NCBI GenBank assembly: GCA_964635935.1 | Contig: CAZWNN010000001.1 | Span: 1 to 48,572, forward strand | Origin: Candidatus Woesearchaeota archaeon | GTDB taxonomy: Archaea; Nanobdellota; Nanobdellia; Pacearchaeales; GW2011-AR1 | Direction: 5' to 3' | DNA length: 48,572 nt | Shown: piece after piece, positions 1 to 48,572 of the stretch | Numbering within the stretch: position 1 is the stretch's first letter | Layout of the letters: each line of letters starts with the position of its first letter | The notes under the pieces: generated by a model | Database searches by the model: none | What the model saw: the letters and a program-made list of their open reading frames with translations, nothing else | What the model was told of the DNA's origin: nothing | Translations under genes and position numbers: made by a program

Positions 1-50
1 TTTTCGTGTTTTTCCCAAAATCTTTAAATAGCTTATTCAGGCAAAATTAT

Positions 51-1841
51 ATGGTAAATTATCATGTGGTGCATAATCCTCCATCATTTGAAACTATAAG
101 TTTAATTGGAAAAGCCACAACAGTATTTGATTTAATTGCATGGCTCTCCGATAAAAATAAAGAAAAATTAAATAAAAATAATTTCATGGAATTTTTAAAT
201 AGAGATTTGTCAAAACAAAGACAAGGCATGGCTGAAACAATGGGGTTTGAAAATCATGCTTCAATTTATATTGCAAAACAAATTGCAAGAAAGGATAAAC
301 ATTCAGAAATTATATTGACAGATGGAAGAAAAAGAAAACTTTCTGATGCAATAAAAAAACAAAAGCCAAAAGCAGTTTGGATAACTTGTCTAAGTTCTAA
401 TTTTGCTTCAGCAGTTGCCGATGCTATTGTTTTGAATCATGGAAAAATTCCTGTAATAATCGGAGGCATTCATGTGTCGGTAAGTCCTGAAGATGTCGAC
501 ACTTACATAAGAAACCAAGTTCCCTACCCTAAATTGATTTCCATAGTCCAAGGTCCTGCAGATTCAGATGTTATTAAAAAAATTATTCTTGATTTAAATA
601 AAAATAAATTAAAAAAATCTTATGTTGGACTAAGAACAATAGAAAATGGTGTATGGAAACAAACTAAAAATATATCTTTTATAGAAAAAAGAAACCCAAA
701 GATTTTTAAAAAATTGCCAATTATAGGGTCCTGGCTGTCAAAAAATATCATCATCAACAGTGCAGTCCCTTACTCTGGTTGCCCTTACAATTGCAGTTTC
801 TGTTCAATCTCTGGACTACTAAGAAGCCAGAGAAAGTTTATAATGAGGACGCCAAAAGATTTTGTAGAAGAACTTGAATCTTATCAAAAAAACAAGCCAA
901 ACTTAAAAAACAGATATTTTCTTTTTTTGCCGGACAATTTGCTTCTTGGTGGAAAAAAGTTAGAAGAAATTTTAGATTTAATTATTAAAAGTAATTTAAA
1001 AATAAACTGGACAGCCCAAGTTTCTATTAATGTTGCTGAAAATGAAAAACTTTTAAAAAAAATGAGAGCCGCAGGATGCTCGCAACTTTTTATTGGATTT
1101 GAGTCGCTGGATATAAGAAATTTGAAATTCGTAAACAAAAATATAGTTAGAAATATAGAAAAATCAAGATTAAATGTAAAAGATTATTATTCAAACCTTA
1201 TTAAGAAAATTCAAAACCAGGGAATTGGAATAGTTGCTTCTTTTATTATTGGTCTTCCTTATGATAAATTTATCTCTTTAAATAATCATACAGGAAAAGA
1301 TATTGCTGATTTTTGCATTAAACATAAAATCATCCTCCAGCCAAGTTCTTATACTTATTTACCTGGTTCCCAAGATTTTAAAAAAGCCCAGAAAAATAAA
1401 ACTTTTATCTATGGGAGGAAAGGTTCAATAGAATATTTATTATCTTTGTCTTCTGCTGATTTAACAGAAACAAACAAAACTTCACAAGGATTAAGTCCTT
1501 TAGTTGTTTCTTACATGGCTTATGACTCTGCTGAAAAAACAGGAACTTTAAAAAATATAATTAAAATAGCCCTCCATATTTCCAAAAAATCTTTTCAATA
1601 CCCAACTCAAAGAGCAAAAACATCTTTTAAAGAAAGAGTTCATGATAGTTTTTTTGGATTTTTTTCACAACTTTTTGGATTCCAATATTATTATCAGATG
1701 AAGGCCGCTGCTTATCCAAAAAAAGACATTGATGGTTTTTTTGAAAGATTTTATGAAATTGAAAAAAATAAGAAGACCAAGAAAATATTTAAAAATTATA
1801 CTGAAAGATTCAAACGTTTTAGTTTTCTTTTGAAAGCCTAA
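51..1841 (+). CDS. B12-binding-domain (class B-like) radical SAM protein
   Basis: ORF 6..1841 (GTG) with an in-frame ATG at 51 preceded by a TTTAAATA box. CPYNCSFCS is a CxxxCxxC radical SAM motif. N-terminal IPVIIGGIHVS resembles a cobalamin-binding domain. Confidence 0.75.
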   Translation: MVNYHVVHNPPSFETISLIGKATTVFDLIAWLSDKNKEKLNKNNFMEFLNRDLSKQRQGMAETMGFENHASIYIAKQIARKDKHSEIILTDGRKRKLSDAIKKQKPKAVWITCLSSNFASAVADAIVLNHGKIPVIIGGIHVSVSPEDVDTYIRNQVPYPKLISIVQGPADSDVIKKIILDLNKNKLKKSYVGLRTIENGVWKQTKNISFIEKRNPKIFKKLPIIGSWLSKNIIINSAVPYSGCPYNCSFCSISGLLRSQRKFIMRTPKDFVEELESYQKNKPNLKNRYFLFLPDNLLLGGKKLEEILDLIIKSNLKINWTAQVSINVAENEKLLKKMRAAGCSQLFIGFESLDIRNLKFVNKNIVRNIEKSRLNVKDYYSNLIKKIQNQGIGIVASFIIGLPYDKFISLNNHTGKDIADFCIKHKIILQPSSYTYLPGSQDFKKAQKNKTFIYGRKGSIEYLLSLSSADLTETNKTSQGLSPLVVSYMAYDSAEKTGTLKNIIKIALHISKKSFQYPTQRAKTSFKERVHDSFFGFFSQLFGFQYYYQMKAAAYPKKDIDGFFERFYEIEKNKKTKKIFKNYTERFKRFSFLLKA

Positions 1842-1895
1842 TTTTTCTTTTCTGCCCTAACCGGGTACACCTTTGGTGCAAAAGAAAAGAGGCTA
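1820..1895. repeat. 76-nt dispersed repeat, copy 1 (hairpin between convergent genes)
   Basis: TAGTTTTCTTTTGAAAGCCTAATTTTTCTTTTCTGCCCTAACCGGGTACACCTTTGGTGCAAAAGAAAAGAGGCTA. 71 of 76 positions are identical to 17402..17477 (hand alignment). Confidence 0.8.
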
Positions 1896-3362
1896 AGTAA
1901 TCCTCTTCTTAGAAATAACAATTCCAAGCCCAACAGCAAGAAGGGCATATAACGCAAGAACAATTACAGGTATAATTACATCCCCTAATCCAAGCCCCTT
2001 TATCATAATTCCCCGTAGAGCTATATTAGAATAAAACATCGGACTAATATAAGCAACAGGCCTCATAAACTTGGGCATCACCTCTATCGGTGAAAATGTC
2101 TGAGAAACTAATAAAAGTGGAATAACAATCAACGGAAGCAGTAAACTTGCCTGCCTCATTGTCTTAACAATCGAAGAAATCAACAAACCAAGCCCAATTG
2201 CAGTAGCCATTAATAATAAAAGCACAAGCATTACACTAAAGATGCTTCCAACAACAGTAACATTAAACAAAACCAACGCAATAAATAAAACATAAAGTGT
2301 TTCTAAAACCCCTACAAAAAGATAAACAAAAAATTTCCCCCCAAAAAGTTCATATTTTTTCAACGGCGTAGTCGAAATTCTAAAAAGAGTTTTTGAATTT
2401 CTCTCTTCAACAAGATTAAGTGAAGTTAAAACAAATCCAATAAAAAACAAAATCAACGTCATTATCGCAGGAGTCAAATAATTAAAATAAGAAATCTCCC
2501 CAAAAAGATAATCTTTTTTAATATCAAAAGGAAACGAAAGAAAATCTTTTTTCAATTTTTTCAATTCAAGATTGACAGTGCGCATCTTGTCTTGAATATC
2601 TTTATAAGTGTCTTCCATTTCATCAGCACTTGTATCAATATCTCTAATAATTTTTTTATTTGCTCTCAAATCAGATTCTACAGAATCCACCTCGCTAATT
2701 ATCTCATTAATAGAATCAGTAAGAGCAGGAGCAGCTTGTTTTAATTGATTTAAAGATACTTTCAAATCAGCAATAGAATCAGCAGCCCCCTCAATATCTA
2801 CTTTTTCAATATTTTCAACTGTTCTTTTTCCTAACTCATCTAAACTATCAACCAAATTTTCAACCTCATCAATTTCTTTCTGCTTCTGCCCCCTCTCAGT
2901 TTCTAAATCCTTAACAATAATTTTAACAATATCCTGTAAAGAATCTTTTGCAACCTCGCTAGAAGCCCCTTTTAAAATATTATAAATAGTATAATCAGAA
3001 CTATCAATATAAAGTTCAATTTCCGCTTTTTCAGCCATGTCAAGCTTGTCATCAAAATCAGGAGGAATATAAAATATCGCCCTTGCCCCGCTTTTTCTCA
3101 ACTCCTCTTTAGCATCATCTAAAGTTATATTAACAAGAGTGTGCTCAAAATAATCAGAATTATTTATCGCATCAATAACTTTTTGCGAATAATCAGACAA
3201 AGATTCATCAATCACAAGTGTTTCAACATTCCTAACATCAGCCTGAAAAGCATAGCCCAAAACAAGCATCAAAATCAAAGGTTCCACAATCAAAGTTAAA
3301 ATAAAAGCCCTATCCCTCGCAATAGACTTAAACTCTTTTTTAATTACTTTAGTCAATCTCAT
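1893..3362 (-). CDS. ABC-2 type transporter permease with a large coiled-coil extracytoplasmic loop
   Basis: One N-terminal TM segment, a roughly 250-aa charged coiled-coil region, then about 5 C-terminal TM segments. The 3' end overlaps the upstream ABC ATPase gene by 14 nt. Confidence 0.7.
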   Translation of the reverse strand: MRLTKVIKKEFKSIARDRAFILTLIVEPLILMLVLGYAFQADVRNVETLVIDESLSDYSQKVIDAINNSDYFEHTLVNITLDDAKEELRKSGARAIFYIPPDFDDKLDMAEKAEIELYIDSSDYTIYNILKGASSEVAKDSLQDIVKIIVKDLETERGQKQKEIDEVENLVDSLDELGKRTVENIEKVDIEGAADSIADLKVSLNQLKQAAPALTDSINEIISEVDSVESDLRANKKIIRDIDTSADEMEDTYKDIQDKMRTVNLELKKLKKDFLSFPFDIKKDYLFGEISYFNYLTPAIMTLILFFIGFVLTSLNLVEERNSKTLFRISTTPLKKYELFGGKFFVYLFVGVLETLYVLFIALVLFNVTVVGSIFSVMLVLLLLMATAIGLGLLISSIVKTMRQASLLLPLIVIPLLLVSQTFSPIEVMPKFMRPVAYISPMFYSNIALRGIMIKGLGLGDVIIPVIVLALYALLAVGLGIVISKKRIT

Positions 3363-4299
3363 CTTTATTCTCCATTACATATTCAAAAATATCTTCAAGC
3401 CTCTGCTTCTTAATATCAATATTTAAAATATGCGACCTGAAATATCTAATTGAATTAATCAAATCAATCATTCCCCGCCCAAGATTTTTACTCCTGAAAG
3501 TAACTGTTTTCTCACTAACCTTTAAGTCATAAATATCTAAATGATATTTTTTTAAATATCTGCCAATTTTTTCAGCATCAAGAAAAACATCAAACTCAAT
3601 TGAGATTGATTCTCCGAGAATTTGAGAATATTTTTTAACAAGCTCTGAAGGTCGCCCTTCAATAATCTTTTTCCCGTCGTCGAGAAACACAACATAATCA
3701 CATATCGCCTCTGCCTCTTTTATTGAATGAGTTGTAATTATTATTGTAGTATTTTTTAAAGAATTAAGAAGGTTTCTCACAAGCTCTCGTGTCTGAATAT
3801 CAATTCCAGTAAGGGGCTCATCTAAAAACAAAATTCTCGGCTGAGAAATCAAGGCACAAGCAATAGAGCACCTCCGCTGATAACCCCCAGAAAGTTCAGA
3901 AATTTTTGAATTTCTTTTTTGCTCTAATTCAAAGTTCTTAATCATTTTTTCAATTATAATTTTTAATTCGCTTTTTTTATCAATATAAAGACCTCCAAAA
4001 AATTCCATGTTTTCATAAACAGTAAGATCCTCATACAAAGAAATTGTCTGAGGCACAAAGGCAATTTGTTTTCTTATATCTTCTATTTTGCTAAGCGCGC
4101 TCATTCCAAGAATATTAATACTCCCTTCATCAGGAATCAGCAGACCAGTTAACATATTAATTATAGTAGTTTTTCCAGCGCCGTTACTTCCAAGAAGCCC
4201 AAAAATTTTCCCTTCAGGAATTTTAAAAGAAACATTATCTACTGCAATAAGCTCTCCAAACCTTTTTGTCACACCAGAAACTTTTATAGCATAATCCAT
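3349..4299 (-). CDS. ABC transporter ATP-binding protein
   Basis: Walker A GSNGAGKTT, signature LSGGYQRR and Walker B ILFLDEP. Confidence 0.9.
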   Translation of the reverse strand: MDYAIKVSGVTKRFGELIAVDNVSFKIPEGKIFGLLGSNGAGKTTIINMLTGLLIPDEGSINILGMSALSKIEDIRKQIAFVPQTISLYEDLTVYENMEFFGGLYIDKKSELKIIIEKMIKNFELEQKRNSKISELSGGYQRRCSIACALISQPRILFLDEPLTGIDIQTRELVRNLLNSLKNTTIIITTHSIKEAEAICDYVVFLDDGKKIIEGRPSELVKKYSQILGESISIEFDVFLDAEKIGRYLKKYHLDIYDLKVSEKTVTFRSKNLGRGMIDLINSIRYFRSHILNIDIKKQRLEDIFEYVMENKDEID

Positions 4300-4994
4300 T
4301 ATCCTGCAATCAAACTCCCCCCAAAATTCTTCTTAGAAATAATTTTTTCCAAATCAGTTAAACTGCCGACAATATAAGTCACAACCTTGTGCTTCATAAT
4401 CGTCCTCGCAGCCCTCTGGTCAAGAATAAAATGCTGTCCAGCTTTATACTTTATCTTTCTAGCTCGTTCATAAAATTTCTTCCAACTTATTTTCTTAATA
4501 AACTTAGCTTTTTTGTTTGTCTTAGGATTAGAAGTATACAACCCCCGCACATTTGTAATATTAATAAAACCGCATTTCAAATAAGCAGCTAAATCAGCAG
4601 CAGTCCCGTCTGAAGTATTTTTATCTTTATAACGCAAAGCTCCGCAAAAAACAATCTGATTTGCTTTCAAAAGATTCTTTACCTTTTTCATATTTTTCGG
4701 AAGTGGCCAAGGTTCATTTGCTTTCTTCCCAAACAACCGCGCCAAAAATGAGGCATGCATTCGTGTCACTGCAATTCCCACTTTAGACTGCTTCTTCACC
4801 CCAACATGCATCTTCCTAAGAGCAGAAATATATTTCCGAGCCGTAGTCCCCCCACCAGTAACCACCACAAACCGATGCTCAGGATAATTATCAACAATCT
4901 TTTCAAACTTATCAATAAAGTTATAATCAACATCCTCTGGAACAATTCTACTTCCACCAAGACTAATTACCCAGAGTTTGTTCTCTTTTTTCAT
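4299..4994 (-). CDS. pyrH: Archaeal-type uridylate (UMP) kinase
   Basis: Amino-acid-kinase fold motifs: ISLGGS, VVVTGGGTTARKYI and TSDGTAADLA. About 230 aa, as in archaeal PyrH. Confidence 0.7.
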   Translation of the reverse strand: MKKENKLWVISLGGSRIVPEDVDYNFIDKFEKIVDNYPEHRFVVVTGGGTTARKYISALRKMHVGVKKQSKVGIAVTRMHASFLARLFGKKANEPWPLPKNMKKVKNLLKANQIVFCGALRYKDKNTSDGTAADLAAYLKCGFINITNVRGLYTSNPKTNKKAKFIKKISWKKFYERARKIKYKAGQHFILDQRAARTIMKHKVVTYIVGSLTDLEKIISKKNFGGSLIAG

Positions 4995-5076
4995 GTCAGA
5001 ACAAATGAATATTATTATTTAAAACTATATGTTGCAGCACCTATTTGTTTTTAAAATAAGTTTTAATGATTATCAT

Positions 5077-6078
5077 ATGAATAAGAAAAGAAGTGAAAAA
5101 CCAGGGCCTACTAAAAAATTAGTGGATATCATTGAAAGAAATTCTTCAAGACACAAAAGAGTTTTAAAACCTAAAATTCCAGAATTAAGATTTAGAATTA
5201 GTGCTGAAAGAACTCCTTCCTTATTTAAAAATATTCCCGTATTACAATTAATGGCCTTAAGACAATATGGAGGCACATTTTTTCAAGTGTTGGCAAAAGC
5301 AATTTTCGGAGGTGCTGAAACAGATAAAGTAAATAATTGTATGCAATACTTAATTCAAGGAAGGAAGAAAAAATTTGCTCCAGATCTTACTAATTTTAAT
5401 ACTGAAACTTTTAGAGAAGTAAAAGGAGTATGCGCCACAGAGTCAAGCAAATTTAGGGATTTTCAAATGAACAATTATGCAAGACTTTTGACCTATACAT
5501 TTCCATTTGAAAATCCAAAATTAAGTTTTACTTTTTGTAGATATAATATTCGAAGACCAGCTTCTCTTGTAGATATGACTTCTGCAAAAGCTTGTGAAGA
5601 TTCTATTTTAGAAATGGTACAAGATAATTGTTCTTTTATTTTGGATTTATCTTTTCCAGTTGTGTTGGCATTATATTTTGCTGGAACAAGATATGATGGA
5701 GAAAAGTTTGATACATTAGCAAGATTTTCTTCAAGGCAAATTGATGGGATGTTTGAAGACCCAAAAAAAACACTAGGAGAATTAAAACCCCAACCAATGC
5801 CTGGTGTTGAAGTAAGACTTCCATTATTTAGGAGTGGAATTTCTTTAGAAGATGTTGTTTGGAGGAGATATAAGTTAGCTCAGGAAGTTTGTATTAATGG
5901 AAGAAATATTAAATCACCTTTAATATTAAAAGCGACAATTCCACAAGAAAGATATGTTTTATGGTTGGACTCTTTTAGAGAAGAGTGTGATAAATCAAAA
6001 AAAGAACATCCTGAAGATTATAATAATTTAGATAGTGGTGATTTTTTGAGATTTTTCAGATTATATGATAAGGACTAG
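5077..6078 (+). CDS. Hypothetical protein
   Basis: Long ORF (track 5029..6078). ATG at 5077 sits about 25 nt downstream of a TTTTAAAATAA box. No motif recognised. A/T-ending codon usage differs from neighbouring genes. Confidence 0.5.
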   Translation: MNKKRSEKPGPTKKLVDIIERNSSRHKRVLKPKIPELRFRISAERTPSLFKNIPVLQLMALRQYGGTFFQVLAKAIFGGAETDKVNNCMQYLIQGRKKKFAPDLTNFNTETFREVKGVCATESSKFRDFQMNNYARLLTYTFPFENPKLSFTFCRYNIRRPASLVDMTSAKACEDSILEMVQDNCSFILDLSFPVVLALYFAGTRYDGEKFDTLARFSSRQIDGMFEDPKKTLGELKPQPMPGVEVRLPLFRSGISLEDVVWRRYKLAQEVCINGRNIKSPLILKATIPQERYVLWLDSFREECDKSKKEHPEDYNNLDSGDFLRFFRLYDKD

Positions 6079-6353
6079 CGAACAGTAAACAACTCATCAT
6101 CATCAACATCAAACACCCCAACCCGAACCCCGCAATCCAGCCACCCATGCGCATAATTCAAAGCAGCAAAAGCATCAACCCAATTCCCCCTTTCCTCAAA
6201 ATGCCCAGCATCACTAAGATAATTCTCAACCATCTCAATAATCACCTCAGCATCTTTCTCCCGCCCCCTAACAATATTCTTTTTAACCTTCCCTAAGCCC
6301 CGACCAGTCAAATCAGAATATTTCTTAAGTTTTTCTTTTGTTATCTCTTTCAT
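6075..6353 (-). CDS. DUF357-like small archaeal protein
   Basis: 92 aa. C-terminal AFAALNYAHGWLDCGVRVG resembles the conserved YAxGWLDxG core of the archaeal DUF357 family. Confidence 0.5.
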   Translation of the reverse strand: MKEITKEKLKKYSDLTGRGLGKVKKNIVRGREKDAEVIIEMVENYLSDAGHFEERGNWVDAFAALNYAHGWLDCGVRVGVFDVDDDELFTVR

Positions 6354-6391
6354 GAAATTAAAGAAAAATAAGCAGTTAAAAACCTATCGAT

Positions 6392-6553
6392 GTTTAGTAA
6401 AATCCACAAGACTGGATATAGGTAGATGAGATTAATATCTTTAAGCTATTGCGGAAATTTAGCTTGTCTTAATTATTATTGTGCTAAATTTCTGTTGGTT
6501 TTGGAGAGCATCACTTCCTCTAAATTATAAGGCTTGTTAAGTAATTTCTAAAG
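6392..6553 (+). repeat. Intergenic hairpin repeat, copy A (core 6446..6514)
   Basis: Core CTATTGCGGAAATTTAGC-loop-GCTAAATTTCTGTTGGTTTTGGAGAGCATCAC. Left end GTTTAGTAAAATCCAC, right end GTAATTTCTAAAG. Confidence 0.8.
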
Positions 6554-6635
6554 AAATTATTTTTTATTTGTTTCTTTTTCTAAAATCTTCATCCCAAGAA
6601 AAGATTTATAAAGCTTATAATTACAGAGCATTATA

Positions 6636-7331
6636 ATGTTTGTAGAAGATGTTCCAGAAGGAAGAATTAGGTCTGCTTTTGTACAGGATGTTCCTTTTGA
6701 TGAAGCTGTTTTGGAATTAAACGAAAACGGCTATAGAGTAATTTCTGCAAAAGAGAATTTAGCATTGCTTATTCAAGAAGGAGTAAGGTCTCACTTATTA
6801 GATACAGATGAAAGAATTGGATCAAATAGAACAAGAGAAGGCTATATTCTTTTTCCATTAGACCAAACCCAGGTAGCTTTGGTTAAAGATTCTCCTGCAT
6901 TAGCTAAAGCAGAGGATTATGCACAAACACACATCCATAATGACGCGGACGTTATAGCTGGTAGAGAATTTTATTTATCTTCAAGGGAATTAGAAAAAGT
7001 GATGAGTCAAGCTTTAATACTTCCACATACGCCCCAGGAGGCTTATAAAGTTCCTGTTCAAAGATTTAATGAAGATAAACTCACGAGATTTCTTTTTGAA
7101 GAACAAGCTGGACCTGGAGGAGATTTTTTAAAAGAAGCTGAATTTGATAGACTTGAGTTTTTTTATAGTGTGCGTTCTAGCTGTTTTCATGGAGAAAGAA
7201 AACCTTTTTTAAAACAACTATGGTTCTCTGTAGTAAAACATAAGAGGCGAGATTTTAAAACACTTTATTTAAGAGGTTGGCCAGCATTTGGTTCTGCTTT
7301 TACAAGGGTCCGTGGGATAAAAACTAATTGA
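6636..7331 (+). CDS. Hypothetical protein (orphan, flanked by two direct copies of the intergenic repeat)
   Basis: 231-aa ORF with a TTTATAAAG box about 30 nt upstream. R/E/D-rich composition unlike the K-rich core proteome. Confidence 0.5.
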   Translation: MFVEDVPEGRIRSAFVQDVPFDEAVLELNENGYRVISAKENLALLIQEGVRSHLLDTDERIGSNRTREGYILFPLDQTQVALVKDSPALAKAEDYAQTHIHNDADVIAGREFYLSSRELEKVMSQALILPHTPQEAYKVPVQRFNEDKLTRFLFEEQAGPGGDFLKEAEFDRLEFFYSVRSSCFHGERKPFLKQLWFSVVKHKRRDFKTLYLRGWPAFGSAFTRVRGIKTN

Positions 7332-7359
7332 AAATAAATAATTATTAACTCCTCTATAT

Positions 7360-7490
7360 GTTTACTTAAGCACCCTTTATCTATCTATAAATCTATTGCA
7401 GAAATTTAGCCAATAATATATAAGATAGCAAAATTTCTGTTTGCTTTGAAGAGCCTCTCTCCTAATATATTTCCAGTAATTTCTAAAAAA
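7360..7490 (+). repeat. Intergenic hairpin repeat, copy B (core 7393..7462)
   Basis: CTATTGCAGAAATTTAGCC-loop-AGCAAAATTTCTGTTTGCTTTGAAGAGC. Right end CCAGTAATTTCTAAAAAA abuts the stop of 7491..8066. Confidence 0.8.
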
Positions 7491-8066
7491 TCAATACTGC
7501 CCCTCCAAAAGAGAGTAAGGAGTCTGCTTCTTAATCACAAACCGCGAACCAATCACCCCACTAACAACAGCACTAAGAACAAAGTTATCCACAGCAGCTC
7601 TAAAAACACCCTCCACCAAAGGAATGCGCGCTTTTTCAGATACTTTTTTTAGCAGAGCATTAATTTCCAGCTGGCTCAAACTAATCTTTGTTCCCTGCAC
7701 CTGCCCAGCCCGCACAATTGTCAAAGGTTTGTCAGCACCAGGACACTCAATCGAAGTCACAGTAACATCAACAAGAAGTGGCTGCAATTTTCCATAACCT
7801 TCAGGTCTTTCTAAATAATCTATTGTTGTTGCAGGCCGAGACATCTGCAGTGCAGGACGAGGAGAAACAGGACGAGGAATCGGCCTTGCTAAAGGAGAAA
7901 TTCTCCCGCCCCCTAACAAACCCTTATTAACAACTCTTTGAGAAACCCTAGGAACAAGTTCAGCATTAACTCTTTTCTGCCCTGGTAAAAAAACTTTCCC
8001 TTTTCTAGATTGTAATACACGCATAACAATAGCACGAACTAACAAAGAATTCCCTAACTGATTCAT
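7491..8066 (-). CDS. FlaI/PilB-family secretion ATPase, N-terminal domain only (possibly a truncated gene)
   Basis: GKLQPLLVDVTVTSIECPGADKPLTIV...GSRFVIKKQTPYSLLEGQ resembles the region preceding the Walker A box of archaeal type IV pilus/archaellum ATPases. The ORF stops before any P-loop, exactly where repeat copy B begins. Confidence 0.4.
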   Translation of the reverse strand: MNQLGNSLLVRAIVMRVLQSRKGKVFLPGQKRVNAELVPRVSQRVVNKGLLGGGRISPLARPIPRPVSPRPALQMSRPATTIDYLERPEGYGKLQPLLVDVTVTSIECPGADKPLTIVRAGQVQGTKISLSQLEINALLKKVSEKARIPLVEGVFRAAVDNFVLSAVVSGVIGSRFVIKKQTPYSLLEGQY

Positions 8067-8416
8067 ATTCTCGGCAAAGGTTTTGGCCCAGTAGGCAGAG
8101 CTCTCTGCCCACCAAATTTACTCTCAAGCAAAACCAAACCCTGAGCAATTGTTTTATTCTGTTCAATCAACGTCTCTAATTTCCGAGCAACCTCCTTACC
8201 ATCAATTGCCCCATCCTCAGCAACGTTTTTCGCAGCCAACTCAAAAACCTGCAGCAGCTTCGAAATATTATCAGACAACTCCCCAAACTTCATAGACAAA
8301 TTAGTCATCGCCTTTTGCAAACCAACAAAATTCTCAATAAGCAAATCATCTCTCTGATTAGTAGTCATCCCACGCACAGGAGCAACACTAACACCAATCA
8401 CCCTCTTTCTTGCCAT
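8063..8416 (-). CDS. Hypothetical coiled-coil protein
   Basis: 117-aa ORF. Its stop overlaps the start of the downstream gene by 4 nt. Confidence 0.45.
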   Translation of the reverse strand: MARKRVIGVSVAPVRGMTTNQRDDLLIENFVGLQKAMTNLSMKFGELSDNISKLLQVFELAAKNVAEDGAIDGKEVARKLETLIEQNKTIAQGLVLLESKFGGQRALPTGPKPLPRI

Positions 8417-8453
8417 AAAATATAGAAGATAATTTACTTTATAAATTCTTCGT

Positions 8454-8580
8454 GATTAAGTAAAGCCACAAGAAGGAATAATATTTCTAATTACAGAATA
8501 TCTTAAAGATATTGCGAAAATTTTGCCAATAATCTATAAAAAGGCTAAATTTCTGTTAGCCTTGAAAGCTCACCCTCTAC
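8454..8580 (+). repeat. Intergenic hairpin repeat, copy C (core 8509..8577)
   Basis: ATATTGCGAAAATTTTGCC-loop-GGCTAAATTTCTGTTAGCCTTGAAAGC. The upstream AATAATATTTCTAATTACAGAATATCTTAAAG is nearly identical to the equivalent stretch in copy D. Confidence 0.75.
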
Positions 8581-8584
8581 TTTC

Positions 8585-8899
8585 TTAATTAAATCTTCGT
8601 GGAAAATATTCTTTTAGTATCTTAATTACCTCCAAATGGTCTGAAGTTTCTGAAATACCAATCTGGAAAGAACGTTCTGTTCCAGGCCCATGAATAGGTT
8701 CTTTAATACGGCTTTCATAATCTAAAGGTAAATAAGGCTTTATTCTTTCAAAAAAATCTGCAGCTTTTTCACTACAAATTCTTTGATCGGCATCTCGATG
8801 CCCGTCTATCTCTAAAGTCCAACTCCAATCTGTTGTTTCTAAATCCCCCTGGTCTGTGCAATGGGATGCTGCATGAATCTGTATATTTTCTTCTCTCAT
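8585..8899 (-). CDS. Hypothetical protein
   Basis: 104-aa ORF between repeat copy C and tRNA-Trp. No motif recognised. Confidence 0.4.
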   Translation of the reverse strand: MREENIQIHAASHCTDQGDLETTDWSWTLEIDGHRDADQRICSEKAADFFERIKPYLPLDYESRIKEPIHGPGTERSFQIGISETSDHLEVIKILKEYFPRRFN

Positions 8900-8982
8900 C
8901 TTAACTTCATCACAGAACTCTTAATCCCCTTGCTTCAGGTGAAAATATAGAGATTTTGGGGTTTTTAAGTCTTCCTAAAAAA

Positions 8983-9055
8983 TGGGGTCGGAGGGAATCA
9001 AACCCCCATCAAGCGGGCTGGAGCCGCCCATTCTAGGTCATTGAACTACGACCCC
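8983..9055 (-). tRNA. tRNA-Trp(CCA), no intron
   Basis: The reverse complement folds as a cloverleaf: acceptor GGGGTCG/CGACCCC, anticodon arm GGCGG-CUCCAGC-CCGCU, T arm GGGGG-UUUGAUU-CCCUC. Confidence 0.85.
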
Positions 9056-9528
9056 TTGTAGTGTGCTTCCCTATGACAGTTAGCACATAATAATATACAT
9101 TTTTTTATTTCTTTTAAAGCCTTCTGTTTTGAAAAGTTTTTTATTATTGTTGTAATGCACCCTTCTTTATCTCCTTGATTATGGTGAAACTCTAAAGCTG
9201 AGATGCACTTGTTATAACCACAAATAATACATTTTCCGCCGAGAGATTCAATTAGTTCTTTTTTCTTTTCTTTAAGTTTTTGCTTTTTTCTTTGATAAAC
9301 CTTTTTTCTATGTTTCTTGTAATAATTGTCATTTGCTTTTCTTTGCCTTTCTTTTTTCTTTTCAATGTCAAAAGGTTTTCTAGGATGAGAAACCCCTAAT
9401 CTTTCAGCTTTATTCTGAATTGATTTAATACTCCGATTTAATTTTCTTGAAATTTCTTTCAAAGGAATTCTAGTAGAATATGTTTTAGTTAAATAATCCT
9501 TCTCACTTTTAGACCATCTCTTTTTCAT
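9046..9528 (-). CDS. HNH endonuclease with an N-terminal Myb/SANT-like HTH
   Basis: CIICGYNKC...EFHHNQGDKE...LLCANCHREAH is an HNH/zinc-finger motif. N-terminal WSKSEKDYL...SIQNKAERLGV looks like an HTH. The last 10 nt overlap the 5' end of tRNA-Trp. Confidence 0.7.
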   Translation of the reverse strand: MKKRWSKSEKDYLTKTYSTRIPLKEISRKLNRSIKSIQNKAERLGVSHPRKPFDIEKKKERQRKANDNYYKKHRKKVYQRKKQKLKEKKKELIESLGGKCIICGYNKCISALEFHHNQGDKEGCITTIIKNFSKQKALKEIKKCILLCANCHREAHYKGS

Positions 9529-9591
9529 AATAAATATAATAAATGGGGATATATAAAGTTTACCTCTTGAAAAGGTTATATAGAATTATAC

Positions 9592-10275
9592 TCAACCCCT
9601 ACCCAAACTCTTAATCACATCAATCTCCCCAGTAGAAATCGCAGTCCCCTTAAACTTCAACCCATACAACAAAGCACCCAAAAGCTCCTTACTCTTTTTC
9701 AGATTAATCAACCCTTTTTTATAAGCAATATAAACCAACTCAGCAGAACGAATAAATTTAAAACCTTCAAGCTCTCGAGTATTTATTTCATTAACTTTTA
9801 TCTTCGTATGCAAACGACTAGACATAATCTTTCTTAAATTATCAGGCGCTTCACTAATCATCCGAGTTGTTCTCTCATCAATAACAATCAAACTCTCACA
9901 ATTGCAAAGCCGCGCAAAAGCAAGACAAGATGCTTCAGCCTCCTGAATCAATTTAATCTTCTCTCCCTCAGCCTTAAAAAGAGTATTAGCAATCTTAGAA
10001 ATTCTCTTTGTCTCTTTATCAATAACACTCCCAGAAACAAATTCAGAAGCAATCCTAAGAACCTTCTTATCAACCAAATCCTTAACACAAAGCGCCTCAA
10101 GTTCATACTTCTTAATCCCAAGCGGCCTATCAACAACCTCTCTCTTCACCTGAGGAGTAATCACAAACTCCCCGTCAAAATCTTTTTTCAATTTCTCAAT
10201 AACATAAAGCAGCCCGTTCATACTCAAAGATATAATCGGCCCTGCGTCAAAAATCAAAAACTTTTTCCCTTTCAT
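9592..10275 (-). CDS. PIN-like domain protein (predicted nucleic-acid binding or nuclease)
   Basis: N-terminal FLIFDAGPIISL is a PIN-like acidic motif. Overlaps the upstream HTH gene by 4 nt. Confidence 0.35.
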   Translation of the reverse strand: MKGKKFLIFDAGPIISLSMNGLLYVIEKLKKDFDGEFVITPQVKREVVDRPLGIKKYELEALCVKDLVDKKVLRIASEFVSGSVIDKETKRISKIANTLFKAEGEKIKLIQEAEASCLAFARLCNCESLIVIDERTTRMISEAPDNLRKIMSSRLHTKIKVNEINTRELEGFKFIRSAELVYIAYKKGLINLKKSKELLGALLYGLKFKGTAISTGEIDVIKSLGRG

Positions 10276-10832
10276 CTAAAAAACCCCTCAGCCATTTTAA
10301 TTCTCTTCCTCTCAGGAAGAGAAACATTTAATTTCTCCTCATGAACACGCGACTGCCCAATATAAGATGCCATATCCCAAAGCGAAACCCCAAGCAACTC
10401 CGCAACCTGCCGCGAAGACAAACCATGTTCATAAATTTTAAACGCCTTGTTAATCTGCGCTTTTTCAAAAACCTGCTTAATATAAATCGCAAGATTCTCG
10501 TCAATCTTATTCAACGAATGCCGAATATGCCCCATTGCCTCTCGAAATTTTTTCATATCTTTTTTCTCTAATGCAGAAATTGCCCCCTCCCAGTTCTTAA
10601 TTAACAATTCTCTAAACTTTTTCCATCCAGGCATCTTACGATAATGCTCCCTCTCCACAATCTTTCCAACAGAATAAACAAGCACAGCAACAATAATATT
10701 GTCAGAATCCTGTGAAATCGTAGCAGTATGAATTGTCTGGTCTGACAACTTTTTAATTTTATAAGAATCTTGCTCTGTAATTGCAGTTCTTACCTCTCGA
10801 AAAATCCGTAGTATGTTTGACACCTCTTTCAT
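10272..10832 (-). CDS. HTH-domain protein, possible regulatory partner of the PIN-like protein
   Basis: C-terminal GLSSRQVAELLGVSLWDMASYIG is a helix-turn-helix. Translationally coupled to 9592..10275. Confidence 0.4.
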   Translation of the reverse strand: MKEVSNILRIFREVRTAITEQDSYKIKKLSDQTIHTATISQDSDNIIVAVLVYSVGKIVEREHYRKMPGWKKFRELLIKNWEGAISALEKKDMKKFREAMGHIRHSLNKIDENLAIYIKQVFEKAQINKAFKIYEHGLSSRQVAELLGVSLWDMASYIGQSRVHEEKLNVSLPERKRIKMAEGFFR

Positions 10833-10882
10833 AAATAAAAAAAGAAAGGAAGTTATATAAATCTTCCTTCACTATCAATAAT

Positions 10883-11251
10883 ATGAAAATCCTACTAGAC
10901 ACAAACTTCATCCTAACATGCATAAAGGAGAAAATAGACTTCGATACCATCGCCAATGAAATATTAGATAGAAGAATTGACTGGGTCATCCCGCAAGAAG
11001 TAGAAAAGGAAATCATAGCAATATCAAAATCCCAAGGAGCAAAAAAACAACAAGCAAAAGTAGCTCTTGAATTGTTAAAAAACTTCAAACACAAAACAGT
11101 TCGTGTAAAAGATCCAAATGTAGATGTTGGAATTGCAAAATATGTTAATCAGCACAATATCATACTCGCAACCCTTGACAGAAAACTCAAATCAAGAGTA
11201 AAAGGAAAAATCCTGACTATTCGAGGAAAAAAGTCACTAGAGATTATTTAA
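10883..11251 (+). CDS. PIN-domain nuclease (Fcf1/Utp24-like)
   Basis: MKILLDTNFIL... and ...ILATLDRKLK are the conserved PIN acidic motifs. 122 aa. Confidence 0.65.
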   Translation: MKILLDTNFILTCIKEKIDFDTIANEILDRRIDWVIPQEVEKEIIAISKSQGAKKQQAKVALELLKNFKHKTVRVKDPNVDVGIAKYVNQHNIILATLDRKLKSRVKGKILTIRGKKSLEII

Positions 11252-11418
11252 TAGCAAACAATTAAGCAGTCGAACCGCCGAAGGCGAATGATTCAGATAC
11301 TAAACTTTAGCGGGGCAAAAATGTGAGAGTGAGCGAAGCTAACGGATTTTTGCAGGGTGGCGATAATTTTATAAACCTAAAATAATTACAAAAAACACCC
11401 AAAAGGAAAAAGAGTTCT

Positions 11419-11826
11419 GTGATATGTAAAATGTTAGATAACGACCAAATATACAGGTTAGCACAAGCAGCAGTAATAACTATTCCTTCAGCAGTTGCTG
11501 TGGTTGGGAGTGTGTGGGCTGTTGCAAGGCATGCTTATCTTGCCGCAAAATCAAGGAATGAGACTGCTCCAGAAAGAAGCAGAGCAAAAATTGCAGCAAT
11601 GCAAGCCAGAGAGCAAATAGTAAATTCTCAAAATTATCAATCGAGATTAGCCGAAAAAGAAAGAAGATTAAAGATTTTTCTAGACAGGAGGACTCAATTA
11701 AATTCAGACTTATTAAAACTGCCAAAAGAACAAAGACCTTACTATAATATTGGAGATTATCTTGATGAGGTTGTTGGAAGTATCTCTGATTTCGAAGACC
11801 TATTAGGTAAAGAACTCAGATTATAA
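11419..11826 (+). CDS. Hypothetical membrane-anchored coiled-coil protein
   Basis: ORF with a GTG start (alternative ATG at 11431), one hydrophobic segment and then a charged helix. Confidence 0.4.
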   Translation: MICKMLDNDQIYRLAQAAVITIPSAVAVVGSVWAVARHAYLAAKSRNETAPERSRAKIAAMQAREQIVNSQNYQSRLAEKERRLKIFLDRRTQLNSDLLKLPKEQRPYYNIGDYLDEVVGSISDFEDLLGKELRL

Positions 11827-11876
11827 TTTTTTAATAACTTAGTAACCTTTAAAAACCAAAAATATCTTTTAAAAAC

Positions 11877-12491
11877 ATGTTCTATCTAATCGATGTTGAA
11901 GATTACGTAAGAGTAGAGCCAAAGTTGTTCGGACTAGCAACAGCTGACGCAGTCAAACAGCAACTAATCGAGACCTACTCAGACTTCCAAGACAAAGAAC
12001 TAGGAGTAGTTATCGACGTACTAGAAGTCCTAGATGTAGAAGAAGGAATCATAATCCCTGGAGACGGGGCAGCCTACTACCGCTCAAACTTCAAATTAGT
12101 TGTATTCAAACCAGAACTCCAAGAGTTAATCTACGGAACAATAGACGAGATAACCAACTTTGGAGCATTCATTGACATGGGGGTAATGCGCGGAATGATT
12201 CACATATCACAAACTATGGATGATTATGTCACCTTTTCAAAAACAGGCGCACTAACAGGCAAAGATGGCAAAAAATCCCTAAACACCGGAGACCAGTGCC
12301 TAGCAAGAATCGTAGCAATCTCTTACAGGGGCGAAGACCCAAAAATCGGACTAACAATGCGACAACCAGGCTTAGGAAAGATAGAGTGGGTAAAACAAGA
12401 AAAAGACAAGCAAAAAAAAGACGCAGCTAAAATCGCTAGGGCTCAGGAAAAAGAAACTGTTAAGGGAAGTAAGGGGGGTAAGAAGAAATAA
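11877..12491 (+). CDS. rpoE: DNA-directed RNA polymerase subunit E' (Rpo7) with S1 domain
   Basis: The N-terminal MFYLIDVEDYVRVEPKLFG pattern and the GAFIDMG S1 motif. Followed directly by spt4, as in the conserved archaeal operon. Confidence 0.85.
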   Translation: MFYLIDVEDYVRVEPKLFGLATADAVKQQLIETYSDFQDKELGVVIDVLEVLDVEEGIIIPGDGAAYYRSNFKLVVFKPELQELIYGTIDEITNFGAFIDMGVMRGMIHISQTMDDYVTFSKTGALTGKDGKKSLNTGDQCLARIVAISYRGEDPKIGLTMRQPGLGKIEWVKQEKDKQKKDAAKIARAQEKETVKGSKGGKKK

Positions 12492-12682
12492 TGGCAAAAA
12501 AAGAAAAAGCATGTCTAAGTTGCAAAAAAATACACGAAGGAGATAAGTGCCCAAATTGCGGAGAGAGCACCTCCAGCGAAACCTTCAAGGGCCGAGTCTA
12601 CATCTTCAACACAGAAGATTCCCAAGTCGCAAAAAACATGAAGATAAATAAAAAAGGAGAGTTTGCAATTAAGACCAAATGA
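12491..12682 (+). CDS. spt4: Transcription elongation factor Spt4 (RpoE'')
   Basis: 63 aa with a CxxC...CPxCG zinc ribbon. Lies in the conserved rpoE-spt4-S24e-S27ae context. Confidence 0.8.
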   Translation: MAKKEKACLSCKKIHEGDKCPNCGESTSSETFKGRVYIFNTEDSQVAKNMKINKKGEFAIKTK

Positions 12683-13050
12683 ATTTGAAAGTTCTAAAAA
12701 AAAATAAAAACCCTTTTCTAAACAGAGAAGAACTGCAAGTTGAAATTAAGGCAGAATCAACCCCCAGTTTTGAGCAGGTAAAAACCGCTCTTGAAAAAGA
12801 CCCAGAACTAACTATCATCAAAAGAATTGACAGCAACTTTGGAGCAAAAACCTTCCACGCAGATGTTTTAGTCTATGATAATAAAGAAGCTAAAGACAGA
12901 GTAGAGCCAAAATCAAAAAACAAAGAAGAAGCTCCAGCTCAACCTCCTACCGCACCAGCAACACCTACTCAACCAAAACAAGAAACACCTCCACAAGAAA
13001 CTAAAGAAGAAATAAAACAAGAAATAAAACAAGAGGAAAAGAAAAAATGA
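12679..13050 (+). CDS. rps24e: Ribosomal protein S24e (eS24) with a low-complexity C-terminal tail
   Basis: NPFLNREELQVEIKAESTPS and the following region match the S24e pattern. The C-terminus is a P/T/Q/E/K repeat. Confidence 0.8.
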   Translation: MNLKVLKKNKNPFLNREELQVEIKAESTPSFEQVKTALEKDPELTIIKRIDSNFGAKTFHADVLVYDNKEAKDRVEPKSKNKEEAPAQPPTAPATPTQPKQETPPQETKEEIKQEIKQEEKKK

Positions 13051-13436
13051 CTGCACCCCAAGAACAATCAAGAACAGATTTAGCAGAATCCTGGAAGGAA
13101 GGTGAATCAAGAAGATTACAATTAAATGAGGGAGATTATGATTTCATTCCAATTTGGGATGATGAGGAACATGGTTCAATTCAGGGAGCAGTTTATAGTG
13201 GAGAAGAAGATTTTATTGGTATGATGCATATAATCAGAACTGATGGTTCTGCTCCTGCATATAAATTCTCAGTAGCATGGACTCCAACTAGTAAAGAAAG
13301 CTGGGTTTCTCCAAATAGAGAATTTTTCATAGATTTAGAATCTATGAAAGAATTAGTAGAGCTAACATTAATAAGTAAATTTAAAGGACTTGACGGATTT
13401 GTCCAAGCACAATTAAAACAAGAAGATGCCAGCTAA
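13047..13436 (+). CDS. Hypothetical protein inserted between S24e and S27ae
   Basis: 129-aa ORF overlapping both neighbours (ATGA at 13047). Codon usage unlike the flanking ribosomal protein genes. Confidence 0.45.
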   Translation: MTAPQEQSRTDLAESWKEGESRRLQLNEGDYDFIPIWDDEEHGSIQGAVYSGEEDFIGMMHIIRTDGSAPAYKFSVAWTPTSKESWVSPNREFFIDLESMKELVELTLISKFKGLDGFVQAQLKQEDAS

Positions 13437-13650
13437 ATCAAAAATCAAAGGGAAAAAACCTCACAAGAATAAACCAACTAGCAAGAAGTACACAAAATAC
13501 AAAATCGAAGGCGACAAAGTCACAAGAGAGCGCTCCTGCCCAAGATGCGGCCCAGGTGTTTTTCTAATGAAAGCTCCTAACAGAGTTTATTGTGGTAAGT
13601 GTCATTTTACTGAATTCATAAGTTCAAAACAATCTGAAGATAAAAAATAA
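13426..13650 (+). CDS. rps27ae: Ribosomal protein S27ae (eS31)
   Basis: CPRCGPGVFLMKAPNRVYCGKCHF is the zinc ribbon typical of S27ae. Confidence 0.85.
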   Translation: MPAKSKIKGKKPHKNKPTSKKYTKYKIEGDKVTRERSCPRCGPGVFLMKAPNRVYCGKCHFTEFISSKQSEDKK

Positions 13651-13838
13651 TTCTTAAGTTTATGAATTTACAGAGTTTATAAAATCTGAGGAAAAGAAAA
13701 AATAATATTCCTAATTACACAATATCTTAAAGCTATTGCGAAAATTTGCACAATAATTTTTAAAAATAGTGCAAATTTTTGTTTGTGCTGAAGAGCATCA
13801 CTCCTAACCTATCAAAAATCTTTCAGTTATTACTAAAT
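13651..13838 (+). repeat. Intergenic hairpin repeat, copy D (core 13733..13804)
   Basis: CTATTGCGAAAATTTGCAC-loop-GTGCAAATTTTTGTTTGTGCTGAAGAGCATCAC. Right end CTTTCAGTTATTACTAAA. Confidence 0.8.
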
Positions 13839-13919
13839 TTATTATTCAAAAAAAGCATAACCACCCAATAGACAACCCTCAACCCAAACCTTTATAAAAG
13901 AAAATCCTATCACCTATTT

Positions 13920-14114
13920 ATGGAAGAAACAGAAGAGGAAACTCCAGAAGCTCCAGAAGCTGAAGAAGCTGAAGAGCCAGTAGAAGAAGCTGAAGAACCT
14001 GCAGCAGAAGCGCCTGCAGAGGAATCAGAAGAAGCTGAAGAAACTTCAGATGAAGAAGCTCCTGCAGAAGAACCTGCAGCAGAAGAGACTTCCGAAGATG
14101 AAGACGAAGATTAA
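13920..14114 (+). CDS. Highly acidic low-complexity protein (E/A/P-rich)
   Basis: 64-aa ORF with a CCTTTATAAAAG box about 30 nt upstream, followed by hairpins and a T-tract. Flanked by inverted copies D and F of the repeat. Confidence 0.45.
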   Translation: MEETEEETPEAPEAEEAEEPVEEAEEPAAEAPAEESEEAEETSDEEAPAEEPAAEETSEDEDED

Positions 14115-14159
14115 GCAGCTTATTCTATCTACTATTAATTTTTTTATTTTGAATAGCTG

Positions 14160-14188
14160 CCCCCAATCAAGGGGGGCTTTCTTGTTTT
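14160..14188 (+). terminator. GC hairpin plus T-rich tract
   Basis: CCCCC-AATCAA-GGGGG(G), followed by CTTTCTTGTTTT, downstream of the acidic protein ORF. Confidence 0.45.
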
Positions 14189-14210
14189 ATGATTATTAGT
14201 GTAGAAATAA

Positions 14211-14373
14211 TCCTTTAGAAATTACCCAATATAAATCTATAATCAAGAATAAAGACTCTCTGCAAAACTAACAGAAATTTATCCATTTTATATATTATTG
14301 GATAAATCTCCGCAATAGCCTAAAGTTAATTAACAACTAATAAATCTTCATATTCTTCAATCATTACTAAAAA
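14211..14373 (-). repeat. Intergenic hairpin repeat, copy F (core 14253..14319, inverted)
   Basis: The reverse complement reads CTATTGCGGAGATTTATCC-loop-GGATAAATTTCTGTTAGTTTTGCAGAGAG. Confidence 0.75.
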
Positions 14374-14525
14374 TTCAAATCAAAAGATTTAAAACCCCTC
14401 ATTCTTACAAATTAATATGATAAATATCCGGGGTTATCCCCATCACCAGAACTAAGAAAGACTTTTCTAGTGATAACTATTTTTCTAAAAACCTTTTTAT
14501 ATCCTGCTTAACTCAACTAAATAAC

Positions 14526-14654
14526 GGTGATTGTAGTTTAGTGGCAGAACATACGGTTGTGGCGAGCAAGGTCGCTTGTCGACCTTTTGTCCTTTGCTTT
14601 GACAAGGGACGTTGCGAGATCCGTAAAGCCCGAGTTCGATTCTCGGCTTTCACC
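14526..14654 (+). tRNA. tRNA-His(GUG) with encoded G-1 and a 57-nt intron
   Basis: G-1 plus acceptor GUGAUUG/CUUUCAC and C73. D arm GUUU-AGUGGCA-GAAC. Anticodon stem UACGG/CCGUA with loop UUGUGG, then an intron after position 37. T arm CCGAG-UUCGAUU-CUCGG. Confidence 0.75.
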
Positions 14655-14665
14655 TTTAAAGAAAG

Positions 14666-15817
14666 ATGGAAACAGTAAAAGGCTTCTCCGACTACACAGG
14701 AGAGCAAGCAGCAAAACGAGCAGCAGTTAGAAAAATCATAGAGGAAACTTTCCAGCTTTATGGGTTTGAACCAGCTGAGACTCCAATAATTGAACAAGAA
14801 AGTTTTGTCAAAGGAGACAACACACAAGATGAAGCAGTAAGCGACATCTTCAAACTCCAAGACAAAGGTAAGAGAAAACTAGCCCTAAGATATGAATTCA
14901 CCTTCCAACTCAAGAGAATCGCAAAAAACAAAAAACTTCCCTACAAGCGCTACCAAATCGGCCCAGTCTTCAGAGACGAACCAGTAAGCTCAACAAGATT
15001 CCGACAATTCACTCAGTGTGATGTTGATATAATTGGCTCGTCAATAAAAGACGAGGCAGAAGTTCTCGCAACAATACAAACAATTGCAGATAAATTAGAA
15101 ATTAAATTAAATATCTGTATAAATAATCGAAAGCTCCTAAACGAAATCTTAGAAAAAGAAGGAGTTAAGAAAAAGCAGGAAGTAATAAGAGAAATAGATA
15201 AATTAGACAAGTTGCCAGAAGCAGAAATAAAGAAAAATTTGAAACAATACAAAGCAGAAAAATTAGTTCAAATTTTTAAAAAGCCTGAAACGTATTTTGA
15301 AAAATACGAATCTTACAAAGAAATCAAATTACTAAAAAAGTTATGTAAAGATTACAATCTTCAAGTCAAATTCCAACCATCCCTTGCAAGAGGTTTAAGT
15401 TATTATAACGGAACTGTTTTTGAGGCAAAAACAAAAGATAAAAAAGAAAGTGTAGTTGGTGGAGGAGCTTTTATGATTAATGGAATCCAGGCAATTGGAT
15501 ATGGCTCTGGTTTAGAAAGATGGTGCAGTTTCGCAGAAACCACCCCAACCCAAATAAATTACATAATAATCTCAATCAACCAAGACAAAACAGCAATCAA
15601 ACTAGCACAAAAACTCCGAGCAGCAGGCAACTCAGCAATAATTTTCTATGGCAAACCTTCCAAAGCCCTCCAATATGCAAACTCCAAAAACATTCAATCA
15701 GCAATCTTCATAGGGGATAAAGAAGTTAAGTCTAAAACATTTAAGGTTAGAAATTTAGAAACTGGGAAGGAGAAATTAATAAGTGAGAAAGAATTATTAA
15801 ACCCCCGAGGCTCTTGA
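14666..15817 (+). CDS. hisS: Histidyl-tRNA synthetase
   Basis: Class II motifs: GFEPAETPIIE, LRYEFTFQL, YQIGPVFRDEP and RQFTQCDVDIIG. C-terminal anticodon-binding domain present. Confidence 0.85.
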   Translation: METVKGFSDYTGEQAAKRAAVRKIIEETFQLYGFEPAETPIIEQESFVKGDNTQDEAVSDIFKLQDKGKRKLALRYEFTFQLKRIAKNKKLPYKRYQIGPVFRDEPVSSTRFRQFTQCDVDIIGSSIKDEAEVLATIQTIADKLEIKLNICINNRKLLNEILEKEGVKKKQEVIREIDKLDKLPEAEIKKNLKQYKAEKLVQIFKKPETYFEKYESYKEIKLLKKLCKDYNLQVKFQPSLARGLSYYNGTVFEAKTKDKKESVVGGGAFMINGIQAIGYGSGLERWCSFAETTPTQINYIIISINQDKTAIKLAQKLRAAGNSAIIFYGKPSKALQYANSKNIQSAIFIGDKEVKSKTFKVRNLETGKEKLISEKELLNPRGS

Positions 15818-16198
15818 TACTATATCACTCATAAAAAACCTTTTATCTGAACCTAACATTGCATCGAGGGTAAAGTCTCTTCCAACTACAACTCCCCCTG
15901 GTTCCATCAATGCACTTCTCCTTAGATTTTTATCAAATAAACCATCTAAGAAAGGGTGGGTGGGGTCATCATAAAACTCTAAGAGATCATTAGCCCCTCC
16001 AAGTTCTGCTAATTCTCTAGGAGGAATATAAACCATTTCATCCACCTCCCCTTGCCACCAACCCCCGTTAGTAGCTTCCATGCCCTCATCTAATATTGCC
16101 CCCGTAGTATTCTCAGGATGAATAACAATTCTCCCACCTCTACTCTTAGGATTTCCATGAACCTCGTAGCAAATTCTGTAAGTCATAGTTTCCCTCAA
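15797..16198 (-). CDS. Hypothetical protein
   Basis: 133-aa ORF. Convergent with hisS, with a 21-nt overlap at their 3' ends. Confidence 0.4.
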   Translation of the reverse strand: MRETMTYRICYEVHGNPKSRGGRIVIHPENTTGAILDEGMEATNGGWWQGEVDEMVYIPPRELAELGGANDLLEFYDDPTHPFLDGLFDKNLRRSALMEPGGVVVGRDFTLDAMLGSDKRFFMSDIVSRASGV

Positions 16199-16217
16199 GA
16201 AATACAGCTTATAAATA

Positions 16218-17015
16218 CTATTGTTCTAAACCCTCTTCCTCAAAATCCAAATCAGAATGTAGCTTATCTAAAGCAAGATGAATCTCATCAAAATGTTTAT
16301 CCTGATAAAGATAAAGCTTATCACTATTAGCCAAATGTAAAACAGGAACAAAACAATCAAGCTTCTCCCCCCTGCTCGGCGCAAGTGCAGAATACTTCAT
16401 CCGAATCCGCTCCTTAGGTTTCAAATGCTCAGTCACTTTTTTAAATATCATACTAATCCGAGAACGCAAAGGAATCCGATTCTTTTTAGGCAAAACAACA
16501 AGTGCAGACTTCTCAGCCCTCTTCTGCTTAATTTCCCGCCTAATCCTCCGATTCTCAGTCTCAATCGCCTTATTCAACGAAGCCATTAGCTCATTCAGTG
16601 TAACCCTCTTAAAACGCGGCATCGGCGTCCGAGGCACAAGCAGAGGCAATTCATCCTCATCAATCTCAATTCTATCCAACTCCCTCTTCTCCTCAACACC
16701 CTTTCCAAATAAAACCTCATTTAAATCAGAAATATAACTATTAACAAGAATCTCAGCCTTCAACCGCAAAAGAAGTGAACAAGCAAGCAAAACCTTAGAA
16801 CTAACAAAAAAATTAGCCTCTTCAATTTCTTCAATAACTGCTAAATACTTATCAGCTAAAATAGTAATATCAATATCCCACGGATCCAACTGCTCAGTCC
16901 GCACCAAGTCATAGATAATTCCCTGCCAACTAACATCCTCTCCAGTAATCAAATCATAAAACTGATTCTGCCCAATACTGTCTTTGAAAATTTTAGAGTC
17001 ATCCTCTTCTTCCAT
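16218..17015 (-). CDS. scpA: Segregation and condensation protein A (kleisin)
   Basis: LDPWDIDITILADKYLAVIEE...FFVSSKVLLACSLLLRLKAE matches the ScpA N-terminal signature. Confidence 0.75.
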   Translation of the reverse strand: MEEEDDSKIFKDSIGQNQFYDLITGEDVSWQGIIYDLVRTEQLDPWDIDITILADKYLAVIEEIEEANFFVSSKVLLACSLLLRLKAEILVNSYISDLNEVLFGKGVEEKRELDRIEIDEDELPLLVPRTPMPRFKRVTLNELMASLNKAIETENRRIRREIKQKRAEKSALVVLPKKNRIPLRSRISMIFKKVTEHLKPKERIRMKYSALAPSRGEKLDCFVPVLHLANSDKLYLYQDKHFDEIHLALDKLHSDLDFEEEGLEQ

Positions 17016-17401
17016 GAGGATTTTTGGAAGAGGAAGTTAATAAACATTATGAATAAAAAAGAAGTGAATAAGGCACATAAATAATTCGCAATTAATTTGC
17101 GGTGTTTTCTTTTTTGCCTCACTTCTTTCTTTTTACCAGAGATTATGAAACCCTGGAAGAGGCTCATAAGGCGATAAAAATTAGTATGCCCTATTTGCCT
17201 CTTCTGGGGAAAAAGAGGTGATAATATATAGAGCACTCTTTTATTTATAAACCTTTCGGTTTTGTTGTAACTTATCAGTTACACTTCAAAGTTACAGCAT
17301 CCTGCTATTACTTGTGAGTATAATGCGAAGGTTTTAACCTTCGTCCGAGCGTTTAGGTCTGAACAATTATTTTTATCCTCAGACCTGGGCGCGAGTTATT
17401 G

Positions 17402-17477
17402 TAGTTTTCTTTTGAAAGCCCAATTTTCTTTTTCTGCCCTAATAGGGTACACCTTTGGTGCAAAAGAAAAGAGGCTA
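17402..17477. repeat. 76-nt dispersed repeat, copy 2 (abuts the 3' end of tRNA-Glu)
   Basis: Same sequence as 1820..1895 with 5 substitutions. Contains the imperfect stem TTTTCTTTT / AAAAGAAAA. Confidence 0.8.
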
Positions 17478-17608
17478 TGCTCCGTTCGGGATTCGAACCC
17501 GAGTCACTGCCTTTCTTCGTAAAGTTCTTTGAACTTCTAGAAACTTTCTTTCAAGAAAGTTTGTATCCCGTGAAAGGGCAGTATGCTTGGCCTCTACACT
17601 AACGGAGC
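17478..17608 (-). tRNA. tRNA-Glu(UUC) with a 58-nt intron
   Basis: Reverse complement reads GCUCCGU-UA-GUGUAGAGGCCAAGCAU. Anticodon stem CUGCC/GGCAG with loop CUUUCA, then an intron after position 37. T arm UCGGG-UUCGAAU-CCCGA. Confidence 0.8.
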
Positions 17609-17708
17609 CTACAATCCGAAACCTAAAATTCCTTTTAAACTTTTTCATCACTGTCAGTTCCTAAAAATGAAACAAAAAACCTATAAACCCCCTTTTCCCC
17701 CAAAATGC

Positions 17709-18668
17709 ATGGAAAAAGGCAATTCAAAGCCCCAAATCAATGATTTAATTTTCAAAGAGCTAATTAAGAGGGGATACTCTCTTGAAGGCAACACACGAAT
17801 TTGGAATCTTGCAGATTCTAAGCTTTGGTACATTACTCCTCCACAAGCCCAAGCATTTTTAGATTTAGAAGAATCAGAAGAATATCAAAAAGAAATAATA
17901 CAAAAAGAAATCGACTTGATTAATGGAAATATAAAAGAAATTTTAGAAAAAGTTGGAAAAGGTCCCATTAATATAATTGACCTCGGATGCGGAGATGGAA
18001 AAAAAGCAGCTCTTTTTGTAAATCATCTTAAGGGAAATATTCAACTAAGATACTGTCCAATTGACATCAGCAGTTATATGGTAGAAAAAGCAATAACAAA
18101 AATAAAAAAATTAGATGCTGGAGAAATTGTAAAATTTCAGTGGAATATTTCTGATTTTGAAAATATAGAGAACATTGCCTATTTACTTAGAAGAGGAGAG
18201 TACAAGGATAATCTAGTCCTACTTTTAGGAAACACCCTCGGGAACTTTGAAATAAACGAGCTTCTTTATAGTATTAGAAGAACAATGGAAGAAGGAGATT
18301 TTCTTTTAGTTGGAAACGGTTTAGATAATAGAAGAATCAAAGAAATATTAAAATCTTATGATACAGCAGAAGTTCATAATTTTCTTAAGCACATGCTTTT
18401 ACAATTAGGCTTTGAAATGAGTGATGTTGAATTTGGAACAAGGTATAAAAATTCAAGAGTAGAAGTTTATTACACCATTCTAAAAGATAAGAGGGTAGAA
18501 TTTCAAGGGAAAAAAATGCAATTTAACAAAGGAGATCAAATAATCGTGGCAGTCTCATATAAATATGACAAAGATGATTTCAAAACATTCTTAAAACTTT
18601 ATTTTAGTGATGTCATGATGTATGTCTCTGATGATGAAAGTTACGCTCTTGCTTTGTGCAAAAAATAA
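17709..18668 (+). CDS. SAM-dependent methyltransferase, EgtD-like (histidine-specific methyltransferase family)
   Basis: IIDLGCGDGKKA, CPIDISSYMVEKA and LLLGNTLGNF match the family pattern. The track start at 17583 overlaps tRNA-Glu, so an internal ATG (17709 or 17667) is preferred. Confidence 0.6.
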   Translation: MEKGNSKPQINDLIFKELIKRGYSLEGNTRIWNLADSKLWYITPPQAQAFLDLEESEEYQKEIIQKEIDLINGNIKEILEKVGKGPINIIDLGCGDGKKAALFVNHLKGNIQLRYCPIDISSYMVEKAITKIKKLDAGEIVKFQWNISDFENIENIAYLLRRGEYKDNLVLLLGNTLGNFEINELLYSIRRTMEEGDFLLVGNGLDNRRIKEILKSYDTAEVHNFLKHMLLQLGFEMSDVEFGTRYKNSRVEVYYTILKDKRVEFQGKKMQFNKGDQIIVAVSYKYDKDDFKTFLKLYFSDVMMYVSDDESYALALCKK

Positions 18669-18707
18669 TCCCAAACCAAAAACCACAACCCAATTCTAAA
18701 AATAACA

Positions 18708-19190
18708 CTAAAACCCAAAACACCCCCTATGCTTCAACATCCCAGAATACTTCCACAATAAAGCCCACTTACTCTTCTCACTATGATACCCCAACTCCCC
18801 ATTATTTCGAGCTCGCCTAATCAGCTCACAAAGATTTCCCCCCTTAAATTCAGAAATATATTTAGAACTAAGTGTAAGAAAAATATCTGGCTCACCTTTT
18901 TGCAAAACCCCCTTTCGCCCAATTAAAAAATCCTCATGCCAAACAGCAGCCCCGCTCACCAGACTAAAAAACCTCAACGAAATAACCCCTTTCCGTGGCA
19001 TATCATTTAACATCTCACTTGAATTTAAAATCTCCACAACATCCCCATGCTCATTATAAGAAAGCGGAACAATCTGAATTTGCTGAGTTGTAGAAACCGC
19101 TCTCCCCGTTAAAGAAACCTGACTAACTCCAACTAAAATAATCCCAACTACAACAAGAAAAACCAACCCCGGCAGCATCTCTTTTTTCAT
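18708..19190 (-). CDS. Hypothetical secreted or membrane-anchored protein
   Basis: 160 aa with an N-terminal hydrophobic signal-like segment. Confidence 0.45.
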   Translation of the reverse strand: MKKEMLPGLVFLVVVGIILVGVSQVSLTGRAVSTTQQIQIVPLSYNEHGDVVEILNSSEMLNDMPRKGVISLRFFSLVSGAAVWHEDFLIGRKGVLQKGEPDIFLTLSSKYISEFKGGNLCELIRRARNNGELGYHSEKSKWALLWKYSGMLKHRGCFGF

Positions 19191-19203
19191 CGTTAATTTG
19201 AAA

Positions 19204-19324
19204 TGAGCCCGACCGGATTTGAACCGGCGACCCCTGCCTTTCTTAGCATCCTATGAAAGATTTGCTCCTAGCGGAACAAGCTCATATAAGAGCAGTGCTC
19301 TAAACCTGGCTGAGCTACGGGCTC
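19204..19324 (-). tRNA. tRNA-Ile(UAU) with a 45-nt intron
   Basis: Reverse complement reads GAGCCCG-UA-GCUC-AGCCAGGUUUA-GAGC-A-CUGCU-CUUAUA, then the intron, then A-GGCAG-GGGUC-GCCGG-UUCAAAU-CCGGU-CGGGCUC-A. Positions 34-36 read UAU. Confidence 0.7.
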
Positions 19325-19390
19325 GTAATCTTCTATGGAATTCTAATATTTAAAAGTATATGTTTTTGTTTGTTTTTTATAAACTAATAT

Positions 19391-19517
19391 CCAACGCCCT
19401 GTAAAACCAATAGAAATCTAGCCCAAGAATAAAATATGACAAGGATAAATTTCCGCAAGGACTATAAAAAATTAATTAATACCCATTAACAAAATTATTC
19501 AGAGAATTACTAAATCC
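19391..19517 (-). repeat. Intergenic hairpin repeat, copy G (core 19391..19460, inverted, more diverged)
   Basis: The reverse complement reads CCTTGCGGAAATTTATCC-loop-GGCTAGATTTCTATTGGTTTTACAGGGC. ATTACTAAA lies at 19507-19515. Confidence 0.65.
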
Positions 19518-19552
19518 ATTAATATTAAAAAACCAACTTTCTTATCAAATTC

Positions 19553-20737
19553 ATGCTAATAGGCCTAGTAGGAAAACCCTCCTGTGGAAAAAGTACATTC
19601 TTCAAAGCAGCAACTCTGGCAAATGTAGAAATCTCCTCTCGTCCATTTACCACAATAAAACCCAACCACGGAATAGGTTATGTACGCATAGACTGCATTG
19701 ACAAAGAATTAAACACCCAGTGCCAGCCACGAACAGGCTACTGCACCAATCACCAGAGATTTGTCCCAGTTGAACTAATGGATGTCGCAGGACTTGTAAA
19801 AGGAGCAAGTGAAGGCAGAGGCCTTGGAAACCAGTTTTTAGATGATTTAAGACAAGCAGACGTGTTTATTCATATTGTAGATGCATCTGGAACAACAGGT
19901 GAAGAAGGCAAAGAAACAACTAATTACGACCCAACCCAAGATATTGAAATGCTTGAAAATGAACTTGACACCTGGTATGTAAATATTCTAAAAAAAGCAT
20001 GGAAAACCTTTGCAAGACAAGCTCAAATGGAAAAGCAAAAATTTGAACAAGCAGTTGCAAAACAATTTTCAGGTTTAAAAGTAAAAGAAGAAGATGTAAA
20101 GTCTATAGTTCTCAAACTAGGGTTTAACCCAGAAAAACCAGCAGAGTGGACAGATGAGCAAATAGAAAAATTTGCAAATTCCCTCCGCCACCTGACAAAA
20201 CCCATGATAATTGCAGCAAATAAAATTGACAAACCAGATGCAAAACAAAACCTTGGAAAAATTAAAAAAGCCTATCCAGAACTTTTAATTATTCCGTGTT
20301 CTGCGGATTCAGAATTAGCACTAAGAGAAGCATCAAAGGCAGAAATGATTGACTACATTCCAGGAGAATCAGACTTCGAAATTAACGAAGACAAAGTAAA
20401 TCAAAAACAAAAACAAGCCTTAGAAACAATAAAGCAAAATGTTTTAAGACCATACAGCTCAACAGGAATTCAGCAAGTCCTCAACACAGCAGTATTCGAC
20501 CTATTAAAATACATTGCAATCTTTCCAGCAGGTGCAAAACTAACAGACAGCAAAGGCAACATCCTCCCAGATTGCTTTCTCCTCCCCCCAAACACCACCG
20601 CCCTCGACTTTGCTTATCACCTTCACACAGATATTGGTGACAGCTTTGTAAAAGCAATTGATATCCGGACAAAAAAACCCGTCGGCAAGGATCACCACCT
20701 AAAACACCGCGACGGCATAGAAATACTGACGAAATAA
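19553..20737 (+). CDS. OBG-family GTPase/ATPase (YchF/DRG-like) with a C-terminal TGS domain
   Basis: P-loop GLVGKPSCGKST, followed by DVAGLV and AANKID motifs. TGS-like C-terminus. Confidence 0.8.
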   Translation: MLIGLVGKPSCGKSTFFKAATLANVEISSRPFTTIKPNHGIGYVRIDCIDKELNTQCQPRTGYCTNHQRFVPVELMDVAGLVKGASEGRGLGNQFLDDLRQADVFIHIVDASGTTGEEGKETTNYDPTQDIEMLENELDTWYVNILKKAWKTFARQAQMEKQKFEQAVAKQFSGLKVKEEDVKSIVLKLGFNPEKPAEWTDEQIEKFANSLRHLTKPMIIAANKIDKPDAKQNLGKIKKAYPELLIIPCSADSELALREASKAEMIDYIPGESDFEINEDKVNQKQKQALETIKQNVLRPYSSTGIQQVLNTAVFDLLKYIAIFPAGAKLTDSKGNILPDCFLLPPNTTALDFAYHLHTDIGDSFVKAIDIRTKKPVGKDHHLKHRDGIEILTK

Positions 20738-20738
20738 A

Positions 20739-20897
20739 GTTTAGTAATTGCTGAAAGATTTTTATATATTGTGAATGATGCTCTACAAAACCAACAGGAA
20801 TCCAACACAATAATAAATAAAACTTGTTGGATTTCCGCAAAGACTATAAAGAATTAAATCCTACAATTAATAATTAAATCATTTAGTTTTTACTAAA
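20739..20897 (-). repeat. Intergenic hairpin repeat, copy H (core 20774..20843, inverted)
   Basis: The reverse complement reads CTTTGCGGAAATCCAACA-loop-TGTTGGATTCCTGTTGGTTTTGTAGAGCATCA. Ends are GTTTAGTAATTGCTGAAAG and TTTTTACTAAA. Confidence 0.8.
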
Positions 20898-20905
20898 TTA
20901 CACAA

Positions 20906-21127
20906 ATGAAAATCTCCATAAAAGCAAAGCCAAATTCAAGAGAGAGTAAGATAGAAAAAATCTCAAAAAAAGAATTCACAGCACATCTAAAAGCCCCTGC
21001 AAAGGACAACAAAGCAAACATCGAACTAATTAAACTCCTAGCAAAACATTTCAAAACATCTTCAAAAAGCATAAAAATAAAAAACCCAACATCTAAGAAT
21101 AAAATAGTGGAGATAAAATGCCAATAA
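20906..21127 (+). CDS. DUF167 (YggU-like) protein
   Basis: KAKPNSRESKI...LKAPAKDNKANIELIKLLAKHFK matches the DUF167 pattern. Confidence 0.6.
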   Translation: MKISIKAKPNSRESKIEKISKKEFTAHLKAPAKDNKANIELIKLLAKHFKTSSKSIKIKNPTSKNKIVEIKCQ

Positions 21128-21513
21128 CCTACCACCCCGCCCCAGAACTAAAAAAACAAGCAGAAGAAATAATCCAGACATTAAACTGGGCCCACATAGA
21201 CATAGAAAACATCTCCTTCATCCGAAGCCATGGAAGTAAGTCCAGAGGAACAATCGCCCGCTGCCACGCACTTGGAAAAGCAATGCAGCTCGGGATGAAC
21301 AGACTAAAATCCTTCTACCTAATAGAAATGATATCAAAAAGATTTGACAAACTCAGCCAAACAGAAAAAACAAAAGTAATTATTCACGAACTAATGCACA
21401 TTCCAAAATCCTTCGGCGGCGGCTTCAAACACCACAATATTGTAACAGATAAAAAAGTCGACACAGTCTTCGAACATTATATTAATTTAAAAGAAAAACA
21501 AAATGGAATTTAA
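21118..21513 (+). CDS. Predicted zinc metallopeptidase (HExxH)
   Basis: VIIHELMHIPKSFGGGFKHH contains HExxH plus downstream His residues. Confidence 0.5.
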   Translation: MPITYHPAPELKKQAEEIIQTLNWAHIDIENISFIRSHGSKSRGTIARCHALGKAMQLGMNRLKSFYLIEMISKRFDKLSQTEKTKVIIHELMHIPKSFGGGFKHHNIVTDKKVDTVFEHYINLKEKQNGI

Positions 21514-21808
21514 ATACAAAATAGGAACAAAAGAAAAAACAATCACAGCCAAACCTCTCACTACAATCCTCCAAAAAACCAGGGGCTTAATGTTCAAATC
21601 CAAATCACCTACGCTTCTCTTCATCTTCAACAAAGAAAAAACCCTCACAATCCACTCTATCTTTTGCAAACCCTTCATCGCAATCTGGCTTGACAAAAAG
21701 AAAAAAGCAACAAAGATTGAAAAAGTTACAAACTGGAGATTTCACATTTCAGGACGGGGAAAGTATCTTTTAGAAATCCCTCTTACCCCCCTTCGACAAC
21801 CACTTTAA
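21503..21808 (+). CDS. DUF192-like protein
   Basis: TRGLMFKSK...LLFIF......FIAIWLD resembles the DUF192 (COG1430) core. Confidence 0.45.
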   Translation: MEFKYKIGTKEKTITAKPLTTILQKTRGLMFKSKSPTLLFIFNKEKTLTIHSIFCKPFIAIWLDKKKKATKIEKVTNWRFHISGRGKYLLEIPLTPLRQPL

Positions 21809-21905
21809 AATAGCAAATCCCCCGTCGACAAACAACGAAACATTTAAATACAAATCTTTTCTTCTAACTATATTACTGAAAGGAGGGTTATAAAAAATAA
21901 TTAAT

Positions 21906-22043
21906 ATGGGAAAAATTATTGTTAAGGGTGTTGTTAAAAGACAGAAGGGTTATCTTTACTATGTAGACGGAAAAGGAAATGTTTGCGAAGCAAAGATGGC
22001 GCGAGGCGGACGAAAAAAGAAAGCAAAGAAAAAGAAAAAATAA
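21906..22043 (+). CDS. Small basic protein (45 aa, not in the ORF track)
   Basis: ATG preceded by AGGAGGG at -12. Sequence MGKIIVKGVVKRQKGYLYYVDGKGNVCEAKMARGGRKKKAKKKKK. Followed by a strong hairpin plus T6. Confidence 0.5.
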   Translation: MGKIIVKGVVKRQKGYLYYVDGKGNVCEAKMARGGRKKKAKKKKK

Positions 22044-22068
22044 ATTCATGATTATTTAATCATATTCA

Positions 22069-22107
22069 ATGAGCTTTCTTCAGAGGGAAGGGGAAAGCTC
22101 ATTTTTT
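22069..22107 (+). terminator. Hairpin plus T-tract terminator
   Basis: ATGAGCTTTC (22069-22078) pairs with GAAAGCTCAT (22093-22102), followed by TTTTTT. Confidence 0.55.
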
Positions 22108-22181
22108 AATTTTATTTTAAAACAATTTTTATTAATTACCCAATAAGAACAATTTATAAATTCAATCTTATTTCTGTTTTC

Positions 22182-23165
22182 ATGTTACTCGCAATAGAAT
22201 CAACAGCCCACACCTTTGGAATAGCAATCCTAGATATGCAAGGAAAAATCCTCTGCAATATAAAAGAAACCTACACAACAGAGCAAGGAGGAATAATTCC
22301 AATTCAAGCTGCAGCCCACCACACAAAAATCGCAGAACAACTTTATCAAAAAGCACTCCAACATTCCAACATTCAAGAAAACCAAATAGGGGTAATAGCC
22401 TTCTCAAACGCCCCAGGACTAGCTCCATGTCTAATTGAAGGAATGAAATTTGCAAAACAAAAATCAAAACAACTTAATCTTCCACTAATCCCAGTCAACC
22501 ATTGCATTGCTCACTTAGAAATCGGAGAAACAACAGGTGCAAAAGACCCTGTCTTGCTCTATGCATCAGGAGCAAACACTCAAATCATTGCATATGAAGC
22601 AGATAAGTACAGAATATTTGGTGAAACTCTTGACCTTGGAGTTGGAAACTTTATTGATACTTTTGCAAGATTAGCCGGAATTGGATTTCCAGGAGGACCT
22701 GAAATAGAAAAACTCGCAGCAAAAGCAAACAAAGACGAGCTAATAGGGCTCCCCTACTCAATAAAAGGCATGGATGTTTCATTTTCAGGAATACAAACAA
22801 AACTTAGAAACATGCTGGAAAAGGAACAACACCCAATTGAACAACTAGCCTTCAGCATGCAAGAAACAGTTTTCGCAATGTTAGTAGAAGCAGCAGAAAG
22901 AGCCCTAGCTCACACAGGAAAAAAAGAACTTCTCCTCGGAGGCGGAGTAGCATGCAACTCCCGTCTACAAGAGATGTTCCAGATAATGTGCAAAGAACGA
23001 GGAGCTAAGTTCTTTTGCCCAGAGAGAAGTCTATTAGTAGATAACGCAGCAATGATTGGTTATCTTGGATTAAAAATGCACAAATCAGGACTTAAATTCA
23101 ACACAGATGAAATTGATATTGCTCCGAGAGAAAGAACTGATGATGTTGAGGTGAGCTGGAAATGA
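22182..23165 (+). CDS. kae1: tRNA N6-adenosine threonylcarbamoyltransferase Kae1
   Basis: LAIESTAHTFGIAI, HCIAHLE and GGGVACNSRLQEM are Kae1/TsaD signatures. Confidence 0.85.
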   Translation: MLLAIESTAHTFGIAILDMQGKILCNIKETYTTEQGGIIPIQAAAHHTKIAEQLYQKALQHSNIQENQIGVIAFSNAPGLAPCLIEGMKFAKQKSKQLNLPLIPVNHCIAHLEIGETTGAKDPVLLYASGANTQIIAYEADKYRIFGETLDLGVGNFIDTFARLAGIGFPGGPEIEKLAAKANKDELIGLPYSIKGMDVSFSGIQTKLRNMLEKEQHPIEQLAFSMQETVFAMLVEAAERALAHTGKKELLLGGGVACNSRLQEMFQIMCKERGAKFFCPERSLLVDNAAMIGYLGLKMHKSGLKFNTDEIDIAPRERTDDVEVSWK

Positions 23166-23220
23166 AATATATATTTTAAATAACAACTATCTTTAAATAG
23201 ACTGATTATAAATTAAAAAC

Positions 23221-23613
23221 ATGTTAACTGAGCTTGAAAGGGAGCTTGAAAGGTTTCGTGAAGGAGAATTAGCACAAGGAGATAAAACAGTAAAACTACT
23301 TAATGTTTCTTATCATCCACCTCCAAGCCTTCCTCTTATACAAAGACCAATACAAATGTTTTCTCACGTAGATGTCGAAGGAACTTTGGAATTAAAAAGA
23401 CAAGGCCCCCGCATCCTCGCAACCCCAACAATAACTAGTGTAGGCCACAGTATGGATGATAAAGAAAAAGTTAGAAGAACTATCGAAGCAGCTTTTGATA
23501 CATCTATTGAGCAGGCAAGACATTATCATCCTGGACAGAGGGTATCTTTGTATTCTCCGGATTGGTCTTTTCATTGCTCACTTGAAGAAGAAAACAACCC
23601 TAAGTCAGATTAG
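23221..23613 (+). CDS. Hypothetical protein
   Basis: 130-aa ORF. No motif recognised. Atypical codon usage. Confidence 0.4.
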   Translation: MLTELERELERFREGELAQGDKTVKLLNVSYHPPPSLPLIQRPIQMFSHVDVEGTLELKRQGPRILATPTITSVGHSMDDKEKVRRTIEAAFDTSIEQARHYHPGQRVSLYSPDWSFHCSLEEENNPKSD

Positions 23614-23808
23614 GCATTACTAAATCTCCTGTGTCCGCTAGGACACTCCGATAATGTTCAACCGAAGGTTGACTAGTTCAACTTGTTGCGGCGGAGCGGC
23701 ACAAAAACATTTATAAAGCAAAATCACACCCCAATAATATCCAATGACTAATTATTAGGAGGACAAAAAGTTTTCTTAATATAGTCAAATTAAATCCAAA
23801 ACAAAAAC

Positions 23809-24102
23809 ATGGCAGAAAATAAAATTTACGACATTGTAGAAACCGCAGCAAAAACAGGCAAGATAGACAAAGGCATCAACGAAGTTACAAAGGCGATAGA
23901 GCGAGGAGTTGCAAAACTCGTCGTAGTTGCAGCAGATGTTGAGCCAAAAGAACTGACACAACACATCGAACCTCTGTGCAAAGAAAAAGAAATAAAGTTC
24001 GAACAAGTAGATTCCAAAGAAAAACTCGGCATCTCAGCAAGAATCAATGTGAAGTGCAGTGCAGTAGCAGTCATCGAGCTGGGTGATGCTAAACTAGATT
24101 AA
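23809..24102 (+). CDS. rpl7ae: Ribosomal protein L7Ae (short form)
   Basis: GINEVTKAIERGVAKLVVVAADVEPKEL...LCKEKEIKF...SKEKLG is the L7Ae/K-turn-binding signature. Confidence 0.8.
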   Translation: MAENKIYDIVETAAKTGKIDKGINEVTKAIERGVAKLVVVAADVEPKELTQHIEPLCKEKEIKFEQVDSKEKLGISARINVKCSAVAVIELGDAKLD

Positions 24103-24115
24103 CTAAATAAATAAA

Positions 24116-24451
24116 ATGGCAACGTCCGACGATTTTCAAAAACTAGATATAAAGGTAGGAAAGATTATAGAAGTAGAAGATTTCCCCGAAGCTAAAAATC
24201 CCTCATACAAACTTAAAATTGATTTTGGTGAAGAAATCGGAATAAAAAAATCTTCAGCACAATTAGTAGATAATTATTCCAAAGAAGATCTAAAAAACCG
24301 ATTCATTCTTGCAGTTGTTAATTTTCCACCAAAACAAATAGGCCCCGTTCTTTCAGAAGTTCTTGTCTTGGGCATACCAAAAGATAATTTAAATGATGTT
24401 ATCTTAATCCAACCAGAAAGAGAAGTTCCTTTAGGGGGGAGATTATACTAA
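24116..24451 (+). CDS. tRNA-binding domain protein (CsaA/Trbp111-like)
   Basis: LDIKVGKIIEVEDFPEAKNPSYKLKIDFGEEIG is an OB-fold tRNA-binding domain. Confidence 0.75.
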   Translation: MATSDDFQKLDIKVGKIIEVEDFPEAKNPSYKLKIDFGEEIGIKKSSAQLVDNYSKEDLKNRFILAVVNFPPKQIGPVLSEVLVLGIPKDNLNDVILIQPEREVPLGGRLY

Positions 24452-24452
24452 C

Positions 24453-24749
24453 ATGGCAAAAACACAAAAAATCAAAGAGCAGAAAACAACAGCAACAACA
24501 AAAGGCTCAGACAAGCTCACAGAAGAAGGAGCAGTTCCAGCAGTTGTTGATTATATTGTGGGCAGAACAGGAACAAGAGGCGAACTAACCCAAGTAAAGT
24601 GCAGAGTTCTACAGGGAAAAAACCAGGGAAAGCAAATGAGGAGAAATGTCCGAGGACCAGTCAGAAAACGAGATGTTTTAATGTTAAGAGAAACAGAAAT
24701 CGAAGCAAGAAAATTAAGAAGTAAAATTTCAAAGGGGGCTTTTAGTTAA
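24453..24749 (+). CDS. rps28e: Ribosomal protein S28e with an N-terminal extension
   Basis: GRTGTRGELTQVKCRVL...RNVRGPVRKRDVLMLRETEIEARKLR matches S28e. Confidence 0.85.
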   Translation: MAKTQKIKEQKTTATTKGSDKLTEEGAVPAVVDYIVGRTGTRGELTQVKCRVLQGKNQGKQMRRNVRGPVRKRDVLMLRETEIEARKLRSKISKGAFS

Positions 24750-24750
24750 G

Positions 24751-24987
24751 ATGGGAAGTAAAGGTACGAGAGTTGTTTATGATCAGAGCACAGGGGGAAG
24801 TAAAGTTTATAGGGGGCAAGGAGGAGCTTACAAATCAGATAATAATGGTCCGCCCGGAGCAGTCTGGGGAACAGATATTGAAAGGAGTAGGAGAGAAGAT
24901 AAAATCCAAAAAACCTGGAGAGGAGAATTATCTCAATTAGTCTATTTAATGGCTTGTTTACTCCATTTAGGAGGAGGAAAAAAATAA
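24751..24987 (+). CDS. Doubtful ORF in a purine-rich spacer between S28e and L24e
   Basis: 78-aa ORF, G-rich, with no recognisable motif. It may instead be non-coding. Confidence 0.2.
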   Translation: MGSKGTRVVYDQSTGGSKVYRGQGGAYKSDNNGPPGAVWGTDIERSRREDKIQKTWRGELSQLVYLMACLLHLGGGKK

Positions 24988-24988
24988 A

Positions 24989-25192
24989 ATGCCACGTTGC
25001 ACATTTTGCAAACAAGATTATGAATTTCCAAAAGGCGTAACAGTAGTTCAAAAAGATGGCACACCTTTTCACTTCTGCTCTAGCAAGTGCAGAAAAAACA
25101 AAGAAATGGGCCGAGATAATCGAAAGGTGAAGTGGGTTAAGAAAGGAAAAAATGTTAAAGAAAAACAAAAAAACAAAAGAGATAGATTTTGA
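24989..25192 (+). CDS. rpl24e: Ribosomal protein L24e
   Basis: MPRCTFCKQDYEFPKGVTVVQKDGTPFHFCSSKCRKN is the L24e zinc-ribbon signature. Confidence 0.85.
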   Translation: MPRCTFCKQDYEFPKGVTVVQKDGTPFHFCSSKCRKNKEMGRDNRKVKWVKKGKNVKEKQKNKRDRF

Positions 25193-25250
25193 TTTATTAA
25201 TTCAGTTCATTCAAAGTCTTAAAGATATAAAAGAAGGAAGAGTAAGAAGA

Positions 25251-25393
25251 GTTAAGTAATTTTATCCACCACTTAATTTTCATTAAGTTATTGCGAAAAT
25301 TTAGCCAAAAGTTTATATGATGGGCTAAATTTTTGTTAGTCCTGCAGAGCATAATTCATTAGAATATAAAGAGCCTTTCAGCAATTACTAAAA
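25251..25393 (+). repeat. Intergenic hairpin repeat, copy E (core 25288..25356)
   Basis: TTATTGCGAAAATTTAGCC-loop-GGCTAAATTTTTGTTAGTCCTGCAGAGCATAA. Ends are GTTAAGTAAT and CTTTCAGCAATTACTAAAA. Confidence 0.8.
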
Positions 25394-25561
25394 ACCCTTA
25401 AAACCATTAAAATTAACTCACCTTGAGAGTCTGTCGTCGACAAAACCCCCAAAACCTTTATAAACCAACTTAGCTTTTTCTATCTATATACCAAGGGAAA
25501 ATATTCTCTTAGCTCAATAAAATACATCAAAAACCCAACAAGATTAAGTGGGAACTAACAA

Positions 25562-27460
25562 ATGCCAGAAACAAAAAAACCCAGCTACTCAGCAAAAGAT
25601 ATCAAGGTACTTGAAGGTCTCACAGCAGTCAGAAAACGCCCCTCAATGTACATAGGAAGCACAGACAAGTACGGATTACACCACATGGTCTATGAAGTTG
25701 TGGACAATTCTGTAGATGAGTGCCTCGCAGGAGTCTGCACACAAATCAAAGTCACAATTAACAAAGACAATTCTGTAACTGTTGAAGACAACGGACGAGG
25801 AATGCCTGTAGACATGCATCCTATTTACAAAAAACCTGCAATGGAATTAATAATTACAACCCTGCACGCAGGAGGAAAATTTGACAACAAAGCCTACGCA
25901 GTTTCAGGTGGTTTGCACGGAGTCGGAATCTCAGTAGTTGCAGCCCTGTCAAAAAAAATGACAGCAGAAGTAAAAAAAGACGGGAAAATTCACACACAAT
26001 CTTACAAAATAGGAAAACCAGAAGCAAAAATAAAAATAATCGGCAAATGCGAAAAACAAGAAACAGGAACAACAGTAACTTTTATGCCAGACAGCGAAAT
26101 CTTTCCAAAAATAGATTTTGACTACAACACCTTAGCAACACGATTTAGAGAAACCTGCTTTCTCAATGCAGGATTAAAAATAATTTTCAAAGACGAGCGA
26201 ACAGGCAAAAAAGAAGAATTCCACTATGCCGGCGGATTAGTTGAATTTGTAAAATGGCTAAACAAAACAAGAACACCCCTTCACAAACCAGTCTACTTCA
26301 AAAAACAGCACCAAGACACAATAGCTGAAGTTGCAATCCAGTATTCAGACTCTTACAATGAAAACATCCACGGATTTGTAAACACAATCAACACAGTTGA
26401 AGGAGGCACCCATGTCTCAGGATTTAAGACTGCTTTAACTCGGGTAATCAACGACTATGCAACAAAAAAAGCAATCATCAAAAAAGAAAAACTCCAGGGC
26501 GACGATGTTAGAGAAGGACTTACAGCAATTATCGCCTTAAGAATGAAAGAACCCCAGTTCGAAGGTCAGACAAAAACAAAATTAGGAAACAGCGAAATAA
26601 AAGGACTGGTAGACTCAATTGTCACAACAGCTCTGTCAGAATTTTTCGAAGAAAACCCCGCAATAGCAAACATAATTTCAAAAAAAGCAGCAGCAGCTCT
26701 AACAGCAAGAGAAGCAGCAAAAAAAGCAAAAGAACTTGTCAGAAGAAAAAACGCCCTCGGTGGTGCAGGACTTCCAGGAAAATTAGCAGACTGCTCCTCA
26801 AAAAAGAAAGACAAAACAGAACTATATATTGTCGAAGGTCAGTCAGCAGGAGGAACAGCAAAAGGAGCACGAGACAAAGAATTTCAAGCAATCCTCCCTC
26901 TAAAAGGAAAAATCCTCAATGTAGAAAAATCAAACCCAAGCAAAGCACTTTCAAGCGAAGAAATCGCAAACCTTCTCCAGGCAATTGGAACAGGAGTCGG
27001 CGACAGCTTTGACATAGAAAAACTCAGATACAACAAAGTCATAATCATGACAGACGCAGATGTCGACGGCCAGCACATCAAGACTCTATTACTAACCCTC
27101 TTCTTCAGATATGTCCCACAACTAATTGAAGCAGGAAATATCTTTGTAGCCGTAGCCCCTTTATTCAAAATAAGAAAAGCAGGAAAAGATAATTATGTTT
27201 ATTCAGAAGAAGAACTCAAAAAAACATTAGCGAAATTAGGGGGGAGCACAGAAGTTAGCAGATTCAAAGGTCTCGGAGAAATGAACGACAACCAGCTCTG
27301 GGACACAACCATGAACCCCAAAACCAGAATAATGAAGCAGGTTTCAATAGAAGACGCAGTTGAAGCAGATGAAACCTTCTCAATCCTAATGGGTGATGCT
27401 GTAGCTCCGAGGAGGCAGTTTATTGAGGAGAATGCTAAATTTGCCGAGGTGGACTTGTGA
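25562..27460 (+). CDS. gyrB: DNA gyrase subunit B
   Basis: GLEAVRKRPSMYIGST-like start, GGLHGVG, the EGQSAGG toprim motif and PLKGKILNVEK. No intein. Confidence 0.95.
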   Translation: MPETKKPSYSAKDIKVLEGLTAVRKRPSMYIGSTDKYGLHHMVYEVVDNSVDECLAGVCTQIKVTINKDNSVTVEDNGRGMPVDMHPIYKKPAMELIITTLHAGGKFDNKAYAVSGGLHGVGISVVAALSKKMTAEVKKDGKIHTQSYKIGKPEAKIKIIGKCEKQETGTTVTFMPDSEIFPKIDFDYNTLATRFRETCFLNAGLKIIFKDERTGKKEEFHYAGGLVEFVKWLNKTRTPLHKPVYFKKQHQDTIAEVAIQYSDSYNENIHGFVNTINTVEGGTHVSGFKTALTRVINDYATKKAIIKKEKLQGDDVREGLTAIIALRMKEPQFEGQTKTKLGNSEIKGLVDSIVTTALSEFFEENPAIANIISKKAAAALTAREAAKKAKELVRRKNALGGAGLPGKLADCSSKKKDKTELYIVEGQSAGGTAKGARDKEFQAILPLKGKILNVEKSNPSKALSSEEIANLLQAIGTGVGDSFDIEKLRYNKVIIMTDADVDGQHIKTLLLTLFFRYVPQLIEAGNIFVAVAPLFKIRKAGKDNYVYSEEELKKTLAKLGGSTEVSRFKGLGEMNDNQLWDTTMNPKTRIMKQVSIEDAVEADETFSILMGDAVAPRRQFIEENAKFAEVDL

Positions 27461-28077
27461 TGGCAAAAAAAATTTATCTAGTGGGTGGAAGAGTCTCAAG
27501 TGGAGGATTAAGAGAGATAGATACAAAAGCTTTAGAAGAAAGTGAAAACAAAAAAATCTTTGTCATAAATCTAACTACAAATGATCAAGAGATATTAAAA
27601 GAAAAAAGAGAACGTCATAAAAAATATTTTGAAAGTTTAGGAGCAGAAGTGACTTTTATTTCAGACCTCCTCGACAATCCAGAACAAATTAAAGAAAACT
27701 TAAATAATTCTGGATTGCTGTATATATCTGGAGGAGATACAGAGATACTAATCAAAAACGTAGGGGAAATGGAGCTTGGGCCATTAATAAAAAACTTTAA
27801 TGGGATTATAGAAGGGAATAGTGCAGGAGCTTATCTTCTTTGTAATGAACATGTAGAAAAAAGAGAAGCAAAACTAAAGCCAGGATTAGGATTAGTAAAC
27901 TTAAGACTTAAAGTTCATTATAATCCAGAACTTGATTCACTTCTTTTAGAATTATCAAAAGACAAAGAGATACACGCAATTTCAGAAAATTGTGCAATTG
28001 TTTGGGATAACAAAGAGCTAAACTTTATCGGAGATATTTATTTATTCTCTAATGGAAAAAAGGAGAAGATAAATTAA
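27457..28077 (+). CDS. Peptidase S51 (dipeptidase E/cyanophycinase-like) family protein
   Basis: LYISGGDTEIL and GNSAGA motifs. ATGA overlap with the gyrB stop. Confidence 0.55.
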   Translation: MMAKKIYLVGGRVSSGGLREIDTKALEESENKKIFVINLTTNDQEILKEKRERHKKYFESLGAEVTFISDLLDNPEQIKENLNNSGLLYISGGDTEILIKNVGEMELGPLIKNFNGIIEGNSAGAYLLCNEHVEKREAKLKPGLGLVNLRLKVHYNPELDSLLLELSKDKEIHAISENCAIVWDNKELNFIGDIYLFSNGKKEKIN

Positions 28078-28078
28078 A

Positions 28079-28726
28079 ATGAATAAACAATTTTTCGAAA
28101 AATTGAAAGAAAAAATACAACCTTATTTTGAAAAAGGTGGAAGCCATGCTTTTGATCATACAGAGAGGGTATATAATCTTTCCTTACATTTAGCTAAAGG
28201 AAAAAAAGTTGATTTAGATGTTTTGAAAACAGCAGTTCTTTTACATGATATTGCAAGAAAAAAACAGGATGAGTGTAACGGAAAGATTTGTCATGCTGAA
28301 GAGGGAGCAAGGATTGCTAAGGAAATATTAGATAAATCTAATTTCCAAAAAAATAAAATAAATGAAGTGTTACATGCAATTGAATCTCACCGCCAAAGTA
28401 GAGGAGCCGATCCTGAAACAGAAGAAGCTAAAATATTGAGTGATGCTGATAAACTTGACGCATTAGGTGCTATTACTATTGGACGAATTTTTTCAACAGG
28501 AGGAAAAATAGACAGACCTCTTTACGATCCAAGAATTCCTCCGGAAAAAGATTATAAAAATAAGGGTTATTCTAACACTACCATAAATGGCTTTTATCAA
28601 AAATTATTAAAGCTCAAACCAGAAAATTTCCACACTAAAGAAGCCAAAAGATTAGCAGAAGGAAGATATAGGTTTGTAGAAGAATTTTTAGATAGATTCT
28701 TGAAAGAATGGGAGGGAAAAGCATGA
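28079..28726 (+). CDS. HD-domain phosphohydrolase
   Basis: HAFDHTERV...LLHDIAR...DADKLDALG are HD superfamily motifs. Confidence 0.75.
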   Translation: MNKQFFEKLKEKIQPYFEKGGSHAFDHTERVYNLSLHLAKGKKVDLDVLKTAVLLHDIARKKQDECNGKICHAEEGARIAKEILDKSNFQKNKINEVLHAIESHRQSRGADPETEEAKILSDADKLDALGAITIGRIFSTGGKIDRPLYDPRIPPEKDYKNKGYSNTTINGFYQKLLKLKPENFHTKEAKRLAEGRYRFVEEFLDRFLKEWEGKA

Positions 28727-29139
28727 AACCCAAAAAACAAAAAACCCCGCTAAGAAGACCCCGCCCCAAAATAACAAGCATCTACTTCTGCCCGCGTTGC
28801 AGAAGCAAAGATGTAGGATACACATTCGCACTTAGAAACCTATTCGGAGTCATCCCAACAATCTCTTGTAGAAAATGCAACTTCAAAAATACAACATTTC
28901 CACAGCTGGTAGTTACAGAAAAAAAACTCAAACAACTTGAAGAGAAAATGAAAAAATCAAACAAAGCTAAACCAAAACCCAAAACAAAAAAGAAACTCCT
29001 ATGCCCAGAATGCTGGTCAGATAATATTGTTCCAGGAGATAACTGGAGTGGGCAATCACCAATGAGATGCAAAAAGTGCGGTTACAGCGGAACAAACTTC
29101 CTAGATGTTGAAACTAAAAAGAAGAGGAAGAAAACATGA
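28708..29139 (+). CDS. Double zinc-ribbon protein
   Basis: CPRCRS...CRKCNF and CPECWS...CKKCGY are two CxxC pairs. Confidence 0.5.
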   Translation: MGGKSMKPKKQKTPLRRPRPKITSIYFCPRCRSKDVGYTFALRNLFGVIPTISCRKCNFKNTTFPQLVVTEKKLKQLEEKMKKSNKAKPKPKTKKKLLCPECWSDNIVPGDNWSGQSPMRCKKCGYSGTNFLDVETKKKRKKT

Positions 29140-29618
29140 AAAAAGTAGTAATAGTCCACGGTTGGGGAGGAGCTCCAGAATCAGAAGCTTGGAACCCCTG
29201 GCTTAGAAAAGAATTAGAAATTAAGGATTTTGAACTCATAGCCCCGGCAATGCCAAACACAGATGAGCCCGAAATAAGCTCATGGATTAATAAATTAAAA
29301 CAGACAATTCCAACCCCAGATGAAGATACTTGCTTTATCGGACACAGCATAGGATGTCAGGCAATTTTAAGATATTTAGAAACTCTTGATTTAGAGGTTA
29401 AAATTGCCAAAGTTATTTTAATAGCTCCATGGATGCACTTAGATGAAAAAACAATTGAAGAAGAAGGAGAAGAAGTAAAAGAGATAGCGAAACCCCGGAT
29501 GGAAACTCCAATAAATTGGGAAAAAGTAAAAGCTCACTGCAAAAAATTCCTTTGTATATTTTCAGATAAAGACCCCTATGTTCCTTTATCAGATTCCGAG
29601 ATGTCAAAAAAGAACTAA
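29136..29618 (+). CDS. YdeN/RBBP9-like alpha/beta serine hydrolase, interrupted (0-frame part)
   Basis: VVIVHGWGG and GHSIGC form the nucleophile elbow. The 0 frame stops two codons after an A_AAA_AAG heptamer. The -1 frame continues ELNAEIIIKNNEEHF...EFIEK to a TGA at 29702-29704 that forms an ATGA overlap with the next gene. Confidence 0.65.
   Translation: MKKVVIVHGWGGAPESEAWNPWLRKELEIKDFELIAPAMPNTDEPEISSWINKLKQTIPTPDEDTCFIGHSIGCQAILRYLETLDLEVKIAKVILIAPWMHLDEKTIEEEGEEVKEIAKPRMETPINWEKVKAHCKKFLCIFSDKDPYVPLSDSEMSKKN
29606..29612 (+). promoter_or_regulatory. A_AAA_AAG slippery heptamer (candidate -1 frameshift site, or a homopolymer indel)
   Basis: It lies in the 0 frame as tcA AAA AAG AAC TAA. 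Slipping by -1 gives ..S K K E L N A E.. and restores the conserved C-terminus containing a His (EEHF). Confidence 0.4.
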
Positions 29619-29700
29619 ATGCAGAGATAATAATTAAAAATAATGAAGAACATTTCAATGATACTCAAGAAATTAAAGAAATTGTGGAGTTTATAGAAAA

Positions 29701-30336
29701 ATGACCCCAGAACAGAAAAATTTAAAAACTAAGGAAGATTATAATAATTGTAATAACAGAGGGCGTAGGGAGCAATCCCTACCAACCCAGTTAATTCTTC
29801 CTGAGAGATTGATGATTTTTATTGATGGTGAGAATTTATTTAAATTTCAAAAAGAGGAAAAAATTGTTATAGGTTTTGAGAACCTTATAAGCTTTTTAAG
29901 TAATAAATATAATTTAATTAGGGTTTATTATTATACTGGAATTCCTAGTGAAAAATCATGGGATAAAAACAAGGAATCTAAGAAAGAATTTATTAAAAAA
30001 TTAAATAAGCAACTTAATTTTTTAGATAGTCTGGAATTTAATTATAATTTTGAAGTAATTAAGAAACCCCTTGTATTTAGAGGAAATAAATTAATTGAAA
30101 AAGGTGTAGATGTAAGAATAGCGTCAGATATAATTTGGCACGGCTTGTCAGATAATTATGATTCTTTTGTTTTAATATCAGGAGACAAGGATTTAATGGA
30201 TTGCTTAATTAGAATGAAAGATAATGGGAAAAAAGTAATTATTGCTAATTTTGAAGGAAAGATAAGTAGAGAATTAAAAAAAATAGCAGATAAATATATT
30301 AATCTTTCAGAAAATTTAGAGGAAATTAAAAAATGA
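29701..30336 (+). CDS. NYN-domain (LabA-like) predicted RNase
   Basis: LMIFIDGENL, GVDVRIASDI and FVLISGDKDL are NYN/PIN-like acidic motifs. Confidence 0.7.
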   Translation: MTPEQKNLKTKEDYNNCNNRGRREQSLPTQLILPERLMIFIDGENLFKFQKEEKIVIGFENLISFLSNKYNLIRVYYYTGIPSEKSWDKNKESKKEFIKKLNKQLNFLDSLEFNYNFEVIKKPLVFRGNKLIEKGVDVRIASDIIWHGLSDNYDSFVLISGDKDLMDCLIRMKDNGKKVIIANFEGKISRELKKIADKYINLSENLEEIKK

Positions 30337-31325
30337 CCCCTAAAAAGCAAAGAAAATATAAATGTGCTTGTTGTGGAAAGAAAACATTAGATTCAAAAGA
30401 ATGTGAAATTTGTGAAAGGTGTAATTGGCAAAGCGATGCTGTACAAGAAGATGATCCTACTTTTGAAGGTGGGGCAAATGAAACCTCCTTAAACGGGGCA
30501 CGAAAAAGGCTACTGGTAAGAGAGAAATTAGAAGAATACATCAATGGAAAAATTAGTTTAAAAGAACTTCAAGAATGGGAAATAGAAATGTGGCGGAAAG
30601 ATTTTGAACCCGATGATTGGGAAGGCGACGAATCTTTTACCAATGAAGTTTTACATCTTATTGATATGAGTGATATTGATGGACTTTCTATTGATAAATC
30701 AAAAGCAATTGTTAAATTGCTTAAATTAAACGAAACTTCAAAAGTTCTTATTGGAAAATTATATAAACTCGAAAAAATGGAAAATAAAAAAAAGAAAGCG
30801 ATACTCCCAGAAATGGATGGAAGTGAATTAGACATTGATCTAATAGGAGATTTCTATCATGAAGAAAGTTGGTTAGGACAAGCAATACACCACTTTTTCT
30901 TTTATAAGGGAAAGAAGGAAGACGTTCAAAAACAATTAGTTCATATGGAAGAATTTCTTAAGAAAGTCAAAAAATCCGAGATGTCAAAAAAGAAAAAAGA
31001 AGAATTGATTGAGTATATTGGAAGAATGACTAAAATTGCAAGAGCTATAGTGAATAAAGATAAAATTAGAGATATTTTTAACAAGTATGATCCAGCAGGA
31101 ATTTATTTTGGAAAAAATGAAAATCCTGATGAGTATGATTCAGAAATAAAACAATTGCTCTTAAGATTAAAAAATATATATAATCTCTCAGATATGGAAA
31201 AAGAGTTAATGAAAATATTGAATGATATGTTTTGGAAGGGAATGATTAAAGATAAAAAAAGATTTGATTCTTTAGCTAAAGAATTATATAAACTTTTATG
31301 TAAACAAGAGGTTAATCTAAAATGA
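30333..31325 (+). CDS. CPCC-type cysteine-rich domain protein with an uncharacterised C-terminal domain
   Basis: CACCGKKTL...[12 protein letters not shown]...[18 protein letters not shown] matches the Cys-rich CPCC domain pattern. Confidence 0.55.
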
Positions 31326-34300
31326 CCCCAGAAGACGACATCAAACGAGCAGAAGAACTATCTAAAAAGAAAGAAGAAATGAAATCAAACATCCAAGCTA
31401 AAGAGCTAATTGACACTGAAATATCTGGGGAAATGCGAAAAGCCTACATAGATTATGCTATGTCTGTAATTGTCTCCAGAGCCCTTCCAGCTGCTGAGGA
31501 CGGGCTAAAACCAGTGCATAGGAGAATTCTCTGGGCAATGCACCAAATGGGTTTGCAATCAAATAAGCAGACAAAAAAATCAGCAAGAATTGTTGGAGAC
31601 ACAATGGGTAAGTTTCACCCACACGGAGATATAGCCCTCTACGATTCCTTAGTAAGAATGGCTCAAGACTTCTCTCTTCGATACCCTCTTGTAAAAGGCC
31701 AAGGTAACTTCGGCTCAATGGATGGCGACCCACCAGCAGCAATGAGATACTGTGTTTCAGGGGATAGTCTAATTGTAACGGAAAATGGATTACAAAGAAT
31801 TGATAAAATTTCTAATCAAGAAGATATAAAATTGAAAATATTAAGCAAAGATAAAAAAATACACAGTGCTTCTAAATGGTTTGATTCTGGAAAACATGAG
31901 ACAATAAAAATTACAACAAATAAAGGATACGAACTAACTGGTTCTAAAAATCATCCTGTTTTAACTTTAACAAAAGATTATTTTGGAAAACCAATTTTTA
32001 TGTGGAAATTATTAGAACAAATACAAGAAGAAGATACTGTTGTAATAGACAGAAGAGAAGATAATTTCTGGCCATCAAATGAAATTAAGCTAAATAATTT
32101 TTTCCCAAAAATAAAAAACAAAATAACAAAGAAAAGAATCTTGCCTTTAAAATTAAATTCAGACCTATCCTTTATTTTAGGACTCCTAATTTCAGAAGGC
32201 TCAATCACAAAAAACAAATTAGAGTTTTGTAATTCAGATAAAACTTTAATAAAAGAATTTGAAGAAAAATGGAGGAAACTTTTCCCAGATTCAACACTTC
32301 ATAAGTTCAAAAGAAAACCATCTTCATACGGGAAAAAAGAATATTACAGATTAGAGTGTCATTGCAGATATACTTTAGAGTTCTTAAGAAATATTGGTTT
32401 AAAGGATGTTAAATCAAATAAAAAAGAAATTCCTAACTTAATTCTTCAATCACCAAAACAAGTTGGTTCTTCATTTCTAAGTGCTTATTTTGAAGGAGAT
32501 GGAAGTATCTCTTATTCTGGAAAAATGATAGAATTAAGTTGTTGCTCTAAAAGTGAGGAATTAATAAAACAACTTCAAACAAGCCTGTTAAGATTTGGTA
32601 TTGATACATTCAAAAGATTTGATAAATATAGAAATATTAATAAGTTATATTTAAGGGGACAAAAAAATAGATTAAGATTTTACAAAGAAATTAATTTTGT
32701 ATCAGAAAGAAAAAAGAAAGTATTAGAATTTGTCCTTCTAAATTGTAAAAAACAATCAACATCAACAGATTTTGTTCCTTTTATTTCTGATTTTATCAGG
32801 AATCTTTCACATTCAGAATTCATTATTAAAAATAATTTTGATAGATATTCAAATATGAAAGAAAATTATCAAAAGGTTTGTTTAGTACTTAATAGAAAAA
32901 TAGGTATTAACTATTCACAAATGTTTGAGTACTTTCTAAATTATAATTACTTATTTGAGCCAGTTGTTAAAAAAGAAAATGTAGGAATTCAAAAAGTCTA
33001 CTCTATTAAAGTAGAAAGTAACTGCCATACTTTTATTTCAAACGGATTCATTAGCCATAACACCGAAGCAAAACTCTCAAAAATCTCAGAAGAACTTCTC
33101 CAAGACATTCAAAAGAAAACAGTCAAGATGCGCCCAAACTTTGACAACACAATGGAAGAACCAGAACTACTTCCAGGCAAACTTCCTAACTTACTTCTAA
33201 ACGGCTCTTCAGGAATTGCAGTAGGAATGACTACCAACATGCCTCCACACAACATCAATAATGTCTGCGACGCAATCACTGCTTTCATAGACAACCCAAA
33301 AATAGAAATCACAAAACTAATTCAAAAAATCCAAGCACCTGACTTTCCAACAGGAGGGTCTGTGTCCGGAGAAATCAAAGAATTATATGAACTAGGAAAA
33401 GGCAGATTAGTAATGCGTGGAAAAATAAAAATAGAAGAACCAAAAAAAGCATCAGGCAAAACAAGAATAGTAATCACAGAAATTCCCTACCAAGTTAACA
33501 AAGCACAACTAGTCGAGCAAATAGCATACTTAGTAAAAGACAGAAAACTCCCTGATGTCTCAGACCTAAGAGATGAATCTGCAAAAGGAAAAGTCCGCAT
33601 AGTAATAGTTCTTAGAAAAGGAGCAGATGCAAAATTCACAACAAACAGACTCTTCCAATACACCAAACTTCAAAACAGATTTGACGCAGTAATGGTTGCT
33701 CTCGTAAATACACAGCCTCGCCAACTTAACTTAAAACAAATAATTGAAACCTATGTCCTTCACAGAAGAAAAGTAATCAGAAAAAGAACAGAGTTCGAAC
33801 TTGACAAAGCAGAAAAACGCCTCCATATTGTAGAAGGTCTTCTCATCGCCCAAAAAAACATCGACGAAATAATCAAACTAATTAAAAAATCAAGAGGAGC
33901 AACAGAAGCTTCCCAGATATTGCAAACAAAATTCAAACTATCTATAAAACAAGCTCAGGCAATCTTAGAAATTAAATTACAGCAACTAACATCTCTTGAA
34001 CATGAAAAACTCAAAAAAGAAGAAAAAGAATTAAAAGAACTAATAAAACAACTAAAACAAATTCTAGGAAATGAAAATGAGATCCTAAGAATAATTAAAA
34101 AAGATTTATCAGAATTAAAAAGAAACTACGGCGACGAAAGACAAACAACAATCCAAGGTTCAGTAAAACAACTTGAAGAAAAAGATTTAGTAAGCAAAAA
34201 AGATGTTGTAATCACAATCACAGACAAAGGTTATGTAAAAAGAATTGACCAGCAGCAATACAGAGAGCAAAATCGCGGAGGCAGAGGAGTCAAAGGAACA

Positions 34301-35134
34301 GAACTTGCAACAGGCGACTTTGTCAAAGAACTCCTGCCTTGTTCAACTCACGACTATCTTCTCTTCTTTACAGACAAAGGAAAAGTCCACTGGCTCAAAG
34401 CCTACCAAGTTCCAGCAATCTCCAAATACGGAAAAGGAAAAGCCCTAATCAACCTACTTCAATTAAGAGATGAAATAGTAACCTCAGTAATTGCAGTAAA
34501 GAAATTTGAAGATTATCTTCTGATGGCAACAAAAAACGGAATAGTAAAAAAAATCGAACTCTCCCAATTTGACAAACCAAGAAAAGGCGGAATAAAAGCA
34601 ATCAATCTCGAAGGAAAAAACGACACACTAATATCTGTAAAGCCAATTCAGGAAAACCAGGAAGTTTTGCTCGTAACAAAACAAGGACAAGCAATTAGAT
34701 TTAATTCCAAAGAAGTAAGGCCAATAGGAAGAGCAGGCTACGGAGTTACAGGAATAAAACTAGCAAAAACAGACCAAGTCGTCTCCCTCGAAGTCCTAAC
34801 ACCTGGATACTCTGTATTAACAATCACAAAAAACGGATATGGAAAAAGAAGTAAAATACAAGATTACAGATTAACAGCAAGAGCAGGCAAAGGAGTTATC
34901 AACATCAAAATCTCAGCAAAAAACGGCGAAGTCATAAAATCCCAGTGTGTTAAAGACAACGACACAATCATAGTCACAACAACCAAAGGAATAGTAATCA
35001 GAACATCTACAAAAAATATAAGAATAATGGGAAGAGCAACACAAGGTGTAAGAATAATTAAGTTACAACAAGGTGATTCTGTGGGGGATTTAGTTAGAGT
35101 AAAATTTGTCGATGAAGATTCAGACAAAAATTAA
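31322..35134 (+). CDS. gyrA: DNA gyrase subunit A, interrupted by an intein
   Basis: Extein motifs: [24 protein letters not shown]|..|TEAKL and C-terminal beta-pinwheel repeats. 1270 aa against about 830 expected. Confidence 0.95.
31751..33061 (+). mobile_element. GyrA intein (437 aa) with a LAGLIDADG homing endonuclease domain
   Basis: Begins CVSGDSLIV immediately after AAMRY and ends FISHN immediately before TEAKL. Two LAGLIDADG motifs: [13 protein letters not shown] and [13 protein letters not shown]. Confidence 0.9.
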
Positions 35135-35212
35135 TCCTAAATATCCCTGAACCTGAATTTGAGCTGGATTCTTAAGCAAAGACTTATAAATAAACTATTT
35201 CTACATCCTACT

Positions 35213-35761
35213 ATGTCATTGCAAGAGTACTTAGAAGATCTCAAAGCTAGGTCAACCTCTATTGATTTAGGTGAATATGACCCAAGAAAACTACCTCTAG
35301 ACAGAAGAAGCTGCGGATTTATGGGAGAGTATGTAGTTCTCGGAGCAGAACCAGATGATCCAATAGCTAGAGAAAAGTCTAGAGAAGTTATGGTTAGATT
35401 TTATGAAGATCTTAAAAAAAGACCAGATAATATTCAAGAATGTATAGTATATGCTGAATCTTTGGCAGAGCATTTTTACTACGAACAAGCAGAAGTCCTT
35501 TTTGGCTACGCCCTCTCAACAGATTCTGAAAACCCCCGCGTTCATCACTTATTAGCTAGAAATCATATAAATTGGGCTCAATTATGCAGAAGAAAAAGAA
35601 CCATAGCACATAAGCATCTCACTTTAGCAAAAGAACTTGGAATAAGAGGATTAGAAATAACCGAAAGAAATTCTCAGAGATTAGTCGAAGATGTTTTAGA
35701 TGCAGCCACTAATTTAGAAGATGGTGATACAGTTAGAGAGTATGGAAAAATGTTGTACTAA
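35213..35761 (+). CDS. Hypothetical protein
   Basis: Track ORF 35159..35761 uses TTG. The ATG at 35213 lies about 25 nt downstream of a CTTATAAATAA box. Confidence 0.45.
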   Translation: MSLQEYLEDLKARSTSIDLGEYDPRKLPLDRRSCGFMGEYVVLGAEPDDPIAREKSREVMVRFYEDLKKRPDNIQECIVYAESLAEHFYYEQAEVLFGYALSTDSENPRVHHLLARNHINWAQLCRRKRTIAHKHLTLAKELGIRGLEITERNSQRLVEDVLDAATNLEDGDTVREYGKMLY

Positions 35762-35813
35762 AAAAGATGTTTCTTAAGCAAAGGTTTAAAAGTGGAAAAT
35801 AATGAGTTGTTAG

Positions 35814-36041
35814 ATGAATAATGCAATAAGAGAACTTAAAAAGGCCTATGAAGATTACACAGAAAATACCATAAATTATGATCAATTATGTGAAATAGCT
35901 ATTGAAATCTCAGAAAAAGAGCCATCAGATTCAGATTTGCAAGAAGTAGTTGGAGAAATTCTTCAACACCATACAACCGAGGATATGGGCGAAGGAGCGA
36001 TTAGTGATTCAGAAAAAAGAATCGAACATCTACTTTACTAA
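35814..36041 (+). CDS. Hypothetical small acidic protein
   Basis: 75-aa ORF. Its upstream region shares TTCTTAAGCAAAG with the promoter region of the preceding gene. Its 3' end overlaps cassette 1 convergently. Confidence 0.4.
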   Translation: MNNAIRELKKAYEDYTENTINYDQLCEIAIEISEKEPSDSDLQEVVGEILQHHTTEDMGEGAISDSEKRIEHLLY

Positions 36042-36974
36042 AATTCCAATTATATTCCCCTTAGAATCTGTAACAAATTCTTCATAAAAATAATGTTCAA
36101 AATGGAAATGCCTATGCCCTGTTGGTAAGTTTCCCCCAATCCCTTTTAAAATGTCTGGGTTTTTCATAACAATTTCTAGTTCCTTCTCAGTAAGGCACTG
36201 AGGATAGTATCCAAATTCATGTGTTTTAACAACCTTGCCTAATCCCAATCTTGTAAAATCTTGTCCTTTTCCCCGAAGAATTTTTTCAAGAAAAGCTCTT
36301 TTTGCCTTCCAACCAACTAATTTTGAAACTTCTGGAGCATACTCTTTTGGACCCCAGTATCTAATAAGGGAAATACCTGGTTCTTCATTGAGAAAATTTG
36401 GTTTAGGTAGAGCTTTTTCTAAAAAAGGAGGCCTAACATTAAGTGTCCGGCATGGACTAACATCAGTAACAGCTAACTCAACCCACTCTCCTGATTCTAT
36501 CTTTCTTATAATCTCTTGTTGGACTCGTGGCCTTACATTTTTTAAAGTAACATCTTGAGTACTAATATATCTTAATGGAATCTTTGTTCCATCAGGATAT
36601 TTGCAATTATTAGGTGCAGGCAATAATTTAATCTCATTACTTTTAGTAGGGTTAGGCAAAAGCTTATTACTATTATGAACCACCACTCCAGAACCAACAA
36701 CATAATTATTAATCCCAGCAGTATCTTCAATATTGTAAACACTAACATCCTCAACAACCTTCTCGACAGAAACAATCCGAGCCAGTTTCCCATCAACAGT
36801 AGTCAACTCATCTCCAACAATTAAATCCGACGCACCAACCCACTCACCACCAACTAAAAACGGATGCTCTGTTGTAACCTTCAACTCTCCAATCTGAGAA
36901 GAACCAGAATTAATAATAGGCAAAGCTAAAGCTAAAACCAAACATAATAAAACAATGGATAGTCCTCTTTTCAT
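36030..36974 (-). CDS. Secreted C-terminal Hint-half (blocks B/F/G) fused to unknown cargo domain 1
   Basis: Signal-like MKRGLSIVLLCLVLALALPIINSG, then GELKVTTEHPFLVGGEWV...VYNIEDTAGINNYVVGSGVVVHN|SN (nt 36672..36890). A unique 213-aa C-terminal domain follows. Confidence 0.75.
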   Translation of the reverse strand: MKRGLSIVLLCLVLALALPIINSGSSQIGELKVTTEHPFLVGGEWVGASDLIVGDELTTVDGKLARIVSVEKVVEDVSVYNIEDTAGINNYVVGSGVVVHNSNKLLPNPTKSNEIKLLPAPNNCKYPDGTKIPLRYISTQDVTLKNVRPRVQQEIIRKIESGEWVELAVTDVSPCRTLNVRPPFLEKALPKPNFLNEEPGISLIRYWGPKEYAPEVSKLVGWKAKRAFLEKILRGKGQDFTRLGLGKVVKTHEFGYYPQCLTEKELEIVMKNPDILKGIGGNLPTGHRHFHFEHYFYEEFVTDSKGNIIGILVK

Positions 36975-37024
36975 ATTAAATCAATAAAACCAAACTTTAA
37001 AAACTTGATTATTAAATCTATTAA

Positions 37025-37450
37025 ATGCATAAAAAAATATCAAGAGCAGAGTTGATTATCTTTGATCTCTTTGGAACTATTTTAGTTTGTTATGGGACAG
37101 ATCACATAATAAGACCAGGAACACCAGAAGTTTTAGAAAAATTAAAAAACAAAACATTAGTAGTAGCAACTGATGAACCAGTAATAAGCGCAAAAAAAGT
37201 TTTAGGAGAATATGCAAGAAGATTTGCCAGAATTTATGGAAAAGAACATCTAATTGAAGAAAATAGGCAGAGATACAAAAATCTAGGACAAATCTGTGTA
37301 GATTTTAGTGTAGGTTCAAACCAAGCTGTAATGATTAGCGACGACCTAAATGGTTCTGATAGTAGATCTGCTGAAAAATATGGAGTTCCTTTTATTTTGG
37401 TTCCAAGAGATAGTTCAAGTCTAGTAAAGGTATTAGACTGTCGTCCCTAA
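37025..37450 (+). CDS. HAD-like fold protein (degenerate motif I)
   Basis: LIIFDLFGTIL resembles HAD motif I with the second Asp replaced. VVATDEP follows. Confidence 0.35.
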   Translation: MHKKISRAELIIFDLFGTILVCYGTDHIIRPGTPEVLEKLKNKTLVVATDEPVISAKKVLGEYARRFARIYGKEHLIEENRQRYKNLGQICVDFSVGSNQAVMISDDLNGSDSRSAEKYGVPFILVPRDSSSLVKVLDCRP

Positions 37451-37491
37451 GAAATAATAAACTTTATAAAGGCCCTTATCTCTATTTTTTT

Positions 37492-37803
37492 ATGGAAGCA
37501 AGAAAACAAAGAGAAGAACTCGCAAGAATCTTAGAGATAATTGAACAGCAAGGATTATGGAACCAAGCTTTTTTAGAATCAGAAGCACTCCCAGAAATTT
37601 TACAAGATTCTGACCCTCCAATTACCTATCACGGGACTGCAGAAGATATCAGGAAAGCAATCTCTGAAAATCCAGAAAATAAAGGATTTGCAGTATGCAA
37701 TTCTTGCCACACCCTAAGATTAGTAACCCCTAGTAAAGATATGTACCAAGGTCCTGATGGAAGACTATATGATTTTGGATGTTTACAAAAGTTCGCAAGA
37801 TAA
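37492..37803 (+). CDS. Hypothetical protein
   Basis: 103-aa ORF with a CTTTATAAAG box about 30 nt upstream. Confidence 0.4.
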   Translation: MEARKQREELARILEIIEQQGLWNQAFLESEALPEILQDSDPPITYHGTAEDIRKAISENPENKGFAVCNSCHTLRLVTPSKDMYQGPDGRLYDFGCLQKFAR

Positions 37804-37813
37804 TAACTTCATC

Positions 37814-39169
37814 TCATTGTCTTGGTAACTGTTCTAATAATCTCCCAAAAGACCGCGAACCTGTGCCCTCTACTGTATATTCTCCCCAATAAATTCCAGC
37901 CCCCCCCTTTTCTACTGGTAATGCTAATGTTGCAGGCCTCATTGTTCCACCCTCATACAATCGAGCACCCAGTTCGCAATATTCTAAATCTTCTAAAGGC
38001 ATTACAAGGTCATAAACTTCTTCAATAGTATATACATCACCACTAGGATGTTTAATTTCAAATAATAAATTATCCCCAGAAACATCAACAAAACGTATTC
38101 CTTCTTTATCTAGAGGAATTTTAAAGTCCATCATTGTTTTTTGAGGAATCCTCACACCTCTAAATGCTTCTGATATTTCTCTTTGCCTTTCAGGTAATTT
38201 ATCCCCTATAAACCTAATTATTTTTTGAGCTCTCTGGCTTCTAATATTTTGCTTAAGAAATTCAAACATTTCATCATAAGTCATCTCAGATAATTTTTCC
38301 GAAATCATAACACCTCCAACAGGCTCATTCAAACATAAAGGTGGTGCACTATAAGCATAAACTTCTGGAAAAAGACCAATTCCTGCGTTAGCATCAACAA
38401 TTCCCCTATCAATCAACCTACGTAGTAAAACCTCTCCCTCTAAATCATATGCATTACCAAGACCACTTTTTCTAAGTAGTTGAGGCAAAAATCTTTTTTT
38501 AGATATTTTAATAACAAAACTTTCATCTATAATTCCCACCTGATCCATAATTATCTGTATTTCTTTAGGATAAGCTGATAAATCAGAGTATCTTCCAACT
38601 GTTATCCAAACCTCTCCAAATGCCCCCTCAGCAAATAATAATTTCCTACTATCTACTAAAGCATCCAGTTGTTTTCTAAATTCTTTGCCATAAAACCATG
38701 CAATAACCTTTGGATCTTCAATTCGCTGACTTTTTAAAGGTTTTGATTTAACAAAACCAGTAGATGTTTTTTTAACTATTGGAGGTCTTGTTTCAAGGAA
38801 TCCAAATCTATTCGCACTAACACTTCTAGAAGGGTCAATCTTCTTAACATTACTATTATGAACAACAACATCATAGTCCCCAACAACATAATTGTTAATC
38901 CCCTCATCATCCTCAATATTAAACACCTCAACATCATCAACAACTCTTTCAATTGAAGTTATCCGAGCCAACTTACCATCAACAGTAGTCAACTCATTAC
39001 CAACTTCCAACTCCGAAGCACCAACCCACTCACCCCCAACTAAAAACGGATGCTCAGTAGTCACACGAAGTTCTCCAATCTGAGATGCCCCAGAATTAAT
39101 AACCGGGAGAACTAAAACAACCAACAACAAACTCAAAAAAATCCAAAAGTTTTTTTCCATTTTAATCAT
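37814..39169 (-). CDS. Secreted C-terminal Hint-half fused to cargo domain 2 (protein-kinase-like motifs)
   Basis: Signal-like segment, then GELRVTTEHPFLVGGEWV...VFNIEDDEGINNYVVGDYDVVVHN|SN (nt 38855..39076). A 346-aa unique domain follows, with GAFGEVW, FVIKISKK and DVSGDNLLF. Confidence 0.75.
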   Translation of the reverse strand: MIKMEKNFWIFLSLLLVVLVLPVINSGASQIGELRVTTEHPFLVGGEWVGASELEVGNELTTVDGKLARITSIERVVDDVEVFNIEDDEGINNYVVGDYDVVVHNSNVKKIDPSRSVSANRFGFLETRPPIVKKTSTGFVKSKPLKSQRIEDPKVIAWFYGKEFRKQLDALVDSRKLLFAEGAFGEVWITVGRYSDLSAYPKEIQIIMDQVGIIDESFVIKISKKRFLPQLLRKSGLGNAYDLEGEVLLRRLIDRGIVDANAGIGLFPEVYAYSAPPLCLNEPVGGVMISEKLSEMTYDEMFEFLKQNIRSQRAQKIIRFIGDKLPERQREISEAFRGVRIPQKTMMDFKIPLDKEGIRFVDVSGDNLLFEIKHPSGDVYTIEEVYDLVMPLEDLEYCELGARLYEGGTMRPATLALPVEKGGAGIYWGEYTVEGTGSRSFGRLLEQLPRQ

Positions 39170-39191
39170 CCCCAGACAAATCAGGTTTCTT

Positions 39192-41870
39192 CTATCCCCC
39201 CCCAGTAGAGTATTTCCAACTATTAATCTTTGTTATTGCAGGATTCGAGGACGACCATCTCCAATCTTCTTCATTTTCTGGTGGACAAGTTCTAAACGGT
39301 TCTTTTATTTCTCTCGTTCCAGTTTTAACAGGGGTTTCAAGTAGCCATACAAGTTTTTCTCCAACAAGGGGATATCCACAACGAAGAGATCCCTCTGGTT
39401 CTCCCGTACTAATAGATTCATTTTTATCATCGTAAGTTTTAAGCCATGATTCTTTTTCATTAACTATCCATTCACAAGATTCCCCCTCTCTTTTTAATAC
39501 TAAGACCCCTTCATCTCTCCATATAATACTAGTATTATAGATAGGATTCCCATTTCTCTCTCTACCAACAATAACTGGATGAGAATATTCATAATTAAAC
39601 TTAATTGTGTAAATCGGTTTCTCGCAATCCCCACAATTAACAGGACAACCCCCCACCACCACAACCCCCTCCTCAGGAGGCTCCTTCTCCTTACAAACCT
39701 TCTCCTTTTCATCACACTTCTCCTCAGTCTTACAATCCTTCTCAGTCTTACATGGCTTTTTTTCAGGAAGTTTATCAGTACAAGGATAACTCCACTCCTC
39801 TTTATTCTCTGGGGGGTTCTCATCTGTAACTTCTGCTTCGCAAATCTCTCCATGATTAGAATTAAACACCCAAATAGGTCCAGACTCGGTGTCCTTACAT
39901 TCTATCACTGCTAAATTCTTATCAGCTCCTTCTACTTCTTTTTCTTCCCAGAGACAATCCTCTTTTTCCTTGACCCGGAATAATTGCTCTGCTGCAATCC
40001 CTTCAGCATTCCATCCCCCTAAATCTCCTTTATTCATAAAAAACATCCAAATTTCCTCCTTACTTTTACTACAATCAGGACAATCACTACCTCCTTCAAG
40101 GTCTGGGATTCCCTCTTCACCCTCCTCACCACTACCTTCCGAACACTCCCCAACTGTATCTTTACAATTTACTTCTGCCTTTACTTTCCAAACACACTCA
40201 AGCTTATTAGTTTTTTCATTCCTCTCTAGAACAGCCGGGTTTCCTTCACGTGGTGTATGTATAATAGGCTCAATTAATTCCCCAGGTTTACCTTTACAAA
40301 CTTTGTTTATGCAATCTGCTTCTGCCATACCCTTTACCATATCAGATATCTCAGGTGTACAAACCCCTAAATCTGCAAACATGCGTCCTTCTCCTTCACA
40401 CCCACACTTCTTTTCAGGAGGTCTTTCAGGCGGTCCTTTGAAATCTACAACAGGTATTGGCGTCCAAGTGTTTTCCCAACTATCAAAAGTATCTTGTTTT
40501 AATGTTTTTACTTCTTCAGAATCTTTATCATCAAAATCAGCTGAAATAGTCCCAATAACCTCTCCTAAACCAATGAAACTATCAAAATTTTCATCTGCTT
40601 CGTGGAACTCTGAATAAAAGCAAGAAGTTTCATCATTAGGATCAAGGCAGTCATAAAACCCTTCTCCTGGTTCAACAATTCTAATAAGCTGCTGAGCAGG
40701 AGTATAATAATAAATTAAATCATTAACAGTATGGATGCTGCCGTCAGGATTATGACCATACTCAACATCCCCAACACCTTCCAATCCCTTTATCTCTTCA
40801 ATATTATTATTTTCATCATAAAAAATAGTTATCCTCTCCCCATTTATATTTGATTCAACCAACAACCCTTCTTCATTACTTCCTTCTTCCCCATATACAT
40901 AAGACTCTTCTTCCAGTCTTAGAAATTCTCCATTAGAATTAAAACTCTCTGCTACGGCATTGATTAAATTCCCATCATCATCATATTCAAAACTACTCAC
41001 AATTTTCATGACATCATTTTCATCTGGATTAGGACCATAACTAGTACCAAAAGAAGTTACGATTTCTATTATTTGATTGTAATCATCATATTCATAATCT
41101 GTAGAAGTGCCAGTATGCCAGTCATAAGTAGGGGCCATTTCACTGCTTATCACATTACTTACCCTGTCTTCACCATCATAAATAATCCGAACATAGCCAC
41201 CCTCAGTTTCCATCTCCACTAATTTGCCTTCATAATCATAAGTATAATCTGTTTCAACTTTATCACTATCTTCTTCACCATATATATAACTTGCCTTTAC
41301 AATCTGTCCTTCATCATAATCATAATCATAAAAACTTCCATCATAAGTTTGTTCATAATCAATATTCCCTAAATCATTATATCCAAGAATTTCTTCACCA
41401 ACATAATTAGAACCAGAAAAACTCGAGATAAAACCATTAGAATCAAAACCATAATAAAACTCATCAATCACTCTTAGCTCCTCATTATTAATTGAATTGC
41501 TTAAAATAATCTTTTCAACATTTTCATTAGAATCATAAAAATAATCTCTAATATATTTAATATTCCCAATCCAAAGAATTTCCCTTATTGTGTTTCCTAC
41601 TGCATCATATTCAAAATCCTGTCTTGCATATATCATAGAATTTGAAATAAGTCTACTTTCAGAATCATAATCATAATGAATATCTGATGCTTCACTATCA
41701 TAATCTGTTAATGCAACCTCAGAATTTCCAGTAGCATAATACTCAAACTCAGGAAAATTCCCAGAAGAAATATAAGAACCCCCTGCCCCGCAATCAGGAC
41801 CAGTGCACACAGCACCAACCAAGTAAATCCCAAAAATCAAAACAACAAATAAAATCAACCCCCTCCTCAT
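39192..41870 (-). CDS. Secreted YD-repeat protein with a Cys-rich C-terminal half
   Basis: Signal-like MRRGLILFVVLIFGIYLVGAV. Multiple YD repeats (YDYDSESRLI, FEYDAVGNTI, YTYDYEGKLV, YEYDDYNQII, FEYDDDGNLI). The ATG overlaps the stop of the giant ORF (ATGA). Confidence 0.8.
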   Translation of the reverse strand: MRRGLILFVVLIFGIYLVGAVCTGPDCGAGGSYISSGNFPEFEYYATGNSEVALTDYDSEASDIHYDYDSESRLISNSMIYARQDFEYDAVGNTIREILWIGNIKYIRDYFYDSNENVEKIILSNSINNEELRVIDEFYYGFDSNGFISSFSGSNYVGEEILGYNDLGNIDYEQTYDGSFYDYDYDEGQIVKASYIYGEEDSDKVETDYTYDYEGKLVEMETEGGYVRIIYDGEDRVSNVISSEMAPTYDWHTGTSTDYEYDDYNQIIEIVTSFGTSYGPNPDENDVMKIVSSFEYDDDGNLINAVAESFNSNGEFLRLEEESYVYGEEGSNEEGLLVESNINGERITIFYDENNNIEEIKGLEGVGDVEYGHNPDGSIHTVNDLIYYYTPAQQLIRIVEPGEGFYDCLDPNDETSCFYSEFHEADENFDSFIGLGEVIGTISADFDDKDSEEVKTLKQDTFDSWENTWTPIPVVDFKGPPERPPEKKCGCEGEGRMFADLGVCTPEISDMVKGMAEADCINKVCKGKPGELIEPIIHTPREGNPAVLERNEKTNKLECVWKVKAEVNCKDTVGECSEGSGEEGEEGIPDLEGGSDCPDCSKSKEEIWMFFMNKGDLGGWNAEGIAAEQLFRVKEKEDCLWEEKEVEGADKNLAVIECKDTESGPIWVFNSNHGEICEAEVTDENPPENKEEWSYPCTDKLPEKKPCKTEKDCKTEEKCDEKEKVCKEKEPPEEGVVVVGGCPVNCGDCEKPIYTIKFNYEYSHPVIVGRERNGNPIYNTSIIWRDEGVLVLKREGESCEWIVNEKESWLKTYDDKNESISTGEPEGSLRCGYPLVGEKLVWLLETPVKTGTREIKEPFRTCPPENEEDWRWSSSNPAITKINSWKYSTGGG

Positions 41871-44800
41871 TCCTCAATAACCTCATATTTAATTATCAAA
41901 TATTCCTCAGCATCTCTGACAAAAGTTGTCTCAACAGTTGCCTCCACAGGCTCTTCACCCTCAATGTCATAAGCAATAACCTTCTCCCCAACCACCACAT
42001 CCTCAATATTTTTGTAAGTCCAATCAGCCATCAACACCTTTGTTCCTGCTAAAAAACATCCAGGTCCTGAACTTGCTGGAATGCCACTACTCTGGCAACT
42101 ACATTGCGTGCAAAGTCTCGTGAACGCATTCTTAATATGTTCGCTACCCATCCCCCCAACCATCCCGGCACCCACACGAGCAGAGCTCGGAAGAAAAGTT
42201 ATTGGAGCTAAAGCCCCAACAGGGCCTGTTAATTGATTAGAGATTAAAGCAGGATTAAACACAGAAGTTCGCGGTGCTATTAAGGCAAAAGAGTTTTCAA
42301 TATTCAATCCCTGTCCAGGTGTAGCTTCAACTACATTTTCAATTGCTGGGTTGTGAACTAAGCTTTTAAATGTAAAGTAATTCCCCTGCCTAGGAAAGTA
42401 AAGATTGATATCGTAACTTCCTCCCCCTGCAGTTATTGTTCCGTCAGGCCATAAAAGAGACCCATCACTTCTAATTTTTACTCCACCTTGCCCAGACATA
42501 GCATCCCTAATTGAGTAGTAATAGATTTCCTCACGACCATCTTTCCTCAAAAATGTTCTAGGATAAAATCCTTCTGTTTTTTTCAAACTTTTTCCATATT
42601 GATAATTCAAAAAAGCCCTCCCTACTTTTGTATTTGAAAGACCTTCTAAGACTATTGGTACGCTGTAAACCGCACCTTCAAAACCTCCGATAGCAGTTGA
42701 TCTCAACCCTATGTACTTTATGTCCTCTGCAAGCTTTTTACTATCTTCTGAAGAAATCTGATTAAGAACTTCTCTTCTACCAAGGATGTTCCCAATTTCA
42801 AAACCTCTTCCAGCAAACTCTGAGCCAATAGGAACAGCAATTAATAATTGAGCACCAGTCCCTATTGTGGAAATAAGTGAAGCCCCAGCCGTACCTGCAG
42901 CAAAACTGGCTCCCAAGCTGGTTCCAACAATACTTGTAGCAGGAACCGCAATCATCGCAATTATAGCAGTCTTCCCAGCAGCATCTTTGAATTCCGTCCA
43001 AAATAATTCAAGATCTGAAAATGTCGCAGTCTCACCAACATAACAATACAAATCCCCACTCTTTCCAGAACAATAGCTTGACTCAACCCCTGTTCTTGGA
43101 TCAACATCAAACGGAGAAGGACCCGCATAAATAATGTTCTGATATTGATAACCTTCATAAAAGTCTTTATTACCATTTACATCTGTCCATTTCCCACAAA
43201 CAGAAGCAACATGAGGTGAAAATGGATGTACATCTCTTGCTTCTAACTCCTTATATCCTGATTTTCCTGAAGCCAAAGATCTACCAGGAATTTCTTGAAA
43301 CCAAATCTTTATCTTATTTTCTGGCTTTGCTTCAATTGCATTAACACAGGGTTCTCCTTTTCTTTGAACAAGCAGTCTATCATCCTGTATATTTGGAAAT
43401 GCTTTTTTAGGGCACTCGCTTTCAGGAACCCACTCGTAGAGAAGATGCTTCCATCCCTCTTCTTCATCTTTTCCCATAATCTCACAACAAACCCAATCTA
43501 TAGTATCAATCTTATATTGTGTTTCATCATCTCCTGAGTAATCATCAGGATCTGGGAAAAACTGGGAAGGTAAATATTTTCCATCCACAAATGCTTGTCC
43601 ATCAATATTGCGCTTGCTTTGGGGATAATTAGCACAAAATCCATCTCCATCATCATCCCAACAATATTTCATACATTCATCATCGTCAACATCCCTAAGT
43701 TTAACTGGAACATCTCCAAAATCAAGTATGGAAATAGAATCTACTTTTGAACCAAATAATTTTCTTAAAAACTCTGTATCTTTTGAATCATCCTTAATAT
43801 CAATAATTCTGTTCTGAGAAAATCTTGTGTTTAATTCAACAGCCCCCCCAGTTCTATCAAATAAAGCTTTTGATAAATATTCAGCCCCATCATTATCCGC
43901 CCCATCCCTACACTTTTCAGTAATAGTATATCCAGGACCAAAATAAAACTCATCAAATTCAAATCCAACTCTCTCTGCATTTTCCTTGAATTTAGCCATC
44001 CCTTCAACACCAAATTCAGCTAAAGGGGTAGCAATAATCTGGTCTTCTTTATCTGGGTTGCACCAAGTATAAACCTCTTTTACACAATGGCAGAAAATAT
44101 CATATGGGCCACCTGTACCAACCTCCATCTCTGTTGAAGGATAATCATTTGGGTCAGACCGGCATTTAGAAGGCACCCATCCTTTAGGGCATAAATTAGG
44201 GTCATTAATAACTTTATCAGATCTTGTTGTAACAGTCTTCTTTGAAACATAAATCTCCTTAACATAGCACTCAGCATCATTATGATCATAATGTTCAATA
44301 TAATTATTGTCTGCCGGATAAAAAATCTGATTACCCTCCTTATCAACCTCACTAAAAATATTGTACTCCTCCGGTTTTCCTCCAGCCCACCCTTTCGCAC
44401 CCCTAATTGCACCAGGCATAAATTTAGCTTCAGCCCAAAACTTACATCCATCATTTAAAATCCTCGAACTATCCCCTTCCTCCAAAACGCAATTCAACTC
44501 GTCTTTATCTAAATCAATTCCATCTTCATCATTTTTATTCTTAGGAGCCCCGATATTACCTCCAGCAGAAATAACACAGATTTCATTAGAGTAAGGAGTC
44601 CTCGCCCCCTCCCATCTTCCCCTAGTAGAAACAACATTTTCATCAACAGTCATACACTTATTAGAAGACCCAGGTTCACAATAATCACTACTCCATCTCC
44701 AGCCCACCAAAGGATTAGAAGAAGGTTCAATTTCCAACCCATAACAATTATTATCCACACCATCGCAATAAATTTCTGAATCCTTATGCGGATAAACACA

Positions 44801-45700
44801 AGTTGCACAAGCAGCATATTTAAAATTACCACAAACAATATTTCTAGAATTCATAAGTTTAGTCTTATCTTTAGGTTTACTTGCTTCTGCATAGCAAATA
44901 CTATCCTCCACCTTCTCCCCCTTTGGAAACTCTCCACTATGAAGATATATGGGTCCAACATATTCCGAAAACTCATCTGAACCATTAATACAAACTTCAG
45001 GCCCGTCTGTCCATCTATAAATATTATTGCCTTGCAAATGTTCATTATCCTCATTAGGCTCCCCATCAAAAAGATACTTACAACAAGTAATCTCCTTACA
45101 AACATTCTCTCCCCAAATATCTCCTTGAATCGCCCCAGCTCTTAATTCTCCTGGTTCATCAAAACAATCAGTTCCATACGGAGGAGGCCCATAACCATCT
45201 CCATCTTTATCAAAGTTTTGGCATTTACAATCCTTGCACTCTGCACCAACCCCACAATCATCCTTATCTTCTACATCATCACTAATCTCACAATCCTCCT
45301 CCCCCTCAATAAGAGAATTTCCACACTCTTCTATTAAAACACACTTGCAATTTTCACAACTATATTTTTCTTTATCAATGACGTTCAGATCACAATCACT
45401 ATCTACTATACACTCTTCATCTTCTTCAGTCCCACAAGGATTACATTGTTGTACCCTATCCGGAGGAGAGCAATAACCTCCAGAAAACCATCCACTAATC
45501 CATCTACATTGTCCAAAACTATCTGAATGTGGTTGAATATAAGTGTCTTTACAAATATCTTCAGATAAACCAATACAAGCACCCCAACCAGCCTCAGAAG
45601 GTAAAAGTTCTCCCTCACAAGCAGGATAACCACAAACAACCCCCACCCCGCCAACTAAAATAATCCCAACCAGCAGCAAAATTAAAATCTTTCTATTCAT
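41867..45700 (-). CDS. Giant secreted Cys-rich surface protein ending in an N-terminal Hint/intein half (block A only)
   Basis: N-terminal signal-like segment. CDGVDNNC- and DKDGDGYG-type Cys/Asp-rich repeats. A G/A-rich hydrophobic stretch. The last 63 aa are CFLAGTKVLMADWTYKNIEDVVVGEKVIAYDIEGEEPVEATVETTFVRDAEEYLIIKYEVIEE (nt 41870..42058), then TGA. Confidence 0.8.
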   Translation of the reverse strand: MNRKILILLLVGIILVGGVGVVCGYPACEGELLPSEAGWGACIGLSEDICKDTYIQPHSDSFGQCRWISGWFSGGYCSPPDRVQQCNPCGTEEDEECIVDSDCDLNVIDKEKYSCENCKCVLIEECGNSLIEGEEDCEISDDVEDKDDCGVGAECKDCKCQNFDKDGDGYGPPPYGTDCFDEPGELRAGAIQGDIWGENVCKEITCCKYLFDGEPNEDNEHLQGNNIYRWTDGPEVCINGSDEFSEYVGPIYLHSGEFPKGEKVEDSICYAEASKPKDKTKLMNSRNIVCGNFKYAACATCVYPHKDSEIYCDGVDNNCYGLEIEPSSNPLVGWRWSSDYCEPGSSNKCMTVDENVVSTRGRWEGARTPYSNEICVISAGGNIGAPKNKNDEDGIDLDKDELNCVLEEGDSSRILNDGCKFWAEAKFMPGAIRGAKGWAGGKPEEYNIFSEVDKEGNQIFYPADNNYIEHYDHNDAECYVKEIYVSKKTVTTRSDKVINDPNLCPKGWVPSKCRSDPNDYPSTEMEVGTGGPYDIFCHCVKEVYTWCNPDKEDQIIATPLAEFGVEGMAKFKENAERVGFEFDEFYFGPGYTITEKCRDGADNDGAEYLSKALFDRTGGAVELNTRFSQNRIIDIKDDSKDTEFLRKLFGSKVDSISILDFGDVPVKLRDVDDDECMKYCWDDDGDGFCANYPQSKRNIDGQAFVDGKYLPSQFFPDPDDYSGDDETQYKIDTIDWVCCEIMGKDEEEGWKHLLYEWVPESECPKKAFPNIQDDRLLVQRKGEPCVNAIEAKPENKIKIWFQEIPGRSLASGKSGYKELEARDVHPFSPHVASVCGKWTDVNGNKDFYEGYQYQNIIYAGPSPFDVDPRTGVESSYCSGKSGDLYCYVGETATFSDLELFWTEFKDAAGKTAIIAMIAVPATSIVGTSLGASFAAGTAGASLISTIGTGAQLLIAVPIGSEFAGRGFEIGNILGRREVLNQISSEDSKKLAEDIKYIGLRSTAIGGFEGAVYSVPIVLEGLSNTKVGRAFLNYQYGKSLKKTEGFYPRTFLRKDGREEIYYYSIRDAMSGQGGVKIRSDGSLLWPDGTITAGGGSYDINLYFPRQGNYFTFKSLVHNPAIENVVEATPGQGLNIENSFALIAPRTSVFNPALISNQLTGPVGALAPITFLPSSARVGAGMVGGMGSEHIKNAFTRLCTQCSCQSSGIPASSGPGCFLAGTKVLMADWTYKNIEDVVVGEKVIAYDIEGEEPVEATVETTFVRDAEEYLIIKYEVIEE

Positions 45701-48572: not shown

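Follow-up and report, generated by a model that had tools for sequence, protein, structure and literature searches.

Our results show that the stretch of DNA analysed here (the window, 48572 nt, a whole contig) carries eight copies of an intergenic repeat of ~160 bp, plus a ninth that is cut off. The host is a DPANN archaeon with a small genome, of the Woesearchaeota/Pacearchaeota type (Nanobdellota), and the repeat is probably an old, non-coding, MITE/REP-like family that is specific to this DPANN clade and has its core under selection. When both strands of the whole window were searched, with filters off, using a covariance model built from the family, exactly eight matches were obtained (64-94 bits, E 1e-12 to 1e-19); the next-best match reached 21.6 bits and was located within an ORF. 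The positions and orientations of the eight copies in the original prediction were all borne out by this search, and the left end that had been placed at the window edge agreed with the left end of the family, the copy being cut by the contig end. The copies are listed below in window order.

Copy A, 6392..6553, + strand: full length, hairpin core 6449-6496, loop inverted ('R'); model match 6423-6518, 94.1 bits; RNA fold -22.5 kcal/mol, z -2.6.
Copy B, 7360..7490, + strand: core 7396-7441; left end degenerate, right end adjoining the stop of ORF 7491..8066(-); one wobble position changed from G to A, making an A-U pair; model match 7370-7463, 74.4 bits.
Copy C, 8454..8580, + strand: core 8512-8557 with 2 stem mismatches; right half cut short against ORF 8585..8899(-); model match 8486-8579, 66.3 bits.
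Copy D, 13659..13838, + strand: full length, left end ambiguous (13651, 13659 or 13675); core 13736-13783, distal stem GCAC/GTGC; model match 13710-13805, 78.1 bits; RNA fold z -3.5.
Copy F, 14211..14373, - strand: full length, core 14270-14315; model match 14248-14341, 80.2 bits.
Copy G, 19378..19517, - strand: core 19409-19458, loop inverted; right part short, lacking a clear terminal motif; occupies the slot between a tRNA promoter and the YchF-GTPase promoter; model match 19387-19484, 64.6 bits.
Copy H, 20738..20897, - strand: full length, core 20793-20840, distal stem CCAACA/TGTTGG, loop inverted; orthologous copies in the relatives L102/L103 and L101; model match 20771-20866, 82.8 bits.
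Copy E, 25251..25393, + strand: full length, core 25291-25337; model match 25265-25359, 82.1 bits.
Ninth copy, left end only, 48546..48572, + strand: AAAGTTTAGTAATTATCC fits the left-end consensus; the contig ends there.

Twelve intergenic spacers of at least ~160 nt lie between 6 and 26 kb, and eight of them are occupied by a copy. The wider family, from the window and related metagenome contigs, comprised 75 model matches (73 distinct), one of which was located in a Woesearchaeota MAG. The unit measures ~130-190 bp and contains no consistent ORF. Pairwise identity between the window copies is only 48-68%, which gives no sign of recent transposition. Conservation ends at two terminal motifs with fixed spacing, which form imperfect inverted ends, TTTAGTAAT(TnCTGAAAG) ... 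ATTACTAAA, and in 31 of 53 copies both ends match the motif at 7 or more of 9 positions. MITE-like inverted ends had been described for the repeat and are indeed present, if imperfect; in the window they are clear in copies A, D, E, F and H, and degenerate or truncated in B, C and G. At ~57 nt from these motifs, between a conserved 5' box (YTTWWAG-YYWTT) and a 3' box (GTTnGnTTTGnAGAGC), lies a hairpin of 12-16 bp with an AT-rich loop. The hairpin foot reads YYWTT-GCGG / CTGTT, and the loop is conserved as AATAAT-ATATAAGA in either orientation. The unit is conserved most strongly in this internal, covarying hairpin and not at its ends, a pattern not usually seen in a MITE that is purely selfish.

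Distal arms that differ between copies and stay complementary (AGC/GCT, GCAC/GTGC, AGCC/GGCT, ATCC/GGAT and CCAACA/TGTTGG) could all be read in the sequence as previously described, as could the wobble arrangement of CGG or CGA opposite CTG or TTG. Complementarity is clearly maintained, as was claimed: 98.4% of the hairpin cells were paired compared to 88.6% in shuffles, and the covariation score of 0.281 (0.091 when shuffled) was reached by 0 of 500 shuffles, while a slid-register control gave at most 58% pairing. Compensatory changes from TTT/AAA to CCA/TGG, CCC/GGG or TCC/GGA were also found in copies outside the search-pattern selection. A proposed outer helix and an end-to-end helix were paired to 66% and 67.5%, both without compensation; the central hairpin alone acts as a helix and the termini vary independently. 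At the base of the stem, two G.U positions, which exist on the 'forward' strand only, are fixed in 71-72 of the 73 distinct copies, and the rare one-sided changes at these positions still pair on that strand (GC once, AU once and UG twice). Outside the two fixed wobbles, forward-strand G.U was found in 5 cells vs. 4 with A.C, and folding gave equal single-stranded DNA hairpin stability on both strands. That the basal G.T/G.U is almost never 'corrected' is not predicted by a neutral homogenising process alone.

The part of the hairpin above this base occurs in two orientations. Among 70 classifiable copies the loop and distal stem were forward in 28 and inverted in 42, independently of the flank subtype (Fisher p 0.46). 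The loops of two different copies contain a second, nested repeat that is joined at identical positions but runs in opposite relative directions, showing the entire interior inverted even with a 76-nt nested insert in the loop, and a 99.6%-identical strain carries a 16-nt duplication in the loop. This comparison of copies shows that the interior (distal stem plus loop) has repeatedly been inverted relative to the asymmetric base. As both orientations occur even with the nested repeat, we infer an inversion or conversion across the arms at the DNA level, and such a process would itself give rise to apparent covariation as well.

Site occupancy varies between relatives at the 76-87% level, as judged by coarse presence/absence rather than by nucleotide-exact empty sites. 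In the related genome L104 nothing is present in the slot of copy G, and in L102 other, unrelated DNA is found there; L101 carries a copy where the window has ~10 nt, and copies F, G and E are missing from the syntenic 16 kb of L101. Copies behind orthologous genes of L040 and L088 have opposite orientation, and some copies are truncated (C, G and the one at 10950 in L101). No copy was found in 11 kb of L104, and no insertion polymorphism was seen among strains that are at least 99.6% identical. At the locus of copy H the three orthologous copies agree without change in a TAGTCTTTGCGGAAAT block and also share the ATTTCTGTT arm and TTTAGTAA; elsewhere they have diverged, with distal stems that are different yet paired. 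The H core has been kept across ~13% protein divergence, and since the hairpin remains paired through compensatory changes at an orthologous locus, something selects for it. With respect to tandem neighbour genes, 11 copies had the same and 17 the opposite orientation, i.e. random, in agreement with the lack of fixed orientation noted earlier, and there was a mild excess of copies at convergent compared to divergent spacers (14 vs. 6). Along the window the order is ++++ --- +, with the GC-skew trend unchanged.

The repeat is small, non-coding, multi-copy and dispersed and has imperfect terminal inverted repeats, all of which are MITE traits. In the MITE/REP-like reading that we prefer, the units would have been spread by a trans-acting enzyme encoded elsewhere, for which a Y1/HUH enzyme that works on the hairpin as single-stranded DNA and a DDE transposase reading the terminal motifs are candidates. 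Both the complementarity of the stem and the loop flips would arise at the DNA level, likely by intrastrand template switching or when the inverted arms, or separate copies, recombine or convert each other. At each locus selection would then retain the terminal motif together with the 5' box and the stem base; being kept in this way, the unit should help the host or its own persistence, possibly by binding a protein or by forming a hairpin or cruciform in single-stranded DNA or in a transcript. The original prediction would have seen an ordinary MITE in a target-site duplication together with a matching IS element, neither of which was found: no recurrent direct repeat flanked the 31 copies with well-defined ends, and neither the window nor 239 kb of contigs bearing the element contained a transposase or other multi-copy protein family, although IS copies can be lost from metagenome assemblies. 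Within TTTA|G...C|TAAA a 2-nt duplication of TA is possible and would be masked by the AT-rich DNA.

Judging from the sequence, a role as RNA is possible. The repeat could be a small structured RNA family or transcript module read from the forward strand, with the two-G.U hairpin as the functional part, e.g. as a site of protein binding or processing; an archaeal TATA box would be provided by the 5' box or left terminal motif, and a terminator by the T-run that precedes the right end. The fixed basal wobbles, whose rare changes keep forward pairing, are in line with this, as is the core conservation among orthologous copies, and the forward fold was more stable than the reverse in 6 of the 8 window copies (mean z ~-2.0 vs. 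-1.2). The 5' box (TTTATAGTC / TCTTAAAGC) is also similar to gene promoters in the window, such as CTTAATATAGTC of the L7Ae gene, or CCTTTATAAA elsewhere, and T5-6 is found directly before the right end in many metagenomic copies, but the T-runs of the window copies are weak. Moreover, if the 5' box were the TATA box, the usual 25-nt spacing would put the start inside the loop and leave the RNA without the hairpin. The loop is reverse-complemented in 60% of the copies and tolerates the 76-nt insert, occupancy is patchy among close relatives, pairing support is limited to the central hairpin, and beyond the fixed positions G.U is not in excess over A.C. No Rfam family matches the repeat: in a scan of the window with Rfam 15 only four tRNAs were above the gathering thresholds, and a permissive scan of copies D and F gave only chance hairpin matches. 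We consider the RNA reading unlikely, and while a multi-copy, intergenic, MITE-like family with a maintained hairpin was correctly predicted, the suggestion, made on this basis, of a transcribed structured RNA in place of a DNA palindrome is not supported in that form, given the G.U and A.C counts and the flipping loops.

Complementarity could also be selected without RNA if a Y1 (HUH) transposase reads the imperfect hairpin on one strand and mobilises or maintains it, making the repeat a single-stranded DNA hairpin element derived from REP/REPIN or IS200/IS605. This would suit a hairpin that is the most constrained part and has an asymmetric base, and according to a preprint (10.64898/2026.05.13.725050) strict matches in 256 Nanobdellota proteomes are obtained for one transposase KO only, K07491 (REP-associated tyrosine transposase). 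Nevertheless, neither GTAG nor CGTC was present beside the stem at the hairpin foot on either strand, and searches of the window and 239 kb of related contigs, with approximate queries, gave no Y1-like ORF and no Y1-transposase similarity. Inverted terminal motifs that far from the hairpin are foreign to REP, REPIN and IS200/IS605 ends, and the order of orientations in the window, lacking a GC-skew change, ill fits a simple lagging-strand rule; we regard this origin as improbable. An IS200/IS605-derived element with PATE or omega-RNA ends was rejected on account of the single central hairpin, the inverted termini and the lack of TnpA/TnpB and of an Rfam match, and an integron attC array on account of mixed orientations between housekeeping genes and tRNAs and no integrase. 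Still less probable, in our view, is a regulatory or architectural DNA site of the host, i.e. a flippable BRE/TATA-loop promoter cassette, a terminator, an insulator or a protein-bound cruciform. The conserved loop in both orientations would fit double-stranded recognition, and it is loosely like BRE plus TATA, in which case transcription starting 23-25 nt further downstream would begin at the conserved nAGAGC box; the core kept at the orthologous locus and the excess at convergent spacers would also agree. On the other hand, the loop-implied direction agreed with tandem neighbours in 15 cases and disagreed in 12, element orientation agreed in 11 and disagreed in 17, many loops have a G within the putative TATA box, unlike the promoters upstream of window genes, and L104 has no copy in its 11 kb. 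To our knowledge, a spacer of this size is also too short for known invertases. In a broader form, a host-maintained module special to this DPANN clade, either a strand-specific RNA or single-stranded DNA hairpin with a protein dedicated to binding it or a 'flip-flop' cassette in which recombination between the stem arms reverses a BRE/TATA-like interior, is conceivable from the sequence, if rather unlikely. If true, the repeat would be more than a transposon fossil, and its copies in most of the larger spacers would add a layer of regulation across the whole genome to an organism for which very few regulators are known.

Although the genomes of DPANN archaea are tiny and densely packed with genes, a ~160-bp unit is found in two thirds of the larger spacers of the window; if the rest of the genome is similar, the repeat would make up a few percent of it. 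The family offers a way into the biology of mobile DNA in a phylum in which almost no transposases are detected, and a natural loop-inversion series for the study of hairpin-mediated rearrangement. It is also a practical marker, because contigs break at its copies. If the core binds a protein or is transcribed, it would be among the first lineage-specific regulatory elements for these uncultured archaea.

A MITE-Tracker census gave 105 MITEs/Mb in a Woesearchaeal genome (PMC11602168). With prokaryotic and archaeal MITEs the repeat shares that it is short, non-coding, multi-copy and intergenic, with inverted ends, both orientations, truncations and variable occupancy; it differs in that the internal covarying hairpin and not the termini is best conserved, that no target-site duplication or partner transposase was found and that the copies are old. 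The Correia elements of Neisseria and the enterobacterial ERIC/IRU elements are imperfect palindromes of ~100-160 bp, intergenic, conserved beyond decay, of debated origin and able to fold if transcribed (for a general review see PMC3184786). Size, imperfect palindromy, intergenic location and conservation beyond decay are shared with our repeat, but those families are bacterial and fold end to end, whereas in this archaeal repeat only the central stem is kept and the ends do not covary; we know of no description of recurrent interior flipping in them. REP/REPIN sequences with their RAYT (Y1) are similar in having a selected DNA hairpin with an asymmetric base in high intergenic copy number. 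In contrast to the GTAG/CGTC-tagged REPs (PMC3733652), the repeat is AT-rich instead of GC-rich and untagged, with extra flanking boxes, inverted termini and no RAYT gene nearby. The inverted interior can in turn be compared with two further cases. Quasipalindromes can invert their spacer via template switching, and parvoviruses and poxviruses have flip/flop terminal hairpins. The viral hairpins are found at replicon ends, whereas the one described here is internal to a chromosomal repeat and its flipping is inferred from comparison of copies, but both exist as two isomers in which the sequence between the inverted arms is reversed.

All eight copies of the hairpin repeat claimed in the original prediction were read directly in the sequence at the places and in the orientations proposed (A 6392..6553, B 7360..7490, C 8454..8580, D 13659..13838 and E 25251..25393 on the plus strand; F 14211..14373, G 19378..19517 and H 20738..20897 on the minus strand), as was a ninth left end, cut off by the contig end. 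When both window strands were searched without filters using R1, a covariance model of the repeat, exactly eight copies were recovered at 64-94 bits, and the next match (21.6 bits) lay within an ORF. The stated strand of each copy far outscored its complement (e.g. 94 vs 29 bits), hence the repeat has a defined polarity. By gene coordinates, copies occupy 8 of the 12 spacers of at least about 160 nt between 6 and 26 kb of the window, and over their full length they share only 48-68% pairwise identity. Conservation does not extend past two terminal motifs. A typical copy is 157-181 bp long, and the forward orientation reads as follows.

Left terminal motif: (AAAG)TTTAGTAAT, often prolonged to TnCTGAAAG; the leftmost part of the repeat
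Left spacer: about 25 variable bases between the left terminal motif and the 5' box
5' box: two subtypes, TTAATTTTTTATAGTCT or ATATCTTAAAGCTA
Left arm of the hairpin: TT-GCGGAAATTT, then 2-6 variable paired bases
Loop: AT-rich, 13-21 nt
Right arm of the hairpin: complementary to the left arm, ending AAATTTCTGT-T
3' box: nGnTTTGnAGAGC(A/G)TC
Right spacer: about 25 variable bases, often with a T-run at its end
Right terminal motif: (CTTTCAGnA)ATTACTAAA

Among species-representative genomes, scanned by exact pattern, a single Woesearchaeota MAG held a true copy (one), and the corresponding metagenome scan gave 94 contigs, in which about 56 distinct matches had complementary distal arms and family-like flanks and the others were unrelated chance. 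R1 revealed additional copies on those contigs beyond the pattern selection, and in total matched 75 times (73 distinct) over the window, the metagenome contigs and syntenic relatives. In viral contigs there were two chance pattern matches, neither of them matched by R1.

The window itself, which spans one entire public contig of 48,572 bp, is AT-rich (30-39% G+C) and archaeal, with genes for four tRNAs, ribosomal proteins, Kae1 and gyrase, the GyrA subunit of which contains an intein; the MAGs that hold homologues of its YchF GTPase bear the labels Nanoarchaeota, Pacearchaeota or Woesearchaeota. Its population is present in samples JGI 3300005645 and 3300028169 and ENA ERZ27248922 and ERZ27248897. 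Introns of about 50-60 nt interrupt three of the tRNA genes, at 14527-14654 (+), 17478-17608 (-) and 19204-19324 (-), which were detected by Rfam but missed by ARAGORN. The GyrA ORF (31322-35134, +; 1270 aa) has an intein-like insert that starts CVSGDSL, ends ISHN|T and carries homing-endonuclease-like sequence, and two LAGLIDADG ORFs lie in the syntenic region of the related contig L101. A 286-nt repeat of 68-74% identity (36694-36979, 38880-39165 and 47756-48041) corresponds to an N-terminal signal peptide and Hint-like domain common to three paralogous minus-strand ORFs of 314, 451 and 372 aa. Between copies D and F, degenerate periodic repeats of 9-15 nt (13946-14104) code for the acidic Glu/Ala/Pro-rich tail of ORF 13920..14114. 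At 22068-22105 (+), 3' of a 45-aa lysine-rich ORF, a perfect 14-bp hairpin is followed by a T-run (RNA fold z -5.1); its orthologue at about 11340-11380 of L101 differs by compensatory changes, which suggests that bacterial-style hairpin terminators are used in this lineage.

The proposed covarying central hairpin was borne out against both shuffled and slid controls. In an alignment fitted to R1, with gap-free arms, 98.4% of 876 cells formed standard pairs as compared to 88.6% in shuffles, and the covariation score of 0.281 (shuffles 0.091) was reached by none of 500 shuffles; with one arm shifted by one to three columns, at most 58% remained paired. Copies outside the pattern selection showed independent compensatory changes in the otherwise constant stem, from TTT/AAA to CCA/TGG, CCC/GGG and TCC/GGA. 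The central hairpin is the sole supported helix, as none of the terminal and outer pairings tested behaved as one. The MITE-like inverted ends are indeed present, as inverted terminal motifs, but an end-to-end helix between them paired in only 67.5% of cells, with a G/C position unpaired in 29 of 55 copies; the ends are two copies of one motif rather than a helix. An outer helix of the 5' box with the 3' box, predicted when A, D, F and H were folded individually, paired in only 66% of cells with almost nothing compensatory, and mutual information gave no sign that the post-hairpin GTTnGnnnTG pairs with a stem arm. By that measure, covariation is confined to the distal stem pairs and the two-state loop.

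The loop has the consensus CC-AATAATAKATAAGAT-GG and was found as the reverse complement in 42 copies, as written in 28 and unclear in 5. Its orientation is independent of the 5'-box subtype (Fisher p 0.46), implying that inversion of the loop recurred many times or that interiors were swapped between copies. A second repeat, only about 80 nt long, occurs at 1817-1895 (-) and 17399-17477 (-), the two being 92% identical, with a hairpin of its own (AGCCTCTTTTCTTTT...AAAAGAAAAATTAGGCT; RNA fold z -2.1); one of these window copies begins at the stop codon of an ABC-permease-like ORF and the other adjoins an intron-containing tRNA on the 3' side. The second repeat is also nested in the loops of two different hairpin-repeat copies (contigs L056/L065 and L015/L048; L056 2839-2943 and L015 1213-1317), with identical junctions and opposite orientation relative to the asymmetric base of the host. 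In a strain 99.6% identical to the window, 16 nt of the copy G loop are duplicated in tandem (L098 210-225 vs window 19429-19444). Loop flips, nesting and loop duplication all take place in the DNA and centre on the inverted arms. Template switching or recombination across such arms flips the intervening spacer and overwrites one arm with the sequence of the other. From the established behaviour of quasipalindromes we infer that such events alone would keep the distal stem complementary yet variable between copies.

Comparison with near-identical strains showed no gain or loss of copies relative to the window. In L101, an 87% relative syntenic over 16 kb, F, G and E are absent and H is present, and an additional truncated copy lies at a site with about 10 nt in the window. 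At that site (21780-21835) the window has an imperfect 17-nt direct repeat (CCCCCTTCGACAACCAC / CCCCCGTCGACAAACAAC, about 20 nt apart), perhaps a footprint, perhaps chance. L104 (76% relative) has nothing in the slot of copy G, and L102 (87% relative) has unrelated DNA there, a GC-rich insert of about 200 nt (2730-2930) with a TTAAGTAAT-like motif. L040 and L088 carry copies 3' of orthologous genes in opposite orientations. At window 23614-23700, where L094 instead has a hairpin-repeat copy, about 85 nt of higher GC content lie between two ORFs; they have no Rfam match and a fold z of only about -1, and could represent a small RNA or a remnant. Searching for empty sites, by BLAST of 100 loci against one another and in syntenic contigs from relatives, gave only coarse presence/absence. 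The window, L102/L103 and L101 share copy H as an orthologue, at the same site and in the same orientation; TAGTCTTTGCGGAAAT, ATTTCTGTT and TTTAGTAA are invariant in all three while the rest has diverged, and the distal stems (CCAACA/TGTTGG, TTGCAC/GTGCAA and CTCGCA/TGCGAG) are all paired. The comparison shows that the core is constrained at one locus, beyond mere copying of a master element.

The recurrent imperfection of the stem had been taken as G.U pairing and thereby as a hint of a transcribed RNA, an argument that held only in part. Two fixed basal wobbles are present, where G faces T in 71 of the 73 copies at one position and in 72 at the other, rare one-sided changes there still pair on the forward strand, and RNA folds were somewhat better forward than reverse (mean z about -2.0 vs -1.2). 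In the rest of the stem, however, forward-strand G.U was no commoner than A.C (5 vs 4), and as single-stranded DNA the hairpins of both strands are equally stable, so the basal wobbles may be no more than a conserved difference between the feet TTGCGG and CTGTT. Rfam gave no family match to the repeat, and an RNA gene or RNA module is in our view unlikely. Judged from sequence, readings as replication-origin ORB, attC, CRISPR, C/D-box or H/ACA elements were rejected, since spacing and distribution do not fit, copies run in both orientations, and box motifs or a pocket are lacking. A host DNA regulatory site, flip-flop promoter included, would accord with constraint at one locus, but is the least probable of the readings weighed here. 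As predicted, orientation is not fixed relative to neighbouring genes (of the copies between tandem genes, 11 run with the genes and 17 against), and the putative loop-promoter direction agreed with genes in 15 cases and disagreed in 12; these flat statistics speak against the loop or 5' box as promoter of the neighbouring gene and against the hairpin with its U-rich tail as terminator of the upstream gene. Copies were commoner in convergent spacers (14) than in divergent ones (6).

A single-stranded DNA hairpin element dependent on a Y1 transposase is highly doubtful. According to a 2026 preprint, K07491 (REP-associated tyrosine transposase) alone among transposase KOs has strict hits in 256 Nanobdellota proteomes (10.64898/2026.05.13.725050). 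Tblastn with IS608 TnpA and E. coli RAYT found no Y1-like ORF in the window or in 239 kb of related contigs, a weak result as the queries were approximate. Pfam detected no transposase in the ten ORFs adjoining copies A-C, clustering of 261 ORFs from 239 kb of element-bearing contigs gave no multi-copy protein family, and the flanks of 31 copies with well-defined ends held no recurrent target-site duplication; thus neither the duplications nor the matching IS of an ordinary MITE were found. The most economical reading, which we favour somewhat over all others combined, takes the repeat for an old family of MITE/REP-like kind, whose spread would be reflected in its patchy occupancy, its occurrence in both orientations, its truncated copies and its inverted terminal motifs; the complementarity of the hairpin and the isomers of the loop would arise at the DNA level, and terminal motif, 5' box and stem base would be retained by selection.

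Taken together, the hairpin repeat is a real, well-delimited and previously uncharacterised member of the small palindromic intergenic repeats, which in this lineage have so far only been counted automatically. A 2024 census placed a Woesearchaeal genome among the MITE-densest archaea, at 105 per Mb, a total that may or may not refer to the hairpin repeat (PMC11602168). The features most worth pursuing are locus-level conservation, in-place compensatory changes and recurrent interior inversion. It lacks the defining tag of REP elements and behaves like MITEs, although full membership is not established since two defining features, target-site duplication and partner transposase, were not found; in the way it works it resembles the bacterial Correia- or ERIC-type units.
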